64,000 nt of DNA, taken from assembly GCA_001791745.1 (NCBI GenBank), contig MGFG01000010.1, positions 3,351 to 67,350 of the forward strand. The letters are read 5' to 3'. The notes under the pieces are model-generated. The model saw only the letters and a program-made list of their open reading frames with translations, was not told where the DNA came from and did no database searches. Below are positions 1-64,000 of this stretch, piece by piece; the stretch's first letter is position 1, and each line of letters opens with the position of its first letter. The stretch is from Candidatus Uhrbacteria bacterium RIFOXYC2_FULL_47_19 (GTDB lineage: Bacteria > Patescibacteriota > Patescibacteriia > SG8-24). A program made the translations under genes and the position numbers.

Positions 1-1478
1 TAGTGCTCGAACAGTCACCTGCTCCGAGGGCACAGCTCGTACCATCATAGGTGCCGGATGTAGTGATATCCACGTTGGCACCATAACCGTAGGTCTGACC
101 GATACCCATGACATCAGTCGTAGAATCGACATAAGTCAGGATTGTCTCAGTGGTACCGGTTCGGGCACCAGCCGAGATGTCGGCGTAGACGTCGAAAGTC
201 CGATTGGCACCCTTCTCCAATAGGTACGGCGTACCCAGAACGAAGGTCACCCGGTCGTTCGAGTCATAACCAGCGGCTGTAGCCATGGTAGTGCTGGCCT
301 GCTTCAACTTCAGATTGGTGATGTTGGCCGTGCTGACCGCGCCGCCCTGGAATAGGGTGATGCGCTCAAGGCTGACATCCTCACCGGTGCCGGCCGCGAC
401 CTGGAACTTACCGATCAGCTGCTCGAGACCGCCAGCCATCACGTTGGACAGTGGGACAGCGCCCTGCTTGGTGATCGTAAGGGTTCCGGACGAAGCGTTC
501 GACATGGTGAACTGCGGGCCGGAGACCGGCAGACCGCTCACCGAAGTCGTACCGTACTTCAGGTCAGTCAAAGACAGCATGTGAACGTTGCCGGAGTTCG
601 CTGTAGTAGCGAGATCGGCGGCGATCCACAGGGTCTTGGTGCCGTGGGCCGGGACGGAGATGCTCAAACCATTGAAGGCTGAGTCGCCAGTCGATGAGTT
701 CACCGTGCGTCCGGTCGTCAGACGGACGTTGCCGTCATAGAGGTAGACGTAGGAGAAGTCGGCCGTCTGACCGGCTCCGCTGCGGTGAACAGTCAAAGAA
801 TTGACCGTCATGGCATCGGCGCCGCCGTTGACCACATCAAACTTCAGCATATTGACGCCGGTTGCACCCTTCGGCAGGGTCGAACCAACTGGCATCGAAG
901 AACTGGCGCGAACGCTCAGGCTCGCGGACGAGCTGGCGCTGATGTTCTTATCGACATTGATCGAGGTAGCAGCGGCTGAGACGTCAGCGACGACAAAATC
1001 AGCGGCAGCGGCGATGTCGGAGCCGATCGTGTAGTTCACGAAAAAGGCATCCGGTACATCCTCGATCATGGTGTTCCAGGAAGCTCCGTAAAGCTCCGTG
1101 GCGAGCGCCTCGGTCTGGACCCAGCGAAGGGTACCGTTGGCGTCGACCGCGTAAACCTTAGGATCGGTCTGGATCTTAACCATCTTGACACCCGGCTTAT
1201 AGGTGGCATTGCCGCCGATCGGCATGGCCGCCAGTTCCGCGTCTGTCACAACTTGGACAGTCGAGAAATCCGAGTACCAGGTCTTGTAAGTCTTCTCGTT
1301 CGGGAAGACATAGCGTCTGCCGTTCGCGCCGACGTAGTAAACCGCCGGCAGAGAACCGCGCACCAAGTCGCCAGAAGCCGCTGCGTTGACCGTTAAAGGT
1401 GCAACTAGGGCAGCTAATCCGACAGACCAGGCGATCGTCGCAGCGACCACTGCAACGGTAAACGCCTTCCTGCTCATT
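1..1478 (-). CDS. secreted repeat-containing hypothetical protein (start in window; C-terminal part runs off the window edge)
   Basis: Manual translation of the minus strand from ATG at 1478 is open to position 1 without stops. The N-terminus MSRKAFTVAVVAATIAWSVGLAALVAPLTVNAAAS looks like a signal peptide. The rest is Thr/Ser/Gly-rich with repeated modules. It is absent from the ORF track only because it is incomplete. Confidence 0.5.
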
Positions 1479-1708
1479 CTTAAAACGTTGTGCATAACGT
1501 TTGGTCCTTTTTTTTATTCACCTTCGCACTTAATTTGCGCGAAAGGTTAGGTTACCGAGTGCGACTCGGGTTACCGAATCTCGACCTTTCAGCCCTGCGG
1601 TTAGTTAGCGTATATACAGGTCTCGCGACCGTTCGTCGGGACCGTCTCCGGCTGCCTGCCATTACAGGGAGGCTCACCGCGGGACGATTCCCCAACCGAC
1701 AGTCCGTC

Positions 1709-2863
1709 CTAACGGCTGCCAGACCCAACAGCGTCGTCCGACTTGGTGTCGGCCGACTCTGCCGGTTCTGCAGATGTTGCGTTCTCGTCGTTGTTGTCGC
1801 TACCCGAATTCACGGCGGAATCTTCGGATTCCTCTGCATCTTTCTGGTCTGCACTATCTTGGCTCTCGTCCACTTCCTCGTTTATAGCTTCCTCATCCTG
1901 AATCACGGCTTCTTCGGCCTCCTTGGTCAACTCAGCCACTTCGACGATCTTACCCAGAGCAGCCTTGTAGTCTTCCTTCTCTATAAGAAGCTTGGCTTCG
2001 GCAATAGCTGTCTTGGCTCTAATAGCCGGCGACTTCTCTTCGAAAACATCCTGATCAGCAATGACCGAGTCGAGGTTATGCTCGGCCTGCTTGATCCGAT
2101 CCTCAAACTTACTAACCACTATGGAACGCGAAGCACGCTCATCACCATCAATGTGACTGCGAACGATAATAGACATAGCAGCAATCGCCGTATCGTCGAT
2201 GCTGTTGCGAGTAGCACTAACTGCCACCCGTCTCTCGGACGGTAAGGTGTTAGCTGCTTTTTGCAGCAAACCTTGATAAGTGGTCATCTTGCGTTCGAGC
2301 ATCTTGGCCAACTCAACCGCACCGTCCGGATCATCCGCTTGCAACTTTTCTAATCCACTTCGCAAAGCAACCACATTGCGTTCGAAAGATACTAAGACAT
2401 CAGGCAATAACTCTTGATGCTTATCCGAGGACTCAGCCAATCGAGCAATCTCGTCGATGCGACGATCAGCGAACTCGACATCTAAACCAAACTTGTACTC
2501 ATCATTCGGTGACAATGCCAACTGCACATGCTCGACCGCCATCTTCACTCCATAAAGCATCTCACCAGGCATGGCGCCGTGATACATCTGGGCCGAGGCT
2601 AGTCCGCCGCCTAGTACTGTACCGATCACCAAAAGAAAGATGCCGAAAGTTCTGACCGCCATGGTCGCAGTTTCGAGCGGCATGAAGATACCAAAAAGGT
2701 GGTGCAGTTGCTCGAGTGTCTTAGGTCTTCGTTCCGCATCCGTCGTGTTCGAGACCTGCATCAGCAGAATCTCTCGGTTGCGGGTAACCCAATCCTCGCG
2801 CGGGGCACCACCTCGCCGTTCATCTCTTATTGTCTGCAGCAACTTTTTGGTCGTGTTCTGTGT
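1709..2863 (-). CDS. putative membrane-anchored anti-sigma factor-like protein (hypothetical) with acidic C-terminal tail
   Basis: It lies immediately downstream of the ECF sigma gene and overlaps its stop. An alternative start at 2761 would not overlap. It has one TM helix (VRTFGIFLLVIGTVLGGGLA) after a ~70 aa cytoplasmic part, and a coiled-coil/acidic D/E/S-rich C-terminus. The assignment rests on context only. Confidence 0.4.
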   Translation of the reverse strand, partial: TQNTTKKLLQTIRDERRGGAPREDWVTRNREILLMQVSNTTDAERRPKTLEQLHHLFGIFMPLETATMAVRTFGIFLLVIGTVLGGGLASAQMYHGAMPGEMLYGVKMAVEHVQLALSPNDEYKFGLDVEFADRRIDEIARLAESSDKHQELLPDVLVSFERNVVALRSGLEKLQADDPDGAVELAKMLERKMTTYQGLLQKAANTLPSERRVAVSATRNSIDDTAIAAMSIIVRSHIDGDERASRSIVVSKFEDRIKQAEHNLDSVIADQDVFEEKSPAIRAKTAIAEAKLLIEKEDYKAALGKIVEVAELTKEAEEAVIQDEEAINEEVDESQDSADQKDAEESEDSAVNSGSDNNDENATSAEPAESADTKSDDAVGSGSR

Positions 2864-3428
2864 CATTGCTATCAAACGATTCGCCCAGGGCTTTAACGGC
2901 CCGATGCGCCATAACGCGCACATGCGATGCCGACTTGCCGAGGGCGGATGCGATCTCGCGATTAGACATGCCGTCGAGATACTTCATCACCACCACCTCT
3001 CGGTAGTCGTCCTTCAGGCCACGCAGCCGCTCGGCCACGCGAACCATATCCAGTTTGGAATCAACTGCTCTAGCAAGTTGCTCGCTGACCATATCGGCCG
3101 GCTCATCAGTTGCTATAGCCTCGTCGAGCGACACATCACAGCGCTCGCAAGCCGTCGAACGATACCAATCGATAACCACTGAGCGGGCCACACTATATAG
3201 AAGGGCCTGCAGATGTGGTACGTCCCTCTTCTCCATCAAGTAGCGCCAAGCCTTGAGGAACGTCTCGGATGTGAGGTCCTCGGCTACCTCTGCAGAAGGC
3301 ACTTTGAAGTAAATGAAGCGGTAGACCCGACTGACATAAAAGTCATAGATCTCACCAAACGCTTCGGAGTCCTTCTTGGCCCTTATGCGGAAGAGCAGGA
3401 ACTTCTCTTTTAATATTCGACCATTCAT
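2820..3428 (-). CDS. ECF-type RNA polymerase sigma-70 family factor (sigma-24 like)
   Basis: Sigma-70 region 2 (DLTSETFLKAWRYL...) and region 4 HTH (KYLDGMSNREIASALGKSASHVRVMAHRAVKAL) are recognisable. Start chosen at MNGRILKEK; the ORF-track M at 3467 is upstream. Confidence 0.75.
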   Translation of the reverse strand: MNGRILKEKFLLFRIRAKKDSEAFGEIYDFYVSRVYRFIYFKVPSAEVAEDLTSETFLKAWRYLMEKRDVPHLQALLYSVARSVVIDWYRSTACERCDVSLDEAIATDEPADMVSEQLARAVDSKLDMVRVAERLRGLKDDYREVVVMKYLDGMSNREIASALGKSASHVRVMAHRAVKALGESFDSNDTEHDQKVAADNKR

Positions 3429-3629
3429 TGCATCAGACGGAAAAAATAGAAGTGCGTTACCGCACACAATAATTTCTTACAGTATATTCCTCTAGCAATG
3501 GGCTGTAAACGCCATATCTATATACTAAAATAAGCATAAAAAGTCAAGACTTGAGGCTCTTGAACCACAGAAAAACGCTAGGGGAAAAGATCTTTCTGTA
3601 ACGGTCCGGACTTGCCAAAATAACCCTAT

Positions 3630-3651
3630 TTGTCTACGATAGTGTAGACAA
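3630..3651. promoter_or_regulatory. perfect 8-bp-arm inverted repeat TTGTCTAC-N6-GTAGACAA upstream of ECF sigma gene (possible operator)
   Basis: Palindrome read directly from sequence, ~200 bp upstream of the sigma start on the minus strand. Confidence 0.3.
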
Positions 3652-3664
3652 AAAGAATTAACAG

Positions 3665-4072
3665 CTTCTGGGTCCCGGGTCTCGGCCCGGGACGACAGGG
3701 GGCTTTCTGGGTCCCGGGTCTTCGCCCTGGACGACAGGGGGCTCTGGGTCCCGGGTCTCGGCCCGGGACGACATGAAGTGGAGGGGGTCCGGAACGACAA
3801 TACTCTACTTGTCATCCCGGAAGGCCGAGCGGAGCGAGGTCTATCCGGGATCCAGGGTCCAGCTGATCCTTTTTTGCTTCTGGGTCCCGGATCTCGGCCC
3901 GGGACGACAGGGGGCTTTCTGGGTCACGGGTCTTCGCCCTGGACGACAGGGGGCTTTCTGGGTCACGGGTCTTCGCCCTGGACGACATGGTAGAGGGGTC
4001 CGGAACGACAATACTCTACTTGTCATCCCGGAAGGCCGAGCGGAGCGAGGTCTATCCGGGATCCAGCGATCG
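3665..4072. repeat. cluster of MITE-like palindromic repeat units (family with TGTC(A/G)TCCCGG termini, GTCCCGGGTCTCGGCCCGGGAC hairpin core)
   Basis: Two near-identical ~190-bp direct copies (approx 3668-3855 and 3865-4072). Each contains GGGTCCCGGGTCTCGGCCCGGGACGACA and TTGTCATCCCGGAAGGCCGAGCGGAGCGAGGTCTATCCGGGATCCAG. Confidence 0.8.
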
Positions 4073-4156
4073 GTCGGCCCACATATACCGAATATCACCG
4101 AACGACATAGACAGAAAGTAAAATTTTGAACACTCTCTATTTAAGAAGCTAAAGCC

Positions 4157-4447
4157 ATGAACGTCATCCGTGTTTCCGTCTCCGAGGCTGCCCGACTTTT
4201 TGGCGTCTCCACCAAGACCGTTCGCCGAGCTATTGCCGACGGTGAAATAACCTACGTGGTGGTTCGAGGACGTTACAAGATCAGTTTTGAGAGCTTGGTC
4301 AAATGGTCCCAACACCGACCATCAGTTAAGACCAAACTCGAAGAGGAGGGTATTGGCCAATTCGTCGGTCAATGGAAAATCAAGAATCGTCTTTACAGTC
4401 CCAATCCCCAAACTCTGGAACGGGAGACTCAAAAGATCCAGTCATGA
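4157..4447 (+). CDS. small helix-turn-helix DNA-binding protein (excisionase/MerR-like HTH_17 type)
   Basis: The motif SEAARLFGVSTKTVRRAIADGEI is typical of Xis/HTH_17 domains. The 96-aa ORF overlaps the next gene by ATGA. Confidence 0.5.
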   Translation: MNVIRVSVSEAARLFGVSTKTVRRAIADGEITYVVVRGRYKISFESLVKWSQHRPSVKTKLEEEGIGQFVGQWKIKNRLYSPNPQTLERETQKIQS

Positions 4448-6480
4448 ACTGCTGCCACAAGATACAACTAATGACGTTCGTCATCCTGCTGCTTGCCGTG
4501 ATGCCAAGTTTAGCTTCGGCCGAACTCAAGATAGCGCCGGACAAATTTGTTCGGTCAGCCAACTATTACCTAGAAGCAGGTATTGGCATTCCCCCCTCCG
4601 ATCATGAACGCTTGGCCAAATACGACCTGTTGATCCTGCCAGCTGAAGCCCAGATCTATAATCGAAGTCTGTTTACCGATCTACGACGTCTGAATCCGAA
4701 CATTACCATCCTAGCCTACGTTCCAACCAAGTCATACAACTTTCAATACTGGTTCGATAGTTTGCATGACAAGCTAGCTAATCGCATTCAAGATTCATGG
4801 TGGTTACTGAGCTCGTCAGGTGGACCCACTTCGGTCTGGCCCGGAACGCGAATGCTCAACATGGTTTCACCTTGGAGTAAAGAGTTACCTAAATATGTTA
4901 AAGAAGATATCTGGTCAACCGGACTCTGGGATGGAATCTTTTACGACGAATTTTCAGTCACTGCCTCTTGGGTGAACGGCGGCGACATCGACATTCACCG
5001 CAACGGAGTGCGTGATGATCCACGACTGGTCGATGTAGCTTGGGAACGAGCTACGATCAATATGTTACGTGACACCAGAGAACTACTTGGTCCGTCGGCC
5101 GTCATTATTACGAATGGAGATTCAGCCGCTTCGGTCCAACCGTATCTCAACGGACGGATGTATGAATCGTTTCCCACACCTTGGGAAGGTAGCGGTAAAT
5201 GGCAGGATTCATTTTCGAGTTATCTCCGGCTGCACAATGAAGTTGGTTACCGACCGGTTTTTGTCATCAACGCCAGTACGACCAGAAATCAAGGAGCGGC
5301 CAACTGTCGACAAGCTAGGTTCGCTCTGGCTTCAACTTTGATGGGAGATGGATTCTTTAGCTACGACCACGGCGAAGAAGAGCATAGCCAAATTTGGTGG
5401 TGCGATGAACAAGATGCCAATCTAGGCAATCCAATAGGACCGTCAATTAATCAGTCGACCGGTAACTCTGTAACAATGTCGGGGGTCTGGCGTCGCGATT
5501 TTGAAAACGGTGTCGCTCTTCTTAACTCGACAGACCGATCACAGACTATTTCGTTTGAGGCTGAAATGGAACGACTACGCGGCACACAGGATCCAACCGT
5601 CAACAACGGTCAAATTGCTAAGTCGGTCACTTTAGCGCCGCAGGACGGTATAATTCTACTAAGGCCAATTGGCTCCATCTCTGGTTCGGTTTTTATTAAC
5701 GGTGCTTTCGCTCGACTTTACGACCAGAACGGTCGCCAACTACGTAACGGATTCTTCGTTTATATACCGCCGTTCTCTGGTTCCGACCAAGTGCTTTTGG
5801 ACGACATTGATGGCGATGGCCACAAAGAACGGCTAGTGGCCAATCAAAAAGAGATCAGGATTTACGGATCCGATGGAAAACTACGCCTAACCTTCGAGCC
5901 GTACGGATCAAAATACTCACAGGGAGTCAGTCTGGCGGTTGGTGATGTGAATGGTGATGGACAAATTGAAATTGTAACCGGTACAGGACAAGGGGCCGAA
6001 CCGCTAGTTAAAATCTTTGACTTAAAAGGACAGCAGATTGGACCTGGCTTCATGGCCTATGGTCAACGCTTTCATGGTGGCGTTCATGTAGCGACCGGCG
6101 ACGTCTATGGTATCGGACGAGATATGATCATAACTGGTGCCGGACCGAGTGGTGGACCTCACGTTCGTGTATTTGATCGATATGGTCAGGTCTGGGCTCA
6201 ATTCTTTGCCTACGATCAACACTTCAGCGGTGGTGTCGAGGTGGCAGCTGGAGATTTAAACGGTGATGGACTAGACGAAATAGTGACCGGTGCTGGACCA
6301 GGAGGTGGTCCACATATCAGAATTTTCAACGTCTGGACCAAACCAATTGGTGGATTCTTTGTCGGCGACCCCAAAACATTCGCTGGGGTACATGTCGCTG
6401 TCTCAGATACAAACAACGACGGATACGACGAGATAATCGCCCTGTCGACCGATATATTCAAACTCTCGGCCGGCCGCTAG
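4445..6480 (+). CDS. secreted protein with C-terminal FG-GAP/VCBS-like beta-propeller repeats and N-terminal TIM-barrel glycoside-hydrolase-like region
   Basis: Signal peptide MTFVILLLAVMPSLASA. Repeated GDVNGDGQIEIVTGTG / GDVYGIGRDMIITGAGPSGGPHVRVFD / GDLNGDGLDEIVTGAGPGGGPHIRIFN motifs indicate FG-GAP repeats. The N-terminal domain call is low confidence. Confidence 0.55.
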
Positions 6481-6493
6481 CGACCATTTATAT

Positions 6494-8467
6494 ATGAAAG
6501 ATCTAGATCCAAAAAATGAGAATGATCACCAGGACCATCTCGAAGTCGAGCCGGTTCCAATCAAAGAGCTCGAAAAGGTGAGAAGTCAGGAGATTGAATC
6601 AGCGAATCAATCTGTTAGTAGTGGTCGTAATATTTTTATTGGTACGCTCAATGTTTTTATTGGTCCAATGCGTGCTTTTATTGATCCGGTCAAAAAGGTC
6701 TGCTACCCGACACTCTCTGCACACTGGGACCAAAAATATAAACAACCGTTTGCTCATCATGCCTGGAAAATTCTACTTTTCGACTTGGTATTGTTATTTT
6801 TGGCCAGCTCTTTGGCTGTATCATTAGTTTTAATCTACAAGTTTCTACCGCCGGTCAGTCCACCCGACTTAGTATCGGTCACCCTAGCTTGGCCCGACCA
6901 AATCACGAGCGGAACAGAAACTGATCTAGTACTGAGTTACACCAACCGAACGGATCAAACACTAAAGGATGGTCGTCTAATAATCGAACTGCCGAGTAAC
7001 TTTATTCCCCTCCAATTCAATCAACCAGAAGAAACTACAACCGAACCAGACCAGCCTGTCAGTTTTAAGTTGGGTAACTTAGCACCGGATTCGACTGGCC
7101 GAGTAACTATTTCTGGTCAGCCTTTTGGTTCGCCTAATGATGAACTACCGATTTTAATTCGACTATCATACTGGGAAGACGGTTTAGCTGAAATCACGGA
7201 GCAGTCTGCTTTCTACCAACTACATATCGACAACACTCCACTCGAGCTGGCCCTTAATTTCGAGCAGCCATTTCTCTACGATACCGTCAGCACTATACGT
7301 CTGACCTACGCTAATCGCGGCGAACAACTGTTGCACAGTACAATAATCAAACTAATACTGCCGCCGGAATTCACCTTGTCCGGTTCGACACCCCTACTCT
7401 CGGAAGGACAAATCTGGAAAATGAGTGACCTTGCTCCGGGTAAGTCAGGAGTACTAACTCTTCATGGGCGACTGGACCATGGAGGAACGCCTAGTTTTGG
7501 TGCCATCGGTTCGGTACTCGAACCAATTAGTGGACTAGAACTAGAGATGAATCAAATACACAGCAACCCGGATGCAGTCGCCACCGGTTTTGAGCTCAGT
7601 CATGATCTACATGGCATGTCATCAATAAGACCGGGAGAAACTGTTAATATCACGGTCAACTATGCCAATCATGGTAACCAGTCGATACATGACATTATTT
7701 TGAAACTCGAAACTGACGAACGTTTTCTGGAGTTAGGTGAAGTGCCCATTCAAACCTGGACATCAAAAGATATTCCGGAGTTAGACGAATTGAAGCCAGG
7801 ACAAAGTGGATCGCTAGAGACTACTTTCAAAGTAAAAAAGAGAATCGGTTACGACAGCTTACAAGGAGATACGTCAGCTGCACTGAGACTAACAGCTACT
7901 GCCGAATACCATCTCGAAAACAATCAATCTAAAATTTTCCGTACCGACAGCGGTACTTCAGACTTACCAATATCGACAACAATGAACATTGATGCGTCAA
8001 CCCTTTACTATACAGAGTCTGGCGATCAGTTGGGGCTTGGACCACTACCACCAACTGTCGACCAAACAACTAGTCTCTGGGTCATGATTGCACTCGATAA
8101 CGGAATTAACTCGGCCCGCGATGTACAACTCACCGCCCTGCTCCCTGTTGGTAGTATTTGGACCGGACGTACTAATGTCGCAATTGGCGAACCCCTCATT
8201 CACATCTCTGATGAACGAAAAGTCGTTTGGCGAATTAATGACCTGCCTGCACTCGCTGGCTGGTTCGGTCCAAGACCCACTGCCGGCTTTGAAATCGAAT
8301 TCACCCCAACTAAGAATGACGTTGGTACGGCACCCAACCTAGTCGAGTACCTAACTCTAACGGGTATCGACGCTGTAACCGGAGTCAGAATAATGTCTGA
8401 AGCCGAACCAGTAACAACCGAAGTGCGTTTCGGTAACGAAGAAGAACGACAAGGATTGGTCAGATAA
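6494..8467 (+). CDS. membrane-anchored repeat protein (DUF11-like conserved repeat domains)
   Basis: One TM helix (ILLFDLVLLFLASSLAVSLVLIYKFL) after a ~90 aa N-terminus. It is followed by about five repeated ~110-aa modules with recurring patterns (LSYTNRTDQ..., LTYANRGEQ..., VNYANHGNQ...). Confidence 0.5.
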   Translation: MKDLDPKNENDHQDHLEVEPVPIKELEKVRSQEIESANQSVSSGRNIFIGTLNVFIGPMRAFIDPVKKVCYPTLSAHWDQKYKQPFAHHAWKILLFDLVLLFLASSLAVSLVLIYKFLPPVSPPDLVSVTLAWPDQITSGTETDLVLSYTNRTDQTLKDGRLIIELPSNFIPLQFNQPEETTTEPDQPVSFKLGNLAPDSTGRVTISGQPFGSPNDELPILIRLSYWEDGLAEITEQSAFYQLHIDNTPLELALNFEQPFLYDTVSTIRLTYANRGEQLLHSTIIKLILPPEFTLSGSTPLLSEGQIWKMSDLAPGKSGVLTLHGRLDHGGTPSFGAIGSVLEPISGLELEMNQIHSNPDAVATGFELSHDLHGMSSIRPGETVNITVNYANHGNQSIHDIILKLETDERFLELGEVPIQTWTSKDIPELDELKPGQSGSLETTFKVKKRIGYDSLQGDTSAALRLTATAEYHLENNQSKIFRTDSGTSDLPISTTMNIDASTLYYTESGDQLGLGPLPPTVDQTTSLWVMIALDNGINSARDVQLTALLPVGSIWTGRTNVAIGEPLIHISDERKVVWRINDLPALAGWFGPRPTAGFEIEFTPTKNDVGTAPNLVEYLTLTGIDAVTGVRIMSEAEPVTTEVRFGNEEERQGLVR

Positions 8468-8514
8468 CACAACTAACGGATACAGATACCAAAAAGCTCC
8501 CCCACGGGAGCTTT

Positions 8515-9699
8515 TCAATTCTTGAAACTGTTGATTGGAATCTGGGCAACTAGTTCTTCAACCGGCTCGGCTTGTGGTCGTAAGCCGTGATAGACACTGT
8601 CTACCAACCTAGCTACATCATCCCAGTGGTAATTCTCAACCACAAATTCCTTAGCTCCGGCACCTTTGCGTACTACCAGCTGAGGATTAGTGATCAAGAA
8701 AGTTAATTTGTCCTCGAGATCACAAACATCGGTGTTACGAAAATTAATACCGTGTGTTCGAGTGACTTCCACATTTTCCGGAATGTCTGAAGCTAGTACA
8801 GTCTTGCCATAAGACATGGCTTCCAAAATTACGATCGGCAATCCTTCAGATTCGGACGGCAAAATAAAGGCGTACGAATTCCTGAACAGACGATCATGAG
8901 GCGCACCTTGCAACGAACCGGTAAAAATAATATCTGAATCATCGGAGGCCATCTTCTTAATTTCAGCAACGTAATCATTAGTGAACGCTGAATCACCAAC
9001 AAAAACGAGCTTCAGATCACCAACCAATCTGCGCTTCTTCAAATTTTTGTAAGCCTCAATCAGATAGTGAGCACCCTTATGACGAACCAAACGTGACACC
9101 ATGAGCAAATAGCCATTCGGCTTCAAGCCATACCTTTCCAGAGTTCCATCGTCCTCGACGACAGCTTCGGGTTCGGTGATACCGTTCGGTATATACTCAG
9201 TTCGATTGGGATACAAATTGTCACAATAGGACTGCAGTGTTTTAGACACGACAATGGTCTTGTGCGGAAACGTGCAAGCAAACCGTTCGCCGAGCTTGAG
9301 CATGAGACGCGCAAACAAACCCCACTTCTGGTGCTTACGATCAATACAATGAAAAGTCGAAACCACTTTAATGCGAGGTGCCAACAATCGAGGTAACCAA
9401 GACATTAGTGATGGTCCGACACCATGATAATGAATAATGTCGGTTCCGGTAAAAATGGCGTGCAAAGTTGCGATGAAAGTATGAACAATAGCATCCAAAT
9501 TTTTAGTCTTGATGGTCGGCACAACAATCGATCGAACACCAACTGAAAAATTAGGATTGGATCGACCGTACCAAGCACGGGTATAGACCGTCACCTGATG
9601 TCCTGTCGAACCTAATCGCACAGCCAAAGACTCGACGTGTCGCTCAACACCGCCGAATTTAATCGGAATTCCCTTTTGGCCAATCATGGCGATACGCAT
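8515..9699 (-). CDS. glycosyltransferase family 4 (GT-B fold)
   Basis: N-terminus MRIAMIGQKGIPIKFGGVERHV. The C-terminal EGLPIVILEAMSYGKTVLASD matches the GT4 E-x7-E-like motif region. Start chosen at MRIAMIG (9699); the ORF-track M at 9786 is upstream. Confidence 0.7.
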   Translation of the reverse strand: MRIAMIGQKGIPIKFGGVERHVESLAVRLGSTGHQVTVYTRAWYGRSNPNFSVGVRSIVVPTIKTKNLDAIVHTFIATLHAIFTGTDIIHYHGVGPSLMSWLPRLLAPRIKVVSTFHCIDRKHQKWGLFARLMLKLGERFACTFPHKTIVVSKTLQSYCDNLYPNRTEYIPNGITEPEAVVEDDGTLERYGLKPNGYLLMVSRLVRHKGAHYLIEAYKNLKKRRLVGDLKLVFVGDSAFTNDYVAEIKKMASDDSDIIFTGSLQGAPHDRLFRNSYAFILPSESEGLPIVILEAMSYGKTVLASDIPENVEVTRTHGINFRNTDVCDLEDKLTFLITNPQLVVRKGAGAKEFVVENYHWDDVARLVDSVYHGLRPQAEPVEELVAQIPINSFKN

Positions 9700-9958
9700 A
9701 ATACTGATCGATCTTTTTGATGCTTCTAAATAACCGCATACTTTAGCATAAAAAGTCGTTTTTGTCAAGTCTTTACTCCAGCCCAAAGAGGTCTAAGTCG
9801 AAGTAAAATAATCACAATTTAACTCAAAAAATAGCCAAAATAAGCCAAAAAACTTTATACACAATCAATCCTTGGCCGTCAGCTAAATTTCAGTTATATT
9901 GTCTTTTGAATGTATACGCCCAATCCACAACCAATCGACCTAACAAATAGGACGCGAG

Positions 9959-9987
9959 TAGAGCGAGCCAGGGGGGCTCTTTTTTTC
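9959..9987 (+). terminator. intrinsic terminator-like hairpin in asnA-like leader (GAGCC-AGGGG-GGCTC + T7)
   Basis: GC stem followed by TTTTTTT, read from sequence. No upstream plus-strand CDS. Confidence 0.4.
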
Positions 9988-10083
9988 TACATACCTATTT
10001 TACCGAAATGGACGACCATTCGACCGGCGGCGATCAGTTGCTTGTTGGCCGATGGCATCGGCATCATTCCCTATCGTCGTTTC

Positions 10084-10111
10084 GACGGACTGACAACAGT
10101 CCGTCTTTTTT
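10084..10111 (+). terminator. strong intrinsic terminator/attenuator hairpin GACGGACTG-ACAA-CAGTCCGTC + T6, 40 nt upstream of asnA-like start
   Basis: Perfect 9-bp stem plus T-run, read from sequence. Confidence 0.6.
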
Positions 10112-10152
10112 ATCCTGCCAATTAACCCCAATTGGGGAATAACCAAAAACGT

Positions 10153-11211
10153 ATGAGCGAACAGCTGCGTCACATTATTCCAATCTTCTCTACCATGCGC
10201 GAGGCAGCGCACACCCATTATCGCAAATCTGGTTTGATCCACGTGCCAGCTCCGCAGATCGTCGGAATTACTGGCGCTTGTGAAAATGTAGACACATTAT
10301 TTCGAGTTGGTAGTCGTGTTGGAGCTCAACTCTTCTTCTGTCAAACCGGACAATTAAACCTCGAACAGGCACTCCAGTACAATCCAGGTGTTTACACCAT
10401 TATGGTTAGTGGACGTGATGAGGAAATTGAAGACGATCGCCACTTACGTCAATTCAATCTAGCGGAAGAAGAGTTCGATTGGTCATTCGTTGGCGCTGAA
10501 GGTGAAACCTACAACGAAGAAAGGATGTACCAGGCACTACTCGAACACATCGAAACAACGGTCAAATCCATCGCCACAACAACAGTGGATCGACATGCAA
10601 CACTACTAGCTGACCGCTTTGACCGAGATGTCTCAGGTCTAGCGAATAGTTTGACCCTCCCCTTCCATCGAATCAGTTATGAGGAAGCGATTAGTCTGCT
10701 GAACAAAAATGGTTTCCCACAACTCAGCTGGGGCGCAGATTTGAAATCAGAACATGAAGCGAAGGTTGTGGAACTACTAGCTGGTGGAGAAATGCCGCGT
10801 CCAGTATTCATCATGCGTTATCCTAAAGAGATTAAATTCTTCAACATGAAGGTTTCGGAATCAGATGATCGGGTAGCAATGTCGGCTGATCTAGTCTTTC
10901 CACGTGCTGGCGAAGGTGTCGGATCGGCGGTCCGCGAACACAACGCAACCAAATTAGAGCAACGACTACTTGGATCGGAAATGTATCGGCTACACCTAGA
11001 ACGCGGTGGCAAGCTCGAAGACTTCCGCTGGTATCTTGATCTAGTAGCTTCAGGCGAAACTAAACCGCACGCTGGCTATGGCATTGGTCTAGAAAGAGTA
11101 GCCCAGTACATCCTCGATCGATCGGATATACGTGAGTGCTCGATCTTTAACCTGATGGCAATGCAGACCAAAGACTGGGTAGTGCGTCAACCTGTACCAA
11201 TGATGGCCTAA
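10153..11211 (+). CDS. class II aminoacyl-tRNA synthetase catalytic-core paralog lacking an anticodon-binding domain (AsnRS-like; probable AsnA-type aspartate-ammonia ligase)
   Basis: PVFIMRYPKEIKFFNM resembles AsnRS motif 2 and GYGIGLERVAQYIL resembles motif 3. At ~353 aa there is no N-terminal OB-fold domain. Start chosen at MSEQLRH; the ORF-track M is 7 codons upstream. Confidence 0.55.
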   Translation: MSEQLRHIIPIFSTMREAAHTHYRKSGLIHVPAPQIVGITGACENVDTLFRVGSRVGAQLFFCQTGQLNLEQALQYNPGVYTIMVSGRDEEIEDDRHLRQFNLAEEEFDWSFVGAEGETYNEERMYQALLEHIETTVKSIATTTVDRHATLLADRFDRDVSGLANSLTLPFHRISYEEAISLLNKNGFPQLSWGADLKSEHEAKVVELLAGGEMPRPVFIMRYPKEIKFFNMKVSESDDRVAMSADLVFPRAGEGVGSAVREHNATKLEQRLLGSEMYRLHLERGGKLEDFRWYLDLVASGETKPHAGYGIGLERVAQYILDRSDIRECSIFNLMAMQTKDWVVRQPVPMMA

Positions 11212-11238
11212 GGTTTAATCAATCAAAAAGGATAGTAT

Positions 11239-11280
11239 GAAAATACGGAGTCGAATATTCGTTCGACTCCGTATTTATAT
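11239..11280. terminator. bidirectional intrinsic terminator between convergent genes (ATACGGAGTCGAA-TATTC-TTCGACTCCGTAT flanked by A/T runs)
   Basis: 13-bp stem, A-run upstream and T-run downstream. Confidence 0.6.
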
Positions 11281-11304
11281 TGATTGAAATAATTTAACGT
11301 CGCA

Positions 11305-12531
11305 TTAGATCTTCTGACTTAAAACTCTCCTGTAAACTCCCATAATATTCTGATAGTGCTGTTCTGGCGAATAATTACGCTCAGCAACCTGACGTGCCGA
11401 ACGACCCATTCTCTCGCTGGACTTAGGGTCAGCCCATAATTTAGCCATGGCCTCAGCCAACCCAATAACATCACCGGATTGAACCAATTGACCAGTCTTT
11501 CCACTTTCAACAATTTCACTTAAACCACCCATTTGCGAAGCAATGACTGGCTTACCAGCAGCATAAGCCTCAAGTGCAGTAAGTCCAAAAGTCTCATGAC
11601 ACAACGATGGTATAACCACAAAACGGGCATTGGTGTACTCACGACGCAACTGCTCACCAACTTGATAACCGACGAAAGTTACATTGCGCAGTTTTAGTTC
11701 ATTGGCGAGATGTCGTAACCGTTCACCATCCGACCCAACACCAACGACACGAATCGGCAAATCGCCAACCATTGCAGCTGCCCGAATCAATGTTTCAACT
11801 CCCTTTTCTGATGACAACCGTCCAACATACAACGCATAATCACCCTCATAGCTCGGCTGCCAAGAAGACACATTAATAAAGTGAGGTATCTGAACAATTT
11901 TCTTGTGGTCGATACCATAATCCTTAAGCGTGGCGGCAACAAAAGCACTCGGAGCAATAACTACATCGATATTGTCGCGCCATAAACCCAATAGTCGGTG
12001 CAAACTCATCTCCGCAGCGCAAACCGCACTTGCAACCATCGAACCTCGCACGCAACGATGCTTGACCGCCTCCCAATAATGATCGGGTCTAGTATGTCTA
12101 CAAACCTGACCATCATGAAACAGGCTATAGTTCGGTGCAATTAGTTTGTAGTCATGTGCGGTCATCACTACCGGAATCCCCCGCCGCCGAGCAACTGGCA
12201 AAATGGACGGTGAAATCTGATGATAAATATTTTGAATGTGAACTAAGTCGGGCAAAGATTCACGAAGTAACGCCCCAAACTTATGCTTGGCCTCGAACGA
12301 ATACATATACCGACCGACTGTACGCAATCCCTGCCACGACATGGCCGATGCATCGCTTCGAACCGAACTAACAAACCAGCGATCCCATCCAGTTGATTCA
12401 TTCCGCCCGTCCTTCATAGCAAACGGAACTACTTCATGTCGGTGTTCAATCAAAAGATTGCGCAGATCAAACATATAGCGCTCAGCCCCACCCTTCAGAA
12501 AAAAATACTTGTTAGCAAAAATTATCTTCAT
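11305..12531 (-). CDS. glycosyltransferase family 4
   Basis: MKIIFANKYFFLKGGAERYMFDL at the N-terminus and HETFGLTALEAYAAGKPVIAS in the GT4 C-terminal domain. Confidence 0.7.
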   Translation of the reverse strand: MKIIFANKYFFLKGGAERYMFDLRNLLIEHRHEVVPFAMKDGRNESTGWDRWFVSSVRSDASAMSWQGLRTVGRYMYSFEAKHKFGALLRESLPDLVHIQNIYHQISPSILPVARRRGIPVVMTAHDYKLIAPNYSLFHDGQVCRHTRPDHYWEAVKHRCVRGSMVASAVCAAEMSLHRLLGLWRDNIDVVIAPSAFVAATLKDYGIDHKKIVQIPHFINVSSWQPSYEGDYALYVGRLSSEKGVETLIRAAAMVGDLPIRVVGVGSDGERLRHLANELKLRNVTFVGYQVGEQLRREYTNARFVVIPSLCHETFGLTALEAYAAGKPVIASQMGGLSEIVESGKTGQLVQSGDVIGLAEAMAKLWADPKSSERMGRSARQVAERNYSPEQHYQNIMGVYRRVLSQKI

Positions 12532-12553
12532 CTCGAATCACGAATGAGTCGAA

Positions 12554-14089
12554 TCATTTTAGGACACCCTCTTTTTTAGCTAAAACGTAAACACAGGCAG
12601 CAAAAAGCCATAAATACAACGCCAACGTGCGAACCTCGAGATAGGTCCCCAAAGCGGCTTGTAGAGTAATCGCCGCTAAGCCACCAACCAGCCCCAAGGC
12701 CAAACCCTTTAATAATGGGTCCCTAGATCGACACCAAACCCGCCAAGACATAATGGCTAACGCAATAAAAATCCAAACATAAAACACCAAACCGAGTGTT
12801 CCAATTTCACCCCACAGCGAAAACCAATTATTATCGATATATCCATCAGTGCCGTAGACACCGAACGGTAAGTTCAGTTCCTGATAGACGCGCACATTTC
12901 CCAAGGCTGCAGCTGCCCCACCACCGTACTGCCCAGGCCCAACACCAAAGATTGGTGAAGAAGGAACTACTGTCGTCACTGTTTGCACCAACCAATACAG
13001 TCGCCCCATGCCGTAATACTCGCCACGCCAACGCTCGTAGGAGAAGGCTTCAAACAAACGCTCGACTGCAGTCTGTTCGGGATAGTCGGTCAGATAACGT
13101 ACGGCCAGACCGGACCAAGCTAAGTAGCCAACCGCCAATACAATCATTGCTAGATAAGCAAGTCGAACTCGACGATCGCGCATTAACCAACCACCAATGA
13201 TTAGTAGTCCCAAAGCAAAACCAAACCAAGAGGCACGTGACATAGTTAGGAGCAGGGCCGGTAAAATCACAGCTAGCACAAAAATTAATCGACTACGCGT
13301 TAATCGACTACGAAGCGAGTACCATAATCCTACAGCTAGCAAACCAAAGAACGACAAGAACGTACCCAATTGATCGTATCGACCCATGGTCGCAAAAATT
13401 CTAGTACCTGGAGACCACGTCTGTTCGGTGCCACTCGTCAATTGAATACTCTCATAAAAGCGTTGCTCGCTAGGAATGAGTATTTCATCAAGTGGAGCAC
13501 CGACAAACGACTGAACGATACCCAATACCGATTCGAAAACCACTACCCCAAACATGGCCAAAACCAACCGGCGAACAAACCTACGCTCTGGTTCCAAATA
13601 AACCACAGCAAAGAACATCAACATGAACCGAATAATCTGTCGCAAACCTAACAATCCACTGAACCATGGAACCGCATTCAACACCAACGAAGTCAGTGCG
13701 ACTATCAAAAAGAAAACAAACGGTAGATCGATTGGTGTCGAAGTCAGCTCACGACGGCGCGATAGCACCTTAAGTACAGCAACAGCAACTAAGCCATAAA
13801 TCAATATCTCTGGCAGATAGCGAGCAAAGATATAGAGCTCATCAGGCACAAATTTAAGCAAGAACGGTTCGAATGGAGTGTAGATGGCCAGGGCCAGAAC
13901 CATGGTCTCGGGACGAAACAAAAGCAACCAAGCAATCATTAGCCCAGCAATCACACCCAACATCTTCCAAGGACCCAAAAACAAAACCGAAACTATGGTC
14001 AATGAAGTGACCAGAGCGAACAGAACAGCCAAACGACGATCGCCGGACGACCTAAATAGATTGGGGATCGATTCGAGTAAACTTTTCAT
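12554..14089 (-). CDS. O-antigen ligase/polymerase-like polytopic membrane protein (Wzy_C family)
   Basis: About 12 predicted TM helices. The LLTMSRASWFGFALGLLII stretch is typical of the O-antigen ligase loop region. Confidence 0.55.
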   Translation of the reverse strand: MKSLLESIPNLFRSSGDRRLAVLFALVTSLTIVSVLFLGPWKMLGVIAGLMIAWLLLFRPETMVLALAIYTPFEPFLLKFVPDELYIFARYLPEILIYGLVAVAVLKVLSRRRELTSTPIDLPFVFFLIVALTSLVLNAVPWFSGLLGLRQIIRFMLMFFAVVYLEPERRFVRRLVLAMFGVVVFESVLGIVQSFVGAPLDEILIPSEQRFYESIQLTSGTEQTWSPGTRIFATMGRYDQLGTFLSFFGLLAVGLWYSLRSRLTRSRLIFVLAVILPALLLTMSRASWFGFALGLLIIGGWLMRDRRVRLAYLAMIVLAVGYLAWSGLAVRYLTDYPEQTAVERLFEAFSYERWRGEYYGMGRLYWLVQTVTTVVPSSPIFGVGPGQYGGGAAAALGNVRVYQELNLPFGVYGTDGYIDNNWFSLWGEIGTLGLVFYVWIFIALAIMSWRVWCRSRDPLLKGLALGLVGGLAAITLQAALGTYLEVRTLALYLWLFAACVYVLAKKEGVLK

Positions 14090-14149
14090 AGCTGGGATGA
14101 TTGTATCATTTTTCCTCGGTGGATGCTGCTTTACTTGCGGTTCGGGGAT

Positions 14150-15165
14150 GACAAATAGAGTATCATCGTCCCAGACTCCGAGCCGGGGGCTAGGATGGAA
14201 TTCTTCAACAGTGGAAGCTCCTCTCCCCCGGGAACCCCGGCTCCGCTCCGCAGGGGACGGGGCTCACGCCCCGGACTCCCTTTCTTTAACCTAGAGGAGT
14301 TCCTCTCCCCCAGGACCCCCGGCCCGGTTTCTCTGTCCCGTTAGAGAAATGAGGGAAAGAGAGCGGCCGCCCTAACTCCCACTATGTGTGGGACCTTATG
14401 TCCTCGGGCCGGACGGGCCTCCGGCGCATACCGTCGCGGCACGGGATGACATATTAAAGCACTGTCGTCCCGAAACTGCGAACTGAACATTATTCCTCCT
14501 GTCGTCCCGGAACTGCGAACTGAACATTATTCCTTTTGTCGTCCCGGAACTGCGAGTGTAGCGAGCAGTATCCGGGACCCAGGAGTAAAGAGATTGGAAT
14601 TAGCTTCTGGATCCCGGATAGACCTCGCCTTGCTCGGTCTTCCGGGATGACAAACTATTAAGAGTTGCATTTCCGGGATGACAAATTAAAAAGGCTCGAG
14701 GTTTCAAGATGACATATTAAAAAGTAAGGATGACAAATACATAAGAAGAATTGAGATAACAAAAAACACTGTCGTCCCGGACCGAAACCCGGGACCCAGG
14801 ATGTTTCTCTTCAGCTAATGTCGTCCCGGAAGGAGCGCAGCGACTATCCGGGACCCAGGAGTAAAGAGATTGGGATTAGCTTCTGGATCCCGGATAGACC
14901 TCGCCTTGCTCGGCCTTCCGGGATGACAAATTAAAATACTGTCGTCCCGGAACTGCGAGTGTAGCGAGCAGTATCCGGGACCCAGGAGTAAAGAGATTGG
15001 GATTAGCTTCTGGATCCCGGATAATTGCTAACGCAATTTCCGGGATGACAAACTATTAAGAGTTGCATTTCCGGGATGACAAACTATTAAGAGTTGCATT
15101 TCCGGGATGACAAACTATTAAGAGTTGCATTTCCGGGATGACAAAGATTTTCTAAAAATCAAGAT
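14150..15165. repeat. large composite cluster of the MITE-like repeat family incl. tandem arrays
   Basis: Contents: multiple TGTCGTCCCGG / CCGGGATGACA / CTGGATCCCGGATA modules; a 35-bp unit x2 (~14463-14540); a 32-bp unit TTTCCGGGATGACAAACTATTAAGAGTTGCAT x3.5 (15037-15150). Segment ~14443-14805 is ~90% identical to 22528-22813. Confidence 0.85.
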
Positions 15166-15313
15166 TTGACCCCAAAAACAAAACCCCCGCGGTACCAAGC
15201 GGCAACGCGGGAGTTAAAGTATGTTTTCGGATTTGGCCCCGAAGGTGGGGCCTAGAAAAGAACTAGTAGGGCGCGGCAGGCTGCCGTGCCCTTGGTCAGG
15301 TGGGTTGGGGGGG

Positions 15314-16087
15314 CTAGTCGAGGTTACCAGCCGGGATGACTGGACCGTCCTCCGAGTCGGTAGTGACTCGGATGGAACAACCATCCTCCTGGCAGTAAAT
15401 GTAGGCCCGATCGGCCTCACACATGACTGCCAGCTGTTCCTCCCCTCCGTACTGAGCCCAACCGTCACGGGCGGGATTTGCTCTACCACAGTCATATCGA
15501 CCGCGGTAGGAGAACCGATAGGACACTCCCTCTACAAGATGAGGGTGACCATCGGTCTCGAGCCAACCGTCGGCATTGGAGTCGACGGCTACGGCCAAAG
15601 CATCCGACCAGGTGCCTCCGGGGAGTTCGCCGAGGATGTCGGCGCACTCGTTTCCGGAAATATACGAACTGTTAAATTCGTACTCTCCGTCGGAGTTCAC
15701 CCGGAACGGACCGGGGACGCAGTCCCCGTCCGCGTCGCACTCGGCGCCGAAGCCGTCGCCGTCCAGGTCGGCCTGGTCCGGGTTGGCGATCTCGGGGCAG
15801 TTGTCGGCGTCGTCGAGCACGCCGTCGCTGTCGATGTCACAGACGGTGTCACTGTCGCTATCGGCATCGGCGTCGACATCGGAGTCGGCGTCGACATCGG
15901 AGTCGGCATCGGAGTCGGCGTCGACATCCGAGTCGGCATCGGTATCCGAGTCGGCGTCGCTATCCGCGTCGCCGTCGCACTCGCCGTCGGGGCACTGCTG
16001 CTCCTCCGGCGGTTGAAGGCCGCACCCCCCGAAGAGGGCGACGACCGCCACGAACAACCACCAACCAACAAAAAGCTTCTTTGCCAT
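15314..16087 (-). CDS. lipoprotein with (D-A/S-D-S) repeats and thrombospondin type-3-like calcium-binding repeats; GC-rich
   Basis: Signal peptide with lipobox MAKKLFVGWWLFVAVVALFGGCG, preceded by a GGAGGAG RBS. Repeat DADSDADSDTDADSDVDADS, then DNCPEIANPDQADLDGDGFGAECD (TSP3-like). About 65% GC, against ~45% in surrounding genes. Confidence 0.6.
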   Translation of the reverse strand: MAKKLFVGWWLFVAVVALFGGCGLQPPEEQQCPDGECDGDADSDADSDTDADSDVDADSDADSDVDADSDVDADADSDSDTVCDIDSDGVLDDADNCPEIANPDQADLDGDGFGAECDADGDCVPGPFRVNSDGEYEFNSSYISGNECADILGELPGGTWSDALAVAVDSNADGWLETDGHPHLVEGVSYRFSYRGRYDCGRANPARDGWAQYGGEEQLAVMCEADRAYIYCQEDGCSIRVTTDSEDGPVIPAGNLD

Positions 16088-16245
16088 TTCTCTACTCCTC
16101 CAGGGCCGCCCCGTCCTCATTTTACGAGGCGGCCCCAAGCTGTTTCTGTCACACGGCCTTTAACCCAGCCACGGGCCGGACTTACGTCCGGGGTTTGGTT
16201 CCGATTTATCCCGCTACCAAGCGAGACCAGGTTCGGAAATTAACC

Positions 16246-16362
16246 TGTTTTTTCTGGATCCCGGATCAAGTCCGGGACGACATTATTTGTCAGATCGACA
16301 TTTTTGTCAGATCGACAAACTCTGTCATCCCGGGCCGAGACCCGGGATCCAGCAACGACATT
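16246..16362. repeat. short MITE-like repeat unit between the two GC-rich genes
   Basis: CTGGATCCCGGATCAAGTCCGGGACGACA ... TTTGTCAGATCGACA x2 ... TGTCATCCCGGGCCGAGACCCGGGATCCAG. Confidence 0.7.
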
Positions 16363-16374
16363 CAACCGCTGGGT

Positions 16375-17367
16375 TTAGAACTCCCAGCGGAGGGCAATCC
16401 CGCCCTCGACCCCCACCACGGGGGAGACCTCGCCCCCGGTTATCCCGACCCCAGATGGAACGGAAACATGAATCTCCAACCACTGGGCCCGGTCAAACCG
16501 GAACGAGGCCTGCGGTGCGGCGGTTATGAACGCCGCCTCGGCGTGGAGGGACTCGTCGAGCCCCGTCCACATTCCCTGCAAGGCCAGTCCGAACCGCCAG
16601 ACCCCGTAGGATCGGCGGATGTTCCAGCCTAGCTCGCCTCGAACGAAGACTCCGAGCGGACGATCTGACCCGTCCGCCACGAGGCCTCCGTCGAGCACGA
16701 CGGAGAACCGCGGCGTGAAATTGAACTCCACGCCGCTTGCCGAGATCAGCGCCCCGGTGTACCGGAGGTCATTCGACCCCCAAAGCGCCAGGACATTGAC
16801 GCCAGGCAGCCGATAGACGATCGGCCGCCGTTCCTCTAGCTCCGTGACCCGCTCGATGAGCTCGTCGATCCGCCCGTTGGCTTCCTGCAGGTCTCCCCGC
16901 AATTCGCCGACGAGCGTCTCAATACTCCCAAGCCGGTTGTCGATGGCCACCAAAAGGGTGGCCTGACGATCGAGCTCGGTCCGAAGCTGGACGAGCTCGG
17001 TCCGGAGCTGGGTCAGCTCGCTCTCGACACGGTCGACGCGAGTGGCCAATCCACCCACGCGACCGTCGAGCTCGCTGATGCGGGTCTCGATGGTCGAGAT
17101 CCGCTCCAAGAGCCGGCGCCAGCCCTCACGGGCTTGACGTCGGGCCTCCTCGCACTGCTCCGCCGTCTCGAAACAACGGCGGATGCAGTCGCCGACCGGG
17201 CCAGTCGGCAGAATCATTGTCGAAGTCACGGGGACCACGTCCCCGGACATCTGTCCGTCCTGACCGCGAGCCTCGACGGCCACGGTCAGCGCCATGGCGG
17301 CAACGGCCGCCGTCAGGAACTTTTTCATCTCCTCACTCCTTCCGACCCTCCTCAGGGCCGGTTTCAA
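16375..17367 (-). CDS. secreted coiled-coil protein with C-terminal putative beta-barrel ending in ...RWEF; GC-rich
   Basis: Signal peptide MKKFLTAAVAAMALTVAVEA behind an AGGAG RBS. A long heptad coiled coil (ELTQLRTELVQLRTELDRQ). The C-terminal ~150 aa show alternating hydrophobic residues and end in a terminal Phe, as outer-membrane beta-barrel proteins do. Confidence 0.5.
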   Translation of the reverse strand: MKPALRRVGRSEEMKKFLTAAVAAMALTVAVEARGQDGQMSGDVVPVTSTMILPTGPVGDCIRRCFETAEQCEEARRQAREGWRRLLERISTIETRISELDGRVGGLATRVDRVESELTQLRTELVQLRTELDRQATLLVAIDNRLGSIETLVGELRGDLQEANGRIDELIERVTELEERRPIVYRLPGVNVLALWGSNDLRYTGALISASGVEFNFTPRFSVVLDGGLVADGSDRPLGVFVRGELGWNIRRSYGVWRFGLALQGMWTGLDESLHAEAAFITAAPQASFRFDRAQWLEIHVSVPSGVGITGGEVSPVVGVEGGIALRWEF

Positions 17368-17664
17368 TTTTCAAAAATCTTGGACTCACGGGAACCATCC
17401 CATGAAGCCCTCAAATCGCCGGACGGTTTCGGACGGGGACAAGGAGGAGGTATCTCCGTCCTAGTCCACCCGGCGATTTCGGGACTCCATCAGCCCTACT
17501 TTAAAATCTTAAAAGCTAGACCTTTCCCAGCTTCACGACGGGTCAACTTAACATAAAATTGAAGTTTTGTCAAGGGTAAGGATGGAATAAGCCCAAAACA
17601 GCCGTCCAACAAGGCTGGACAGAAAAATGGGGGTCAAATCTTGACTTTTAGCCTTTATGAGATT

Positions 17665-18140
17665 TTTCCTGGGTCCCGGGTCTCGGCCCGGGACAACATT
17701 ATTTTATTTGTCATTCTTACTTTTTCTATTTGTCATCCCGGAGATGCAACCCTTAATAGTTTGTCATCCCGGAATCGTGAGCGAGCGTAGCGAGTCGAAC
17801 GATATCCGGGATCCAGAATCCGATCGGTTTTGCTTCTGGGTCCCGGATCAAGGTCGAGCCGCAGGGGAGGCCTGAACTGCTTCAGACCGACACGGCGAGA
17901 CCGGCGAGGCGATGTCCGTAGACCGAGGACCGCCGAGTCGCCGGGACGACATTATCTCGCTTGTTATTCTTACTTTCTTCTCTATTTGTCATCCCTGAAC
18001 CATTTTCTTTCTTAGTTTGTCATCCCGGAATCGTGAGCGAGCGTAGCGAGTCGAACGATATCCGGGATCCAGAATCCGATCTTTTTTACTTCTGGGTCCC
18101 AGATAGCCGCTGTCGCGACTTCCGGGACGACAAAAAATCC
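17665..18140. repeat. MITE-like repeat cluster with two ~70-bp near-identical copies
   Basis: GTTTGTCATCCCGGAATCGTGAGCGAGCGTAGCGAGTCGAACGATATCCGGGATCCAGAATCCGATC occurs at ~17757-17825 and ~18017-18083. GGGTCCCGGGTCTCGGCCCGGGAC at 17672. A GC-rich spacer sits between the copies. Confidence 0.8.
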
Positions 18141-18206
18141 TAAACAAAAAAACGCATCTCTATAACAGAAACGCGTTTCTTAAAACTCAAACCTAAAAAA
18201 TCCAAA

Positions 18207-18869
18207 CTACTCGAACATTCTCCGACGTTGCGGTGCAGCTGCCAAGACATAGCCCGACCCGGCGATGAAACCAAGCACCAAACCAGCTAGTGCATTAGCC
18301 GGAATGTTAGGCTTAACCGGCCAACGGGAGACGAGTGGCGAATCAACCTGACGCACCTCCAAGTCGCCACCACCAACATACTTATAACCCTCGGTCGTGA
18401 GCACAAAAGCGATGGCTTGAGACAACTGCTCAGCTTGTTCAGGATCGATATGATAAACAGTCACGTCGAGCATACCCGAACCACGTACCACCTGAGTAGC
18501 GATGGTCTCACGCCACAATGCCCGCCGCTTACGTTCGTCCTGTCCAAAAATCGACTCATCAACATTAAACTGAGCGGCCATGACCTTGTCATAAAACGAG
18601 GTCGTGTAGAGTATCTGTGCCAAGTTGTCAGAGATGCGCTCCGAAGCCTTAATGGCTGTATACGGATCGACGGTCGATAATTGCTTCTGCAAAATCAACA
18701 GACGCATCGATGAACTGTAGCGCAGCGGAAAGGCGAAACTGACAACGGTCGCAAAAATGGCCGCTAATACCGCAAATAATGCGATCTTCTTCCAGCCGCG
18801 CTGCAACAATCTCGAATAGCTTATTTCCGACATAGATTGAATTTGCGAGTTAACCGCGGAGGATAGCAC
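18207..18869 (-). CDS. Wzz/polysaccharide chain-length-determinant-like protein (PCP family, 2 TM)
   Basis: N-terminal TM (IALFAVLAAIFATVVSFAF), a ~140-aa extracytoplasmic domain, then a C-terminal TM (ALAGLVLGFIAGSGYVLAA). Alternative start at MSEISYS (18833). Confidence 0.5.
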   Translation of the reverse strand: MLSSAVNSQIQSMSEISYSRLLQRGWKKIALFAVLAAIFATVVSFAFPLRYSSSMRLLILQKQLSTVDPYTAIKASERISDNLAQILYTTSFYDKVMAAQFNVDESIFGQDERKRRALWRETIATQVVRGSGMLDVTVYHIDPEQAEQLSQAIAFVLTTEGYKYVGGGDLEVRQVDSPLVSRWPVKPNIPANALAGLVLGFIAGSGYVLAAAPQRRRMFE

Positions 18870-18959
18870 AGAAACACTATTCCGTCAATCCTACGTGGGC
18901 CTTTTGAATGTTCAAACAATTGGAATTCAGTCCAAAGCGAACCCAAACTTCACCATAAT

Positions 18960-20099
18960 TTATGGTGTCGGCATTTGACCTAACACCACCTCTACCTCTC
19001 TAGTTTCCGAACCACGTTCGACCGAAATGGTAACCGTGTCACGAGGAGAGTATTCAGTGAGTAGCTCCGGCAATGAACGATTGGCAGTCACTGATTCACC
19101 ATTAATCGCCAGCACTGTATCCCCTTCTCTTAATCCTGATTTGGCTGCTGGACTCTGTCGTACAATAGCTGGCAGTGAACCATATGAACTAAGTAAGGCG
19201 CCACGACCGGCGGTACCACGTCCTGGCTGCTCAGACAAATCAATAAAACGCACTCCTAAATACGGTCTAACTACCGATCCATCACGCAATACACCTGAGA
19301 TCTGTCTAGAAAAAGCACTAAACGGAACGACCTGCATTCCCGGCTCCGAACCACCAATATAGATACCAGTTACTTCGCCGCTCGTACCGAAAACTACACC
19401 ACCCGGCAAAAATCCTTCGGTCCCAGCCAAGAATACAACCTTTTGCATCTTCTCAGACGAACGACGCACTGCTGATGCGTCGAGGGCTGGAACATTACCC
19501 CAGGCAGTAACAACCGCAGTTCTCAGTCCACCCAAAGAATCGAAAGCCACGACCGAGTCACCAACCTTTAGATCATCGGACTTATTACCCAACGAGACGA
19601 CTGGTAATCCGGTACCAGCTACTTTAATAAAGGCCGCACCAGAAAACGAATCAACTGTAGCTCGTTCGACTGCATATGTCCGACCACCAATCACAGCTGT
19701 TAATCCACGTCCGGTTGATGATCCAGCCAGGTCCAACACTGAACTATGGGTTAACAACCAACCATCAGAAGTCAGTACTGCTCCACCACCAATTGCGTCT
19801 ACAGGCAAAATCACGTCCTTAAGATCGGAGCTGCGATACAACAATGCAGTTGGTCCAGCTAGTCCGCGCACCACCATATCCGAAGAAAGCCGGGCTCGTA
19901 TAACGACAGGTTCAATTGGGACACCAAAACCTGACAAACTAGAACCAGTGACTGCTGGTAAATAAGCCAAGGTCATCAACATACCGACTGCACCGGACGC
20001 CAGCCCAAAAATAGCTCCAAAAATAACCGTTGAGATCAATCCATTACGCCCAATCGTCTTCTCTTGTTTGTCTTTACGCCTGAAGTTCATGAAGCTCAT
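18960..20099 (-). CDS. membrane-anchored trypsin-like (S1C/HtrA-like) domain protein with C-terminal PDZ domain; catalytic Ser motif not conserved
   Basis: N-terminal TM. The PDZ domain is clear (GALLSSYGSLPAIVRQSPAAKSGLREGDTVLAINGESV...). Where a protease domain would carry GNSGG it has GFLPGG / GTSGE. Confidence 0.5.
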   Translation of the reverse strand: MSFMNFRRKDKQEKTIGRNGLISTVIFGAIFGLASGAVGMLMTLAYLPAVTGSSLSGFGVPIEPVVIRARLSSDMVVRGLAGPTALLYRSSDLKDVILPVDAIGGGAVLTSDGWLLTHSSVLDLAGSSTGRGLTAVIGGRTYAVERATVDSFSGAAFIKVAGTGLPVVSLGNKSDDLKVGDSVVAFDSLGGLRTAVVTAWGNVPALDASAVRRSSEKMQKVVFLAGTEGFLPGGVVFGTSGEVTGIYIGGSEPGMQVVPFSAFSRQISGVLRDGSVVRPYLGVRFIDLSEQPGRGTAGRGALLSSYGSLPAIVRQSPAAKSGLREGDTVLAINGESVTANRSLPELLTEYSPRDTVTISVERGSETREVEVVLGQMPTP

Positions 20100-20114
20100 A
20101 TTGTTTGTTCAAAC

Positions 20115-20975
20115 TTACAACCAACGAGCCGTAGCTAGTACTAACACCACCAATACTGCTGCGGCAGTCAATCCAAATTTTAGACCTCGAGTTCCGACAT
20201 CACCCGACAATATACGCACGGCCGATCGACCAATTGCGAAACAGATAATCATTAATACAGTCGCATTGACTAAAAAAGGAGTTGGTAAAAATGAGAGACC
20301 AATATAAGTCTCGATACCCAGAGCAGTCAAGGCGACTGTAGCTCGAACTATTAGTGCACGATCAGCACCAGATTGTTGCAATGCCTCGTATTGAACAATC
20401 GAAAGCAAACCACCAAAGATAATCGCCGAAACAACCACCGGTAAACTAATAAATCGCCCAATACCGAACAAAAATACTGTGGCAAAAAAAACTCCAAGCA
20501 GGTTCATTAGTCGCCCAAGACGCACAGTTCTGTTGGCACCACGAAGGGGATCCAGTGCATCTGACGAATCAAGACGCATGACAAAAACCAGCAAAGCCAA
20601 CATGATCACTGTAACAGAAACAAACCGTGCTAACACCGAACCAAGTAACGAGTAGAACAAAAAACTACCAGCCACAAAAACAGTCGGCGACAATATCACT
20701 CGCCAGCGGGCTACACCAGGAGGCAATCTGACTGGAGATAGTAAAATCATTAATAAGGTCAGAGTAACGGACACCAGAAAGACCAACACAAAAATAAATG
20801 AACGCCAGGTCTCTGGTAAAACCGGAATAACTGACGAGATATAGAATAGTGTGCCGACCACGAACGGCAGTGCTCCCAAAAGAAGCCAACGCTTAGTTAG
20901 CGAACTAACTACGACTACCGAACTTTTTAGGTCCAGACGTTCCATAAGCGGACAGGAGACGGGAATCGCACTCAA
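20115..20975 (-). CDS. polytopic integral membrane protein (hypothetical)
   Basis: About 8 hydrophobic helices. Overlaps the upstream gene by 4 nt. Confidence 0.45.
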   Translation of the reverse strand: MSAIPVSCPLMERLDLKSSVVVVSSLTKRWLLLGALPFVVGTLFYISSVIPVLPETWRSFIFVLVFLVSVTLTLLMILLSPVRLPPGVARWRVILSPTVFVAGSFLFYSLLGSVLARFVSVTVIMLALLVFVMRLDSSDALDPLRGANRTVRLGRLMNLLGVFFATVFLFGIGRFISLPVVVSAIIFGGLLSIVQYEALQQSGADRALIVRATVALTALGIETYIGLSFLPTPFLVNATVLMIICFAIGRSAVRILSGDVGTRGLKFGLTAAAVLVVLVLATARWL

Positions 20976-21700
20976 TGCCCGGAGACGAGCGAAACCTTGA
21001 TCTTGTCGCCCACGACGACGATCGACCGCAGTTCACCGTTCTCACCCAAGCCCTGCTCGATCGCCCTGTTGAGGCTGGCGTTGACTGACTTGATCATCAA
21101 ATTGGCAACGGCATCGGGAACCGACAGAGAGCCGACGGTCAGATCTTCGGCCTTGAGCCAGACCAGTCCGCCGACGACTGCCGGACGGAGACGGATCGAC
21201 AGCGGCACGCTGTTGTAATCCTCCCCGGTCAGGGCATAAACGTTGATGAGGCCGTCACCGAAAGAGGTCTGGACTGACTTGATCGGCAGCGGCAGATTTG
21301 AGACCTCGCTTTCCGACAGGATCACACCGGACAACAAAGTAGTCAATTCCTGCTCGGAGATAGTCATGTCCAGTGTTTCGGTAGTGGAATTGAAAGACGT
21401 CCTAGCAGCCACAATCGACATAATATCGTTCGGATCGGTCCCAGTTAAAGGCAGTACAATCCTTTCAGGTAAATCAGGATGATATAGCCAATCTGATAGG
21501 AGGGGCACCTTTACTAGACCACTTCTAGCCGCCATAGTCGTCAACCCCAAAATAGGAACAAGTAACAAAATAACAAACACTACCAAATAAATAGTGATCG
21601 CCTTTAGTGCTCGTCGCCAACTCTCATGTGAGAGTTCTGCTTTTATCTCTCGTTTTAGTTCGTCACGATTGACATACTGACGACCATCTTCTTTGATCAT
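20972..21700 (-). CDS. membrane-anchored hypothetical protein
   Basis: Single N-terminal TM (ITIYLVVFVILLLVPILGLTT) followed by an extracytoplasmic domain. 4-nt overlaps on both sides. Confidence 0.4.
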   Translation of the reverse strand: MIKEDGRQYVNRDELKREIKAELSHESWRRALKAITIYLVVFVILLLVPILGLTTMAARSGLVKVPLLSDWLYHPDLPERIVLPLTGTDPNDIMSIVAARTSFNSTTETLDMTISEQELTTLLSGVILSESEVSNLPLPIKSVQTSFGDGLINVYALTGEDYNSVPLSIRLRPAVVGGLVWLKAEDLTVGSLSVPDAVANLMIKSVNASLNRAIEQGLGENGELRSIVVVGDKIKVSLVSGH

Positions 21701-22170
21701 AGTCTGTTACTTTCGGTCAGCCATGAAAAACGAATAGACAGATCCGAAGTCTGTCGGCGTAATGATTCAACATCCTCGCTACTATCTTCATCCGGACTAA
21801 TCATCTGTCTCCAACGATCAATCAAAGTCACGAATGATAAGTGAGCATCACGTTCTGAACCGGGAACACGCATACGCAATAAACGCTCTTGAATCGTGTC
21901 CACCAATGTCAGCATTGATTCACTAACCTGATCAGATAGATTACCTTCCTCCAGGACACTAACTTGATCTAGAAACGGAACCATAACTAGACGTGCTTCA
22001 GCCCGATAACCCTCAACTGTTGGTGCTTCCTCCTCGACTAAGGTCTCATTTTGTAAGACTTCGGACCGATAAGCTGTCCAAGCAGCGAAGCCAAAACCAG
22101 CCACTATAACGGCAGCAAAAATTCCGAGGACTAAAAATTCACTAAAAATATGATGTTTTTTATGTTCCAT
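21697..22170 (-). CDS. membrane-anchored hypothetical protein
   Basis: Start chosen at MEHKKHHIFSEFLVLGIFAAVIVAGFGFAAW (a TM). The ORF-track M at 22209 is upstream. Confidence 0.4.
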   Translation of the reverse strand: MEHKKHHIFSEFLVLGIFAAVIVAGFGFAAWTAYRSEVLQNETLVEEEAPTVEGYRAEARLVMVPFLDQVSVLEEGNLSDQVSESMLTLVDTIQERLLRMRVPGSERDAHLSFVTLIDRWRQMISPDEDSSEDVESLRRQTSDLSIRFSWLTESNRL

Positions 22171-22289
22171 ACAGCACTGAGTATAGCAACGCTTAAAGGT
22201 CGCGGTCAATCGTCTTCATATAGGGTAAATCTTAGCTTTTGGCTCTCTAAAGTTATTGCGCGGATCAAATCAGAATTTGATGTTGTTGT

Positions 22290-22835
22290 TTGGAATTCTT
22301 CTCTTTCAGACTCCTTTCTTTAATCCGGGGGACTTCCGGTCCCCCAGGACCCCGACCTTGTTTCTCTGTCCCGCGCGGCACGGGTCGGCCCGCTCCGGTG
22401 GCGGTCCGCCCTAACTCTCGGCGTCCGGCCCTCGCCTACCGGCTCGGGACCCAGCCCGGACGTCTCCGAGATTGCCGCGGGAGGTATGCGCCGTGGAGAT
22501 CGGATCGTGGATCCCGGGTCTCGGCCCGGGATGACATATTAAAGCAATGTCGTCCCGGAACTGCGAACTGAACATTATTCCTTTTGTCGTCCCGGAACTG
22601 TGAGCGTAGCGAGCAGTATCCGGGACCCAGGAGTAAAGAGATCGGAATTGGTTTCTGGATCCCGGATAATTGCTGACGCAATTTCCGGGATGACATATTA
22701 AAAAGGCTTAAGGTTTCAAGATGACAAAATAAAAAGTAAGGATGACAAATACGTAAGAAGGATTGAGATAACAAAAAACACTGTCGTCCCGGACTTGATC
22801 CGGGACCCAGGAGCAGAAAAAGAAAAACACCGCAT
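22290..22835. repeat. second long copy of the composite MITE-like repeat (paralog of 14270-14805)
   Basis: Module order is shared with the 14.2-14.8 kb cluster. Segment 22528-22813 is ~90% identical to 14443-14805 apart from a ~50-bp indel. Confidence 0.85.
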
Positions 22836-22880
22836 AAGAGCGGTGTGGAGGTGTTGTGAGGTTTTAAGAAAAAAGCCTGA

Positions 22881-23567
22881 TTAGGCCACTAGGATCAAAG
22901 GAACATCTGGTTGGTTCTTCAGCCAGGCGACGGGCGGCGTAACGGCCGAAAGGCGAACTAACGGAGCCAGTCTAGCTGCCTCATCCTTCTTCCCGATCAG
23001 AACGAAGCTGAGATAGAAGAACAGGCTGGCCCAGAGGCTGGCTCTGAGGCTGACCCTGAGGCTGTCCTCAAGACTGTCCCCAAGACTGCCCGAGAGGCTG
23101 ACCCTGAGGCTTTCCCAGAGGTTGTCCGAGAGGCTGACCCTGAGGATGCCTGAGAGACTGTCCCTGAGGCTTTCCCAGAGGTTGTTCCCGAGGCTGCCCC
23201 CGAGACTGCTCCAGAGGCTGAGCCCGAGGCTGTCCCAGAGGCTACCCCCAAGGCTGCCCGAGAGGCTGTCCAGATAGGCAGCTTCGGACATCCACTCTGG
23301 CCTTTTGAAGGGCTCGGAGACTGAGAGCAGCTCTACTTCCTTCACCTCACGACCGGTGGCCAAGGCTATGGCCCGAACAATAGCTTCTCTGTTCACCTCA
23401 TCCGCCGGAGTGAACTGGAACTGTTCACGTTCGGCTTGGATGAACAGACCCCCGATGGTCTCCATGGCTTTATCGATTTCGGCCTCGGTGACACCGTTGT
23501 GTTTCTCCTCTAAAAGAAAAGACTTCAGACCCTCACGGTCGACGACCGGCTTGTCTTCTTGTCCCAT
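22881..23567 (-). CDS. hypothetical protein with C-terminal degenerate (S-L-x-x-S-L/W-E-S-L-R) tandem repeats
   Basis: The N-terminal 100 aa are non-repetitive (MGQEDKPVVDREGLKSF...), preceded by a GAAGGAG RBS. The C-terminal half is encoded by a GC-rich ~15-nt tandem repeat (gaggctg(a/t)ccctgag...). Confidence 0.4.
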   Translation of the reverse strand: MGQEDKPVVDREGLKSFLLEEKHNGVTEAEIDKAMETIGGLFIQAEREQFQFTPADEVNREAIVRAIALATGREVKEVELLSVSEPFKRPEWMSEAAYLDSLSGSLGGSLWDSLGLSLWSSLGGSLGNNLWESLRDSLSGILRVSLSDNLWESLRVSLSGSLGDSLEDSLRVSLRASLWASLFFYLSFVLIGKKDEAARLAPLVRLSAVTPPVAWLKNQPDVPLILVA

Positions 23568-23639
23568 TTTTTAACTCCTTCTGTCCGACCCAATGGCCGT
23601 GACGAAGCAACTTAACATGATGAGATAGTGAGGTCAAAG

Positions 23640-24010
23640 ATTGATGTAGATTCTGGATCCCGGATAGACCTCGCTCCGCTCGGCCTTCCGGGATGACAAA
23701 ATAAAAAGGCTCGAGGTTTCAAGATGACATATTAAAAAGTGAGGATGACAAATTAAGAAAGGTTGCGGTTTCGGGATGACAAATTAAAAAGTAAGGATGA
23801 CAAATTAAGAAAGGTTGCGGTTTCGAGATGACAAATAAAACACTGTCGTCCCGGGCCGAGACCCGGGACCCAGGAGTAAAATCGATCGGCTTCTGGATCC
23901 CGGATAGACCTCGCCTTGCTCGGTCTTCCGGGATGACATATTAAAAAGGCTTAAGGTTTCAAGATGACAAAATAAAAAGTAAGGATGACAGATAAAAATA
24001 GAAAGGTTTG
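23640..24010. repeat. MITE-like repeat cluster (GATGACAAAT iteron-like direct repeats + TCCCGG palindromes)
   Basis: GGATGACAAATTAAGAAAGGTTGCGGTTTCG(G/A)GATGACAAAT x2, plus CTGGATCCCGGATAGACCTCGC(T/C)...TCCGGGATGACA modules shared with the other clusters. Confidence 0.8.
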
Positions 24011-24083
24011 CAATTTCGAGATGACAAATAAAATGAACCAAAACCACCTCCCGCAATCCCAGTTTAGCTGGGATCTCAGGAGG

Positions 24084-24475
24084 TGGTGGAGATGGGGAGA
24101 TTTGAACTCCCGTCTGGTGAGTCGCTCCACGATACTTCTACCGATGTATTCCGTCTTGGTGTTTCGGGGTGGTGATGTTAGACGAACCAAACCCACCATC
24201 CCTATTTCCGTGCCAGGTCGGACCGCGCTACGGAAAGAGGCGCGGACCCAATCCGATATATGACACCCGGATCCCAACTATCGGACGTCGTTGGGTCGGA
24301 TGGGCATTCGGTTAAGCGAACGCCGAAGCGGTAACGGGCGAGAAAGCCGAAGCCATCGCGCTCTTCACCTTGCTGACAAAATTGGCGTGTATGTCATTGC
24401 CCTGAGATTTACGAGGTGCAGGCGCCCTCGACCGGCATATCGCGAAAGGATCTCCCATCGATCCCTGTCATCCCC
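24084..24475 (-). ncRNA. ssrA: tmRNA (SsrA)
   Basis: Minus-strand RNA starting GGGGAUGACAGGGAUCGAUGGG and ending ...GGGAGUUCAAAUCUCCCCAUCUCCACCA. A 7-bp acceptor stem GGGGAUG/CAUCUCC carries a G3:U70 pair (the Ala identity element). It has a T-arm GGAGUUCAAAUCUCC and a CCA end. It sits directly next to smpB. An internal frame ends ...GCUUCGGCGUUCGCUUAA (stop rc at 24312-24314). Confidence 0.8.
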
Positions 24476-24554
24476 CACCAACCGGGCAATATCTGCTCGA
24501 CTGATGACGAAGGACAGATTCTTTGATCATCAACACCGAAACACGATCTAATTT

Positions 24555-24998
24555 TTACTCTCTAAGATCCCTTTGTACGTCCCTAGCAATGTCCCGTTGC
24601 TTCTTCTGTTCCTTCTTCTCGTACTCCTTTCTGCCGCGTGCTAAACCGAACTTCAGCTTGATCATAGAACCCTTAGTATAGACAGAAATCGGCACCAAAG
24701 TCAAGCCTTTAACCTTCATTTTTCCCGCCAATTTAGCGATTTCTCGTTTGTGAATCAGCAACTTTCGAGTGCGCTTAGGATCGAAGTCTTTCAACTTACC
24801 AGCCTTGGGGTACAGCGGAATATGAGCATTTATCAGACGGGCTTCACCACTCGCAATAGTGATATAGGAACCAGTTAGCTTCATTTGCCCATCCCGAATC
24901 GATTTAACTTCGTGTCCAGACAACACTAAACCAACTTCGATTTCATCGATAACTTGAAAATCGCGTAGCGAACGTCGGTTGTCGGCTAGAGTTGGCAT
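24555..24998 (-). CDS. smpB: SsrA-binding protein SmpB
   Basis: Full-length similarity to the SmpB family (VIDEIEVGLVLSGHEVKSIRDGQMKL...; LLIHKREIAKL; basic C-terminal tail). Confidence 0.9.
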   Translation of the reverse strand: MPTLADNRRSLRDFQVIDEIEVGLVLSGHEVKSIRDGQMKLTGSYITIASGEARLINAHIPLYPKAGKLKDFDPKRTRKLLIHKREIAKLAGKMKVKGLTLVPISVYTKGSMIKLKFGLARGRKEYEKKEQKKQRDIARDVQRDLRE

Positions 24999-25174
24999 GA
25001 GTTCAGCTCTTAATACCGATGATTATCAACTTTTTAAGCAAATAAGGCAATAATCGACCTCAAACGACCAGTTAGCGCAGCCCAACCAGAAAACAAACCA
25101 TTCAGCCATCCAAAGCTTTACAAAATCACCGTAAACCCTTATCCTTTGCCCAGTAATTCATTATCTATACAGCC

Positions 25175-25729
25175 TTGAGGATCTCGAGAAAAAAAAGAAG
25201 GCCGCAACAACAGCAACGGGTCATCTATCCAGTCAACGAAAGAATTCGTGAACCAGAGCTACGAGTCATTGTCGATGACACTGGTGAACACTTGGGTATT
25301 TTAAAGACGCCTGACGCACTAACTGCGGCCAAGGAACTCAAATTGGATCTAGTTGTTGTTCAGCCTAAGACTGAACCACCGATTGCCAAGATCATCGACT
25401 TCGGTCGTTACAAGTACGAAAAAGAGAAAGAAGCGAAAGCTCAGAGGACCAATGCCAAGACGGTCGAGGTCAAAGGAGTGCGTCTATCTACTCGTATCGG
25501 CGACCATGACCTGAATGTACGCAAAGATCAGGCCAAAAAGTTTATGGAAAAAGGTAACAAGGTCAAAGTTGAGATTATCCTACGTGGTCGCGAAAAACGC
25601 CATGGTGATGTAGCAGCCCAAGTCATTCAACGATTTATGACCGAGCTTAATCTCGAGGTTCCAATCAAGATCGAGCAACCGGTCACACGCCAAGGCGGAC
25701 AGTTGACAAGCATCATTGCTAAGGCGTAA
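25175..25729 (+). CDS. infC: translation initiation factor IF-3
   Basis: INERIREPELRVIVDDTGEHLGIL ... KIIDFGRYKYEKEK ... LRGREKRH is a typical IF-3 pattern. The true start may be non-ATG. Confidence 0.85.
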   Translation: MRISRKKRRPQQQQRVIYPVNERIREPELRVIVDDTGEHLGILKTPDALTAAKELKLDLVVVQPKTEPPIAKIIDFGRYKYEKEKEAKAQRTNAKTVEVKGVRLSTRIGDHDLNVRKDQAKKFMEKGNKVKVEIILRGREKRHGDVAAQVIQRFMTELNLEVPIKIEQPVTRQGGQLTSIIAKA

Positions 25730-25763
25730 GCTAGCGAACGCCTGGTGAAGACTTATACCACTT

Positions 25764-25949
25764 ATGAAGACACATAAAGCACTGTCCAAACGGTTCGGCG
25801 TCACCCGTACGGGTAAGGTCCTAAAGAGGACCGCCGGCCAGGACCACTTCAATTCCCGCGAAAGCGGCAAGGTTACACGCGGCAAACGCCGGGACCGACA
25901 AATATCGGATTCCTTCGTGAAGACCATAAGGCAGTTGATCCAGAAGTAA
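25764..25949 (+). CDS. rpmI: 50S ribosomal protein L35
   Basis: A 61-aa basic protein (MKTHKALSKRFGVTRTGKVLKR...) between infC and rplT. Confidence 0.85.
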   Translation: MKTHKALSKRFGVTRTGKVLKRTAGQDHFNSRESGKVTRGKRRDRQISDSFVKTIRQLIQK

Positions 25950-25950
25950 T

Positions 25951-26298
25951 ATGCCGAGGGTAAAAAGAGGCACAATTCATTTGAAGCGACGTAAAGCCAT
26001 CCTCGAGAAGACCAAGGGCTTCATGTGGGGACGGAAGAGTAAGCTCAAGCTCGCCCAGACTGCCGCAGTCAAGGCTGGTGTTTACGCCTACCGCGACCGA
26101 CGAAACAAGAAACGGGTCATGCGTCGACTCTGGCAAATCAAGCTCAATGCCGCCGCTCGATTGCATGGTCTGTCCTACAGCCGTTTAATCGACGCTTTGA
26201 AAAAGGCTGGTGTGACACTTGATCGTCAAGTTATGTCCAAGATAGCAGCCGAACGACCCAATACTTTCAAGGCTATCGTGGATGCGGTCAAAAAGTAG
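25951..26298 (+). CDS. rplT: 50S ribosomal protein L20
   Basis: MPRVKRGTIHLKRRKAILEKTKGF...RLWQIKLNAAARLHGLSYSRLI is typical of L20. Confidence 0.9.
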   Translation: MPRVKRGTIHLKRRKAILEKTKGFMWGRKSKLKLAQTAAVKAGVYAYRDRRNKKRVMRRLWQIKLNAAARLHGLSYSRLIDALKKAGVTLDRQVMSKIAAERPNTFKAIVDAVKK

Positions 26299-26479
26299 GA
26301 AAGCTTGGCGAACTAGAATAATCGCTAGCTAAGGCGCACTCCAATGGGGTGCGTTTTGGGTTTAAAGTTTAATTAAGATTGCGGAGCCTTATTTGGGCTA
26401 GGACTTGACAGATTAAACTGAAAGTGTTAAGTTGGCCTGTCATGCGCTTAAGTAGCGCCACTGACAGAAGGAGGAAGAG

Positions 26480-27082
26480 ATGAAGAAGGTACTGTTTTGG
26501 GCCGGAATCGGCCTGGTCGCGTTCGCTGTCCTGGTGGTGGTCGTTGGACTGGTCCGACGACCTCCGCGGTCGCGTGGCGACAATCAGGTCGCTCAGGCGG
26601 CCGAAGCGGAACCCGCGGCCGAACCGTCGGCCCCGGCCACCGACGACGAGAGCTCGGCCGACCCAGCCACCGACGACGAGAGCTCGGCCGACCCAGCCAC
26701 CGACGACGAGAGCCCGACCGACCCGGCCCCCGCCGACGACAGCTCGGCCGAAGCGGAACCCGCGGCCGGAAACATCCTAGGGCAAACCGAGACCTCAATT
26801 ACCATATCCGGTATCGAGGTCGAGGGACAGGGTAATGCCTCGATATCCATCGAAGGCAATACCTTGGTGACGAACTCACCTTCTCGGGTGACGTTCGTCC
26901 AACCGGCTCCAGGCACGGAGCCGGCCAATGGAACCGCGGTCGTCGACCGCGGCGCCCCGCTCTCCAGAATCGTGATCGACCGGTCGGGTCAGCCGACCAC
27001 GGTCACTATGGAGAACGGCCGGCTGGTCCGACGGGGACCAGCCCACGTCACCTTCGAGGTGGCGTCCGCATCGCCGCAATAG
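26480..27082 (+). CDS. GC-rich membrane-anchored hypothetical protein with 3x (PATDDESSAD) tandem repeat
   Basis: A strong RBS AAGGAGG sits 8 nt upstream. N-terminal TM (VLFWAGIGLVAFAVLVVVVGLV). A 30-nt tandem repeat ccaccgacgacgagagctcggccgacccagc x3 at ~26637-26725. GC is ~68%. Overlapping alternative-frame ORFs were rejected. Confidence 0.55.
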   Translation: MKKVLFWAGIGLVAFAVLVVVVGLVRRPPRSRGDNQVAQAAEAEPAAEPSAPATDDESSADPATDDESSADPATDDESPTDPAPADDSSAEAEPAAGNILGQTETSITISGIEVEGQGNASISIEGNTLVTNSPSRVTFVQPAPGTEPANGTAVVDRGAPLSRIVIDRSGQPTTVTMENGRLVRRGPAHVTFEVASASPQ

Positions 27083-27141
27083 CGGTGCACAGCCGGAAGA
27101 AGCGCTGCCGCAATGGCGGCGCACGAACAAAAGACTTAGAA

Positions 27142-27174
27142 AACCCCGAGGCTAGCCTCGGGGTTCCTTTTTTC
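27142..27174 (+). terminator. rho-independent terminator AACCCCGAGG-CTAG-CCTCGGGGTT + T-run
   Basis: Perfect 10-bp stem followed by TCCTTTTTTCT. Confidence 0.8.
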
Positions 27175-27260
27175 TACAATCAAAAAGCTGCCCAAACCGC
27201 CCACCTCCCCGGGACTTGAACTTTATTCCGGCTTCGTCTATATTGTCCTTGCTGTTAAAT

Positions 27261-27338
27261 GGACCGGTGGTGTAGCCCGGTTAACACGTCTCCCTGTCAC
27301 GGAGAAGATCGAGGGTTCGAATCCCTTCCGGTCCGCCA
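27261..27338 (+). tRNA. tRNA-Asp (anticodon GUC)
   Basis: GGACCGGUGGUGUAGCCCGGUUAACAC G UCUCC CUGUCAC GGAGA ... GGUUCGAAUCC ... CCGGUCC G CCA gives a cloverleaf with anticodon GUC. CCA is encoded. Confidence 0.85.
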
Positions 27339-27364
27339 GGCAAAAGCGCGCCCAACGGCGCGTT

Positions 27365-27800
27365 TTTGCGTTTATTCAATCTATGTCATCCCGGAACCGC
27401 ACTCCTTCTCAATTTGTCATCCCTGAACCGCACTCCTTCTCAATTTGTCATCCCGGAAGACCGAGCGAAGCGAGGTCTATCCGGGATCCAGAAGCAGGCC
27501 AGTCTTTACCTGGATCCCGGGTCTCCGCCCGGGACGACAGGGAGAAGGAAGGCTAACTCACAAAAAGCACTTGTCGTACCTCATTCAATTCATGTCATTC
27601 CGAAACCGCACTCCTTCTCTAATATGTCATCCCGGAAGACCGAGCGAGGCGAGGTCTATCCGGGATCCAGAAGCAGACTGGTCTTTACCTGGGTCCCGGG
27701 TCTCCGCCCGGGACGACAAGAGAGGGTTGGATCCCGACTCAGAAGCCGGGACGACAAGAGAGGGTTGGATCCCGACTCAGAAGCCGGGACGGCAAGAAAA
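27365..27800. repeat. MITE-like repeat cluster: tandem duplication of a ~175-bp unit with TGTCATCCCGG / CCGGGACGACA termini
   Basis: Units ~27400-27545 and ~27590-27725 each contain TGTCATCCCGGAAGACCGAGCGA(A/G)GCGAGGTCTATCCGGGATCCAG...TGG(A/G)TCCCGGGTCTCCGCCCGGGACGACA. A 31-bp unit (gggacgacaagagagggttggatcccgactcagaagcc) repeats at 27730-27790. Confidence 0.85.
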
Positions 27801-27813
27801 ATTTGAATCCCAA

Positions 27814-30309
27814 TCAAATCTTTTCACTCTTACGTTTAACAAACATCTTCTTATTTCCCCTCTCCCGCTTCAACCGTTCCTCAAACTTTCGCAATCGCAT
27901 CGACGTCTTGAGTACTGTGTCCGGATTGAGTGAAATACTGTCGATTCCTTCTCGCACCAAAAACTCGGCAAACTCTGGATAGTCTGATGGAGCCTGACCG
28001 CAAATGCCAATCTTGACACTCTTCTGCTTAGCAGTCCGGATCACCGAACGAATCGACTCTAGTACAGCCGAATTGCGTTCATTGTATAGATGACTAACTA
28101 ACTCCGAATCACGATCCACTCCCAAGGTTAGCTGAGTCAAATCGTTTGAGCCGATACTAAACCCATCAAATACTTCAGCAAACTTATCGGCCAAAATAAT
28201 ATTTGATGGTATCTCGATCATGACAAAAACCCGTAATCCATTTTTACCACGCCGCAATCCAGCTTTGGCCATAGTCTTAAGGACCTGCTTACCCTCCTCC
28301 GGCGTCCGACAAAAAGGAATCATTATCACCACATTCGTAAGTCCCATAACCTCCCGAACTCGTCGAAAAGCCTCGCATTCGAGTAGGAAGGCTGGCTCGT
28401 ACTTCGGATCGTAGTAACGGGATGCACCACGCCAACCGATCATCGGATTAGACTCTTCTGGTTCGAAGGTCCGTCCACCGATCAACCCAGCATACTCGTT
28501 AGACTTGAAATCCGAAGATCGGACAATTACATCATTAGGCCAAAACGCCGCCGCTAGTCGACCAATACCCTCAGCTAACCGACTAATGAAAAATTCCTCG
28601 CGACCGTCATAAGCCAGAGTCAACTCATCAACAGCCCGACGATCCTTAGTCCCTAGTCGGTCATAATGGAGCAGAGCCAACGGATGAGCCTTGATGAAGT
28701 TGGTGAAAATGAATTCGGTCCGAGCTAGACCAACGCCGGCATTCGGAATGAAAGAAAACTCGAAGGCTAAGTCCGGTTCGCCGACGTTCATCATGACCTG
28801 TGTTTGTGGTTTCTTGAAACCACGCAGTTTAGTTCGCTTTACTTCGAATGGCAGCAAGCCGGCGTAGATCCGCCCATCCTCACCCTCAGCACAAGAAACC
28901 GTCACTTCCTGACCGTTCTTCAGCGTCGAAGTAGCACCGCTCACACCGACCACCGCCGGCGTTCCCAACTCTCTAGAAACGATCGCTGCATGGCAAGTTC
29001 GACCACCACTCTCAGTGATGATCGCCGATGCCCTCTTCATAATCGGCACCCAATCCGGATCGGTCATCTCGGTCACCAGCACCTCGCCAGTCTGAAACTT
29101 CGACATATCGCTGGCACTCCTAACAATCCTAACCTTGCCTTGTCCGATCCTGAAACCGACCGACAATCCACTGGCTAAGACTTGTCCAGATTCTTTGAGC
29201 CGGTACTCCTCCAGGGTGTTGGGATCGCGCTCGGACTGCACTGTCTCTGGCCTGGCCTGCACAATGTACAACTCTCCAGTCTGACCATCCTTGGCCCACT
29301 CGATATCCATCGGTTGGTCATGTCCGACCAGACGTGAATAATACTGTTCGATCGTCACTCCCCATTTGGCCAATTGCAAAACTTCATCGTCGGTCAAACA
29401 GAACAATCGCCGCTTCTTAACTGGAACCGAAACTTCCCGCACTGGTGAATCACTCTTGGTCGCATACTCGATCCTGGTTTCCTTGTCACCAATATCTTTG
29501 CCAACAATTGGTCGCTTGCCTTCTAAAAGCGGCGGTTTAAAAACAAAGTATTGGTCGGGATTAATCTTACCCTGCACCACACTCTCACCTAATCCGTAAG
29601 CAGCATTAATCAATACCACATCACGAAAACCACTCTCAGTATCGACGGTAAACATTACGCCAGCCGAAGCCAAATCAGAACGAATCATCTTCTGCACACC
29701 AACCGATAACGCAACTTTGAGGTGATCAAAACCCTTCTCTTGTCGATAAGCAATAGCCCGATTAGTAAACAACGAGGCAAAACAACGACGTATTGCATCA
29801 ATAAGTGCCGTCTCACCATGCACGTTCAAGAAAGTCTCCTGCTGTCCGGCAAAAGATGCTCCAGGTAAATCTTCGGCTGTGGCTGACGAACGAACTGCTA
29901 CATCGCAATTGTCCATACCATACTTGGTCGACAATTTACGATAAGCAGACAAAATATATTTAGTTAAGTCAGCTGGTACTTCAGCCTGTAAAACCATCTT
30001 ACGTACCAGCTCCCCACGCTTGGCTAATTCTTTCACATCGGTCGCATCTAGACCCTTCAGTGCAACAGCAATTTTGTCGCGCAGACCAGCTCCGTCAATA
30101 AAATGCCAGTAAGCATCGGAACCCACAGCAAAACCGTCCGGTACCCTAACCCCGCGCCGAGACAAATGACGAAACATCTCCCCTAGAGAAGCATTCTTAC
30201 CACCAACTAATCCCACGTCACCCATATCCAGTTTGCCGAACGGATACACGAACCGACCTAACGATCGTTGCCTCTTCCCTCGATTACGTCCCCTCTCTTT
30301 TTTTGTCAT
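27814..30309 (-). CDS. ppsA: phosphoenolpyruvate synthase (pyruvate, water dikinase)
   Basis: N-terminal ATP-grasp region GKLDMGDVGLVGGKNASLGEM. The phospho-His mobile domain reads GGRTCHAAIVSRELGTPAVVG. It has a C-terminal PEP-utilising TIM barrel. 831 aa. Confidence 0.85.
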   Translation of the reverse strand: MTKKERGRNRGKRQRSLGRFVYPFGKLDMGDVGLVGGKNASLGEMFRHLSRRGVRVPDGFAVGSDAYWHFIDGAGLRDKIAVALKGLDATDVKELAKRGELVRKMVLQAEVPADLTKYILSAYRKLSTKYGMDNCDVAVRSSATAEDLPGASFAGQQETFLNVHGETALIDAIRRCFASLFTNRAIAYRQEKGFDHLKVALSVGVQKMIRSDLASAGVMFTVDTESGFRDVVLINAAYGLGESVVQGKINPDQYFVFKPPLLEGKRPIVGKDIGDKETRIEYATKSDSPVREVSVPVKKRRLFCLTDDEVLQLAKWGVTIEQYYSRLVGHDQPMDIEWAKDGQTGELYIVQARPETVQSERDPNTLEEYRLKESGQVLASGLSVGFRIGQGKVRIVRSASDMSKFQTGEVLVTEMTDPDWVPIMKRASAIITESGGRTCHAAIVSRELGTPAVVGVSGATSTLKNGQEVTVSCAEGEDGRIYAGLLPFEVKRTKLRGFKKPQTQVMMNVGEPDLAFEFSFIPNAGVGLARTEFIFTNFIKAHPLALLHYDRLGTKDRRAVDELTLAYDGREEFFISRLAEGIGRLAAAFWPNDVIVRSSDFKSNEYAGLIGGRTFEPEESNPMIGWRGASRYYDPKYEPAFLLECEAFRRVREVMGLTNVVIMIPFCRTPEEGKQVLKTMAKAGLRRGKNGLRVFVMIEIPSNIILADKFAEVFDGFSIGSNDLTQLTLGVDRDSELVSHLYNERNSAVLESIRSVIRTAKQKSVKIGICGQAPSDYPEFAEFLVREGIDSISLNPDTVLKTSMRLRKFEERLKRERGNKKMFVKRKSEKI

Positions 30310-31748
30310 ACAGTTCTAATCTCGACCAAATTAATGTTCCCCGAAACACCGACCGGCTCGCCAGCTACAACAATAATCTTATCGCCGGTTCGGACCATCT
30401 TCTCCTTTTTCAAATATCCGAGAGAACGATCTACCAGCTCCTCAACTGTACTGCAATGTGGTAATAGAAATGGTCTTACTCCCCAAGATAGATTCATTTG
30501 GTTTCTAACTCGATCGTTTGGAACAGCTACAACGATCGGCATCTCTGGCCGATAACGACTAACAATACGTCCGGTTTCACCAGACAACGAGGCAGCCAAA
30601 ATCAATTTGGCTTCTATATTCCTAGCCAACATATTAGCCACTTCAGATACAGCTTGATCTGTATCCTGATGCGGAAACGGCCGACCAATTTCTATGTCGT
30701 CGTAATCCGACTTCTCGGTCTCGCAAATAATTCTGGACATCGTCTCTACAGACTCCAATGGATACTTACCACTAGCTGATTCACCGGACAACATAACCGC
30801 ATCAGTGTGATCAATGACCGCATTAGCTACATCCGACACCTCAGCCCGCGTTGGACGAGGATTCCTAATCATCGAATCAAGCATTTGGGTCGCAACAATA
30901 ACCGGCTTAGCGGCTTCCAAACACAAATCAATAATCCTCTTTTGAATGAGTGGCACCTCCTCCGCCGGCATTTCGATACCTAAATCACCACGCGCAATCA
31001 TAATCCCATCCGCCGCCTCAATAATCTCGGCGATGTTTTTAATGGCTTCGTGTTTTTCAATCTTAGCGATAATCCGAACTGACGGATCTGCACTTGAGGC
31101 CTTACCGTTCTTCCGCTCCAATTCCTTAATCATGTAACGAAGGTCGTAAATCTCTTTGGCATTACGCACGAACGACAACGCTACCCAATCAACCTTCTGA
31201 GTGACACCGAACACAACATCCTCACGATCCTTATCAGTAATGGCTGGTATCGATAAAGTGGCAGTCGGTAAATTAATACCCTTATGTGAAGTCAAAACTC
31301 CGCCAGTCACAACCAAACAAGCAATGTCGCGACCACTGACTCCAGTCACCTTGATATCCATCAAACCATCATCTAAAAGCAACCGATCACCAAGCTTCAC
31401 GTCACCATGCAATCCATCATAGGTCACACCAATACGATCAGCACCATGATCCGGATCGGTTGTAAGTATAATCTGCTTACCAGGCTCTAGTGTTATTCCA
31501 TCTTCAGGTAAATCACCCACTCTAACTTTGGGTCCTTGTAAATCTTGAATAATAGCAATCGGCTCTTGGGTTTCTTCGGCCATTCGACGTATGGAGCTAA
31601 TCAGATTCGCATGATCACTGTGACTCCCATGAGAAAAATTCAACCGAGCGACATTCATTCCAGCCCGGACCATTTTCGAAATCATTTCTGGATCCATCGA
31701 TGATGGACCGATAGTACAAATTATCTTAGTGTGCTTTTTCTGCCGCAT
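30306..31748 (-). CDS. pyk: pyruvate kinase
   Basis: TKIICTIGPSSMDPEMISKMVRAGMNVARLNFSHGSHSDH and the MIARGDLGIEMP motif. Start chosen at MRQKKHTKI. The stop overlaps the ppsA start. Confidence 0.9.
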   Translation of the reverse strand: MRQKKHTKIICTIGPSSMDPEMISKMVRAGMNVARLNFSHGSHSDHANLISSIRRMAEETQEPIAIIQDLQGPKVRVGDLPEDGITLEPGKQIILTTDPDHGADRIGVTYDGLHGDVKLGDRLLLDDGLMDIKVTGVSGRDIACLVVTGGVLTSHKGINLPTATLSIPAITDKDREDVVFGVTQKVDWVALSFVRNAKEIYDLRYMIKELERKNGKASSADPSVRIIAKIEKHEAIKNIAEIIEAADGIMIARGDLGIEMPAEEVPLIQKRIIDLCLEAAKPVIVATQMLDSMIRNPRPTRAEVSDVANAVIDHTDAVMLSGESASGKYPLESVETMSRIICETEKSDYDDIEIGRPFPHQDTDQAVSEVANMLARNIEAKLILAASLSGETGRIVSRYRPEMPIVVAVPNDRVRNQMNLSWGVRPFLLPHCSTVEELVDRSLGYLKKEKMVRTGDKIIVVAGEPVGVSGNINLVEIRTV

Positions 31749-31866
31749 ATTACGTAAACCGAATTCGATATTAATACTCAAAAGATAACAAAAATGAGCC
31801 CTTTGGCCCAATTATTCGACGGTTGATATGTATAAAAATGAACAGTGGGTTATTAATCTTAAAACT

Positions 31867-32355
31867 CTACTTCTGAGTTTTCGATAACTTCTTTTTTAAA
31901 CTACTTCGTTTAACTAATCTGTTTAGCTCTTCACGAAAATTTTCTACATCTTCGAACGATCTATAAACTGAGGCAAACCGGATATAAGCAACCGAATCAA
32001 ACTGACGTAAATGCTGCATGACAATCTCACCAATTTCACTACTCATCACTTCACTCCGACGCAAACGCTGGATGTCACGTTCAATCAAACCTAACAACGA
32101 ACGAAATCCATCCGTCTCGCAAGTTCGTTTCTCCAGAGCCCTCCTAAGACCCGACTCTAGTTTACCGCGTAGATAGGGTTCCTTGCGTCCGTCACTCTTT
32201 ACAACCGAAAGATCGAGTAATTCAACACCCTCAACGGTCGAAAAACGAAAGTCACATTTAACACACTCGCGTCGACGCCTCACAGATACACCATCCGAAG
32301 AAACCCGCGAGTCTATTACTCTGGTTTCGTTGTTGGAGCAAACCAGACATTTCAT
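31867..32355 (-). CDS. nrdR: transcriptional repressor NrdR
   Basis: MKCLVCSNNETRVIDSR...C..C zinc ribbon plus an ATP-cone. Confidence 0.85.
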   Translation of the reverse strand: MKCLVCSNNETRVIDSRVSSDGVSVRRRRECVKCDFRFSTVEGVELLDLSVVKSDGRKEPYLRGKLESGLRRALEKRTCETDGFRSLLGLIERDIQRLRRSEVMSSEIGEIVMQHLRQFDSVAYIRFASVYRSFEDVENFREELNRLVKRSSLKKKLSKTQK

Positions 32356-32369
32356 CTGACTAACAGCTA

Positions 32370-33647
32370 CTATGGCATCTTTCGCCTAATAAACGCTGGT
32401 ATTTCTAAATCTTCTTCTCCTTCAGTTGCATTGGCAGCCACCGGTTGACGGTCATTTTCCTCATCGTCTTCTTTAGCTTGTAACGGACGCCTAACAAAAG
32501 AACTAAGACCATCAGACGAACCTCTCAAACCGATACCATTCTCAACAGAGACTTCTGTGTCATCTTCCGAGAGATCTTCAATGATTTGATTTCTTCGAAT
32601 CGCCGACCTCTCCACAACCACCTCTCGAGATGATGTGAACTTCTCCGAAGAGAATGGGTTGGCTTCCTTACTATTCTTAGATTTATCGGAACGATCAGCA
32701 TCGAAACCAGTAGCAATCACACAAACCTTAACTTCGTCTTTCAAATTCTCATCTATGACTGCGCCGAAAATCACCTTGGCCTCTGGATCGGCACTACCAG
32801 TTATTACTCTGGAAGCTTCATCAAATTCATGCATGGATAGATCAACACCACCAGTGATAGTAAACAGAATACCTTTAGCTCCCTCAATCGACATCTCAAG
32901 TAACGGACTAGAGATGGCTTGTTTAGCCGCAGTAATAACTCGATTCTCACCAGTGGCTACACCAATACCCATCAAAGCCGAACCAGTATTTTGCATGATC
33001 GCTTTCACATCGGCAAAATCAACGTTAACTAATCCAGGAACAGTAATAATTTCTGAAATACTTTGAACACCTTGGCGCAAAATATCATCTACTGTTTCGA
33101 ATGCATTAATTAACGAGGTCTTCTTGTCGATAACCGAAAGTACTCGGTCGTTTGGTATGGCTATTATGGTGTCAACCTGAGCGGCTAGATTTTCAAAAGC
33201 TCGCTCAGAAATATTTTTTCTCTGAACACCTTCGAAAGAAAACGGTCTTGTCACCACAGCCACGGTCAGTGCACCACAGTCGCGAGCTATTTCAGCAATA
33301 GTTGGCGATGCACCACTACCAGTTCCACCACCTAAACCACAAGTTATAAAAACCATATCAGCACCATTCAACGCTTCACGAATTTCATCCTGATTCTCCT
33401 CAGCTGACTGCTTACCAATATCCGGATTCATTCCAGCGCCTAACCCACGCGTCACCGATTTACCAAGTTGTATTTTCTTAGGGGCGACGGAATTATGTAG
33501 AGCCTGAACATCAGTGTTAGCGACAATAAATTCAACACCCTTAATTTTCGACCTAATCATTCGATTGATGGCCGAACCACCCGAACCACCAACACCAATC
33601 ACCTTTATCTTGGCGAACGATTCGATTGCTGGTTTTATTTCTGCCAT
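32370..33647 (-). CDS. ftsZ: cell division protein FtsZ
   Basis: GGGTGSGA tubulin signature ([17 protein letters not shown]), plus [15 protein letters not shown]. Confidence 0.95.
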
Positions 33648-33891
33648 AGACTTGTGATTAACGGTGGTCTCGGTGCCTAAACTACGGCACCAAACAAGAC
33701 CTCCCCCTAAATCTCTAAAATATAAAGTAAGAGTATGGGAGAAACGAGTTAGTCGTCAAGCAATTTTTAACTAAAAATGAACAAAAAAGGTGTTCGTTGT
33801 CCTCAACTGGTGAACAATAATGCTTCTTTAGTAAAAAACAAAACCGATGCTTGTAGCACCAGTTCATAAAACAACCTATTAATTATCGTGC

Positions 33892-35142
33892 CTAAGAGGT
33901 CTGACCGAACAATTTCTTGATTCCCTTAGAAACCATGTCCACCGGTCGGTAACGAGCAAATAATCCACCCCGTCTGGTGTCAGGTGGTAGATCATTAATT
34001 CCCCACTGCACCAATCCAATCGCTGTTGAGAAGGATAAATCGTTAACTCGATCGGTAATACTAGTCATCCCGACCGGATACCCCAAAGATACCGGCAGGC
34101 GTAGTTTTTCCTTAGCTAGTTCAACCAACCCCGGCAACTTCGCGCCACCACCAGTCAACACAACCCCGGCTGGTAATAAACCACTTCTGTTGATGATTTT
34201 TAATTCCTTATCGATCTTCTCCAAAATTTCCTCACATCTAGCCTCGACAATCTGGGAAACATACCGCAATGAAACCTCCTCACTATCCTGAATACCCAAT
34301 TCTTTCAAGTCAATCGAATCACCTTTACCGAAACTCTTTGGTGTAGCTGATGCGTGCTGTAATTTAACCCGTTCAGCAACATCAATTGAAGTTCGTAAAC
34401 CAATAGCAATATCAGCCGTAACATGATCGGAACCCAGAGGGATCATTCCGATATGCAGCAGATCTCCGTGTTCAAAAACCGCCAGGTTTGTTGAGGCACC
34501 ACCTATATTAACAACCGCTACTCCAAGCTCCTTTTGACGAGAAGTTGCAACCACTTCAGCTGCAGCCAGGGAGCCTAATACTAACTTCTCAATATTAACA
34601 CCAGTGCGATAGACACACTTAGTCAAATTTTTAATATGCGAGGAAAGACCTTGAATGATCTGTGTACTAACCTCCAATCTAATGCCCGACATACCTACTG
34701 GATCCCTAACATCAGTCTGCCCATCGACAGCAAAAGATTTAGGAATAACGTGAATGATCTCGTAATTAACTGGAGTTGCTACGGTCTGTGCTGCATCAAC
34801 CGCTCGTTCCACATCTTCATCTCTAATCTCCCCATCTGGACGAGAGACAGCCACTACTCCCTTACTCTCCAACATACTTACATGATGACCAGAAACAGAA
34901 ATCCAAGCCGAACCAAAAGGCAAACCAGTCACTCGCTCAACTTTCTCAATGCAAGCAGAAACAGAAGATACAGCATCCTCAATTGAATTGATGATGCCGC
35001 GATTGATGCCCTCAGACACAGTTTCGGCCGCACCAATAATGTGGACCTGTCCCCGGTCAGAGTTTGGCATCTTCTGGCCGACCGCAATTCTAACTGCAGT
35101 CGAACCTATATCTATGCCTGCAAATAATGAGTCGTCCGCCAT
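33892..35142 (-). CDS. ftsA: cell division protein FtsA
   Basis: Actin-like ATPase: GIDIGSTAVRIAVGQ ... VVNIGGASTNLAVFEHGDLLH ... VVLTGGGAKLPGLVELA. Confidence 0.9.
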   Translation of the reverse strand: MADDSLFAGIDIGSTAVRIAVGQKMPNSDRGQVHIIGAAETVSEGINRGIINSIEDAVSSVSACIEKVERVTGLPFGSAWISVSGHHVSMLESKGVVAVSRPDGEIRDEDVERAVDAAQTVATPVNYEIIHVIPKSFAVDGQTDVRDPVGMSGIRLEVSTQIIQGLSSHIKNLTKCVYRTGVNIEKLVLGSLAAAEVVATSRQKELGVAVVNIGGASTNLAVFEHGDLLHIGMIPLGSDHVTADIAIGLRTSIDVAERVKLQHASATPKSFGKGDSIDLKELGIQDSEEVSLRYVSQIVEARCEEILEKIDKELKIINRSGLLPAGVVLTGGGAKLPGLVELAKEKLRLPVSLGYPVGMTSITDRVNDLSFSTAIGLVQWGINDLPPDTRRGGLFARYRPVDMVSKGIKKLFGQTS

Positions 35143-35160
35143 AATATCTAACGTAGTACC

Positions 35161-35535
35161 TTAACCGAAAAGCTCGTTCGCTAGATGTGGCCAAAGTATT
35201 AGTAAACCCACTAGGATCGCGGCTACGGAAGCTAATAGAACCGTCCCAGCCATAATATCCTTAACCTCCTGTACATGCATGTGTACCCTAGGTTTAAGCA
35301 AATCGGCCACCCGTTCAAAAATACTGTTCATCAATTCTAGCACGAGAATAAAAGCTATCGCAAGCGTCAAAATAGCTCTTTCTAAGCCACTCAGATCGAA
35401 AAAAAACATGGCTACAATCACCAAAAGACCAACCGTCATCTGCAAACGAAAATTCTGTTCCTCGTGTAGTACGCGACGTAGACCGGAAAAAGCGAATGAG
35501 AAACTTTTTTTGAGTTGTCTTGAACTGAATCTCAT
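35161..35535 (-). CDS. dgkA: diacylglycerol kinase / undecaprenol kinase family (DgkA)
   Basis: A ~120-aa 3-TM protein with the ELMNSIFERV motif (ELxNSAIE). Confidence 0.75.
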   Translation of the reverse strand: MRFSSRQLKKSFSFAFSGLRRVLHEEQNFRLQMTVGLLVIVAMFFFDLSGLERAILTLAIAFILVLELMNSIFERVADLLKPRVHMHVQEVKDIMAGTVLLASVAAILVGLLILWPHLANELFG

Positions 35536-35999
35536 GGATGAAAAATAATTCTTTGTGACATTAAAATCTTGTGCTGCAGGCTGAACATCTCATCTTCCTG
35601 CCGCTTCATGACATGATCGTAATCCATTAGGTGTAGGACACCATGAACCACCATAATTAAAAATTCATCCGCAATCGTTCGACCAATCTCTTTAGCCTGC
35701 CGACTTACCTGTGGTCCAGAAATGACTATCTCACCCAAGAGCCTACGACTAGTATCATTATCTGTCTCTGGCCAATTATCCTCTCCAGTACCATAAGTGA
35801 AAGATAATACGTCAGTTGTTTTCTTAACACCACGATGTCTTAAATTTAACCCCTTCATGATTTGATCGTCGACAATCGAAAACGATACATGAACATTTCC
35901 AAAACCACCTGCTTGCTTGAAGGTTGCAGCAGCTAATTTTCGTATCAAATCGGCAGTAACCCCCCGCGGCGGTCGCCCAAATAGATCTATGGTCAACAT
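35532..35999 (-). CDS. ybeY: rRNA maturation endoribonuclease YbeY
   Basis: H-x-x-x-H-x5-H zinc motif VVHGVLHLMDYDH. Confidence 0.85.
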   Translation of the reverse strand: MLTIDLFGRPPRGVTADLIRKLAAATFKQAGGFGNVHVSFSIVDDQIMKGLNLRHRGVKKTTDVLSFTYGTGEDNWPETDNDTSRRLLGEIVISGPQVSRQAKEIGRTIADEFLIMVVHGVLHLMDYDHVMKRQEDEMFSLQHKILMSQRIIFHP

Positions 36000-36069
36000 A
36001 TAGCACCAGCTTACTCCCCGCCCGCGTACCTATCCAGCCACAAACAAAAAATTAGAATTAATCCTAATC

Positions 36070-37332
36070 TCAATCTGAAGACCCTGAAACGGGAAATGAT
36101 GGACCTGTTTCTGGCACGGTTTCAATTGATGGACGTGGTTTAGTAATGAAGGTTAGACTGTTAGCCATCACAGACAACGTCACTCGATAGCGTACCTCAA
36201 GCTGTCCCTCTAGCTCGTAACGCAGTAAGGCAACATTCATACCATCAGATATCAACACTGTTCGACGATCCGACATGGTCACCTGCTCATAACCGTGACG
36301 ATTAATCGATCGTCCAGCCTGACCAACCGCCGATACCCCACCAACTGGAGCTGATCGAAGCCAATCATCCAGTGTTGTTTCCGATTGCTTGGTGAACAAA
36401 GTTATCTTAAACGTCTCACCAGTTGATGAAGAAAAGCGTACTGACTGTTCGGCTGGTAAATCGCTCTTACCCCAGGCTGTGGGGTAAAAAATTTCAATTC
36501 CGTAATCCACGTTTCGATAGGTAGAAATTCCTGGATTGTCACCCAAACGAGCTGGTTCCTTTTTGGCTGGATCAAATAGGTTAAGCACCTCATTTAAATC
36601 AACAAAACTATCACCATCACTATTGGAAATATTTGGATCGCTACCATAAATAATGGTCTCTTCGGCATCGGTCAATCCATCACTGTCGGTATCGACAGAC
36701 GGTACTGGCTCAGGAGGTCGGCAATCACTACGACAAGAATCATAGCTCTCACCTCGGTCAATCTCACATTTACCGTCGCCACACTCTACCGCCGGTTGAC
36801 AGTCAGATGGGCAAGACTCAGTGGTCTCATCTCCATTACACTGTTTATCTCCACAAATAGCATCGGGTTGTCGACAATCTGATGGACAAGAAAGATAGCT
36901 CTCTGAACTTTCACAGCTACCATCACCACAAACTGGTGAAGGTGGTTCGCAATCGTTCGGACAAGCCGCGAAACTCTCACCTGACTCACAAAGATTATTC
37001 CCACAGACTGACTTTGGACTAGAAAAAAACAAGAAATAAACTGCCACTCCTAGAGCAATAACCAAAATCGCAACCATGGCGATGATCGCTATAGTGAAAT
37101 TTCCACTTGTCTTGTTGGCTGTTTTCTCAGTTGATGTGTCTGTAGTCGTCGAAATTGCAGGTACTGGTGAGCTAACTGCCTCCAATCGTGGTTTAGCAGC
37201 AGCTCCATAGAATTCCTCTGGCATGACAAAAATCTCCGGCTCTTCAGTGCTAGGTGTTGAAACAGGTGTAGTACCAGAAGGCCTATCTAATCCGGCTAAA
37301 TTTTTTTGTTCATCAGCCATAGGACCTCTCAA
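36070..37332 (-). CDS. bitopic membrane protein with tandem C-G-D-G-x-C-E...C-P-x-D-C cysteine modules and D-x-D-x-D-G Ca-binding-like repeats (hypothetical)
   Basis: TM (FTIAIIAMVAILVIALGVAVYFLFF). Four or more Cys modules (CGNNLCESGESFAACPNDC, CGDGSCESSESYLSCPSDC...). DTDSDGLTDAEE. Confidence 0.5.
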   Translation of the reverse strand: MRGPMADEQKNLAGLDRPSGTTPVSTPSTEEPEIFVMPEEFYGAAAKPRLEAVSSPVPAISTTTDTSTEKTANKTSGNFTIAIIAMVAILVIALGVAVYFLFFSSPKSVCGNNLCESGESFAACPNDCEPPSPVCGDGSCESSESYLSCPSDCRQPDAICGDKQCNGDETTESCPSDCQPAVECGDGKCEIDRGESYDSCRSDCRPPEPVPSVDTDSDGLTDAEETIIYGSDPNISNSDGDSFVDLNEVLNLFDPAKKEPARLGDNPGISTYRNVDYGIEIFYPTAWGKSDLPAEQSVRFSSSTGETFKITLFTKQSETTLDDWLRSAPVGGVSAVGQAGRSINRHGYEQVTMSDRRTVLISDGMNVALLRYELEGQLEVRYRVTLSVMANSLTFITKPRPSIETVPETGPSFPVSGSSD

Positions 37333-37343
37333 ATAATCCTTAA

Positions 37344-38111
37344 CTACTGAGGCAAATTAAACAGTTTCCCAGGACCGTTAGGATCGTAACCGGCTCGTAC
37401 TTCTTCGCCATCAATGTAACTGTCACCATCAGAATCCGGATTGGTCGGATCGGTTGAGTACTGTCGTAGTTCTTCTCGATCAGTCAGTCCATCAGCGTCA
37501 GTATCGGCTATTTGTGGATTAGTGCCGAGGGTAGCTTCTTCTATATCACTCAAACCATCACCATCCGTGTCGATCGGCTGATTCGCTGGCTCTGGCGGCA
37601 TGACCGGTTCATTGGGTGTAGCCTGACAATCAGAGGGACAATCCAGACTACCTTCATCGGCCTGACAAATACCATCGCCACAAGCAGATGGAATCAACGG
37701 ACAATCAGTTGGACAAGAAAACTTATCTTCGTCTAAATCACAAGTTCCATTACCACAAAGTGACCGATTCTCCGGTTCTGGAATCTGAACGTCAATCGCT
37801 GAGTTGGAATCATTCAAATTAGGGTCAGCCAGCTCATTCCCGACTGGAACCGCTCCATCACCTCTCAGAATGAAATACCAAACTGCACCACCGACCGCAC
37901 CAATCAACAATAAAAAGATAACGACAAAAAGAATCTTTGATGGACCTCTTGATGCCGCGGCATCGATCTGCGGAATTATACCCGACACTGGTGTCGGTGA
38001 AGTCCCGGCTGGTAGTGGGGATCCACTCACGACTGGCGGAACCATTCCGCCTTCCTTGGCTGGTTCTACTTCCGAAAAAATGTCGACTGGTTCGTTTTGT
38101 TCTTCGAACAT
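37344..38111 (-). CDS. paralogous bitopic Cys-module / Ca-binding-repeat membrane protein
   Basis: TM ([23 protein letters not shown]). [19 protein letters not shown] and [19 protein letters not shown] modules. [12 protein letters not shown] / [12 protein letters not shown] / [12 protein letters not shown]. Confidence 0.5.
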
Positions 38112-38146
38112 ATGAATACGTTTTTGATTACCCTGCGGTAGGAAGA

Positions 38147-38671
38147 TTATCTTTCCATGCCCAAACCAGAGAAGGCCTCCTCATTACCATCCTCGTCAGT
38201 ACCTCGCACCCTAAAAGAGTAGTTACCATCACTCAAACCGACGACTAGTAGACGATGGTCGGTAAGTAACTGAGAGTCTGAGACTGAACCTAATTCGTAA
38301 CTCTCACTGATGCCATAATCGACACCTGAAGTCATAGGCTTGGACGTTTTCCAAGTAACCTCGACCTGACTATCGGATAAATTAGTCAGATAGATATCGC
38401 TAAACGAGCCAAAATCGACACAGTCTGACCAACAAATATCAACCGATTCGGATTCGACACAAATTCCATCGCCGCAAATCGCCCTGTTTCCCTTTGCTGG
38501 TTCACCATTACCAGCCTCGGTATCTTCATTAATAATCGCAATCTGACCAGTGGTCTGACCCTGAGTATTGGTAGCTGATTGTCGATTACGCAAAACAGCA
38601 AACACAGCCATACCAATAGCCAAAATTACCGCTGCACCTAACACCACCAAAATTAGATTCTTATTATTCAT
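38147..38671 (-). CDS. paralogous small membrane-anchored protein (Cys module + fibronectin-III-like domain)
   Basis: TM at the N-terminus, [19 protein letters not shown], then a beta-rich ~90 aa domain. Confidence 0.45.
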
Positions 38672-38677
38672 AAGTGA

Positions 38678-41600
38678 TTAAGATGCTCCGCAAATGTACT
38701 GAAATATACTTTCGTACAAAGCATTGCTATTTAGCCCTGGCGTCGCATCTTCAACAACAGCTCCATGCTCGTCCAAATCAAAACTGATATACCTCTGTTC
38801 AGCCGTCAGCTGCGATCCGGTTCCGTCGTCAGTGGACGGAAGAGCAGGTAACCACAAAGGCTTGTAATCATTCTTACTAATAACGAACATCTCAACATAT
38901 CCACCATCAGAGCATCCTGTCAGAGTGCAATGTTTGGCTGCAGCAGTTACATCATCAAGTTGGATGGAGGCCAACAGGTCTTCAGGTGCACCGTATGTTC
39001 CAATTGGAGGTGGTTCATCACTAACGATTACCACATACGGCTGAGCATCATCTCGCCAGGCAATATCGTAATCCCATTCTCTTTCAATTCGCGGATCACA
39101 ACCGTCTTCCGGACTACAACTAACCATACCCGGTCTCATAAGAGCATAGGCTGCAGCATAAAGTGGTTCTTTTCCGCCTTTATCAATCTCACATCGAGTG
39201 GTCCGACGATCTGGAGTCCAACAATTGTCACGTGTTCCTTCCAGGTGACTATTAAAGTCACCCACACTACCTAACTGAAAGAACATATATTCATCCATCC
39301 TATCACCACCATCACTATAAGACTTCATCATGTTGAGTGTCTTCACCTCTGGCTGTCCTACCGTCACGTAACCAAACCGAAGATCTCTTCCTCTCTCACC
39401 ACTGAATCTAGCAACAAAATGGTTCAAGGATTCGATTAAAGAATCGATAATGCTATTCATTGATCCGGTTACATCAATAACGAACACCATGTCAATCTTC
39501 CGGTGTAGGTATGGGGGTAAATCATCGAAATCACCGTTACAGTTACCGTCGTCTTCGCAAAGCTGCTCACCAACCGGAACCACTAAAGTAGTCCCTGGAA
39601 TTCGATACTCTGGTCTAATTGATGGATCCAAACTACCACAATCCAGTTCATCTGGTACTCCATCATTATCATCGTCCGGATCACACTCATTCGGTAGCCA
39701 AGTTAGTGGAGTCTCCGCTAAACCGTCGGTTGCCCAATGTTGCCGGTCCAAACAAAACTCAAAAAGTGATCTGGGTGCACTGCCTGGCCGTCGATCTCCG
39801 ATTGGCGGAGCCTCACGCAAAACATCATAACTCACCATTTCACAAGACTCCCTGTTTTCGCTAGAGCTCCACAATATATCAAAATTACTAGAGGCGACAT
39901 AGTGACACAACTCAGAATCACGGTCAGCACAAGAATAATTACAACCACTCAATGAGCAAATACCATAACCGGTCTGTACGCCAAAACTCCTATCTTTGGG
40001 TCGAGTACTAACACAGACCCAACCATCACCAATAGGCGCACCGTGTGTGTCGCATTGTTCCGGACCAGGAGGCGACGAAGTTGCATTCTGCCTTTCACCA
40101 TCACCACAGTAGCCACCTGAAACCGTACCTAGTCGACAAGCCGAAGTGCAGTAATTACAAGTATGCCCGTACTCGGGTACGCAAGGCTCATTGTTTCTTT
40201 CACTACTATCACACATCTCTCCACCGGCTGCATTCACAAAACCATCACCACAAATATTGTTAACACAAGCACTGGTGCATGCGTCATTGTCTTCATCATT
40301 ACCATCATCACACTGCTCACCGGTCTCAGTCACACCGTTACCACAACGACCTGGGGCGGTACAGGACCAAGCACTCCAATTACAAGATTGATTAGGTGCT
40401 CCATCTCTATCATCCTCAATAGACGCCACATTGTTAGGATTGCAAGCTCGGTGGAACCTCTGCTCGACGGTTGGGCAGGTCACACAACGCTCCCCACCAG
40501 CCAGATTACAATCCGCATCTGCTGAACAAGTCCGACCTGATGGATGCAGCGGATCGACATCGACCGGTCGTCGACAGACACCACGACTCTCCTCGGAACC
40601 ACCATCACATTGCTCTGCACCGTTAACAATGCCATCACCACAATGTGGAGCCGAACCACGACAATCCCAGGAACAGGTAGCAAAATTAGCCCCAGTACGA
40701 TCTTCCCCAACTCCACAACCTCTGATCCCACCCGACGAAGCAATAACTGCATTAATTGCATAACGTCCATTCAAATCACGACAATCACATAGCTCACTAG
40801 GATGAGGCGCGCCATCGCCGCAAAAGAAGGTCGAACCACTACAAATACCATTACAATGTCCGTATGTACCATTGAGCGGCCCATCATCACAAATCTCAGC
40901 CCCTTGCCTTCGTCCATCACCACAGTAACCAATTCGACAGGTTCCGGGGACAACCTCCCAACCACGACAGTCTGCTGTACAAGCCTGTTCGACTGTCCCT
41001 CCTACACAAACACCATCAGCACCAGGTTCGGTCCGAAGATCCCCTAATTCACAAACCTCACCTGGATTGATAATACCGTTGCCACAACCAACTTCCTCAC
41101 TTTCCGACTCTCCGATACACATATCGGCGCCAGCATTTACTCCATAAGCTCGGAATCTAACAGTCTCGTAATTACAGCTTCCAGCTGGCGGAACACCATT
41201 CCAAACACAGCCAGGTGTTCTCCCACAAATTTCGCTTTCTCTTATCTCAATGCAAGTTGAGCCGATCCACCCTCCACCAACATATTCCATGTCCACAGAT
41301 AGATCAGCTTGACCAGCCAAAATCTGATATCGATAAATACTGGATCTAGCCCCACAACTAAACTGCCGACTAACCGAATTCCAACAAGTTTCCCGATCAA
41401 AACCATCATCAGGACAAGAAGTCAAAATATTTAGTGGATCAGACGGTATAGTTCGACCAACTGCTGAGGATAGTACATCGCCCCAGGATGGCCAGATACT
41501 ATAGGTTCTTGAACGTATATAAGTCCCTTCTCCTAGGGTTGGCAATGGACGATTGGCCATGAGTAGCGACCTCATTGTATGAAGGTCTGACCAACGACGT

Positions 41601-44600
41601 ACATCACGAACAAGCTTTGACTTAGAAACATTGCAAGTATCGTCGACACCACAATCACTATCACTGGAGCAAGTGATTGCTCTACCATCTACATCGAGTA
41701 CCGCCCGACCTTCATGTAGACAAATGAAAGTATCAACCAACTCAGGTTGCCGATTAAAATCAATGCGATCCATTAGTTGGTTAAAGACTGTAATAGTCTC
41801 AGGAGCTGCACCATCACTGAAGGAAAACACATTAATAATGGTTTCCAATTGTCTACCATCGCTCATCTTAGCTGAGTTAGCATAGACAGTCCGACCTTCT
41901 TTCAAAGCATCGTAACCATCAACACTAAACGGAGCTGGAGCACCAGTGAATCCACGATCGCGATACCAATCAATTACACCTAGATGCTTTGGATTTTTCA
42001 TTACCCGAAAGCCGATAGCGTCGTTACGCCAGGCATCATCTGCCCCGGCACCAGCAAAAGTAAAGAGGTATTCATGCTCGATATCTCCACCTGGAGAAAC
42101 TAAGACGAAATCATCATTAATAGCTGGTAGCAGATCGTCACCATCACCACCCGAAGAGTCACGACAATAGTAAAAGCTGGCCTTAGTTGCTGGATCAACG
42201 AATGGGTACCAGAACTTTTCAACTCCAGCCGTACAATCTTCACCATGAAGCGGATTAAGTATATTATCGGGATCCCAAGGTAGATGTAACCTCCCATCAT
42301 CACCACAAATCTGAACTTCCGGCCAGATGACGTCACAAAGTGCGACCGTAACTTTTGAATTACCCGGGAGTACGAACCCACCAGGTATGGGCAAGCGAGT
42401 ATGATCGTCAAGTAACGGCAAAAGGGAAGTAGATCCGTCAGGATTGACGGTGACTGCATTGACCAACACATCAACTACGCCGTCCTGCGGCACATACCCG
42501 ACCGGATCATCAGAAGTCTCACGCCCTCTAACTCTAACTGTCGCTTGTTCACTCTGTCGTCCTCCGACAGTAATTGGATTCAGTACGGCCGGAGAAACAT
42601 GCGGTGGACGTTCGGAAAGCGGTAACCATTCCCATGACCATGAGTACTCCCTAGTTGGGACAATCAAACTAACAGCCTCTCCGTCGAGGCGAATACCACG
42701 GTCGCTGGATACACCACGAGCCACAAGTGGCTTATCAAGAGTTTGCACATGGTTCAACAAAACCTCCGCAGGACTGACGATTACCTGATCAATGGCGCAG
42801 ATCAGGTCACCTGTGGTGAATTCTGCGGTCAGGCCAGCTGGGGCGACTCTTACTCCACCAACTGTCCTGGCATCCGGCTGAACTCTAACCCTGACCCGAG
42901 TACCTGCAGGAAGAGCGTGGTCCAACTTAAACTCAACTTCGGTCCTACCTTCCTCTGTCAGTCTAACGGTTATATCTCCAGTGACCGAACAGAAATGAGT
43001 ATGTGGAACCCCGATAGCATGTCCCAAAACAGGTCGACCAAATAGATCACTGAAAAATGCGGCAACAGTTGACCAAGCTCTGTGCAGTAGACCAACACGG
43101 CCGGCAGCCATTATTCCCAACGGAGCCGGAGGAAAAGGTGGAACTTCAATCACTCCACTTTCATCCGGAAGACCATCCAAACCCACCGGACAACCAACTG
43201 CTCCACTATCGACTCCGATCAATAAATTCTGAGTAATTGAAGTCGAATTCATGGGCTGATCAAATCCCAAGTGGATGGCAGTATTACGACAAATACCAAC
43301 TGAACCCTCAGCTGGATAGGTCAGCTCACCATGTGGCCTTGGTGCACAACAACCCGAATCAGCGCAGGCCAGACCAGCCAGTGGTCGTAGTCCGGCCGGC
43401 ACTCCGGCCAGCAATCCCGAGCAATACTCATCTGGATTAACCTGAGAACTGCAATTACAAGACAAAGTAACACGTGAAGTACCCCTCGATCTCTCCGGTA
43501 GTCGATCAATCGACGTATGAACTACACTCGTGGTTGCTACACCAACGGTCTCGTCGTAATCTCCAGCAACTGTAATTTGCCGCTTATCAATTCTTTCATC
43601 AGGCTCAACCTCATCGTTATCGCAGAAAGGATGCTCGCCCGGTCCACTAAATCCATCTCCGCAGAAAGAAGTGGTGCGATAAAAAGCCGATGAACCTTCA
43701 AACAGGCAACGACTACTGCAGCCGTCACCATTATCTGTGTTGTTGTCATCGCACTCCTCGCCGGGATCCAAAATATTGTTACTGCAGTCAGCGGGTAAAA
43801 CTGAGCCAGTCTTAGTACAAGAATGCAGATCACAACCCAACGCAACACCACCAGCTAGATCACAATCAGGATCCTCACCTGGTTCTATCCGAGCGTTACC
43901 GCACTGACTAACACAGGGTTCATCTTCTGGTGTAGCAATAGTGCAAATCGGCAAGGTTCCTTCATTAAGACAATCTGCACTGCAACCATCACCATCACGG
44001 CGGTTACCATCCTCGCAGGCTTCACCATCACCCAAGAACCCATCGCCACAAACAGACCTTCCAGCAGTAGATCCTAAGAAAATACAGCCAATACCGTTAA
44101 GCTCTGGCCGATCCTCAATATTGATATTCGGATCCTTGCAGCCCAACAGGAAGACAGAGATACCTTCAGCATCAGGCAGGGCTTCACACATTTCACCCGG
44201 ATCAAACAAGCCGTTACCACAATTCGGTGGAGCTGAGCCTTCCGCAAGACAGGATGGACTACAACCGTCATCCGGTCGAAGACCTCCATCATCACAATCT
44301 TCTCCACGCTCAGCTCGATCTCTGGCTGGACGCGGATCATCCGGATCGGTATTTCCGCACTGTGAAACCACATCAGTCGAACCTATCAATAGACACTGAC
44401 TATCACAGCCGCGTCTCGGTACAGGATTAGTGTCGACTCTGACGTCCATCCCAGTTTCAGAACCGACTTCCCTAGCCCTAATAAAACCAGTTAACACAGG
44501 ATTCGGATCGATTGACCAATCCCAATCATAACCCCAAGCATCAAGTTCCTGACCGTCAGGACTACACTCGTCGGCCGGTCCATACGCTCCGACATTGAGC

Positions 44601-47600
44601 CCAAGCCTCTCACTTACGTAACGTAAGGTAGCACTAGGTGGTATGATCTCTGCTCGAGAAATCTCACAAACACTACCATCAGTTTTAGTCCTAAACTTCC
44701 ACTCATAAAAACCAGGTACATTAAGTCCAGTGAGCGGTACATCACTAGTAGACAGGACCCCATCTGCTCCACCTCTGATTCTAACTTTATAAAAGGTGTT
44801 TGGTAGTAACATGAGACCTGGACCCAACACGATCCTAGCCTGCAAAGCCGCATCTGGATCGCCGGGTGGAAGCACACGAGCACCATCATCTCTAATCGAC
44901 TCAACCGAAAAACCTATTGGTATGTAAGGCGGGTTACATGACGCATTACGACACTGGAAAAATTCCACGTTGCCAGCAAAGGATCGTGCACTCATTGGTA
45001 TATTGAAAACCGCACCAATTTTTGCGTTAACACAAGCCTCGGTACAACCCTCGGTTGGCATGGTTCGTACCACCCGCGGATCAGCAAAAGCCACCGATAC
45101 CATCGAGATACCTCGACGCTCCAATAACTCGCCAGCTGGTCGCAGAGATGCGATTAACCTCTCTGGTGCATCGACTGGAGTCTCCAGTCGTCCGGTAGTC
45201 ATTTGTCGACAACCCACACCCCCGTCGCCAAGCAAACTGATAAAAACACCTGGATCGCTTGACCACCTCAAGTCAAAACCGACACGTCTAACGCATTGTA
45301 ATCGATTACAGTTGGCAATTCTCATCAAAGCAGCATTGAAACCATTAGTCGGATCTGCTGATGGACCTTGATGAGAGATCGTATAACGTGATGGCAAAAC
45401 CATTACATTATCAGCTGCACAAGCTGCACGATCAGCTCTTGTCTTGAATGTCCAAACGAAATTACCACCAGCTCGTCGATCATAGTCGCCGTCCAAATAT
45501 CGACCAGTTGCGTCTATAATACCGACTTCAGTGACCGGATCAGAAACTAAAGTAATTCGATACCAAGTATTAGGCTTAAAGTAACCAGTGAACGGTTCAT
45601 CTTCAGCATCATCAGGATCATCTGGTGGATAGGCTAGACTCGGGTGTATAGAAAGTATCGTCGCGGCTCCATCTGCTGTCAGATCCGTTTCGACTGGACG
45701 AGCAATCGGCACGAAACTAGGTTCTTTAGGACAGTCGATATCGCGACCACTACCGCATTCTTCAATAAGTAACGATTCCGGATCATTCAGTGAATCTATA
45801 TTCATTAATAAACTAAACTCCACGGCAGCCAAAGCATTACGACAAGCATCAGTTGCTCGTTGTTGCGGTGTGGGGCTCTGAATAGTGCCGGCCTCAAGAC
45901 TACAAGAAGCACGCTGCACAACTATAGGCAACGTTGGTAAAACGTCAGTGCTAAAAATCCAACCAAACTTACTATCTCGAGCTTCTGGTTCACAGGATTC
46001 ACGACATGAACCATTGGCACAACAAGTCGTCCCCTCTTCACAAATCCCATCGTCATTACAATCGCCAACCTTAAACGGAATCGGATTACGAGTAGCCACA
46101 TTACGAGCCACGGCAAAAACTGGACCAGAATTTGGCCAAGTATTTCTATCAGCGGGATTACCAGGGATCGCCGATCTAATAGAAGTCCTGGTCCAACCTA
46201 GATAGGCTGCTCCTGGTTTGGTGACCAAACCGTCCATCAAACCAGGAGCAGCTGCCGCTCCAGAAACGTAAAAACGAAGTGAATTTTCTGGTTGACGAGC
46301 ATCAAATCCGGCAAAACCGGGAGTATCAATATTGGCCGGACCTGGACCAAAACCTTCGCCTGATACTGTTACTGGTATACCCGGCTTACCATTATTAGGT
46401 GTAATCGAGCACATACCAGGCGCTATTGGACTGTCATCAACTAAGAAATCGACTCGATTGCTAACTTGAGCTGGAGCAGCTGTTTCGACCTCAATCCGGT
46501 GGAGTATACGAGAGACTGGTAAATCTCCAATATAATTTTCTGGCACTTTCACAACGATGTAATTGTCGTGCCAGTTATCGTCGCAGATCGGATCCACGGC
46601 AATAGCTGTATCAACTCCATCTGGTGATGAGATAAACCTCACTAATCCCTTACGTCGTCCAAAGCCACTACCACGCAAAGTAATATAAGAGTCGACTGGA
46701 CCAGAAGATGGAAGTATTTCAATGATTCGCGGTCCAACATCATCATCACGACGACGCAAGGTAAAATCGAGTTGATTAGTCGTAATGCCATCCAGACCAC
46801 CAACCATCACTGAAACCTGATAGACACCCTCAGGTAGAACTGCTGGAACAACGGCAGAAACAGCCGAGGCTGTCCAACCCCCACCAGTCACATCAGCGTT
46901 CACTCCACCCATTCTAATTAAGCTAGCACCCATGGCATCACCAAAACCGGCCCCATGAGCGATAAATCCATCACCAGCTGAACCGGTTGCCGGCTCCAAA
47001 TAGCAAATCCCGGGCAGAACCTCGTCATTAACAATAAAAGCACCAATCATCGGCTCAAATTCATCGTCAGTACGATCCGAAGTTCCAGAGGAAGTGACTA
47101 ATTGTAGAGGTCCTGTAACTACACCTTCTGGAATCGCAATCACCACCTCGTTGTCGGACCAGGACCAGGGTGAACAGGCAACCATTGACTTGTCATCATC
47201 ATCACCAGCCACCTCTCCATCACCATCTGTGTCACCTCCTAAGAAGATCACTTGCCCCATCGTGCCGCCAAAGAAACGCCCACTAATCGTCACCAAGGTC
47301 CCGGGTCCAGCCCTCAATGGAGAAACATCAAGTATCGTTGGTCGTTCCTTACATCGACCGGACTCTGGATCGCAAAATCCAGTAGCACAATCGGCATGAA
47401 CACGACAAGCATCGCCACCACAAGCACCACAACCGGAGTCCACTCCACAATCTATCCTCTCTTCTCCTAGCTCAGCATCCAGCTCACCATTGCAACAATG
47501 AGCAGGATTAATTCTAAACTTCTTGTCGATAGCTTCACTGGCCTGAGGTACACCATCGTAACCAACTGCAGATAAAATATGCTCACCATCAGCCAAACTC

Positions 47601-48733
47601 GAAGAATCAATGAAAACCGAATCAGATAAGAAAGGATTCTCTAAGGCAGCGTTAATAGTACTAAATAACGGCTCACCGTCAGCATCAGTTAAGTGAGCCA
47701 ACCCACCATCTAGCATAAAGTCGACTCGAGATGGTAGAAAATCATCCAAAACTCTAGCCCGAACACGGATACGATCCAAACAATAGGCCGGAGTTGAAGC
47801 TGGAGAATCAATCCTGATAGTCGGTGGCTCAACATCACGAAGATTGTTGAAAGCCATGGCCCGATCACACAAACTCGATAATGCACGCGGCGAAGAGATG
47901 TCGCCATCTGGACCCGGCGGTAGGAAAGGACAAACCAGAATCCGACCACGAACGTCAGTGACATCACCACCAAGCACTCGCACCCGATACCAGTAATCCT
48001 CTTCAAAATCAGTGGGGTGATCTCCTGGAGTATCCTTTGGTCTAAATATCACTCGATTAGCTTCAACTGTTCGATTTCCAGAAACTATGGTATCGCAAGC
48101 CCTCTCATTAAATGGAGCAGGATCTCCACCAGAGAGTCGTGAATTACATCTCTCCACTACAAAGGAAGTTCCACTAACAGTTGCTGCGGCGACCTCATGA
48201 CTAAAAGCAACAGTAATAGCGTAGTTCTTAGGCCAACCAGAATCACCAGGACCACTACCGACTGGAACCACACCAGAAACCTTAAAGCCACCAGAACCAG
48301 CTCCTGGTATACCGCAAACTTCTCCAGGTGGACAACGTCCACCTCCTGGCCCCACACCACCCTCGAGTCCGGTACCAGAGATTATCGCTCTCAAGATAAA
48401 CTGAGCAATAGCAAAGGCTGACATGATAATAATCAGACCTATGACCGCCTGAGTCATTACCCTCTTGGCACGACTGACTTGTTCTTCATTACCTTGGGCC
48501 GTCATCCAGAGAAAGCCGGCATACAAAATCAATAACACAGCCACTATGCCCAGTAACCCAAGAAAATAATTGACGATATTACCAATAATCGTCCGAATGT
48601 CGGTCGTACCCAGACCAGTCGATGTCGCATAATCCAGACCAAGATCGGTTTGCGCTAAAACCGGAAATACAAACAGAGCCACGCCAAAAACAATGGCTGC
48701 GGTAGTTGCTAATTTTTTCCGATTTATAAACAT
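38678..48733 (-). CDS. giant (3351 aa) surface protein: N-terminal TrbC/VirB2-like pilin anchor, IPT/TIG domains, many Cys-rich (Myxococcus-type CGDGx..GE.CDDGN..DGDGCS..C) repeats, C-terminal vWA domain
   Basis: A single uninterrupted 10 kb ORF. The N-terminus has two TM helices and YAGFLWMTAQGNEEQVSRAK. Several TIG-like segments (RPTILDVSPLRAGPGTLVTISGRFFGG; PRIIEILPSSGPVDSYITLRGSGFG). More than 12 Cys-rich repeats. vWA with DVTGSM (MIDAS-like) near residue ~3000. Confidence 0.7.
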   Translation of the reverse strand: MFINRKKLATTAAIVFGVALFVFPVLAQTDLGLDYATSTGLGTTDIRTIIGNIVNYFLGLLGIVAVLLILYAGFLWMTAQGNEEQVSRAKRVMTQAVIGLIIIMSAFAIAQFILRAIISGTGLEGGVGPGGGRCPPGEVCGIPGAGSGGFKVSGVVPVGSGPGDSGWPKNYAITVAFSHEVAAATVSGTSFVVERCNSRLSGGDPAPFNERACDTIVSGNRTVEANRVIFRPKDTPGDHPTDFEEDYWYRVRVLGGDVTDVRGRILVCPFLPPGPDGDISSPRALSSLCDRAMAFNNLRDVEPPTIRIDSPASTPAYCLDRIRVRARVLDDFLPSRVDFMLDGGLAHLTDADGEPLFSTINAALENPFLSDSVFIDSSSLADGEHILSAVGYDGVPQASEAIDKKFRINPAHCCNGELDAELGEERIDCGVDSGCGACGGDACRVHADCATGFCDPESGRCKERPTILDVSPLRAGPGTLVTISGRFFGGTMGQVIFLGGDTDGDGEVAGDDDDKSMVACSPWSWSDNEVVIAIPEGVVTGPLQLVTSSGTSDRTDDEFEPMIGAFIVNDEVLPGICYLEPATGSAGDGFIAHGAGFGDAMGASLIRMGGVNADVTGGGWTASAVSAVVPAVLPEGVYQVSVMVGGLDGITTNQLDFTLRRRDDDVGPRIIEILPSSGPVDSYITLRGSGFGRRKGLVRFISSPDGVDTAIAVDPICDDNWHDNYIVVKVPENYIGDLPVSRILHRIEVETAAPAQVSNRVDFLVDDSPIAPGMCSITPNNGKPGIPVTVSGEGFGPGPANIDTPGFAGFDARQPENSLRFYVSGAAAAPGLMDGLVTKPGAAYLGWTRTSIRSAIPGNPADRNTWPNSGPVFAVARNVATRNPIPFKVGDCNDDGICEEGTTCCANGSCRESCEPEARDSKFGWIFSTDVLPTLPIVVQRASCSLEAGTIQSPTPQQRATDACRNALAAVEFSLLMNIDSLNDPESLLIEECGSGRDIDCPKEPSFVPIARPVETDLTADGAATILSIHPSLAYPPDDPDDAEDEPFTGYFKPNTWYRITLVSDPVTEVGIIDATGRYLDGDYDRRAGGNFVWTFKTRADRAACAADNVMVLPSRYTISHQGPSADPTNGFNAALMRIANCNRLQCVRRVGFDLRWSSDPGVFISLLGDGGVGCRQMTTGRLETPVDAPERLIASLRPAGELLERRGISMVSVAFADPRVVRTMPTEGCTEACVNAKIGAVFNIPMSARSFAGNVEFFQCRNASCNPPYIPIGFSVESIRDDGARVLPPGDPDAALQARIVLGPGLMLLPNTFYKVRIRGGADGVLSTSDVPLTGLNVPGFYEWKFRTKTDGSVCEISRAEIIPPSATLRYVSERLGLNVGAYGPADECSPDGQELDAWGYDWDWSIDPNPVLTGFIRAREVGSETGMDVRVDTNPVPRRGCDSQCLLIGSTDVVSQCGNTDPDDPRPARDRAERGEDCDDGGLRPDDGCSPSCLAEGSAPPNCGNGLFDPGEMCEALPDAEGISVFLLGCKDPNINIEDRPELNGIGCIFLGSTAGRSVCGDGFLGDGEACEDGNRRDGDGCSADCLNEGTLPICTIATPEDEPCVSQCGNARIEPGEDPDCDLAGGVALGCDLHSCTKTGSVLPADCSNNILDPGEECDDNNTDNGDGCSSRCLFEGSSAFYRTTSFCGDGFSGPGEHPFCDNDEVEPDERIDKRQITVAGDYDETVGVATTSVVHTSIDRLPERSRGTSRVTLSCNCSSQVNPDEYCSGLLAGVPAGLRPLAGLACADSGCCAPRPHGELTYPAEGSVGICRNTAIHLGFDQPMNSTSITQNLLIGVDSGAVGCPVGLDGLPDESGVIEVPPFPPAPLGIMAAGRVGLLHRAWSTVAAFFSDLFGRPVLGHAIGVPHTHFCSVTGDITVRLTEEGRTEVEFKLDHALPAGTRVRVRVQPDARTVGGVRVAPAGLTAEFTTGDLICAIDQVIVSPAEVLLNHVQTLDKPLVARGVSSDRGIRLDGEAVSLIVPTREYSWSWEWLPLSERPPHVSPAVLNPITVGGRQSEQATVRVRGRETSDDPVGYVPQDGVVDVLVNAVTVNPDGSTSLLPLLDDHTRLPIPGGFVLPGNSKVTVALCDVIWPEVQICGDDGRLHLPWDPDNILNPLHGEDCTAGVEKFWYPFVDPATKASFYYCRDSSGGDGDDLLPAINDDFVLVSPGGDIEHEYLFTFAGAGADDAWRNDAIGFRVMKNPKHLGVIDWYRDRGFTGAPAPFSVDGYDALKEGRTVYANSAKMSDGRQLETIINVFSFSDGAAPETITVFNQLMDRIDFNRQPELVDTFICLHEGRAVLDVDGRAITCSSDSDCGVDDTCNVSKSKLVRDVRRWSDLHTMRSLLMANRPLPTLGEGTYIRSRTYSIWPSWGDVLSSAVGRTIPSDPLNILTSCPDDGFDRETCWNSVSRQFSCGARSSIYRYQILAGQADLSVDMEYVGGGWIGSTCIEIRESEICGRTPGCVWNGVPPAGSCNYETVRFRAYGVNAGADMCIGESESEEVGCGNGIINPGEVCELGDLRTEPGADGVCVGGTVEQACTADCRGWEVVPGTCRIGYCGDGRRQGAEICDDGPLNGTYGHCNGICSGSTFFCGDGAPHPSELCDCRDLNGRYAINAVIASSGGIRGCGVGEDRTGANFATCSWDCRGSAPHCGDGIVNGAEQCDGGSEESRGVCRRPVDVDPLHPSGRTCSADADCNLAGGERCVTCPTVEQRFHRACNPNNVASIEDDRDGAPNQSCNWSAWSCTAPGRCGNGVTETGEQCDDGNDEDNDACTSACVNNICGDGFVNAAGGEMCDSSERNNEPCVPEYGHTCNYCTSACRLGTVSGGYCGDGERQNATSSPPGPEQCDTHGAPIGDGWVCVSTRPKDRSFGVQTGYGICSLSGCNYSCADRDSELCHYVASSNFDILWSSSENRESCEMVSYDVLREAPPIGDRRPGSAPRSLFEFCLDRQHWATDGLAETPLTWLPNECDPDDDNDGVPDELDCGSLDPSIRPEYRIPGTTLVVPVGEQLCEDDGNCNGDFDDLPPYLHRKIDMVFVIDVTGSMNSIIDSLIESLNHFVARFSGERGRDLRFGYVTVGQPEVKTLNMMKSYSDGGDRMDEYMFFQLGSVGDFNSHLEGTRDNCWTPDRRTTRCEIDKGGKEPLYAAAYALMRPGMVSCSPEDGCDPRIEREWDYDIAWRDDAQPYVVIVSDEPPPIGTYGAPEDLLASIQLDDVTAAAKHCTLTGCSDGGYVEMFVISKNDYKPLWLPALPSTDDGTGSQLTAEQRYISFDLDEHGAVVEDATPGLNSNALYESIFQYICGAS

Positions 48734-48764
48734 GACTTGTTCTTAATCTAAGAGAGATGATCGA

Positions 48765-51020
48765 CTAGATCGAACATAAATAATCTTCCTGACCATTCCG
48801 ATTACAACAGGAATTATTGTCTCCCATCGCGCAATTCCATCCGACACTAGGGAAAAAGCAATTCTGCAACGTATCTTGTATCTGGGCTCCAATAACCGGC
48901 TGATAGACTGGCAAACGTCCAGGCCATGAAACCATTTCTTCCATGGTGTAGCCCATGTCATTAGCGGTAAAGAAACCACGGTGCGTAATCATCATTCGAG
49001 TTACCATTTCATCACCAATCTCTACCGGACCTTCACCCAAATCCATGAAAAAGTAAGGTGGATCCAGCTGGATGTACGGACAGTCCTCGGCCGGATCAGA
49101 ACAGTCTTGATCCAAACTTTTCTTGGCTAATTCCTTAGCACGTAAGGCAATCGTTGTCCGGCCGTCAGAAAAAGCATTCCTAACCTCGTCGTATGCACCA
49201 GTCCGCATCGATCTGACACTCATTATCTTGTCCCATAAAACTGTTATCGGCAGATCGGTCGGAACTCGCGACGGTCCCTCTGGGTGATTCGGATGAAGTG
49301 GATCAACCGGTGGTGCGCTCTTGGGATCGATATCCATAACCGTTGGTGGTCTCAAATCGATCTCCTCACCAACATGATAAATCCATCTGGCTGTATCGTT
49401 GATACCTGCTAGAGCAGCTGGTGGATTATTCCGATTGAAATCAATTCGACGTTCCGCACTCTCTGGACCCTCGGCTGTCTCATTGCCGTTGCCGTCGAAC
49501 GAATTACCAACCATGTCCAACACACCATCCGGACGTGAAGCCTTGGGCGGCTCCGAACTTAAGGTTGCAGCCAAAGCACGTACTCGAATCTCGACGTTAC
49601 GCGGTAGGCAAAAAACTTGATTACCACAAGAATTCTCGGTAATACCCTCACATGGTTCACTAGGTACAAATTCAGCCGTCCGATAACGATTACCAATGTA
49701 AATCTTGCCAGAAATAGAGATGAACGACTCTCCATCACTGAAGTCACAATCCGTGTCCGGCAGACAACGAGCCTTTACCTCTATATTGGTGAATCCGCCG
49801 CCCTCGCCAATAATGCCGCTCACTGTGGTCGGATCAACCGCCTCATTAAAATAGATCTGTAGTAGTTGGTTGCGGGGCACTACGTCCGCCGGTCGACTAG
49901 GATCAATGACTGGTATCGGCACCACCGAGGTTATGTGTGGTGGTGTCAAATCAAGCATGGTTCCAGTCGTAAATGGCCAGAAGTAACCACCATCTGCGTT
50001 CATAGAAGTGAACGCATTTTGCTGATCTGGGTCAGCACTTTCAGTATCACTCGGCGACCAAACCTTGATACCATTGTCCCCTCCCCTAAGCGCTACGCGA
50101 TAGACAACATCAGTGGTTGGACTACCAATCGGAAGTGCCGGAGAGATGGTGATGGTTTGACCTTCAAGTGGATCAAAGGCTGCTGCCACAGCTGTAATTC
50201 GAACTGTGGGAGGTGGATCTACAAGTGCACCTTCATCCGGATATCTAGTATCGAACCGTTCATCTGGGCTGGAACCATCCATCCCCCCCAGTTCGGTTAC
50301 AGCGATAATCTTGAAATTATCGGTATTGAGTTGGAGGACTTCTGGCACCGCACCTCCGTCCACTGTGTCATCAGCGATATCGTAAGTCTCGGCGTCATCG
50401 TAATTACGAAAAACAGTCGACAGAACCAAGGGACGTTTAAAAGTAATCGAAATGTTTGTATTGCGCGGAACATCAATTTGTCCAACTTCCGGATAATGAT
50501 ATTCGATAATGCCATTACCTAACTCACCAGTTGGACCACCATGAGGCATCTCTCCCCATTCACGACCTCTGTCACCGCCCCCGGCACCAGGTACAATCGA
50601 GTGGCCAGTGAGCGCCTGAATAATAAAGGCAGTAATGGAGTAGGCCATGATCATAATGATCAACCCAATGGTCGTATTGGTAATAACCTTCTTAGCTTGA
50701 TCAACCTTAGCTGCGTCTCCCCGAGCAGTCATCCATAGATATCCGGCATAGATGTACAACAAGACAACAATGAATCCGAGTAAGGCAAAAAAGGCATTAA
50801 TCACTCGCCCAACAAAAACTCTTATGTCGGTCGTAGCTAGACCAGTTGCAGTAGCGAAGTCTAAACCAACATCGCTAGTAGTCATTTGTGCCGATACAAC
50901 TTCTGGCAAAAACAAAATCAGTAAAATAAAAGCCACCAAAACCGAGGTTCTGCTGGCATTCCGAATGTGCAACCAAGATCCTATCTTGAGTTGGTTGCGG
51001 GACCCATACCTTCCAAGCAT
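48765..51020 (-). CDS. 751-aa surface protein with N-terminal TrbC/VirB2-like pilin anchor (paralog of giant protein N-terminus)
   Basis: Its N-terminus DVGLDFATATGLATTDIRVFVGRVINAFFALLGFIVVLLYIYAGYLWMTARGDAAKVDQAKKV aligns with the giant protein's DLGLDYATSTGLGTTDIRTIIGNIVNYFLGLLGIVAVLLILYAGFLWMTAQGNEEQVSRAKRV. Confidence 0.6.
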   Translation of the reverse strand: MLGRYGSRNQLKIGSWLHIRNASRTSVLVAFILLILFLPEVVSAQMTTSDVGLDFATATGLATTDIRVFVGRVINAFFALLGFIVVLLYIYAGYLWMTARGDAAKVDQAKKVITNTTIGLIIMIMAYSITAFIIQALTGHSIVPGAGGGDRGREWGEMPHGGPTGELGNGIIEYHYPEVGQIDVPRNTNISITFKRPLVLSTVFRNYDDAETYDIADDTVDGGAVPEVLQLNTDNFKIIAVTELGGMDGSSPDERFDTRYPDEGALVDPPPTVRITAVAAAFDPLEGQTITISPALPIGSPTTDVVYRVALRGGDNGIKVWSPSDTESADPDQQNAFTSMNADGGYFWPFTTGTMLDLTPPHITSVVPIPVIDPSRPADVVPRNQLLQIYFNEAVDPTTVSGIIGEGGGFTNIEVKARCLPDTDCDFSDGESFISISGKIYIGNRYRTAEFVPSEPCEGITENSCGNQVFCLPRNVEIRVRALAATLSSEPPKASRPDGVLDMVGNSFDGNGNETAEGPESAERRIDFNRNNPPAALAGINDTARWIYHVGEEIDLRPPTVMDIDPKSAPPVDPLHPNHPEGPSRVPTDLPITVLWDKIMSVRSMRTGAYDEVRNAFSDGRTTIALRAKELAKKSLDQDCSDPAEDCPYIQLDPPYFFMDLGEGPVEIGDEMVTRMMITHRGFFTANDMGYTMEEMVSWPGRLPVYQPVIGAQIQDTLQNCFFPSVGWNCAMGDNNSCCNRNGQEDYLCSI

Positions 51021-51073
51021 GAAAAGAAGGTCATGTGAAACCTAATTAACTTTTTCAAGTATATACAAAAAGA

Positions 51074-51529
51074 CTACGAAGCGGTACTGGATAACTCCTC
51101 CTTAACTAACTGACTAACTTTTGCACCTGCGGCACGCCCCTTAGTTTCTTTGGTCACACTAGACATTATCTGTCCAAAGTTTGCTGTTCCATCACCAGAA
51201 AAATCAGCGATAACTTTTTTTATTACAGTTCTAATCTCGTCATCAGTTAACTGAGTCGGTTGATATCGAGAAATAATTTCGATCTCTTGTCGAGCCTTGT
51301 CTGCCAAATCAGCACGACCAGCAGATTCGAACGACTCAAGTGAGTCCTTGACCTTCTTAATCTCCTTAGCAATAACATCAACAACATCATCCTCGACCAA
51401 AGCCGACATCTTTTCTATCTCGGCGTTCTTCAGTGCAGCACGAAGCATTCGCAGTACTGAAACTGCGAATGCGTCACGTGCCTTGACCGCACCAATGAAA
51501 TCCTTGTCCATTCGTTCACGGGTGTCCAT
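51074..51529 (-). CDS. yqeY: GatB/YqeY domain protein
   Basis: A ~150 aa protein with the typical YqeY pattern (LKNAEIEK...DEIRTVIKKVIADF...G.A..G.IM). It is adjacent to rpsU, as in Firmicutes. Confidence 0.75.
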   Translation of the reverse strand: MDTRERMDKDFIGAVKARDAFAVSVLRMLRAALKNAEIEKMSALVEDDVVDVIAKEIKKVKDSLESFESAGRADLADKARQEIEIISRYQPTQLTDDEIRTVIKKVIADFSGDGTANFGQIMSSVTKETKGRAAGAKVSQLVKEELSSTAS

Positions 51530-51574
51530 CGGTTTGGCGTTAAATCATTAGGGTCACAAAACGTTGAACCACTA

Positions 51575-51826
51575 TTAGCGGCGACGTTTGGAACGGCGGC
51601 GAAAATCCTCTTCGGTGGCCTGACCGCTCTTGATGAGATACTCGCGCTTTTCACGTAGCTCAGTCCTTCTTAGAGCTGTAGCCTTGGTGGCATTCTTATT
51701 CGGCAGATCGGTATGAAACCTGATCTTTCTAGCCTGTATCATTCGACCACTATCTTGTACACGACGACCGAACCTACGTAGCAAGCTCTCGAAACTCTCC
51801 CCTTTTTTACGTTTTACTTCAATCAC
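51575..51826 (-). CDS. rpsU: 30S ribosomal protein S21
   Basis: MIEVKRKKGESFESLLRRFGRRVQDSGRMIQARKIRFH is an S21 pattern. Confidence 0.85.
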   Translation of the reverse strand: MIEVKRKKGESFESLLRRFGRRVQDSGRMIQARKIRFHTDLPNKNATKATALRRTELREKREYLIKSGQATEEDFRRRSKRRR

Positions 51827-51934
51827 GGAAACTCACCCCCCTTTCAATTAAGGATGTCTATAATTCGCCCCTCCTTGCCGGGCAAGGCTACACTAAACAA
51901 CCATTTGCGTCAAACAGGGGCACTTGGAGGTATA

Positions 51935-53347
51935 TTAGCCTCGACCAATCTTCTTTTTTAGCTCACTAACCGCTTTTTTGCTGTCAACTATCTCTTGCAT
52001 ACCGGATTCCATGTCCCGCACCAAGATAGTTCCATCGATTACTTCCTGCTGACCGAGAATTACTGTATAGCGAGCCCCTAACCGATTGGCAATCTCTAAC
52101 TGAGATTTGAGAGATCCTTTAGTGAAGTTGCCAGCCAGCCTGATACCAGCGACCCTCAACTCTTCAAACAGAACAAAAGCTTTACGTCGAGCATTGTCAC
52201 CTAACTGTGCCAAAAAGACATCCGGAGTATCGTTCTGCGATGGCTCAATCTCTTGAGACTTCATTTGAAGAATGGCCCGCTCTAATCCGATTCCAAAACC
52301 ACAGGCTGGGGTTGGACGCCCACCCAACTGCTCCACGAGACCATCGTAGCGCCCACCACCTCCTAAGGCTGTCTTAGTTTCCCCCTCTTCTGGCAATAAC
52401 TCAAAAACAGTCCTGGTGTAATAATCGAAACCACGCACTAAATGTGGGTCCAATACGTAAGGCACTTGCAAATCATCGAGATATTCCAAAACTTTCATCA
52501 GATGTTCCTTACAGGCTTCATCGAGCGAATCAAGAATCTGTGGGGCCTCTTCTTTGAGTGCGCTACATCCATCCTCTTTGCAATCCAATAGTCTCAGTGG
52601 ATTCTTAGAAATCCGCCGTTTACAATCTTCGCATAACTGTGACCTCTTGGATCGATAGTAAGCGACGAGCTCCTCTCGATATCTGGGACGACAGTCAGAG
52701 CAACCAAGGCTATTAACATGAACTACCGAACTAACACCAATGCCTCGGTAAAACAAGTGCGCGAGTAACATAATCTCAGCATCAAGCACTGGATTTTCAT
52801 CACCAAAAACCTCCACTCCAAATTGATTATGCTGACGAAATCTTCCTTGTTGTGGACGCTCATACCTAAACATCGGACCAAGGTAATAAAGCTTGACCGG
52901 CTGAGGTAAGCTGAACATCCCATGATTAATATAAGATCGAACCACTGGCGCTGTACCCTCGGGTCGAAGTGTTACATTGTCACCACCACGATCGATAAAC
53001 GAAAACATTTCCTTTTCCACTACATCAGTTTGAACACCGACTGATCGAACAAAGAGCGGAGTACTTTCTAAGATAGGAGTCTCTATTCGCTCAAATCCAT
53101 AAGCTTCGGCCAAATCCTCAGCAGTGTGTCTAATCTGCCGCCAGAACTTCTGTTCTGCAGGTAGCACATCCTTCATACCACGCAACACCTGAGGAACTCC
53201 CTTGGTTCTGATTACCGGCTTTTCTTCGACGACTGGTGGGGCTGGTCTATTATTCCTACTCGCTGCCCTAGGTGACACCTTTTTCTCTACTTGCTTTCTA
53301 ACAATAGACGATTTACCTACTGTTACAATTTTTTTCTTAAAAACCAT
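51935..53347 (-). CDS. hisS: histidine--tRNA ligase (with ~55-aa K/R-rich N-terminal extension if ATG at 53347 is used)
   Basis: RGMKDVLP, ETPILESTPLF, DVVEKEMFSFIDRGGDNVTLRPEGTAPVVR, YLGPMFRYERPQQGRFRQHNQFGVEVFG. Class II motifs 1-3 and a C-terminal anticodon-binding domain are present. Confidence 0.9.
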   Translation of the reverse strand: MVFKKKIVTVGKSSIVRKQVEKKVSPRAASRNNRPAPPVVEEKPVIRTKGVPQVLRGMKDVLPAEQKFWRQIRHTAEDLAEAYGFERIETPILESTPLFVRSVGVQTDVVEKEMFSFIDRGGDNVTLRPEGTAPVVRSYINHGMFSLPQPVKLYYLGPMFRYERPQQGRFRQHNQFGVEVFGDENPVLDAEIMLLAHLFYRGIGVSSVVHVNSLGCSDCRPRYREELVAYYRSKRSQLCEDCKRRISKNPLRLLDCKEDGCSALKEEAPQILDSLDEACKEHLMKVLEYLDDLQVPYVLDPHLVRGFDYYTRTVFELLPEEGETKTALGGGGRYDGLVEQLGGRPTPACGFGIGLERAILQMKSQEIEPSQNDTPDVFLAQLGDNARRKAFVLFEELRVAGIRLAGNFTKGSLKSQLEIANRLGARYTVILGQQEVIDGTILVRDMESGMQEIVDSKKAVSELKKKIGRG

Positions 53348-53417
53348 AGTGGAAAAAATAATTCAACATTACCTCTGATGATGTTGTTATTAACAAACCA
53401 TCCGTCTCAAAGACGAA

Positions 53418-54077
53418 TCAATTAGACATGTCATTATTAGTTGTGATCTCGTGATAAACATCTCCAGAAAAGACCACAATCCTATTCAATGGCCAGCCCC
53501 TGAGCATCACACGTCCAATGATCAATCGCTTGGAGACAGGACCAAATATTCTAGAATCCATGCTGGCGGCCCGATTGTCTCCCATTAAATAGTACTCATC
53601 ATCAGAGAGAGTTAAGTCCTTATCACCAGAAGTAAAAGTAGCTCCAATGTAACCACTCTCATCTAAAAGGAATCCTTCGGGATGATCCTGATTTAGGATA
53701 CGTAATCCACCTCCAGAGATAACAATACGTTCCCCCGGCAGAGCTACAATACGCTTAATAAAGAACTGGCTTGGATCGTCCGGATATCTAAAGACGACAA
53801 TATCTCCCCGTTGTGGCTCATGGAAACGATAACTGATCTCGTCAATAATGAGATACTCATGGTCATAAAAATTCGGCTCCATCGAGGCTCCCTTCACATA
53901 AAAGGGTTGGATCAAAAAATAACGAATGGGAAGAATGATAGCTAAAGAGATAACTACAACATGCAGTAGTTCTCCAACAAAACCAAAAAACCTCTTCAGC
54001 GGGCTGACAGGCCTCTTGCTGTCTACTTCCCCATTGCCGGAGAGGCCGTCCGGACCGACGATATTCGGATCCAACAT
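53418..54077 (-). CDS. lepB: signal peptidase I (S26 family)
   Basis: GASMEPNF (Ser nucleophile box), GDIVVFRYP, KRIVALPGERIVI (Lys box), GDNRAASMDSR. Confidence 0.9.
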   Translation of the reverse strand: MLDPNIVGPDGLSGNGEVDSKRPVSPLKRFFGFVGELLHVVVISLAIILPIRYFLIQPFYVKGASMEPNFYDHEYLIIDEISYRFHEPQRGDIVVFRYPDDPSQFFIKRIVALPGERIVISGGGLRILNQDHPEGFLLDESGYIGATFTSGDKDLTLSDDEYYLMGDNRAASMDSRIFGPVSKRLIIGRVMLRGWPLNRIVVFSGDVYHEITTNNDMSN

Positions 54078-54166
54078 AACTTAGGAAGGAAATCACAATC
54101 GCTTGCTGTTCGGACAAATGCTTTCTGGCACTGGACGACTGAGCATGCAAACCTTATGTATCTGGA

Positions 54167-54243
54167 TGGTGGACGATGGTGGTCTCGAACCACCGACCTC
54201 TGTCGTGTGAGGACAGCGCTCTAACCAACTGAGCTAATCGTCC
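54167..54243 (-). tRNA. tRNA-Val (anticodon CAC)
   Basis: The reverse complement GGACGAUUAGCUCAGUUGGUUAGAGCGCUGUCCUCACACGACAGAGGUCGGUGGUUCGAGACCACCAUCGUCCACCA folds as a cloverleaf with anticodon CAC. Confidence 0.85.
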
Positions 54244-54501
54244 ATCTCTCTAAAAACCGCTTTTTGCCTATATAGACAGGCAAAGCAAGGCCAATATAGC
54301 ACAATTGAACGCTTTTGCAAATGATCAGACCAAGTCCGTTTTACCTTATCACTTAATCCTGAAACCTCGAGTCCTCGACTAGATTTCCTCTTCGTTCTAC
54401 ACTTACCGAAGCAACTTTGCAGTCTATCTTAGATTAAGAGACTGAACTATAAAAAACAGTCTAGTAGACCGTCGAGAAAATCCAATATTAAGACAAAAAA
54501 G

Positions 54502-55920
54502 ATGGCAAACCTGCCAACAGTAAATTTACTCAAAGGAAAGGATGCCTCAACACCCTTCAGACAAGCCGGCGAAAAACCGGTCAGATTTTTTATATCTCCG
54601 ATTACTATAGCTATAGTTTTTATCTTAGCTTTTCTATTGGGCCGAGCTTCTGGATCGGAAGCTGCTTCGTTTGCCTTAAACGGACTTGGACAACTGCCAT
54701 TTCTGGGTGGAGTACGCCATTTAATCAGTAGTCCGGATCGTAAACTACTAGGAGAAGCTGATGGTCGCATCAACATCTTACTAATCGGCATGGGTGGAGA
54801 GGGGCATGATGGACCAAACCTCACCGATACGTTGATTGTGGCCAGTATTCGACCATCCGACGGTCAAGTTGCCATGTTATCCATTCCCCGCGACCTACTG
54901 GTATCAATTCAAGGCTACGGCTGGAAAAAAATTAATTCGGTCAACGCCTACGGTGAAGCACAAGATCCTGGCCACGGTGGAGACCTGATTAGAACCACTG
55001 CCGAAGGGCTGCTAGGCATTGACATTCCGTACTATGTACGTATAGACTTCGATGGCTTTCGGTCAGTAATCGACGCTGTAGGTGGTATCGATGTCTATGT
55101 CGAACGCGCTTTCACTGATGGCAGCTATCCAACCTACAGCCACGGACTACAAATAGTGTCGTTCCAACAAGGCTGGCAACACCTAGATGGTGAATCGGCA
55201 CTGCGATTCGCACGCTCACGTCACGGCAACAACGACGAAGGCAGCGACTTTGCTAGATCAAAAAGACAGCAAAAGGTGCTGACGGCACTCAAGGACAAAA
55301 TGATGTCCTACAAAACATTAAGTAGTCCTTCGGCTGTAGCTAATACCTTGTCAGCTTTACAGGCCAATGTGACGACTAACCTAGATGTTGGTGAGATTCT
55401 CCGACTAGCTCGACTAGCTCAAGATATTGATCGTGAAAACATCAAACACGAAGTGTTAGACAATCGTCCTGAGTCAGTTCTAGTAGACAGTGTAGTTGGT
55501 GGAGCTTATGTTCTTCTACCAAAAAATAACGACTGGAATGAGCTGCGAAATGTTGCCTCCAATCTTTTTGAACTAGCCGAACCACCAAGTCAAGAGGAAT
55601 TGCTATCTATATCGAACAATGGTCAGCAAGTCGATAATGTGGCGAGTGTTGAGATTAGAAATGGCAACGGAGAAGTAGGAGGAGCGCGCGATACAGCTGT
55701 CGAACTAAAAAAATACGGTTTTCGCGTAATTAGAATCGGCAATGCTGATTCTTTCGATTACACTCGAACAATCGTTTACGACCTTAAGAATGGAAGCTCG
55801 GCCAACACTGAACGATTACAAAAAATAATTCCGGACGTCGATATCAGAAAACCTAGTAATGAAATTCTAGCTACAGTCGACACCGACACCGACTACCTGA
55901 TCATCCTCGGACAAGATTGA
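54502..55920 (+). CDS. LytR-CpsA-Psr (LCP) family cell-wall glycopolymer transferase with C-terminal LytR_C-like domain
   Basis: N-terminal TM. The LCP core reads RINILLIGMGGEG...NLTDTLIVASI...AMLSIPRDLLV...INSVNAYG. Confidence 0.8.
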   Translation: MANLPTVNLLKGKDASTPFRQAGEKPVRFFISPITIAIVFILAFLLGRASGSEAASFALNGLGQLPFLGGVRHLISSPDRKLLGEADGRINILLIGMGGEGHDGPNLTDTLIVASIRPSDGQVAMLSIPRDLLVSIQGYGWKKINSVNAYGEAQDPGHGGDLIRTTAEGLLGIDIPYYVRIDFDGFRSVIDAVGGIDVYVERAFTDGSYPTYSHGLQIVSFQQGWQHLDGESALRFARSRHGNNDEGSDFARSKRQQKVLTALKDKMMSYKTLSSPSAVANTLSALQANVTTNLDVGEILRLARLAQDIDRENIKHEVLDNRPESVLVDSVVGGAYVLLPKNNDWNELRNVASNLFELAEPPSQEELLSISNNGQQVDNVASVEIRNGNGEVGGARDTAVELKKYGFRVIRIGNADSFDYTRTIVYDLKNGSSANTERLQKIIPDVDIRKPSNEILATVDTDTDYLIILGQD

Positions 55921-55924
55921 AATC

Positions 55925-57307
55925 ATGAACCAGTTACCAAAACTCACACCAATCGTCGCCCTCGTGGGACGAGCCAACGTCGGCAAGTCCACTCTTTTTA
56001 ATCGTCTCATAGAAAAACGAAAAGCAATTACATCTTCGGTCTCCGGTACCACGCAAGATATCAATTTCGGACACTGCCATTGGCGTGAAGAGATACTGAC
56101 AATCATCGACACTGCCGGTCTGGATCTAACATCAAAAGCGGCTACCGAAGCACAACTGCTTCGACAAGCTAAATCTGGCATGAGTAAATCCGATCTCATT
56201 GTCATGTTGGTTGACGCCAACGACGGACCAATGCCACAAGATATTGCACTAGCAAAATATCTCCGCAAATCAGACAAAAAAGTACTTCTCATTGTTAATA
56301 AGGCCGATAATCCAAGAATGCGCTCAAAGGCCAAAGGTGAGGCCTGGCTCAAGCTTGGTTTGGGTGCACCCAGAGCTGTCTCGGCTATCAACGGATCGGG
56401 TGTCGGCGACCTATTGGAAGAGATCTTGGAATACATGACTAGTCAAGGATTGACCAGTCGACCACTTCCAGAACCAGAAGTACGCATCGCTCTAATCGGA
56501 CGCCCAAATGTAGGCAAATCCTCGCTATTAAACGCACTAGCCGGTGAAGAACGAGTTATCGTCAGTGAGATACCACATACTACCAGAGAGCCACAAGACA
56601 CCATGCTCACCTACACTGAGCCGGATGGAACTGAACATCACATTTTACTGGTTGATACTGTCGGCATTCGCAAAAAGGCCAAGGTTCAACCTGGACTCGA
56701 ACGGGTTGGAGTCAGCATGAGCATTAACGAAATGATCGAAGCTGATATTGCTTTCCTAATGATTGATGCTACCGAAGGAATCGACGCACAAGAACGCAAA
56801 CTAGCTGGATTGATTGAACGAAAAAATGTCGGTGTGCTTATTGTGGTTAATAAGTGGGACTTGGCACCAAATAGTGAGTTAGGTACAGCGGACGAATATC
56901 GAAAATATGTAGCGACAGAACTACCATTCTATAAATTCGCCCCGGTAGCCTACATCTCTGCCAAAACCGGAGATAGAGTTGGTAAACTGATCAACTTGGC
57001 ACTCGAAATCTCTAAACAACGAAATCGAGAAATACCACAATCTGAACTCGATACTTTCGTTGAGATGTTGAAAAAGAAGCATCATGCAATTCTTGGATCA
57101 AAAAAAGACAGTAATCGTCCGAAAATTTATGGAATGATCCAAATTGGAACCAAACCGCCAACTTTTCTAGTTATCGCCAAGAAAAAAGAGACAATGCATC
57201 CAAGCTTCTTAAACTTCATTGAGAATAGACTGCGAGAAGAGTTTGGTTTTGCTGGTACACCAATTGCAGTTGTGTCTCGAGAGATACGTTCCAAATCAAA
57301 AAGATAA
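55925..57307 (+). CDS. der: ribosome-biogenesis GTPase Der (EngA), tandem GTPase domains + KH-like
   Basis: Two G domains (GRANVGKSTLFNRL ... DTAG; GRPNVGKSSLLNAL ... DTVG) and a C-terminal KH-like domain. Confidence 0.9.
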   Translation: MNQLPKLTPIVALVGRANVGKSTLFNRLIEKRKAITSSVSGTTQDINFGHCHWREEILTIIDTAGLDLTSKAATEAQLLRQAKSGMSKSDLIVMLVDANDGPMPQDIALAKYLRKSDKKVLLIVNKADNPRMRSKAKGEAWLKLGLGAPRAVSAINGSGVGDLLEEILEYMTSQGLTSRPLPEPEVRIALIGRPNVGKSSLLNALAGEERVIVSEIPHTTREPQDTMLTYTEPDGTEHHILLVDTVGIRKKAKVQPGLERVGVSMSINEMIEADIAFLMIDATEGIDAQERKLAGLIERKNVGVLIVVNKWDLAPNSELGTADEYRKYVATELPFYKFAPVAYISAKTGDRVGKLINLALEISKQRNREIPQSELDTFVEMLKKKHHAILGSKKDSNRPKIYGMIQIGTKPPTFLVIAKKKETMHPSFLNFIENRLREEFGFAGTPIAVVSREIRSKSKR

Positions 57308-57316
57308 TCGCTAAAT

Positions 57317-57883
57317 ATGAGATTGATCGTCGGACTCGGCAATCCCGGAGAAAAGTATGAGCGCACCCGTCACAACGCCGGGTTTATGGCGGTTCAAACT
57401 TTTCACCGACGACACAACAATCAATTTGACGATTGGAAAGAAAAATTTCAAGCATTGATCTCTGAAGGACGTATCGGAAAAGAGAAGGTGGTTTTGGTTC
57501 TACCTCAAACTTTCATGAATGAATCCGGACGAGCAGTACAAGAAATGGCGAATTTTTGGAAGATTGAGCCGACAAATATTGTTGTTGTGCTCGATGACTT
57601 TTCTCTACCATTCAGCGCACTACGTCTACGTCGCGAGGGATCAGCTGGTGGACACAATGGACTCAAGTCAATTATTGAAGCTATGTCCACTGAGGAAGTA
57701 CCACGCTTACGTCTAGGTATCGGCAATATCCAAATGTATAAAATTCCAGCTGAAAAATTTGTACTAGAAAAATTCAATGCAATAGAAGAATCAGATCTGA
57801 ATGATGTACTAGAACGAACAACAGATGTAATAGAAGTAATACTAGCTGACGGTCTAGATACTGCCATGAATGAATTCAACTAG
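57317..57883 (+). CDS. pth: peptidyl-tRNA hydrolase
   Basis: MRLIVGLGNPGEKYERTRHNAGF ... GHNGLKSI matches Pth motifs. Confidence 0.9.
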   Translation: MRLIVGLGNPGEKYERTRHNAGFMAVQTFHRRHNNQFDDWKEKFQALISEGRIGKEKVVLVLPQTFMNESGRAVQEMANFWKIEPTNIVVVLDDFSLPFSALRLRREGSAGGHNGLKSIIEAMSTEEVPRLRLGIGNIQMYKIPAEKFVLEKFNAIEESDLNDVLERTTDVIEVILADGLDTAMNEFN

Positions 57884-57946
57884 AAAAAGCGCCGAGCTGC
57901 AGAGCTCGACGTTTTTGTTTACCTAAAAACTTTAACTCTCACAAAT

Positions 57947-58846
57947 TTGACAACAAAGGCTATGAAAGTTACGGTCGGCCACGTTATGGACAAAATCAAA
58001 GAAATAAAACGGACAGATGATAACTTCCCTGTTCAACTTAGGCACATCTCTGGCTGTCCGGAGCGTTTATTTGTACGTGGACAAATCAAATCTTTGACTC
58101 AACAACCACTTATAGCAGTAGTCGGCACACGACGAATGACAAACTATGGCGAAGCAGTAATTAGACGGTTTGTACCGACCTGGGTGCGACATGGTATTGG
58201 CATCGTCAGTGGACTAGCACTTGGTACCGATGCTCTGGTGCATTTGGCAACACTAGAGGCTAATGGTCTAACCATTGGTATTCTAGGTTCAGGCGTAGAT
58301 CAAAAATCGGTCACTCCACGCACTAACAGTCGATTAGCCGAACGCATTATCTCTTCTGGTGGAGCCCTAGCCTCTGAATATCCCGACGGTACTCAACCTC
58401 AGCCATATCACTTTCCGGCACGCAACCGAATCGTGGCTGGATTAACACTCGCCACAGTCGTCATTGAAGCCCCGATCAAATCTGGTGCACTGATTACAGC
58501 CAAGTTTGCCTTAGATTTTGGCCAAGAAGTTTTTGCTGTACCTGGACCAATCACCGTAGAAACCAGTCGTGGTACCAATTGGCTAATCGCTCAAGGAGCA
58601 CATCCTCTACTCGAACCAGAGGATCTGCTTGAGGTATTAGGTATCGAAAAAATTCCGACTAGGCAGATATTACCTCCAAACGTCCAAGATGGCAGATTGC
58701 TCAACATTGTCCGTTTGGGATCAACTACACCAGATGAACTAGCCGAACGATCAGGACTTGACATTGGGCAGGTTCTAGTGGCATTGTCCGAACTCGAGGT
58801 CGCTGGACTAGTCAGTCGTACCGGTGACAAATTCACTGCCAATTGA
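57947..58846 (+). CDS. dprA: DNA processing protein DprA (Smf)
   Basis: Rossmann-like DprA core IAVVGTRRMTNYGEAVIRRF...GIVSGLALGTDALVH...VIEAPIKSGALITA plus a C-terminal winged helix. Confidence 0.8.
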   Translation: MTTKAMKVTVGHVMDKIKEIKRTDDNFPVQLRHISGCPERLFVRGQIKSLTQQPLIAVVGTRRMTNYGEAVIRRFVPTWVRHGIGIVSGLALGTDALVHLATLEANGLTIGILGSGVDQKSVTPRTNSRLAERIISSGGALASEYPDGTQPQPYHFPARNRIVAGLTLATVVIEAPIKSGALITAKFALDFGQEVFAVPGPITVETSRGTNWLIAQGAHPLLEPEDLLEVLGIEKIPTRQILPPNVQDGRLLNIVRLGSTTPDELAERSGLDIGQVLVALSELEVAGLVSRTGDKFTAN

Positions 58847-58946
58847 CAGTCCAAGCAAACGACCGTTACCCTAAAGCCTAACGTCAAGAGTAAAATTAAG
58901 ATGATTAAGATATAGAAGATTACTCCATCCCCGAACGACCATTGCT

Positions 58947-61184
58947 ATGAAAAAAAATCTCGTAATAGTCGAATCGCCAACTAAGGCTAAAACCATCACA
59001 AAATTTTTAGGTCGCAACTACAAAGTCATGTCCTCTTTTGGTCATGTCCGTGACTTACCTAAAAATGATCTTGGGGTAGACACAGAGAACGACTTCGCTC
59101 CTAAGTATGTAATTCCAACCAAGTCACGTAAGGTCGCCTCTGAATTAAAAAAGGCAGCCAAGGATGCCGAGGTTATTTACTTCGCATCAGATGAAGATCG
59201 CGAAGGTGAAGCGATCTCTTGGCACCTTAAGGAGATGCTAAACATCGATCCAAAACGAACCAGACGTATCACCTTTCATGAAATCACCGGCACAGCCATC
59301 AAAAAAGCCCTAGAAAATCCACGCGACATCGACAATCATCTGGTTGACGCACAACAAGCACGCCGCGTCCTAGACCGATTGGTTGGCTACAAACTATCCC
59401 CTTTCTTATGGCGAAAAGTAGCTCGTGGACTTTCGGCCGGACGTGTTCAATCAGTGGTTGTTCGTTTGATTGTCGAACGTGAACGTGAAATTGGCGAATT
59501 CAAACCACAAGAATATTGGTCAATTGAAGCTTTACTACATCGTCAAAATGATACCGAAACATTCGTAGCTAAATTACATCGGCGCGATGGAGAAATACTC
59601 GATAAATTCGCCCTAGCCAATGAAGATGCTGCCCAGCAAGTACTGGGTGACTTAGACGGTTCCACTTGGACAGTTAAATCGGTAGAAAAAAAGACGGTCA
59701 AAAAGAAGCCCCTACCACCATTCACTACTTCAACACTCCAACAGGATGCCAATAATAGATTTGGCTTCTCCTCAAAACAGACCATGGTTATTGCTCAACA
59801 ACTCTACGAAGGCATCGAGCTTGGTGACGAGGGTTCGACTGGCTTAATCACCTACATGCGTACGGACTCAGTTAATTTGTCCGATGACTTTGTAGGTGAA
59901 TCTCGCGATTGGTTAACCAAAAACCTAGGGAATGAGTATTTGCCGGATGTTCCACGTCGTTACGAGAATAAATCAAAGGGTGCACAAGAGGCGCATGAAG
60001 CCATCAGGCCAACCAGTGCGGCGCTCCATCCTAAGATAGTGGCCAAACATCTCGACTCGCGCCAAGCTAAGCTCTACGACCTGATCTGGCGTCGAGCAGT
60101 AGCCTCACAAATGGTTGATGCCGAAATTGACACGGTTACTGTAGATACAGAAGCGACTAACCAAGGACGCCCAGTTTATGGCTTCCGGGCCACTGGATCG
60201 ACCTTGGTCAAAAAGGGTTATTTGGAAGTCTATCAATCCGAGACCAAAGAAAATCTATTACCAGAACTAGACAAGGGTGATGGATTACTCGCAGAAAAGA
60301 TTGAACCAAAACAACACTTTACTGAACCTCCACCTCGTTATACTGAGGCCTCGCTGGTCAAGACACTGGAGGAAAACGGCATTGGACGTCCATCGACCTA
60401 TGCTCCAACCATCAGCACAGTGGTTGACCGTGGCTACGTCGAGAAAGATGGCCGCAAACTCAAACCTACTGACTTGGCCACTCTAGTCAATGACTTACTA
60501 GTTCAACACTTTCCAAATATTGTGGACCTACAGTTTACGGCCAAGATGGAAAATGACCTAGATGACGTTGCTACTGGACATAAAGACTGGGTGCCGGTTA
60601 TTCGTGACTTCTATCTCCCCTTCGAAGAAAACCTAAAGATGAAAGAGAAGGAAGTAAATAAGAAGGATGTAGCCGAAGAAAGTACTGATGAAAAATGTGA
60701 ACTCTGTAGTAAACCAATGATCATCAAGATCGGACGCTACGGCAAATTCATGGCCTGCACTGGTTTTCCGGAATGTCGCAATACTAAAGCTGTAGAAGGA
60801 ACGGATGGTGATACGACCACTGAAGCCACGCCAGAAACAGATCAAAAATGCGAAGCTTGTGGTTCACCAATGATCATCAAGCGCGGACGATTCGGACCAT
60901 TCCTTAGTTGCTCTGGTTACCCGAAATGCAAAACAATTAAGTCGATTCAAAAAAAGGTTGGAGTTAATTGCCCTCAATGCAGCAACGGGGAAATCATCGA
61001 GAAAAAAACTCGTAAAGGTAAAACATTCTATGCCTGCTCTGGTTACCCGAAATGCGACTTTGCTTTGTGGAGTCGACCAACTGGCGACATCTGTCCAAAA
61101 TGTAAACAACTAATGGTCATAGCTAAGAAAGACGAGGTTAAATGCTCTGGCGAAGGCTGTAGTCACACCCAACCCATAACCTAA
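58947..61184 (+). CDS. topA: DNA topoisomerase I with C-terminal zinc-ribbon repeats
   Basis: Toprim domain (LVIVESPTKAKTI...; DEDREGEAISWHL) and active-site Tyr region (GLITYMRTDS). Three C4 zinc ribbons (CELCSKPM...C..C; CEACGSPM...; CPQC...). Confidence 0.95.
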   Translation: MKKNLVIVESPTKAKTITKFLGRNYKVMSSFGHVRDLPKNDLGVDTENDFAPKYVIPTKSRKVASELKKAAKDAEVIYFASDEDREGEAISWHLKEMLNIDPKRTRRITFHEITGTAIKKALENPRDIDNHLVDAQQARRVLDRLVGYKLSPFLWRKVARGLSAGRVQSVVVRLIVEREREIGEFKPQEYWSIEALLHRQNDTETFVAKLHRRDGEILDKFALANEDAAQQVLGDLDGSTWTVKSVEKKTVKKKPLPPFTTSTLQQDANNRFGFSSKQTMVIAQQLYEGIELGDEGSTGLITYMRTDSVNLSDDFVGESRDWLTKNLGNEYLPDVPRRYENKSKGAQEAHEAIRPTSAALHPKIVAKHLDSRQAKLYDLIWRRAVASQMVDAEIDTVTVDTEATNQGRPVYGFRATGSTLVKKGYLEVYQSETKENLLPELDKGDGLLAEKIEPKQHFTEPPPRYTEASLVKTLEENGIGRPSTYAPTISTVVDRGYVEKDGRKLKPTDLATLVNDLLVQHFPNIVDLQFTAKMENDLDDVATGHKDWVPVIRDFYLPFEENLKMKEKEVNKKDVAEESTDEKCELCSKPMIIKIGRYGKFMACTGFPECRNTKAVEGTDGDTTTEATPETDQKCEACGSPMIIKRGRFGPFLSCSGYPKCKTIKSIQKKVGVNCPQCSNGEIIEKKTRKGKTFYACSGYPKCDFALWSRPTGDICPKCKQLMVIAKKDEVKCSGEGCSHTQPIT

Positions 61185-61208
61185 CCAAACGAGCCAATTT
61201 AAGCGATA

Positions 61209-61238
61209 AAACAGACGACATTAGTCGTCTGTTTTTTT
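61209..61238 (+). terminator. rho-independent terminator AACAGACGAC-ATTA-GTCGTCTGTT + T7 after topA
   Basis: Perfect 10-bp stem plus TTTTTTT. Confidence 0.85.
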
Positions 61239-61312
61239 GACCAAAAATCTGACGTGCTTACTATTCTTTACGAGAATGGTCTAAACTGATATTATGTAAA
61301 GTCGATCAGACA

Positions 61313-62860
61313 ATGGAACATATGACAAAGCCGAACGTCGACGGACTATTAGAAAAGATCAAAAAATATGAACCTGAGGCAGACCTTGATTTGGTGCGCT
61401 TGGCTTTTGATTTTGCTAACGACGCTCATCAAGGACAAAAAAGAAAGTCAGGTGAGCCATACATTGTACATCCGTTAGCCACGGCCGAGTTACTAGCAGA
61501 AATGAATGTTCCAATATCAATTATCATTGCTGGGCTACTACATGACGTGCCAGAAGACACACCGGTAACAATCGAAGATATTCGCAAAAATTTTGGTGAT
61601 GATATTTCTTCAATGGTCGCCGGAATTACCAAACTTGGCAAAATAAAATATCGCGGCATTGATCGCTATGTTGAAAATCTACGCAAAATGTTCGTAGCCA
61701 TGGCTTCGGACATTCGTGTCATCTTGATAAAATTTGCCGATCGGATCAATAACTTGAGTACACTATCAGCACTACCGCCAGCCAAACAAATCCGCATTGC
61801 TCAAGAATCCCTCGAGATTTACGCTCCGATTGCCAATCGTTTAGGAATTAACAAGATGCGAGCCAAGTTGGAAGATCTATCTTTCAAACACTCAATGCCT
61901 AAAGAATATGAATGGGTCACAGGTTTAGTTGATCGCGCTATTAAAGTCAAAAAAGGCTATGTCGAGAAAGTCAAAACCCTACTCGAAGCGGAACTAAAGC
62001 GTAATGAAATAAACTTCGAAGCAATAGACGGTCGCGTTAAACATAAATACAGTCTGTATCGCAAATTACTGAAGCACGAGCGTGATATTATTCAAATCCA
62101 TGACATTATCGCCCTGCGCATCATCGTACCTAAGCTCAGTGACTGTTATGCAGTCCTAGGAATTATCCATCAAACCTGGAAGCCGCTTAAGGGGCGCATT
62201 AAGGACTACATCTCTCAACCTAAACCGAACGGTTATCAATCACTGCACACAACTGTCTTCTGTGAAGGTGGAGAAATTGTGGAATTCCAAATTCGCACCA
62301 ATGTAATGCACGAAGAAGCCGAACGGGGTATTGCTGCTCACTGGCAATACGACGAGGCTGGCAAGGTTGCTTCGCCTGAAGTTCGTAAACAGATGAAGTG
62401 GGTCAAAGATCTAGCCAAACAACATCTAGATACCAAATCTGGCCCAGAATTTCTTGAATCATTAGAAACATTAAAAATTGATGTCTTCCAAGATCGAATT
62501 TTCGTTTTCACTCCTAAAGGGGATGTCATTGATCTACCAGAAGGTGCAACACCAGTAGACTTTGCCTATGCTATTCATTCACAAATAGGAAACACCTGTG
62601 TTGGTGCACGCGTCAACGATCATATTGTTAGCCTAGAGACACGACTATTCTCCGGAGACTGTTGCGAAATTATTGTCGATAAGGATCGAACTAGTCCAAA
62701 CCCAGATTGGCTATCTTTTATAAAAACCTCGACTGCTCGTTCCCATATAAGAAGCGGCGCCAAGTCACGCCTGACACGCTGGATAAAAAACTTTGGAGAA
62801 GAAAGAGAAAGCAAAAAAGAGAGAGCTGAGCAGCGTGCAACACATAAAAAAAATAGATAA
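61313..62860 (+). CDS. rel: bifunctional (p)ppGpp synthetase/hydrolase Rel/SpoT homolog, short form (HD + synthetase + TGS, no ACT/RRM domain)
   Basis: HD hydrolase domain (HPLATAELLAEM...HDVPEDT). RelA_SpoT synthetase domain (DIIALRIIV...GYQSLHTTV). TGS domain (IFVFTPKGDVIDLPEGATPVDFAYAIHSQIG). Ends at 515 aa with a basic tail. Confidence 0.85.
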   Translation: MEHMTKPNVDGLLEKIKKYEPEADLDLVRLAFDFANDAHQGQKRKSGEPYIVHPLATAELLAEMNVPISIIIAGLLHDVPEDTPVTIEDIRKNFGDDISSMVAGITKLGKIKYRGIDRYVENLRKMFVAMASDIRVILIKFADRINNLSTLSALPPAKQIRIAQESLEIYAPIANRLGINKMRAKLEDLSFKHSMPKEYEWVTGLVDRAIKVKKGYVEKVKTLLEAELKRNEINFEAIDGRVKHKYSLYRKLLKHERDIIQIHDIIALRIIVPKLSDCYAVLGIIHQTWKPLKGRIKDYISQPKPNGYQSLHTTVFCEGGEIVEFQIRTNVMHEEAERGIAAHWQYDEAGKVASPEVRKQMKWVKDLAKQHLDTKSGPEFLESLETLKIDVFQDRIFVFTPKGDVIDLPEGATPVDFAYAIHSQIGNTCVGARVNDHIVSLETRLFSGDCCEIIVDKDRTSPNPDWLSFIKTSTARSHIRSGAKSRLTRWIKNFGEERESKKERAEQRATHKKNR

Positions 62861-62886
62861 TAAATACTACTGACCTAAAATAGACT

Positions 62887-62915
62887 GCCTTCTGCTAAAA
62901 TCAGAAGGCTTTTTA
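62887..62915 (+). terminator. rho-independent terminator GCCTTCTG-CTAAAAT-CAGAAGGC + T5 after rel
   Basis: 8-bp stem plus TTTTT. Confidence 0.7.
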
Positions 62916-62996
62916 ATAGATGTTTCAGAGAAGGAAAACAAAAAGGCCCGACCAAACATGGGTCGGACCAACCTAAAATCAACAAATTACAGAGAC

Positions 62997-63740
62997 TTAT
63001 TTCCTCAATCCTTTAATCGCATATCTAAAGAGTATCCGCATGGCCTTAACCAGAGGCTCATTGTCGATGGAAACCGAATACATCTTACCTTGAAAGGTAA
63101 CGCCAACTAGTCGATTTCCGTAGATACCAATATTGCAGCCGAAATACTTATCATTCTCGTCATGCATGAAAATGTGTCGATCGCTTATAACTCGATCTCC
63201 TTCACTTGGACTTCCGGAAAAGATACCGTAAATGTTTTTTACAGTACGACGTGCTGTGCCACGCAGTTCCTTCAGATCATTCGGTGTCAAAACCTGATAC
63301 ATGGCATCAAGATCGGTGATCTCGTAAGACTCATGTTCCGGCGACTGTAACATGTCCTGAATAATAGCCTTAATTGCCTCTTTACCCTCGAAGACCCGAA
63401 CCACAGGCCGTTCACCTCCGACCCGCAACTGTAATTCAGGTAGAATACGCTCCAACTCACTCACCCGATCATGTAACTCAACATCCTTACGTTTGGCATA
63501 GGATAGCAACTTCTCTGGAGATTCAGCTATAAAGAAACGCTTCTTCCCACGCATGACACTCGACATCAATCCACGTTCCTCAAGAAGTTGAATCGCAGTA
63601 TAAGTCGCTTGACGCGACAATTTAGACTGCTTTGACAGGTCGATGACCGTACTTGGTCCGCGCTCCAGGGCAGCGATATAAGTACTTATCTCACTCCCTT
63701 GTAGCCCAATAGACTTTAGGATAGATGCCACTTTTTGCAT
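62997..63740 (-). CDS. TrmB-family (winged-HTH) transcriptional regulator-like protein
   Basis: The N-terminal wHTH SEISTYIAALERGPSTVIDLSKQSKLSRQATYTAIQLLEERGL matches the TrmB pattern. The C-terminal domain is uncharacterised. Confidence 0.45.
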   Translation of the reverse strand: MQKVASILKSIGLQGSEISTYIAALERGPSTVIDLSKQSKLSRQATYTAIQLLEERGLMSSVMRGKKRFFIAESPEKLLSYAKRKDVELHDRVSELERILPELQLRVGGERPVVRVFEGKEAIKAIIQDMLQSPEHESYEITDLDAMYQVLTPNDLKELRGTARRTVKNIYGIFSGSPSEGDRVISDRHIFMHDENDKYFGCNIGIYGNRLVGVTFQGKMYSVSIDNEPLVKAMRILFRYAIKGLRK

Positions 63741-63799
63741 AACGATTATTGACTAGAGAATTTTGATTGACTGCACAAAGATTACCACGTCGGGACATA

Positions 63800-64000
63800 C
63801 TACGGAATAACCGAGACCGACTTCAGTAATGTAGTCCTTGAAGTTTCCTTCATATCCACCAATAACTTTTCCTGTAACTTTCGTATACGCTCATGATACT
63901 CATTCCACAACCGATCATGCTCACTACGATCATTGTCATTAAGACGTGCTAATGCTGTACGCATCTTTTGATCGATGACTTTTTTCTTTCGTTCGTAAAC
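63800..64000 (-). CDS. C-terminal fragment of a coiled-coil hypothetical protein (N-terminus outside window)
   Basis: The minus-strand frame is open from the window edge to TAG (rc at 63800-63802): ...DRSEHDRLWNEYHERIRKLQEKLLVDMKETSRTTLLKSVSVIP*. Confidence 0.3.
   Translation of the reverse strand, partial: VYERKKKVIDQKMRTALARLNDNDRSEHDRLWNEYHERIRKLQEKLLVDMKETSRTTLLKSVSVIP

Follow-up and report, generated by a model that had tools for sequence, protein, structure and literature searches.

Dense arrays of oriented hairpin repeats in a Parcubacteria-like genome resemble CGTC-tagged REPs and NTS/SRM motifs, with an Ssn-family GIY-YIG nuclease as probable partner

CGTC-tagged REPs (families CGTC-1 to CGTC-4) carry the tag CGTC, TGTC or CCTC, an 8-9-bp stem starting with A,T, a loop of 4-5 nt and a 3-nt tail of approximately CCA (PMC3733652). 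They form predominantly head-to-head dimers, which we take to mean tails inward, with negligible numbers of same-orientation pairs, and clusters are rare according to Table 1 of that study. These REPs were found across phyla including Caulobacter, Rickettsia and Coxiella, and no RAYT or other transposase gene was flanked by them (PMC3733652). Di Nocera et al. took G.T pairs and positions 3' of genes as arguments for transcription of many REPs (PMC3733652). The intragenic translation VIPGLDPGIH in the supplement of the same study corresponds, in our back-translation, to a GTCATCCCGG-type hairpin ending in GGGATCCA.

For the NTS/SRM motifs a partner enzyme has been described. Ssn is a single-domain GIY-YIG nuclease of ~95 aa and of the cd10448 type, which is specific for single-stranded DNA (Chenal 2025, PMC11893778). 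The homologues of Neisseria and Wolbachia bind the hairpin as ssDNA only and on the tag-to-tail strand only, and the cut is placed a few nucleotides 5' of the tag. Cutting is controlled by the tag GTC and binding by the C after the palindrome, while the RNA form of the hairpin is neither bound nor cut by SsnA (PMC11893778). Neisseria also harbours dRS3 repeats with the core ATTCCC-N8-GGGAAT, arranged in NIME arrays that were reported as not observed outside this genus (Bentley et al., PMC1797815).

The stretch of 64,000 nucleotides analysed here (the window) contained ~50 arms and ~31 complete hairpins of the form TGTC-(A/G)TCCCGG…CCGGGA(T/C)-CCAG in seven clusters between 3.66 and 27.8 kb, all of them intergenic (Table 1). 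By chance, no complete hairpin is expected in these clusters. The sequence-only reading had described shared repeat modules at these places, and its motifs were found there far above chance: TGTCRTCCCGG matched the window 53 times at ≤1 mismatch (2.0 expected), with 51 of the 53 matches within 3.66-27.8 kb, CTGGRTCCCGG 36 times (1.5 expected) and GTCCCGGGTCTCGGCCCGGGAC 11 times at ≤3 mismatches (0 expected). Arrays of this kind are unusually dense, with repeats accounting for ~14% of a 24-kb stretch of this CPR genome.

What had been taken for a unit of 11-bp terminal inverted repeats around an internal hairpin turned out to be two or three separate hairpins, each flanked by TGTC and CCAG, which are mutually non-complementary. 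The true unit is a hairpin to which an unpaired TGTC tag on one side and a CCAG tail on the other give an orientation. TGTC stood directly 5' of the stem in 51 arms within 3.66-27.8 kb, and CCAG directly 3' of it in 34 arms of the window. Among 160 units from other genomes, conservation ended exactly at CTGG and GACA, and the flanks farther out were random. The stem reads TGTC / ATCCCGGR...YCCGGGAT / CCA(G), and about half of the units start with G,T and carry a compensating C; the closing pair covaries between A-T and G-C (13 and 11 window units, respectively).

The apex varies between a 4-6-nt loop and a self-pairing extension of 15-35 nt. Eight distinct unit sequences of the window had an insert of 7-8 nt (4-6-nt loop) and 12 had inserts of 18-45 nt. 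Long inserts were frequent in other genomes as well, with length peaks at 18 and 24 nt; they folded better than shuffled inserts (mean z of about -2) and their apical stems were compensatory. The results on strand asymmetry are mutually inconsistent. In the long hairpins of CPR bacteria the tag-to-tail strand was the better-folding one, whereas the closing position in other genomes, read on the CTGG-to-GACA strand, showed G.T 60 times versus A.C 5 times, which puts an A.C mismatch on the strand reportedly bound by Ssn. Hairpin pairs in the window had their tails inward in eight cases, their tags inward in three and the same orientation in two; for CPR loci the corresponding counts were 79, 42 and 13, and for other genomes 23, 3 and 2. 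Single hairpins were common and conserved on their own.

Table 1. Hairpin clusters of the window, representative units and neighbouring genes
Feature	Position	Strand	Description
Sigma-70/ECF factor gene	2820-3467	-	neighbour of cluster 1, divergent
Cluster 1	3665-4066		~211-bp composite, two copies
Long-loop hairpin (representative)	3810-3855	+	TGTC, stem ATCCCGGA, 22-nt self-pairing apical insert, stem TCCGGGAT, CCAG
HTH_17/GHL15 gene	from 4157	+	neighbour of cluster 1, divergent
Wzy_C O-antigen ligase-like gene	12554-14089	-	neighbour of cluster 2
Cluster 2	14143-15143		biggest array; ~10 complete hairpins, five loop types
GC-rich mosaic spacer module	14154-14452		in cluster 2; bounded by outward-facing degenerate tag arms
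Three half-sites TGTCGTCCCGGAACTGCGAACTGAACATTATTCCTYY	14463-14547	+	37-nt spacing; last runs into complete hairpin 14537-14582
Tails-inward dimer (representative)	14940-15050		TGTC-hairpin-CCAG 14940-14985 (+), 24-nt spacer, CTGG-hairpin-GACA 15010-15050
Four tandem 31-nt half-sites TGTCATCCCGGAAATGCAACTCTTAATAGTT	15040-15143	-	only the tag and the 5' palindrome half retained
Secreted aspartate-rich repeat lipoprotein gene	15314-16138	-	neighbour of cluster 2
Cluster 3	16254-16352		two short-loop hairpins, tags inward, 40-nt spacer; between convergent genes
Cluster 4	17669-18132		256-bp composite, two copies; 33-nt-insert hairpins TGTCATCCCGGAATCGTGAGCGAGCGTAGCGAGTCGAACGATATCCGGGATCCAG
Cluster 5	22444-22810		paralogue of part of cluster 2
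Cluster 6	23653-24033		three complete hairpins; tandem 21-, 31- and 52-nt half-site repeats (GGATGACAAAT...)
tRNA-Asp gene	27261-27338	+	neighbour of cluster 7
Cluster 7	27384-27794		~179-bp composite, two copies
Pyruvate phosphate dikinase gene	27814-30309	-	neighbour of cluster 7, 3' end facing it

In each copy of the cluster 1 composite, three short-loop hairpins read CTGGGTCCCGGGTCTCGGCCCGGGACGACA on the + strand and run tag-to-tail on the - strand; a long-loop hairpin (TGTCATCCCGGAAGGCCGAGCGGAGCGAGGTCTATCCGGGATCCAG, + strand) and a partial arm complete the copy. The representative long-loop hairpin is one base apart from the hairpin directly upstream of the ssn gene in another contig (L183). 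Cluster 2 comprises, in addition to its complete hairpins, tails-inward dimers with 24-nt spacers, tandem half-sites and the GC-rich mosaic spacer, sub-segments of which reappear, differently combined, at window positions 22309-22373 and in 14 or more further CPR loci. The second hairpin of the representative dimer reads tag-to-tail on the - strand, and the architecture of this dimer is the same as that enclosing ssn genes. Cluster 3 lies within a stretch aligning at 88.5% to a related species (L127), in which the array orthologous to cluster 4 has an identical position and a different unit content. The duplicated segments in clusters 2 and 5, previously put at ~300 bp and ~90% identity, reached 81.8% over 302 columns when one 37-nt unit difference was counted as an indel and ~93% without this gap. 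The tmRNA gene (24084-24475, - strand) has its 3' end 50 nt away from the end of cluster 6. The claim that the clusters bracket every compositionally foreign gene held in so far as the arrays delimit blocks of G+C content (0.43-0.49 at 4-14 kb, 0.59-0.62 at 15-17 kb), but ordinary genes, the tmRNA and tRNA-Asp are flanked too. DprA is also encoded in the window.

An ssn gene was not found within the window itself. We infer that the gene of P0001, a 98-aa protein with a single GIY-YIG domain (Pfam PF01541 over residues 5-79, E = 3e-18), resides in the same genome. It was present in six of six samples with the window's SmpB contig, and synteny with L192/L195 placed it ~5 kb left of window position 1; co-occurrence in samples and synteny are the basis of this linkage, as the contigs are interrupted in the array and in a copy of IS200. 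The hairpins on both sides of P0001 are each one base off a window unit. Judged by its single domain, its size (~94-100 aa in the family) and the catalytic Tyr, Tyr and Glu, P0001 appears to be a member of the Ssn family. Residues Y9, Y20 and E67 were invariant in an alignment with 33 homologues (A2) and match residues Y6, Y17 and E64 of N. meningitidis SsnA, each with the same offset of +3. No specific NCBIfam model exists for the family of P0001, and among solved structures the UPF0213 proteins 1zg2 and 1ywl come nearest to it.

The association of such genes with hairpins was seen repeatedly. A GIY-YIG ORF was located exactly between TGTC-hairpin-CCAG and CTGG-hairpin-GACA in L171/L183, L148, L136, L037 (Rhodospirillaceae) and L203. 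In a protein-first sample, 17 of 38 IMG/VR homologues had CGTC-type hairpins ≤150 nt away, 12 of the 38 on both sides, and hairpin density was 4.07 per kb near the homologue genes versus 0.23 per kb farther off. Among 120 loci from other genomes that were selected by their hairpins, Ssn-type GIY-YIG genes abutted the hairpins in three. The hairpin pattern itself matched at least 120 genome stretches from more than 100 genomes of many phyla, with hosts among the Alpha-, Beta-, Gamma- and Deltaproteobacteria, Rickettsia, Coxiellaceae, Saccharibacteria, Parcubacteria, Daviesbacteria and others. A lineage-specific module matched 55 metagenome stretches, ~46 of them unrelated to the window.

The window units share with the CGTC-tagged REPs the tag, the CCA tail, the 8-9-bp stem, the A,T start, the predominance of head-to-head dimers, here in the window and in other genomes, and the absence of a transposase gene flanked by the repeats. 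They differ in the dominance of large clusters and of loops longer than 4-5 nt, and in their CPR hosts, which lie outside the published survey (PMC3733652). The likeness to the NTS/SRM motifs extends to the oriented hairpin with an unpaired 5' HGTC tag, the conserved stem base, the C-rich tail (CYNB) with a conserved C right after the palindrome, the hundreds of intergenic copies around membrane or surface genes and the partner, a ~95-aa single-domain GIY-YIG gene which keeps the catalytic residues and is itself flanked by hairpins; in the present genome, its linkage is inferred and not contiguous. Unlike NTS/SRM, the stem here is (A/G)TCCCGG and not ATTCCCGC, about half of the window units have G at the first stem position, tandem half-site arrays occur, and the host is a Parcubacteria/Uhrbacteria-like CPR bacterium. 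The published SRM pattern HGTCWYN(0-2)YYVSBRHN(0-5)WNVSBRGN(0-2)RNCYNB, a search heuristic and not a biochemical definition, matched only 2 of the ~31 units because most of them carry 15-35-nt apical extensions. Relaxed to A/G at position 5 and loops of ≤40 nt, it recovered 31 cluster units and 33 in the whole window, compared to ~2 in shuffles. The Neisseria dRS3/NIME arrays resemble the clusters in being mosaics in which spacer modules of 20-200 bp, grouped in families, alternate with short hairpins, with conserved array positions, unit numbers varying by strain and flanked surface-protein genes; the mosaic spacer of cluster 2 is reminiscent of their RS elements. Only the array architecture is in common, however, as the core here is ATCCCGG or GTCCCGG and neither the dRS3-targeting filamentous phage nor the IS110-like integrase was seen.

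Mobilization of the units as REP/REPIN elements by a RAYT or an IS200/IS605-type Y1 transposase would account for the asymmetric hairpin flanks, the inverted doublets and the BIME-like mosaics. The REP/BIME-RAYT and REPIN systems of Enterobacteria and Pseudomonas share an unpaired tetranucleotide tag with the window units, as well as a single-copy nuclease gene bordered by the repeats of its own system, whose product works on hairpins in ssDNA, an activity that here would be exerted by Ssn. An IS200-family tnpA (PF01797, E = 4e-29) is even present in the array just left of the window, so that the earlier statement that there is no transposase holds inside the window; this tnpA and, by synteny, the ssn gene lie immediately outside it on the left. 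Yet the REP/REPIN tag is GTAG and not CGTC or TGTC, their enzyme is an HUH Y1 transposase and not a GIY-YIG protein, and the nearby tnpA has unrelated subterminal hairpins of its own in direct orientation (CCACGCCCTTGGGCGTGG, CCACGGGCTTGCCCGTGG), in ordinary IS200 style. A search for RAYT in the part of the genome covered here found none, Y1 homologues occurred in 0 of the 120 hairpin-selected loci of other genomes, and none has been reported next to CGTC REPs (PMC3733652). Membership in the REP-RAYT/REPIN group was rejected on account of the tag and of the tnpA hairpins, and we regard transposition by such an enzyme as very improbable. Among the options of the sequence-only reading (mobile element, REP-RAYT substrate, recombination site) a REP-like element came closest, but the probable partner enzyme is not a RAYT, IS200 or Tc1-like transposase. 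The multicopy tails-inward dimers of 100-175 bp, which start with TGTCRTCCCGG and end with CCGGGAYGACA, could pass for classical MITEs, which derive by deletion from a DDE-transposase IS and have 11-bp terminal inverted repeats as well as target-site duplications. The two ends of such a dimer are the tags of two inverted hairpins, facing outward; hairpins also occur singly in many places and are conserved alone, and what is conserved is a tag and a tail that do not pair with each other, not an extended inverted repeat. The suggested search for target-site duplications gave none above chance: in 23 isolated dimers the flanks matched 2, 0, 1 and 0 times at k = 2, 3, 4 and 5, respectively, and a DDE transposase was not found in the window. 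Hence a MITE origin seems extremely improbable.

Conservation of RNA structure, in terminators, mRNA stabilisers or small RNAs, is suggested by the stable hairpins with compensatory apical stems and by the transcription argued for many REPs (PMC3733652). Against this speak the Rfam search, which matched no family even at E up to 5, the T-runs following only ~5% of units in other genomes, the presence of units in either orientation and, in clusters 1 and 2, between divergent genes, and the inertness of the RNA form towards SsnA (PMC11893778). An RNA element as the explanation is thus unlikely; an RNA role could exist as a side effect alongside a role in DNA. That the repeats reflect local duplication or assembly collapse and no biological system has next to no probability, and this was refuted as an account of their existence. 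Contigs do frequently end within arrays (L160, L174, L183), and unit number in clusters 2, 6 and 7 varied among assemblies, which makes the exact counts in these three clusters uncertain: one 52-nt unit of cluster 6 was missing from assembly L003, and the composite of cluster 7 had two copies in the window and three in L001. Nevertheless, clusters 3 to 6 were recovered at 100% identity in independent assemblies (L002, L004, L006), and dozens of other contigs as well as more than 100 genomes from other phyla contain the modules. Strain differences were tandem copy-number changes only. The two findings named beforehand as fatal to the repeat family, absence of the modules elsewhere and an assembly artefact, did not materialize, as ~46 other stretches of the same metagenomes contain the modules and independent assemblies agree.

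The repeats are, with good confidence, oriented ssDNA hairpins of the CGTC-tagged REP/NTS/SRM class with a ~98-aa Ssn-family GIY-YIG nuclease as their cognate enzyme. By their sequence features the window hairpins appear as variant units of this already known class, with G at stem position 1 and long loops. The ssn gene would be encoded just outside the window within a tails-inward hairpin pair, and by analogy its product would have the activity of the Neisseria and Wolbachia homologues. Recognition of the window hairpins by P0001 is a prediction because of the few strict SRM matches (2 of ~31), the G-start stems and the long loops. Hairpin-bearing ssDNA, such as a transforming strand entering the cell, would be a target for cutting by Ssn, and arrays beside cell-envelope and surface-protein genes would modulate recombination there, as the Neisseria NTS/NIME arrays do. 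The arrays gain and lose units by slippage or unequal recombination between units, a step documented here. The hairpin-ssn-hairpin cassette has the look of an autonomous form, and the hairpin dimer that of a derivative without the gene. A further-reaching idea, which we consider possible but on balance doubtful, is that in tiny-genome Patescibacteria, which are believed to rely on the uptake of DNA, the Ssn/SRM system has diversified into a distinct variant (G-C closing pair, long apical stems, tandem half-site arrays) whose NIME-like arrays offer programmable sites for the cutting of incoming or replicating ssDNA, gating the exchange of surface-protein and envelope cassettes, and the hairpin-ssn-hairpin cassette is the autonomous mobile form that seeds the dimers.

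The repeat family is striking, yet of an already explained kind. An unexplained and very dense repeat landscape can probably be assigned to a characterised enzyme-and-motif system, and surveys that use the published SRM pattern will undercount SRMs, since the pattern misses most units of the window variant. The assignment would extend the Ssn/SRM system to Parcubacteria-like bacteria and provides a candidate enzyme-substrate pair that is concrete enough to test.

The intergenic repeat family that had been proposed from the sequence of this stretch is real, with motif counts far above expectation. Scans of the window gave 11 matches to the 22-nt palindrome with ≤3 mismatches (0 expected). The arms, each a tag or tail with the adjoining half-stem, were found 53 times for TGTCRTCCCGG (≤1 mismatch, 2 expected) and 36 times for CTGGRTCCCGG (1.5 expected). 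All arm matches except four lie within 3.66-27.8 kb, and all seven proposed clusters were recovered. An assembly artefact, suggested as a possible origin of these regions, is refuted because independent assemblies carry clusters 3 to 6 in exactly the same form. The window is an unremarkable piece of a bacterial chromosome and encodes tmRNA, SmpB, IF3, L20, tRNA-Asp, FtsZ/FtsA, HisRS, topoisomerase I, DprA and RelA. Its host was placed in the Patescibacteria (CPR) on account of the giant T4SS_pilin-domain proteins and of close relatives named Uhrbacteria or Parcubacteria. Very large ORFs with a T4SS_pilin/TrbC-like domain and Ig-like repeats are typical of CPR surface proteins.

Coordinates of the repeat clusters and of further features in the window and in compared DNA stretches (L-numbers)
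Feature	Stretch	Positions	Remarks
Repeat cluster 1	window	3665-4066	
Repeat cluster 2	window	14143-15143	
Repeat cluster 3	window	16254-16352	
Repeat cluster 4	window	17669-18132	
Repeat cluster 5	window	22444-22810	
Repeat cluster 6	window	23653-24033	
Repeat cluster 7	window	27384-27794	
HTH_17 (excisionase/MerR-like) small ORF	window	4157-4447	adjoins cluster 1 on the right
HTH_17 gene	L202	3932-4141	1.6 kb away from an ssn cassette in an unrelated genome
Indel region	window	9773-11327	359-aa class-II tRNA-synthetase-like paralogue (PF00152, ORF 10132-11211); no flanking hairpin repeats
GC-rich (~65%) non-coding array modules	window	14154-14452, 22309-22373	also in L132, L149, L163, L165, L180 and others
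Coding tandem repeat, 12-nt period	window	23011-23283	ORF 22881-23567, SLxxSLG-like low-complexity protein
5' end of tmRNA gene	window	24466-24476	reads GGGGGATGACA
Coding tandem repeat, 30-nt period	window	26595-26774	ORF 26480-27082
Insert directly after tRNA-Asp, ~190 bp	L001	7500-7690	compared with window 27338-27372; 99.8%-identical assembly
Two very large ORFs (3351 aa, 751 aa)	window	38678-51020	N-terminal T4SS_pilin/TrbC-like domain and Ig-like repeats; free of hairpin repeats
Ssn homologue with CGTC hairpins	L105	5054-5446	
IS200/IS605-family element, full copy	L169	3925-4422	

The repeat unit consists of one hairpin, 5'-TGTC-(A/G)TCCCGG...CCGGGA(T/C)-CCAG-3', whose stem stands between a TGTC tag and a CCAG tail that are not complementary to each other. 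The opposite strand reads CTGG...GACA, and in 160 units from unrelated genomes conservation is absent beyond CTGG and GACA. The closing pair of the window units covaries (A-T 13, G-C 11, A.C 2). The apex is variable: some units have a 4-6-nt loop, others a 15-35-nt insert forming an extended stem, and such long inserts fold better than shuffled ones (mean z ~ -2). In the window, a long-loop unit with A at position 5 lies within 3800-3865 and a short-loop unit with G at position 5 within 3658-3707. Stem types named for this hairpin class as a whole are ATTCCCGC, ATCCCCGC, ATCCCGGR and ATCCTAGG. Units preferably pair with tails inward and tags outward at spacers of 18-24 nt: tails-inward, tags-inward and same-orientation pairs number 8, 3 and 2 in the window, 79, 42 and 13 in related CPR loci, and 23, 3 and 2 in other genomes. 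In the sequence-only reading, the unit was 110-175 bp long and had an inner hairpin between 11-bp terminal inverted repeats. The real unit is smaller, and the supposed terminal repeats are the outward-facing tags of paired hairpins. Two tests of strand asymmetry (G.T versus A.C; folding energy per strand) gave conflicting signals and were given no weight.

The arrays also contain tandem half-sites, consisting of the tag and the 5' half of the stem, with periods of 31, 37 or 52 nt; a four-fold array of them lies within window 15030-15150. A further component is GC-rich spacer modules of mosaic structure, pieces of which are found again in other arrays. Sub-segments of these modules (~80-150 nt) are recombined in differing orders between loci, a shuffling like that of the RS elements of Neisseria NIMEs; the modules had no Rfam match. 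The 3' end of the tmRNA gene lies 50 nt from the edge of cluster 6, and the 5' end of this gene resembles a 3' arm plus tag (CCGGGATGACA), a likeness that is probably due to chance.

The repeats are dispersed well beyond this genome. The lineage-specific module TGTCATCCCGGAAGRCCGAGC was present in 55 JGI metagenome stretches, of which about 46 have no other homology to the window (many derive from the same samples), and the generic hairpin pattern matched at least 120 genome stretches, so that a purely local duplication does not account for the modules. Hosts among the matches listed include Caulobacter, Rhizobiales, Rickettsia, Coxiellaceae, Burkholderiales, Deltaproteobacteria, Saccharibacteria, Parcubacteria, Daviesbacteria and Azambacteria, and certain long-loop variants are near-identical between Coxiellaceae and the host CPR genome.

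Array dynamics proceed through gain and loss of units. Near-identical assemblies differ by whole tandem units only: one additional composite unit (~180-250 bp) in cluster 7, loss of a ~250-bp segment in cluster 2 and of a 52-nt unit in cluster 6. In the related species represented by L127, whose flanking genes are 83-88% identical, an array of different unit content occupies the position of cluster 4. Such gain and loss at kept positions has been described for Neisseria NIME arrays and points to slippage or unequal recombination. Other length differences were observed as well. The 30-nt coding repeat varies by one unit between assemblies (at 26665, missing in L001 and L003). The tRNA-synthetase-like paralogue and its flanks are missing in the otherwise syntenic relative L174, where ~147 bp replace them. 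The insert in L001 duplicates the last ~50 nt of its neighbour (tRNA 3' end and terminator) at its far side and is reminiscent of attL/attR flanking a small integrated element or its remnant.

Searches of the window against Rfam (gathering threshold, then E up to 5) returned tmRNA and tRNA genes alone, and a full-text literature search with the arm sequences yielded unrelated primer matches only. In their motifs, the window hairpins fit the CGTC-tagged REPs (Di Nocera et al. 2013, PMC3733652), which carry a CGTC, often TGTC, tag, a stem starting with A,T and a CCA tail, form mostly head-to-head dimers and occur in Alphaproteobacteria (including C. crescentus), Rickettsia, Coxiella and several other phyla with "no dedicated transposase". 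Our back-translation of intragenic copies in the supplement of that study, e.g. VIPGLDPGIH, gave a GTCATCCCGG-type hairpin ending in GGGATCCA. Coxiella QMITE2 was ruled out as a member, since it is a GTAG REP. Likenesses of the ATCAAGT loops to the tRNA T-arm and of the repeats to Tn7/CAST end repeats were considered and dropped as unsupported.

An association of such hairpins with GIY-YIG proteins was published by Chenal et al. (2025, PMC11893778). Ssn are site-specific single-stranded DNA nucleases (family cd10448) whose repeats are generally termed SRM and, in Neisseria, NTS (CGTCATTCCCGCGMAVGCGGGAATCYRG, an oriented form of dRS3); 71% of ssn homologues have one or more SRMs nearby, and 42% are flanked on both sides. 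Binding by SsnA is limited to ssDNA and to the tag-to-tail strand; it depends on the C after the palindrome, and cutting, a few nt 5' of the tag, depends on the GTC of the tag. Deletion of ssnA raised transformation by NTS-bearing DNA about five-fold, and clusters of NTS are found around membrane and surface genes (PMC11893778). The published SRM pattern matches 2 of the ~31 window units.

A hairpin-flanked ssn cassette was found by screening related CPR loci for ORFs with arms on both sides: a 98-aa GIY-YIG ORF (P0001) fills the spacer of a tails-inward hairpin pair exactly. Clustering of neighbour genes at 120 hairpin-selected loci gave no dominant neighbour, with a three-member GIY-YIG cluster among the results, and clustering of ORFs in CPR loci mostly recovered spurious ORFs reading through repeats. 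The arrangement recurs in a sister species (L148, L136). In a Rhodospirillaceae genome (L037) the hairpins adjoin the ORF within a few nt at the stop end and ~10 nt at the start, and in L203 the cassette lies amid housekeeping genes, its hairpins separated from the ORF by only 2-3 nt. The Ssn homologue of L105 is flanked by a different hairpin, CGTC-ATCCTAGGCC-ttgt-GCCTAGGAC-CCC with stem ATCCTAGG, whose tags, not tails, face the gene, an indication that the stem co-varies in sequence with the nuclease and that cassettes need not share one architecture. Hairpins are enriched around ssn homologues across phyla. Among 38 IMG/VR homologues picked without regard to hairpin sequence, CGTC-type hairpins lie ≤150 nt from the gene in 17 cases and on both sides of it in 12; near the GIY-YIG gene they number 4.07 per kb, versus 0.23 per kb farther off. 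The HTH_17 genes near cluster 1 and near the L202 cassette may be a coincidence.

No ssn gene lies within the window; four observations tie P0001 to this genome. P0001 is present in six of six samples carrying the window's SmpB contig, and the hairpins flanking it are each one base off window units. The sister species has its ssn directly past a ~1350-aa ORF, the 3' part of which is homologous to window 1-2213. Contig L160 matches window 1-3868 at 100% identity and breaks off within an IS200-like tnpA, and the ssn contig L183 starts inside the same tnpA. The most economical reading of this order (window, ~1350-aa ORF, array with IS200 insertion, ssn) places ssn ~5 kb left of position 1. The IS200/IS605-family element, also seen at the ends of L182 and L141 just left of position 1, encodes a Y1 transposase of ~143 aa (PF01797, E = 4e-29) and bears subterminal hairpins of its own, CCACGCCCTTGGGCGTGG and CCACGGGCTTGCCCGTGG; insertions of it occur in or beside hairpin arrays at no fewer than two sites, and contigs break inside it. 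In P0001, the conserved catalytic residues Y9, Y20 and E67 are by position the counterparts of Y6, Y17 and E64 in N. meningitidis SsnA.

Several other origins were weighed for the repeats. Mobilisation by a RAYT or IS200 transposase is disfavoured: the Y1 transposase nearby has unrelated hairpins of its own, and Y1 genes are absent from the hairpin-selected loci of other genomes. The reading as DDE-type MITEs was rejected because the search for target-site duplications was negative; insertion polymorphism was likewise not found. A function in RNA could exist as a side effect, but nothing here supports it: no Rfam family matches the repeats and T-runs are rare after the units; owing to this rarity, intrinsic terminators were also ruled out.

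CGTC REPs have been known since 2013 and the Ssn/SRM system since 2025; new here are the host lineage, the array density, the variant hairpins and the half-site arrays. By analogy with the Ssn homologues in the literature, strand-specific binding and cutting of ssDNA and a restriction of transformation may be expected. P0001 would recognise the (A/G)TCCCGG hairpins, long-loop and G-variant units included, and gene-less hairpin dimers may derive from the ssn cassette. The array-flanked loci encode glycosyltransferases, a Wzy-like ligase, a Wzz-like protein, a secreted aspartate-rich repeat lipoprotein, a coiled-coil envelope protein and low-complexity proteins, and DprA is encoded within the window. 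At these flanked loci, the arrays would modulate ssDNA recombination.

Follow-up and report, generated by a model that had tools for sequence, protein, structure and literature searches.

A stand-alone asparaginyl-tRNA synthetase-like core with a probable role in pyrimidine synthesis in Patescibacteria, behind a leader of attenuator design

What is the role of a class II aminoacyl-tRNA synthetase core that stands alone, without an anticodon-binding domain, behind a leader with two transcription terminators? The gene in question, here named X, lies in a 64-kb stretch of a Candidatus Uhrbacteria contig (the whole of the DNA analysed, hereafter the window) and reads on the plus strand from the ATG at 10153 to the stop codon at 11211. 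Its open reading frame, profile matches and AF2 model identify a class IIb synthetase catalytic core of 352 amino acids; the first-pass annotation had found the gene correctly, albeit with a length of 353. X belongs to a large Patescibacteria family. A literature search turned up no account of the family or of its link to pyrimidines.

The product of X matches the Pfam domain tRNA-synt_2 (E 2e-33), and its best NCBIfam match is the asparaginyl-tRNA synthetase (AsnRS) model PRK03932, of which profile positions 127-445 of 451 alone are covered, so that the protein has no N-terminal OB domain. The AF2 model (pLDDT 88) consists of the catalytic core only, the OB fold being absent. The top Foldseek match is the AsnRS of P. 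horikoshii (1x54; TM 0.78, 31% identity), and the core fold is shared with T. thermophilus AsnRS (5zg8). The first-pass annotation had placed the protein closest to the AsnRS/AspRS subclass and had seen no N-terminal OB-fold domain, and both statements hold. X is not a full-length AsnRS: it scores 169 bits with TIGR00457 (cut-off 342.6) and 176 bits with PRK03932 (cut-off 414), matching only over profile positions ~127-450, and the anticodon-binding OB domain is missing.

The residues that make an AsnRS active site are nevertheless in place, that is, the class II motifs 1-3 and the Asn-specific pocket. The motif residues are Pro34 (motif 1), Arg88 (motif 2) and Arg315 (motif 3). When X is aligned with AsnRS structures, motif 2 falls on residues ~79-107 (VYTIMVSGRDEEIEDDRHLRQFNLAEEEF, including Arg88), and its earlier assignment to PVFIMRYPKEIKFFNM was mistaken; motif 3, GYGIGLERV, which carries Arg315, had been named correctly. 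Arg88 aligns with Arg208 of T. thermophilus AsnRS, and Glu105 and Arg261 with its Glu225 and Arg368, a pair that we take to read the Asn amide; the motif and Asn-pocket residues also align with the P. horikoshii enzyme. Asp246 and Glu254 fall on acidic positions conserved in AsnRS, QTGQ corresponds to the QSGQ of AsnRS (QxGQ), and WYLDL and the Mg-binding acidic residues are kept. In the alignment, X thus has an AsnRS-like core that retains the residues for ATP, Mg and amino-acid binding. Two features set X apart. Unlike the AsnRS motif 2 (FRAE...RHLxEF), that of X reads SGRDEE-ED-RHLRQF, with an acidic loop (EExED) that argues against binding of a tRNA acceptor end; Asp89, Glu90 and Glu91 adjoin the site for that end. 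Residue 70 is a Leu, invariant in the family alignment, at what is presumably the place of the Asp-binding Lys in the AspRS motif QSPQLFK.

Mean column identity in the family is 53%, and the active-site residues are invariant; those for adenylate formation do not vary in more than 25 divergent members, and A2 and A4 show no substitution of the catalytic Arg, Glu or Asp. X is intact and conserved, and the possibility of a degraded pseudogene, raised in the first-pass annotation, has not materialised. Downstream, between convergent genes, a strong terminator with a 16-bp hairpin (11241-11276, plus strand; -23.5 kcal/mol, z -6.0) marks the end of the X transcript.

The first-pass annotation had described X as an AsnRS paralog of the AsnA type. 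The first half of this description, an intact paralog devoid of the anticodon domain, stands, and the second is not supported. Were X to make Asn from Asp, NH3 and ATP in the manner of the ammonia-dependent AsnA, its leader would be an Asn attenuator. In concept X does resemble AsnA (PF03590; archaeal AS-AR, 3p8t) as a class IIb core that would adenylate a free amino acid: it shares with archaeal AsnA the architecture of an AsnRS/AspRS core lacking the anticodon domain, its ATP site is intact, and the Glu105/Arg261 pocket could accommodate a flipped Asp by its alpha-amino-acid head group. However, X has no match to the bacterial AsnA profile PF03590 at E<=1, the archaeal AsnA models (NCBIfam PRK06462) score it at 25-69 bits against cut-offs of 309-389, and the P. 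abyssi AS-AR structure 3p8t aligns marginally, with E 3e-5 and only across residues 211-332 (the C-terminal third). Moreover, the invariant Leu at residue 70 takes the position of a Lys that, we presume, binds the carboxylate in both AspRS and AsnA.

Genomic context sets the X family apart from AsnRS and AsnA alike. Across 163 X loci, pyrD occurs in 59, pyrF in 39 and pyrE in 37, and pyrD lies directly 3' of X in 43 of 124 loci. Many X genes head X-pyrD-pyrF-pyrE(-pyrG) operons, one of which runs CBS, X-MGS, pyrD, pyrF, pyrE, pyrG. Amongst relatives from the clade of the window copy, pyrD adjoins X in L090 (Uhrbacteria, 69% identity), L007 (66%) and L009 (59%), and the first two carry pyrE too. 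The association is not general: of the 44 X loci flanked by at least 4 kb on either side, 26 lack a neighbouring pyr gene, among them the window and its closest relative, L001.

An MGS-like C-terminal domain is present in 94 of the 163 family members, but not in the window copy. The fused domain is the C-terminal allosteric domain of CarB, as judged from its match to positions 937-1049 of the model for the large subunit of carbamoyl-phosphate synthetase (TIGR01369) and from its 32-35% identity with residues ~920-1060 of Patescibacteria CarB. In CarB this domain binds UMP, IMP and ornithine. Unlike in CarB or CAD, the MGS-like domain of X is attached to a synthetase core and not to ATP-grasp domains. 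Some X proteins are also fused to the next enzymes of the pathway, much like CAD or UMPS: fusion P0121 consists of X, MGS, DHO_dh and PRTase, and P0125 of X, MGS and DHO_dh. In two other proteins (L158 and P0123), X carries an N-terminal domain of ~470 amino acids, for which we found no Pfam match and no homolog; it is dissimilar to a 487-aa protein encoded 3' of X in five loci.

These contexts bear on whether X could be a minimal AsnRS that still aminoacylates tRNA-Asn, either with no domain for the anticodon or with such a domain provided in trans. In favour are its conserved Asn-recognition residues and ATP site and the lack of any other AsnRS in the 64-kb window, which contains no GatCAB either. 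Against this stand the acidic motif-2 loop, the lack of a recurring OB-fold partner gene near X, the lack of a tRNA gene adjoining X in 60 loci, the placement in pyr operons and the fusions to a CarB allosteric domain, to dihydroorotate dehydrogenase (DHODH) and to a phosphoribosyltransferase. We regard such a charging role as very improbable.

The position of X within syntenic operons suggests which part of the pathway is concerned. In L173 and L158, the canonical order is atp operon, carA-carB-pyrB-pyrC, pyrD-pyrF-pyrE-pyrG, whereas X-type loci run atp operon, (CBS), X-MGS, pyrD and onwards; the ATP synthase epsilon gene lies directly 5' in eight of them (L013, L016, L083, L098, L104, L108, L135 and L143). 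X-MGS thus fills the slot of carA-carB-pyrB-pyrC, and the DHODH of some X-type operons is 55% identical to that of canonical operons. Among the 163 X loci, carA/carB occurs in one and pyrB in two. In many lineages X appears, from this gene order, to displace carbamoyl-phosphate synthetase, aspartate carbamoyltransferase and dihydroorotase. A universal rule of replacement of CarAB, PyrB and PyrC is ruled out by L158, where X occurs together with the full canonical pyrimidine gene set, and by L025, which has pyrB and a pyrC-like gene besides X; an accessory role for X is thus conceivable. The same contexts, fusions and synteny point to pyrimidine and not to asparagine, which, with the differences in profile matches, makes an asparagine synthetase improbable, even though Asn could be the true precursor of the pyrimidine ring.

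Another candidate role is a regulatory one. HisZ, an anticodon-domain-less paralog of HisRS that has lost its catalytic residues and regulates HisG, is a precedent for a synthetase core recruited to a biosynthetic pathway, here that of histidine. X might, by analogy with HisZ or PyrI, be a non-catalytic subunit that senses Asp or Asn and ATP, as well as UMP or IMP through the MGS domain, and modulates DHODH or other pyr enzymes. The fusion to a domain of allosteric type would fit, as would L158, where X sits beside a complete canonical pathway. However, X retains every catalytic residue that HisZ has lost, those for adenylate formation being invariant across the divergent members; X-MGS stands where four catalytic genes would be, in operons with no other source of dihydroorotate; and stand-alone copies such as the window gene adjoin no partner. 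We rate the chances of a purely regulatory X as low.

The X family would then be a component of pyrimidine-nucleotide synthesis in Patescibacteria, with X itself a stand-alone core derived from AsnRS that would bind ATP and an Asn/Asp-type amino acid and would no longer work on tRNA. As judged from active site and gene context, it is most likely an adenylate-forming enzyme that provides DHODH with dihydroorotate or with the compound just before it. Where the CarB-derived allosteric domain is fused, it would provide feedback control; the window copy lacks this domain. A more specific proposal, which we put forward tentatively, is that X, alone or with a neighbouring amidohydrolase (PRK06886 type), may be a new kind of enzyme for the entry into de novo pyrimidine synthesis, making dihydroorotate from Asn or Asp, CO2/bicarbonate (with or without NH3) and ATP via an aminoacyl-adenylate and bypassing carbamoyl phosphate; one protein of ~350-500 amino acids would thereby replace CarA, CarB, PyrB and PyrC in many Patescibacteria. 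A possible route would lead from Asn-AMP to an N-carboxyanhydride, with the side-chain amide closing the ring. The substrate geometry for ring formation is in doubt, because the residues that bind the alpha-amino group are conserved.

How is the gene controlled? In the window, the leader of X (plus strand throughout) opens with a promoter-like site, TTGGCC-17 nt-TATATT (9872-9900), found by consensus scan. The -10 box is conserved in relatives, where it is followed by a conserved TTGAATG/TAGATG (L001, L003-L008, L088, L090 and L096). The ATG of an upstream open reading frame (uORF) of 71 codons (9910-10125) lies ~10 nt 3' of the -10 box, a start of the leaderless type. The uORF, taken from the list of open reading frames, covers two terminators detected by hairpin scan and folding, and its stop codon is 27 nt 5' of the main ATG. 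The first terminator, T1 (9965-9986), is a 5-bp hairpin, GAGCC-AGGGG-GGCTC (9965-9979), followed by T7; it is weak by itself (folding z -0.3) and may be a first attenuator or a pause site. The second, T2 (10084-10111), is a 9-bp hairpin, GACGGACTG-ACAA-CAGTCCGTC (10084-10105), followed by a T6 that ends at 10111, 41 nt before the ATG of X. With -16 kcal/mol and z -4.5, T2 is the predicted main attenuator. Both terminators, and the 9-bp stem with T6 just 5' of the start codon, had been recognised in the first-pass annotation.

The gene 5' of the leader encodes a GT4 protein (8515-9699) and is read from the minus strand, away from X, which means that the two hairpins cannot terminate it; there is, as the annotation had said, no plus-strand gene upstream, and leader hairpins that end the transcript of an upstream gene are ruled out in the window. 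In L001 the upstream gene is co-directional with X and has a third terminator of its own. An upstream tRNA or small-RNA gene as the source of the terminators was likewise rejected, no tRNA adjoining X in the 60 loci.

Both T1 and T2 are in place in an 86%-identical ortholog, with a different T2 stem sequence, and in L001, L003-L006, L088 and L096 the position of T2 is conserved while the stem sequences differ. Coding-strand terminators occur 5' of X in 87% (at least one) and 35% (at least two) of 79 family loci, as compared to 7.8% and 0.3% for 966 other genes of the same loci. This and their conservation in the ortholog, the check that the annotation had called for, mean that the leader terminators are more than chance. 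The arrangement of promoter, short uORF and terminator hairpins recurs throughout the family, in leaders that vary in length from ~60 to 250 nt; U-tracts measure U5-8 after T1 or H1, a hairpin of the long-form clade, and U6-9 after T2. The equivalent of the uORF is open for 38-72 codons in L001, L003-L006, L088 and L090, where it ends at, in or after T2. In all, the uORF ends at or passes through the last terminator in 86 of 91 leaders (control frames: 12 and 38 of 91), and its stops cluster 1-9 nt 5' of the terminator stem or in the loop.

This anatomy conforms, as far as sequence can tell, to the design of E. coli pyrBI and not to the trp/his type. As pyrL contains its attenuator, so the leader ORF of X extends into an intrinsic terminator that ends in a long U-tract; the terminator is preceded by a second hairpin and a U-rich element, the uORF lacks regulatory codon runs, and pyr genes follow downstream in many loci. 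X leaders differ from pyrBI and pyrE in the stop of the uORF, mostly placed within the terminator loop or 1-9 nt ahead of the stem, in that many have two full terminators, and in the start of the uORF, which is leaderless-type in the window clade, while the long-form clade has both SD and AUG within H1. The uORF has no sequence similarity to pyrL. A trp/his-type mechanism would call for codon runs, and we found no runs of Asn or other regulatory codons in 91 uORF peptides, whose residues are 6.4% Asn, with NN in four of the peptides. Furthermore, amino-acid attenuators keep their terminators >20 bp past the leader stop, and in experiments termination fell from ~90% to <10% when a stop codon lay 5 bp from the terminator (PMC4824070). 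Stop-to-terminator spacing and peptide composition in X leaders are thus unlike those of an Asn attenuator. Transcription attenuation, as such, was a sound call in the first-pass annotation, but not that of an amino-acid biosynthetic step, given uORF stops that abut the terminator, uORFs devoid of Asn-codon runs and a family found in pyrimidine operons and fusions.

The T-box or riboswitch suggested alongside it did not hold up either. A T-box leader would have a stem I with specifier loop and the T-box antiterminator sequence; an Rfam search of 9650-10250 at E<=10 returned no T-box (RF00230), PyrR site (RF00515) or other family. Searches of the window and 20 loci at gathering thresholds, and of the leader and seven loci at E<=10, gave only chance-level matches driven by terminators, and we found no conserved aptamer in X leaders. 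An antiterminator made by RNA alone was rejected, since minimum free energy folds give only weak competing hairpins (whole leader z -1.9).

Instead, the ribosome could provide antitermination. Transcription would start ~10 nt past the -10 box, at or beside the AUG. A ribosome on the uORF, close behind RNA polymerase, would cover the 5' arms of T1 and T2, and the polymerase would then read through into X; if translation lagged, the hairpins with their U-tracts would end transcription. The signal would probably be the supply of UTP, if one goes by the E. coli pyrBI and pyrE attenuators and by the long U-tracts.

Alternatively, a trans-acting RNA-binding protein (PyrR-like, another, or X itself) might govern the leader by recognising the GAGCC/GGCUC and CCAGRG hairpins, with the ribosome not in control. 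In 484 kb of loci we counted 25 copies of the GAGCC-N3-6-GGCTC hairpin, 24 of them within 250 nt 5' of family genes, and the window has a single copy; conserved in sequence (GAGCC-N4-GGCTC in T1/T2), this stem could be a protein-binding site instead. RNAalifold gave no structure for H1 on a MAFFT alignment, in which the arms were misaligned, whereas a hairpin search sequence by sequence found many different complementary arm pairs. The 5' arm of H1 is CCAGRG, which resembles the PyrR consensus, UCCAGAGAGG. However, the Rfam PyrR model has no match at E<=10 and no PyrR-like gene recurs next to X. A protein-only model would also leave unexplained why the uORF stop relates to the terminator so differently from control frames, and we find control by such a protein rather unlikely.

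Taken together, fold, context and leader anatomy are best read as those of an adenylate-forming enzyme of the pyrimidine pathway that feeds DHODH and is under translation-coupled attenuation, a reading that we think is probably correct. If X does feed DHODH, widespread ultra-small bacteria would build the pyrimidine ring without carbamoyl phosphate, which would mean a reaction new to central metabolism and a novel use of a tRNA-synthetase core. The "incomplete" nucleotide pathways of candidate-phyla genomes would have to be re-read, and organisms scored as pyrimidine auxotrophs may not be such. Direct tests of the hypothesis are within reach, since the protein is small and looks soluble and its candidate substrates are simple. 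To our knowledge, gene regulation in Patescibacteria has hardly been studied, and the X leader would offer a clean, testable case of attenuation by ribosome occlusion in this phylum; the leaderless-type uORFs suggest that transcription and translation are coupled in some of its clades.

The gene here called X (a name also used for its Patescibacteria family) runs from 10153 (ATG) to 11211 (stop) on the forward strand and is followed by a strong terminator at 11241–11276 on the same strand, found by scanning. The first-pass annotation had described a 353-aa protein of AsnRS/AspRS type; the class was right, but the length is 352 aa. A Pfam search returned tRNA-synt_2 (E 2e-33), and the top NCBIfam models are those of AsnRS (176 and 169 bits versus cut-offs of 414 and 343), their profile being covered in its catalytic part only (positions ~127–450). 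The best PDB sequence match is the P. horikoshii AsnRS 1x54 (E 6e-29), and AsnRS structures also rank first in Foldseek (1x54: TM 0.78, 31% identity) with the AF2 model (pLDDT 88), which consists of the class II core alone; the reported absence of an anticodon-binding domain is thus borne out. The proposed AsnA-type identity was not supported: AsnA (PF03590) gave no Pfam match, the archaeal AsnA NCBIfam models reach 25–69 bits versus cut-offs above 300, and archaeal AsnA 3p8t matches only over the C-terminal third (E 3e-5). We consider an AsnA-type asparagine synthetase improbable, and a minimal AsnRS extremely so.

The X family is well conserved (mean column identity of 53%). Alignments with AsnRS place motif 2 at residues 79–107 (…SGRDEEIEDDRHLRQF…, Arg88), which the first-pass annotation had put elsewhere, while its motif 3, GYGIGLERV, was correct; the arginines of both motifs are invariant, as is QTGQ. 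Invariant too are Asp246 and Glu254, aligned with conserved acidic residues of AsnRS and taken as the putative Mg site, and Glu105 and Arg261, aligned with Glu225 and Arg368 of T. thermophilus AsnRS, which we take to be the pair reading the asparagine amide. A leucine is invariant at residue 70, which presumably corresponds to the Asp-binding Lys of AspRS, and the motif-2 loop is strongly acidic. Because of these invariant residues and the acidic loop, we infer that X is probably an active adenylate-forming enzyme that would bind an Asn-like ligand, and not the acceptor end of a tRNA. Given the same residues, a HisZ-like regulator is about as improbable as the asparagine synthetase.

A homolog search returned hundreds of close Patescibacteria relatives of either 340–370 or 470–517 aa, the long forms ending in a C-terminal MGS-like domain (X-MGS). 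At 90% identity, the window protein falls into one cluster with a hypothetical protein of Candidatus Uhrbacteria RIFOXYC2_FULL_47_19. Species-representative genomes, scanned for a pattern, yielded 196 confirmed X loci; the 80 listed belong mainly to Gottesman-, Roizman-, Woese-, Levy-, Beckwith-, Uhr- and Nomurabacteria and their relatives. We found no publication on the family. Outside Patescibacteria, proteins 35–48% identical, e.g., Psychrobacillus WP_375220472.1, equally lack the anticodon domain and have the motifs TGACEN, QTGQL, IKFFNM and PHAGYG in common with X. Two of them lie directly upstream of a DHOase-like amidohydrolase in a conserved cluster adjoining integrase or resolvase genes (L170, Psychrobacillus sp. 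PGGUH221, 1913–13496; L171, 485–11628), in the order unknown protein (~485 aa), NUDIX, NAD-epimerase, DegT aminotransferase, ATP-grasp, unknown protein (~490 aa), X-like core, amidohydrolase and PEP-utilizer-like protein; this could be a natural-product, modified-nucleotide or defence locus.

When neighbour genes were clustered over 80 metagenome loci, the commonest gene directly 3′ of X encoded dihydroorotate dehydrogenase (DHODH), with genes for OMP decarboxylase and orotate phosphoribosyltransferase coming next. One 194-kb contig carries CBS/X-MGS/DHO_dh/OMPdecase/PRTase/CTP synthase, its PRTase being PyrE (above the TIGR00336 cut-off). Over 163 loci, pyrD is found in 59, pyrF in 39 and pyrE in 37, carA/carB in one and pyrB in two; pyrD is immediately 3′ of X in 43 of the 124 loci with enough sequence. 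An exhaustive representative search yielded the fusions X+MGS+DHO_dh+PRTase (P0121, on three contigs) and X+MGS+DHO_dh (P0125). The MGS domain itself corresponds to the allosteric domain at the C-terminus of CarB (match to TIGR01369, positions 937–1049) and is 32–35% identical to residues ~920–1060 of Patescibacteria CarB. Of 44 loci in which X has ≥4 kb of sequence on either side, however, 26 lack a pyr neighbour; most of these 26 are short forms without MGS.

In the clade of the window, pyrD and pyrE adjoin X in L090 (Uhrbacteria, 69% identical to the window protein) and L007 (66%), and pyrD does so in L009 (59%); in L007 (2986–3354), the X frame is broken after 122 codons with similarity continuing to residue 344, so that this copy is a pseudogene or misassembled. 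In the window and its closest relative, L001 (86%), the neighbours are glycosyltransferases, and the 64-kb window contains no pyr gene, AsnRS, AspRS or GatCAB. Elsewhere, the window harbours a giant ORF of 3351 aa (38678–48733, reverse strand), next to it other large ORFs that match no Pfam model (48765–51020), and a tmRNA gene (24084–24475, reverse strand; Rfam RF00023, 123.5 bits) that ARAGORN does not report.

Canonical Patescibacteria operons run atp operon–carA–carB–pyrB–pyrC–pyrD–pyrF–pyrE–pyrG (L173) or carA–carB–pyrB–pyrC–pyrD–pyrK … pyrF–pyrE–prs–pyrG–rplS (L175), whereas an X-type operon such as L083 reads atp operon–(CBS)–X-MGS–pyrD–pyrF–pyrE–pyrG–rplS, and ATP synthase epsilon lies directly 5′ in eight such loci (L013, L016, L083, L098, L104, L108, L135 and L143); X-MGS therefore sits in the exact slot of the four entry genes. 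Both sets are present in L158, where X, fused to an unknown domain of ~470 aa, lies between pyrC and pyrD. Among the 120 PyrB matches listed (down to 47% identity), none is on the X-MGS-bearing contigs of 0.77–1.23 Mb, which is suggestive only. In some X-type operons the DHODH is still 55% identical to that of canonical operons, which argues that the product there would be true dihydroorotate; the DHO_dh of others is a divergent protein of ~350–360 aa with an N-terminal extension (L083, 11502–12557; L013, 3751–4860), 21–26% identical to canonical PyrD and far under the DHODH model cut-offs.

Amidohydrolases flank X in Patescibacteria, of the PRK06886 type in 14 loci and PyrC-like in four. The former (L051, 144–1139, reverse strand; also L066, L143, L160, L162 and others), named only "hypothetical protein" in NCBIfam and related to cytosine deaminases, is a candidate ring-closing partner or a salvage enzyme; the recurrent pairing, shown also by the two distant relatives, would fit chemistry with an intermediate of ureido or cyclic-amide type. 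In at least six loci, the X-MGS leader is immediately preceded by a gene for a CBS-pair protein of ~155 aa (L083, 9404–9871; L013, L016, L078, L108, L135), and in five loci a conserved protein of 474–487 aa without Pfam or NCBIfam match stands right behind X-MGS and so takes the place of pyrD (L018, 1710–3173; also L021, L026, L042). The ~470-aa N-terminal domain of some Gottesmanbacteria-type proteins (L158, 8585–9985; P0123, residues 1–460; P0132, residues 1–495) has no Pfam match, and a homolog search with it alone returned none. In L085 (Berkelbacteria CP066697.1, 10001–12602), a short-form X is directly upstream of a full-length LysRS, with OMP decarboxylase, adenylosuccinate lyase and SAICAR synthase within 7 kb.

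The leader and gene anatomy recognised in the first-pass annotation is real and conserved; its meaning is different. The gene upstream of X (GT4, 8515–9699, reverse strand) is divergent, so that no forward-strand gene precedes the leader, and scanning of the forward strand found a promoter-like site (9872–9900) and both of the terminators proposed, T1 (9965–9979 + T7), weak alone, and the very stable T2 (10084–10105 + T6; z −4.5). No other gene start in the window stands behind two closely spaced coding-strand terminators. The leader of L001 aligns with that of the window although the divergent GT4 gene is missing there. It retains the −10 box and the TTCGAATG start region, has T1 with the same stem and has T2 with a stem of different sequence; the co-directional gene upstream has its own terminator. 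A leader ORF (uORF) spans 9910–10125; in this clade it is of the leaderless type, since its ATG is only 7–10 nt past the −10 box, and it stays open for 38–72 codons through T1, to end at T2, within it or beyond it. The −10 box and this ATG are separated by T-runs (9901–9909 and the equivalent sites in L003–L008; CTTTTGAATG, CATTTTTGAATG, TTTATTTTAGATG) that resemble the initially transcribed T-tracts with which E. coli codBA and upp undergo UTP-dependent reiterative transcription. The uORF stop (10123–10125) is followed at once by a small palindromic hairpin, CCCCAATTGGGG (10127–10138), which holds in its 3′ arm the sole SD-like element (GGGGAA) before X; at this position L001 has a different but complementary pair, CCCAC-AAA-GTGGG, and the hairpin could be a translational-coupling element. 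In L089 (~560–800), two tandem-repeat blocks of partly complementary units, ~5 copies of CCACCGTAGCCTTGCCGTGC and ~8 of GGTGGGGCGAA/GGTGGGGCAAA, separate the leader terminator from the X start.

Coding-strand terminators precede X in 69 of 79 family loci, two or more of them in 28; the corresponding rates for 966 control genes from these loci are 7.8% and 0.3%. The hairpin GAGCC-N3-6-GGCTC was counted 25 times in 484 kb, 24 of them upstream of X. Long-form leaders consist of a TTGACA-17-TAnnnT promoter, a first hairpin (H1) with an SD-like purine run as 5′ arm, ATG in the loop and often a U-run behind, an AT-rich spacer, and a GC hairpin with U7–9 just before the start codon. The H1 arms vary widely yet stay complementary (CCAGG/CCTGG, CTAGGAG/CTCCTAG, TCTCAGAAG/CTTCTGAGA, CTCGGGGGT/ACTTCCGAG). 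Distinct leaders that could be analysed number 91. The ORF that opens with the first ATG past the −10 box (median 18 codons) stops at the last terminator in 61 of them, this zone being taken to reach from 13 nt ahead of the stem to where the U-run ends; it continues through the terminator in 25 and ends earlier in only five; the control frames reach the terminator in 12 (+1) and 38 (+2). The stops cluster in the loop or 1–9 nt ahead of the stem, and runs of Asn are absent from the uORFs. Rfam models, including T-box and PyrR site, found no match in X leaders, in agreement with the earlier remark that a T-box is not evident; protein-mediated control of the leader is unlikely.

In E. coli, termination fell from ~90% to <10% when a stop codon was shifted so as to stand 5 instead of 28 bp ahead of the terminator, the repression being gone beyond ~27 nt; the terminators of amino-acid attenuators are >20 bp from the leader stop, whereas that of pyrBI is contained in its leader ORF (PMC4824070). 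We confirmed the latter in pyrL (L168, 3534–3400; hairpin 3446–3427 + U8), where the leader ORF overlaps the terminator as in X leaders. The uORF stops at the terminator, these distances and the pyrL anatomy together suggest a ribosome-occlusion attenuator of pyrBI type, and uORF-dependent attenuation is probable: a ribosome translating the uORF, or terminating there, would cover the 5′ arm of the terminator, and the leader would report how far the first ribosome is behind RNA polymerase. From the long U-tracts and the pyrimidine context, we tentatively propose that UTP supply may set this distance.

A link of X to the pyrimidine pathway is highly probable. The best-supported reading, which we hold to be fairly likely, is that X is an AsnRS-derived enzyme of this pathway under pyrBI-like attenuation; it may, at slightly less than even chances, supply dihydroorotate or its precursor.

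Follow-up and report, generated by a model that had tools for sequence, protein, structure and literature searches.

At least 80 related species of ABY1-type Patescibacteria (MAGs labelled Uhrbacteria, Falkowbacteria, Buchananbacteria or Komeilibacteria) carry a core cassette of surface-protein genes at the same chromosomal site, and the cassette is without linked T4SS machinery. Judged from their sequences, both main components look like 'modular' VirB2-like pilins, as each consists, in order, of a Sec-type signal peptide, a T4SS_pilin hairpin, a Gly-rich linker and a large extracellular domain. With a confidence somewhat better than even, we regard the locus as a vertically inherited surface fibre or adhesin built on a VirB2-like pilin module; its incorporation into a pilus and its binding to a host are roles that we infer. 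The fusion of a T4SS-linked pilin module to extracellular proteins of 750 and 3,350 residues is not described in the literature that we searched.

The cassette takes up ~1.4% of the genome of the tiny groundwater bacterium Candidatus Uhrbacteria, and lies within the 64-kb stretch of DNA that was analysed, hereafter the window. It consists of five co-oriented ORFs on the minus strand (751, 3351, 174, 255 and 420 aa; Table 1), just where a sequence-only reading of this DNA had put them, and is flanked upstream by yqeY, hisS and lepB and downstream by ybeY, dgkA, ftsA and ftsZ. By the ORF coordinates the intergenic spacing is 6-70 bp, and none of the spacers that separate the five genes showed a strong terminator-like site; the best terminator candidate is between ftsA and ftsZ, and site counts were not above those of shuffled controls. 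The 10-kb ORF of the giant is intact, since six independently deposited assemblies (JGI x2, ENA x2, Logan and NCBI) agree at 99.9-100% identity across 10-12 kb without frame-breaking differences. What differs is one substitution and one 12-nt stretch, mostly Ns, which is apparently a scaffolding gap. No T4SS genes were found in the window, and the ORFs scanned there include no relaxase, coupling protein, VirB4/B6 or integrase.

How is this arrangement kept among relatives? All 83 relatives with flanking DNA, comprising 80 species-representative genomes and three metagenome contigs, show the order lepB-hisS-yqeY, a pilin fusion of ~600-900 aa, and a giant pilin fusion. Where the DNA ran past the giant, genes like those of the 255- and 420-aa proteins followed every time, and then ybeY-dgkA-ftsA; wherever the DNA reached far enough, the cassette lies two genes (ybeY and dgkA) upstream of ftsA-ftsZ. 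The genes that could be recognised beside the related cassettes are all housekeeping ones. The idea of a variable, lineage-private adhesin island was rejected on the strength of this single position in 83/83 relatives and of the colinearity of residues 1-2900 of the giant.

The sequence-only reading had proposed that the 751- and 3351-aa proteins share an N-terminus of TrbC/VirB2 type. The common N-terminus is real, at 49-51% identity over about 100 aa, and comprises a signal-peptide-like helix and two hydrophobic helices; the motifs quoted from it hold family-wide, with G62, G73, W76, T78 and G81 invariant in our alignment (A4). The likeness to pilins is supported: with 44.3 bits over aa 43-113 the giant clears the 26.6-bit cut-off of Pfam T4SS_pilin PF18895, and it lies just short of the cut-off of TrbC/VirB2 PF04956 (27.0 versus 27.9 bits, E 5.4e-6). 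Its match to NF045849, a Mycoplasma ICE pilin-like family, is 39.3 bits with a cut-off of 40, and the 751-aa protein scores 23.7 bits against T4SS_pilin, under the cut-off. The closest relatives of the module are Patescibacteria pilins of 110-250 aa, colinear with it at up to 66% identity. Stand-alone pilins of 110-180 aa, with which the module is colinear, end 10-15 residues past the second helix, at the point where the ectodomain of the fusions begins. A profile search for a solved VirB2 or TraA pilin recovered none, its sole matches being a repeat artefact, and a fold search returned generic helical hairpins only, so that the kinship with VirB2 is drawn from the Pfam and NCBIfam profiles alone. 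We know of no PF18895 protein for which a pilus has been demonstrated.

Is the module more than a passive anchor? Two observations suggest that it is. The fusions conserve the module no less than the stand-alone pilins do, and the two fused modules are more similar within a genome (53.9%) than to the other type across genomes (44.3%), the within-genome value being the higher in 68 of 78 genomes. This excess could, however, stem from gene conversion between the adjacent paralogues and not from any physical contact of the modules.

Hydrophobic segments of the 751-aa protein lie at aa 26-44, 73-91 and 116-134, and its AF2 model (pLDDT 86.4, pTM 0.78) has helices at 66-97 and 103-138 followed by a disordered linker at 141-157. 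In the model the ectodomain is a rod in which some five or more Ig-like domains are strung together. The protein matches Big_5 at 26.2 bits, and the fold matches of the ectodomain are to beta-sandwich chains of the BIg and S-layer (SbsC) type; no enzyme fold was found in this search. Full-length orthologues form 94 clusters at 90% identity, nearly all with PF18895.

The signal peptide of the giant is likely cleaved after VLA, and a Gly-rich linker follows the pilin module directly at aa ~119-158. Beyond it, the predicted multi-domain extracellular protein with adhesin-type modules was borne out. Big_5 and Big_7 (19.0 and 21.9 bits, both under cut-off) occupy aa ~160-390, a Cys-rich knot aa ~400-470, and TIG domains aa ~470-800; the TIG-like domains that had been proposed score 56.8-66.6 bits, with three stretches at 66.6 bits. 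This proximal stalk is covered in 63-70 of 70 loci, making it the most widely covered region of the ectodomain after the pilin module. Twelve or more Cys-rich repeats had been claimed, and 13 CG[DNS]x-initiated repeats were counted at motif level, in clusters at aa 1459-1730 and aa 2550-2900. TIGR02232 (myxo_disulf_rpt) matches five stretches at 82.7 bits, the best being aa 1561-1591, and DUF4215 matches four. With aa 1-1200 as query, E<=1e-30 is reached by 764 representatives of clusters at 50% identity; the best 150 of these are mostly 2000-4800 aa long, and in many the alignment starts at the N-terminus.

Among relatives, conservation of the giant is colinear over residues 1-2900, and the C-terminal tip differs by lineage. 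The tip is covered in at most 9 of 70 orthologous loci, and in 0-3 past aa 2950. Its distal 450-600 residues are vWA-like here, and true VWA, MopE/TSP3 or CarboxypepD_reg-like in other lineages. The vWA domain that had been assigned to the C-terminus is sub-threshold in this protein, where VWA_4, TssR_VWA, VWA and VWA_2 match only aa ~3078-3140 at 14.7-17.2 bits, but some orthologues clearly have VWA there, with scores that pass the cut-off (51.1, 36.9 and 24.2 bits in loci L069, L070 and L066). Pairwise similarity of the tip to orthologues is limited to the first strand and the MIDAS-like motif, and the tip had no match among PDB sequences. A conserved stalk with a variable ligand-binding tip is a typical adhesin layout.

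Seven short 4-Cys modules (C-G-[DN]-x-x-C-x8-10-C-x3-C) are found in the small proteins, with 1, 2 and 4 copies in the 174-, 255- and 420-aa proteins. The sequence-only reading had treated the three as simple Cys-module paralogues, each with dockerin/TSP3-like loops. The modules are present in all three, but the 174-aa protein lacks the loop, and the acidic loops are of the TSP3 kind by Pfam TSP3_bac, not dockerin (52.8 bits for the 255-aa protein; 23.2 bits, just under the cut-off of 25, for the 420-aa protein). Nor did the simple paralogy survive, as the 255-aa protein and the 420-aa protein each belong to a conserved family of their own. Most orthologues of both have no cysteine at all (it is absent from 11 of 16 relatives of the 255-aa protein), so the Cys modules are not the defining feature. 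The modules and the 174-aa protein are additions in this lineage; that protein has only weak Ig/fn3 matches, and a detectable counterpart in one other locus only (L072). The 255-aa protein has syntenic orthologues in relatives, and its tail carries a conserved E-D-I-F motif, seen as EDIF(S/A)(E/D)V in about ten of 17 aligned sequences. The tail of the 420-aa protein has a conserved V-M-P-x-x-F motif. The latter protein is probably 416 aa, as the NCBI model starts at an ATG four codons downstream (37320). Its family comprises 103 clusters, and its AF2 model (pLDDT 80.4) matches CyanoP (2lnj, E 9e-5) and the PsbP chain of photosystem II (7pi0_P, E 8.5e-5, probability 1.0) in Foldseek, with Tsi3 also matched. 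The PsbP-like domain may, on this modelled fold, be protein-binding.

Table 1. Features of the surface-protein cassette, in coordinates of the window
Feature	Position	Strand	Description
751-aa pilin-module protein	48765..51020	-	ORF; signal peptide, two-helix hairpin, Gly-rich linker, all-beta ectodomain
Predicted signal peptide of 751-aa protein	50889-51020	-	aa 1-44
Pilin module of 751-aa protein	50607..50888	-	aa ~45-138
Ectodomain of 751-aa protein	48768..50543	-	aa ~160-751; Ig-like beta-sandwich chain, conserved cysteines
Giant pilin-module protein, 3351 aa	38678..48733	-	ORF; supported in independent assemblies
Signal peptide of giant	48653-48733	-	aa 1-27
Pilin module of giant	48380..48652	-	aa ~28-118; PF18895
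Proximal conserved stalk of giant	46334..48256	-	Big_5 + Big_7, Cys-rich knot, at least 3 TIG
Cys-rich repeat cluster 1	43544..44359	-	aa 1459-1730; CG[DN]G...C..DGC..C type; DUF4215 43.4 bits
Cys-rich repeat cluster 2	40034..41086	-	aa 2550-2900; DUF4215 45.5 bits
Lineage-specific C-terminal tip	38681..40033	-	aa ~2901-3351; vWA-like start VFVIDVTGSMN at aa ~3078-3140
174-aa bitopic protein	38147..38671	-	N-terminal TM helix, one 4-Cys module, weak fn3/Ig-like C-terminal region
255-aa bitopic protein	37344..38111	-	cytoplasmic tail, TM helix aa 60-78, two 4-Cys modules, TSP3 Ca-binding repeats
420-aa bitopic protein	36070..37332	-	TTG start; cytoplasmic tail, TM helix, four 4-Cys modules, TSP3 repeat
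PsbP-like C-terminal domain of 420-aa protein	36151-36543	-	AF2 + Foldseek

How might these components work together? Sec would export both fusions and signal peptidase I, whose gene lepB is three genes upstream of the cassette, would cleave them. Hydropathy and the AF2 model suggest that the hairpin lies N-out/C-out with a short basic cytoplasmic loop, and everything past residue ~120 would therefore be outside the cell, where the 3351-aa protein would extend as a very long fibre made up of Big_5, Big_7, TIG and disulfide-rich repeats. Both termini of the pilin point to the filament exterior in solved F-type pili, and short C-terminal F-pilin fusions are displayed on pili. Most likely the pilin module contacts the same partners as short pilins do. 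The fusions could enter a VirB2-type filament as rare or terminal subunits, or make up its membrane-proximal base; since the subunits of a helical filament cannot all bear an ectodomain of 3200 residues, any fusions in it must be few or placed at its end. The 255- and 420-aa proteins would probably be accessory anchoring or assembly factors.

The same organism has a separate array of eight short pilins, and VirB4 is present in GCA_001791745.1, outside the window (PMC12102498 Table S1). In the entries consulted of that published census, the VirB2-like hits of the ABY1 genomes checked are marked 'not near VirB4' (PMC12102498). The census has no VirB2 hit for GCA_000996355.1, our locus L066, though the pair is clearly present there (PMC12102498). 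Southlakia cannot grow as an epibiont without its short PF18895 pilins (PMC10633639), and in Paceibacterales such pilins are highly expressed (PMC10936435).

Other explanations of the locus have to be weighed against a pilin-based fibre. One that we hold possible, though clearly less probable, is that the hairpin is a mere membrane anchor, and that both large proteins and the TSP3 proteins make up a coat, spacer or S-layer-type scaffold, constitutive in the ABY1 cell envelope and with a role in neither pili nor partner recognition. The cassette does behave like core genome, with its one position, housekeeping flanks and stalk colinear across deep divergence; such conservation is as compatible with a structural role in the envelope as with host binding. 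The absence of linked T4SS genes, the SbsC-like folds of the 751-aa ectodomain, and the Ca-binding TSP3 partners, which are typical of envelope cross-linking proteins, point the same way. A plain anchor, however, would need neither 42-54% identity to polymer-forming pilins nor a conserved extracellular N-terminal motif and loop, and the tip, which varies by lineage and is VWA in several orthologues, has the look of an end that binds a ligand and not of part of a lattice. A link to division seems improbable. Here the cassette would work with ftsA and ftsZ, for instance in an envelope structure specific to the septum or pole, and the divisome would be contacted by the conserved cytoplasmic motifs, EDIF and VMPxxF; the constant distance of two genes from ftsA-ftsZ and the tight, terminator-poor spacing would suit this. 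Yet the linkage may be merely an old insertion into a conserved housekeeping block (rpsU-yqeY and ybeY-dgkA adjoin in other bacteria too, e.g. Bacillus subtilis), and the Pfam, NCBIfam and fold searches showed no likeness to FtsQ, FtsN or any other divisome protein.

Could the genes instead be conjugative pilins of an ICE or plasmid, serving DNA transfer? The family name and the near-threshold NF045849 match favour this, but the ORFs scanned in the window include none of the transfer or integration genes sought, relaxases are rare in Patescibacteria T4SS loci (PMC12102498), and the position fixed across at least 80 species effectively refutes a mobile-element origin, which we consider very improbable. 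That the 10-kb ORF is a pseudogene or mis-assembly, a question raised by its unusual length and repeat richness, found no support; the six assemblies, the orthologues of 2000-4800 aa, which run into the hundreds, and the colinear amino-acid conservation refute it at the available level, leaving it a negligible chance. The surface fibre on a pilin module that we prefer retains from the earlier interpretation the pilin-family module and the adhesin-type extracellular giant, with the ORF intact; T4SS machinery was not found linked to the locus, the Cys modules are no defining feature, and the proposed attachment to a host would be a possible role.

What known systems come closest? The TrbC/VirB2/TraA pilins of diderm T4SS (PF04956) are alike in predicted topology, in termini predicted to point outward and by a profile match that is sub-threshold but significant. 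The present fusions differ in falling under the Pfam cut-off, in having no solved-pilin match, in their monoderm host and in the large C-terminal fusion; no cyclisation or processing partners were identified. Streptococcus sanguinis has modular type IV pilins, in which PilB bears a vWA module and PilC a lectin module; they are presumably exposed along, or at the tip of, a filament that consists largely of short pilins. The logic of a polymerisation module joined to an adhesive module, including vWA, is the same, by analogy and not by membership: the pilin fold is unrelated, a class III signal peptide and prepilin peptidase are used, and the fusions are far smaller. The myxobacterial Cys-rich repeat (TIGR02232/DUF4215) and bacterial TSP3-repeat proteins (CglD, MtsD) have repeat families in common with the cassette; the repeats alone are shared, the architectures being unrelated and full-length model scores far under cut-off. 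The giant membrane-anchored surface proteins of Vampirococcus lugosii (1392-4163 aa), proposed to act in host attachment, resemble the giant in their great size, predicted surface location and interaction domains, and likewise come from a reduced genome, though their domains differ (WD40, PKD, saposin) and the parts of that report consulted mention neither a T4SS-pilin anchor nor conserved synteny (PMC8080830). Nearest to the pilin module are the VirB2-like pilins of Patescibacteria, whose arrays have been described (PMC12102498) and which include the essential array SEML1_0014-0019 of Southlakia epibionticum, within a T4SS gene cluster (PMC10633639). These belong to the same family (PF18895), with a signal peptide and two-helix hairpin. 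Known PF18895 pilins are about 110-185 aa, whereas the fusions here add 600-3200 extracellular residues; and while the Southlakia pilins sit inside a T4SS cluster, the fusions hold a clade-wide position in a housekeeping block far from T4SS genes.

[quoted passage not shown] Here we document how the cassette is built, what domains and predicted topology its proteins have, that the locus is intact, and how far sequence and synteny are conserved. ORF calling gives five co-oriented minus-strand genes, for proteins of 751, 3351, 174, 255 and 420 aa, with spacers of 6-70 bp between them. Upstream lie yqeY, hisS and lepB; downstream are ybeY, dgkA, ftsA, ftsZ, nrdR and genes for pyruvate kinase and a PEP-utilising enzyme. 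The gene order described in the sequence-only reading, five co-oriented genes ahead of ybeY-dgkA-ftsA-ftsZ, is thus borne out. The remainder of the 64-kb window consists of housekeeping and envelope-polysaccharide genes, and the ORFs scanned in it gave no VirB4, VirB6, coupling protein, relaxase or integrase. The genome (GCA_001791745.1, class ABY1) has 1,036,605 bp and 895 CDS (PMC12102498 Table S1), so that the 15-kb locus takes up about 1.4% of a 1.04-Mb genome. Between 32 and 52 kb, predicted promoters and terminators are no more numerous than in shuffled sequence, and so do not inform on operon boundaries.

Coordinates of the cassette, its parts, other features of the window, and the short-pilin arrays
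Feature	Coordinates	Strand	Remarks
Five-gene cassette	36070-51020	minus	751-, 3351-, 174-, 255- and 420-aa proteins
Pilin module, 751-aa protein	50607-50888	minus	two-helix hairpin
Pilin module, giant	48380-48652	minus	two-helix hairpin
Cys-rich segment and TIG region, giant	46300-47540	minus	segment at giant aa ~400-470
255-aa gene	37344-38111	minus	cytoplasmic-tail motif
420-aa gene	36070-37332	minus	cytoplasmic-tail motif
Two further surface-protein genes	4372-8467		702 aa (GHL15, FG-GAP repeats); 657 aa (DUF11, NPCBM-associated)
GC-rich island	14000-18000		0.556-0.591, against ~0.46 elsewhere
274-aa ORF	15314-16138	minus	long (DADS/DVDA)n acidic repeat; canonical thrombospondin type-3 motif DSDGVLDDADNCPEIANPDQADLDGDGFGAECD
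330-aa ORF	16375-17367	minus	hydrophobic N-terminal segment, coiled coil, beta-rich C-terminus
tmRNA	24084-24475	minus	123.5 bits
tRNA-Asp(GTC)	27261-27338	plus	
tRNA-Val(CAC)	54167-54243	minus	
Short-pilin array, locus L010	6284-10420		6-8 PF18895 genes per array; one array from each of three ABY1 genomes, the source organism among them
Short-pilin array, locus L092	8195-12631		as for L010
Short-pilin array, locus L093	4607-7530		as for L010

Elsewhere in the window, the GC-rich island was possibly acquired horizontally, and the genes for the two further large predicted surface proteins adjoin glycosyltransferase and O-antigen-ligase-like genes.

Is the shared N-terminus of the two large proteins a pilin? 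The giant matches PF18895 (T4SS_pilin) with 44.3 bits over aa 43-113, the cut-off being 26.6. The 751-aa protein scores 23.7 bits, below that cut-off; nearly all of its orthologues have a precomputed PF18895 match, and its module is 49-51% identical to that of the giant. By hydropathy, both proteins begin with a signal-peptide-like helix, after which a short basic loop links two strongly hydrophobic helices; these hairpin helices lie at aa 66-97 and 103-138 in the AF2 model of the 751-aa protein. The 120 closest relatives of residues 1-200 are all proteins of 110-298 aa, 30-66% identical, nearly all from Patescibacteria and commonly annotated as 'pilin'. Aligned with 34 stand-alone pilins, both window proteins stay colinear with them up to and including the second helix. 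Past that helix the stand-alone pilins run on for only 10-15 residues; the window proteins go on into a Gly-rich linker and have 600-3200 residues after the module, so that they are not the small stand-alone proteins of PF18895. Given the PF18895 score and the colinearity with short pilins, the pilin assignment of the sequence-only reading is correct. The more specific likeness to TrbC/VirB2 pilins holds in part: PF18895 is passed, but the giant narrowly misses the cut-off of TrbC/VirB2 PF04956 (27.0 bits, E 5.4e-6, versus 27.9), and a profile search of the module alignment against all PDB sequences did not recover a solved VirB2, TraA or TrwL pilin. Some close homologues have a precomputed PF04956 match, and the giant is also narrowly under the cut-off of an NCBIfam Mycoplasma-ICE pilin-like family (39.3 bits, cut-off 40). 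Fold searches matched generic helical hairpins. The sole PDB matches that reached significance, to designed Pizza beta-propellers, were rejected as an artefact of six weak 'AGTVWVTDHGN' repeats summed together. The kinship of the module with classical VirB2 is one of profiles only.

Might the 10-kb ORF be frameshifted, or a pseudogene, as the earlier reading allowed? At least six independently deposited assemblies carry the locus (JGI 3300025088 and 3300002209, two ENA ANAN16-1, Logan SRR3989339 and NCBI GCA_036827225.1), with the 3351-aa gene called intact wherever the assembled DNA reached far enough. DNA identity among the assemblies is 99.9-100% over 10-12 kb, the sole differences being one substitution in the 751-aa gene and one 12-nt stretch that is mostly Ns. 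The apparent 12-nt in-frame indel of assembly L003 was rejected as a variant, as it is mostly Ns and apparently a scaffolding gap. When aa 1-1200 of the giant were searched against 1.84 billion cluster representatives, 764 proteins matched at E<=1e-30; the best 150 of these are mostly 2000-4800 aa long, and many align from residue ~5-30. With the frame kept across six assemblies and long homologues among the 764 matches, the pseudogene reading is rejected, and by these comparisons the giant ORF is a real, widespread gene.

At 90% identity, the full-length orthologues of the 751-aa protein fall into 94 clusters, most of them of 570-900 aa and nearly all with PF18895. We assembled a synteny set of three long metagenome contigs and 80 species-representative genomes, and the gene order lepB-hisS-(rpsU)-yqeY-[~600-900-aa pilin fusion]-[giant pilin fusion] is found in all 83; where the DNA reached past the giant, it is followed by [255-like]-[420-like]-ybeY-dgkA-ftsA-ftsZ. 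The figure of 572 relatives was rejected as a count of cassette-bearing genomes, since the pattern YAG[YFV][LI][WY]MT[AS] that gave it also matches short pilins and giants; from that count, the cassette was verified in the 80 loci returned. By MAG name, the relatives are Uhrbacteria, Falkowbacteria, Buchananbacteria, Komeilibacteria or simply Patescibacteria. The cassette also stands, in identical synteny, in many species-representative MAGs whose records (CAY.../CAZ...; loci L012, L015, L017, L019 and others) bear the title 'uncultured Gammaproteobacteria bacterium', evidently a wrong one. The only genes recognised beside the 83 related loci are housekeeping genes, none of them T4SS genes. 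A mobile-element reading of the cassette was rejected. The linkage to ftsA/ftsZ is probably inherited; rpsU-yqeY and ybeY-dgkA adjoin in other bacteria too.

The source genome also has free pilins. On contigs from other samples, its 139-aa pilin A2480_01055 belongs to a tandem array of eight such short pilins (PF18895), immediately downstream of the gene for a solute-binding protein, an arrangement shared with two other genomes. The gene order at the three arrays is NTP_transferase, SBP_bac_1, then 6-8 pilins. Within 10 kb of the arrays, no T4SS-linked Pfam family other than PF18895 was recorded. VirB4 is present elsewhere in GCA_001791745.1 (PMC12102498 Table S1), and among the ABY1 genomes checked, the one with a VirB2-like hit, GCA_000994165.1, has that hit marked as not near VirB4 (PMC12102498 Table S3). 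The latter table lists no VirB2 for GCA_000996355.1, our locus L066. Since L066 clearly has the fusion pair and yet no VirB2 entry, the fusions appear to have been missed by the published census.

What does the module carry? The AF2 model of the 751-aa protein, made from 59 homologues (pLDDT 86.4, pTM 0.78), consists of the hairpin, a disordered linker at aa 141-157 and an all-beta ectodomain. In structure, the model is closest to bacterial Ig-like domains (domains A/B of LdtMt2), to CopC and to SbsC, an S-layer protein, and no enzyme fold was among the fold-search matches of the model. The giant has about five regions matched by Big_5, two above the 23.6-bit cut-off, and a Big_7 match below its cut-off. 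Both the TIG domains and the '12 or more' Cys-rich repeats of the sequence-only reading are recovered. TIG (PF01833, cut-off 20.9) scores 56.8 bits with two stretches in the whole giant and 66.6 bits with three in aa 400-820, and the domains number three or more. The Cys-rich repeats are present in 13 motif-level copies in two clusters, and TIGR02232 (82.7 bits, cut-off 20.8, five stretches) and DUF4215 (PF13948, 35.3-45.5 bits, cut-off 27, four stretches) both exceed their cut-offs. A compact Cys-rich segment, CCNGELDAELGEERIDCGVDSGCGACGGDACRVHADCATGFCDPESGRCKE, matched no Pfam family and directly precedes the TIG domains, an arrangement that recalls the PSI-IPT of plexins and Met receptors.

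In 70 loci with long giants, the match to the window giant is colinear over aa 1-2900, and beyond aa ~2950 it is found in at most three of the 70. Among the C-terminal 600 residues of ten giant orthologues, VWA is above cut-off in those of loci L069 (51.1 bits), L070 (36.9) and L066 (24.2), MopE plus TSP_3 occur in those of L030 and L083, and four others have a CarboxypepD_reg-like module. The colinearity and the differing C-terminal modules indicate that the giant is a conserved stalk with a lineage-variable tip. Does the window giant itself end in a vWA domain, as was claimed? At aa ~3078-3140 four VWA-clan models match with 14.7-17.2 bits, all under cut-off and over the first ~58 profile positions only, and phmmer found no PDB sequence match for the region. 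At the end of the first strand, the motif VFVIDVTGSMN has D-x-T-x-S where the MIDAS is D-x-S-x-S, and its aligned counterparts are VVFITDLSGSMN in L069 and VFITDTSGSMG in L070; a look for the other MIDAS residues did not locate them. Pairwise BLAST to true-VWA orthologues aligned only the first strand and MIDAS-like motif. A C-terminal vWA is plausible, at scores below every profile threshold; the recurrence of vWA among orthologue tips lends it indirect support.

The three small proteins are all bitopic by hydropathy. Each had been credited with Cys modules and dockerin/TSP3-like loops, and the Cys modules are indeed present in all three: one in the 174-aa protein, beside a weak fn3/Ig-like region, two 4-Cys modules in the 255-aa protein and four in the 420-aa protein. 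The calcium-binding loops are another matter. TSP3_bac (PF18884, cut-off 25) is found in the 255-aa protein (52.8 bits) and falls just under cut-off in the 420-aa protein (23.2 bits), several orthologues of which have a precomputed match; the 174-aa protein has no TSP3 loop or PF18884 match, and no dockerin family was found at E<=0.1 in any of the five proteins. The 420-aa ORF starts at TTG, and the NCBI model (416 aa, 100% identical) at an ATG four codons downstream, at 37320, which is probably the true start, for a product of 416 aa. The AF2 model of the 420-aa protein has pLDDT 80.4, and above 90 in a PsbP-like C-terminal domain. For that domain Foldseek returned CyanoP (2lnj, E 9e-5) and the PsbP chain of photosystem II (7pi0_P, E 8.5e-5), with probability 1.0, and also Tsi3; the target-normalised TM-score to PsbP/CyanoP is 0.43-0.53, a fold-level match only, without a sequence-family match.

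Synteny holds for the orthologues of the 255- and 420-aa proteins, most of which are without any cysteine; judged from these orthologues, the Cys modules decorate the proteins in this lineage. What recurs is the TM helix, TSP3 repeats, the PsbP-like domain and short cytoplasmic motifs. The tail motif of the 255 family is EDIF(S/A)(E/D)V, often preceded by an N-terminal MFD, and that of the 420 family is V(M/Y)P(E/D)xF(R/Y) (V-M-P-x-x-F), as read in the two window genes and in related loci L009, L024, L025, L028, L053, L068, L079 and L085. Because the genes sit two genes upstream of ftsA-ftsZ, a cytoskeletal partner for these tails is worth considering. An FtsQ-like or other divisome identity of the small bitopic proteins found no support in any profile or fold search. 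The 174-aa protein has a detectable counterpart in one other locus only, L072.

How might the cassette work? Both fusion proteins would be exported by Sec and then cleaved by signal peptidase, and an N-out/C-out hairpin would place all residues after ~120 outside the cell. The giant would form an extended fibre whose binding tip varies, and the 751-aa protein a shorter Ig-like rod, and the TSP3 and PsbP-like proteins may be calcium-dependent accessory or anchoring factors. The most likely roles for the fusions would be as sparse, basal or terminal subunits that join the short pilins in a VirB2-type filament, or as a hetero-oligomeric membrane base; filament incorporation and host binding are putative roles. 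The host-attachment interpretation of the sequence-only reading is supported in part, and its observation is confirmed with small corrections. The main rival is an envelope scaffold purely anchored in the membrane, and the housekeeping context and deep conservation of the cassette fit such a scaffold equally well. Conservation within the modules bears on this choice. Mean pairwise identity is 42-51% in the modules of 751-like, giant and short proteins alike, so that conservation is about equal. Within a genome, 751-like and giant modules have a mean identity of 53.9%, against 44.3% for 751-like modules and other genomes' giants, and the within-genome identity exceeds the cross-genome value in 68 of 78 genomes (modules in loci L007-L091 and the window). 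This excess, despite an ancient duplication, suggests co-evolution or gene conversion (concerted evolution). A fused module that is as constrained as the free pilins, in two copies that co-vary, favours a role beyond anchoring.

A bolder form of the filament proposal is that the module is a true polymerisation module, by which monoderm ABY1 assemble the short pilins of the array into a VirB2-type filament, with the two fusions as dedicated base and tip subunits. We regard this as possible, and somewhat unlikely. If it were so, an adhesin of >3000 residues would be built into a T4SS-type pilus, and its variable end (vWA, MopE/TSP3, others) would set the partner cell; a T4SS pilin of this 'modular' sort would be the first of its kind, and the pilus an organelle for host contact throughout the clade. 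Much of bacterial diversity is patescibacterial, and how these bacteria contact partner cells is little understood. The cassette proteins are concrete candidates for their surface fibres, and the fusions are a natural experiment on the cargo of a VirB2-like module. Cassette and variable tip together offer a simple marker for comparative and proteomic work, and censuses of VirB2-like genes and automatic 'pilin' annotation hide proteins of 5-30 times pilin length.

How does the cassette compare with known systems? VirB2-like pilins and pilin arrays are already known in Patescibacteria (PMC12102498; reviewed in PMC12857230). In Southlakia epibionticum, a T4SS and six short PF18895 pilins (~125-185 aa) are essential for epibiotic growth, and that genetic study left unestablished what the pilins do (PMC10633639). 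In Paceibacterales, PF18895 proteins rank with the most highly expressed genes of unknown function (PMC10936435), and a report on Vampirococcus notes giant membrane proteins (PMC8080830). A full-text literature search found neither this cassette described nor any fusion of a T4SS-pilin module with a large ectodomain. With the modular type IV pilins the likeness is one of analogy only. The cassette proteins matched no type IV pilin family in Pfam or NCBIfam. Modular type IV pilins have a class III signal peptide, a prepilin-peptidase site and an alpha1 helix, whereas the window proteins have instead a Sec-type signal peptide and a hairpin.
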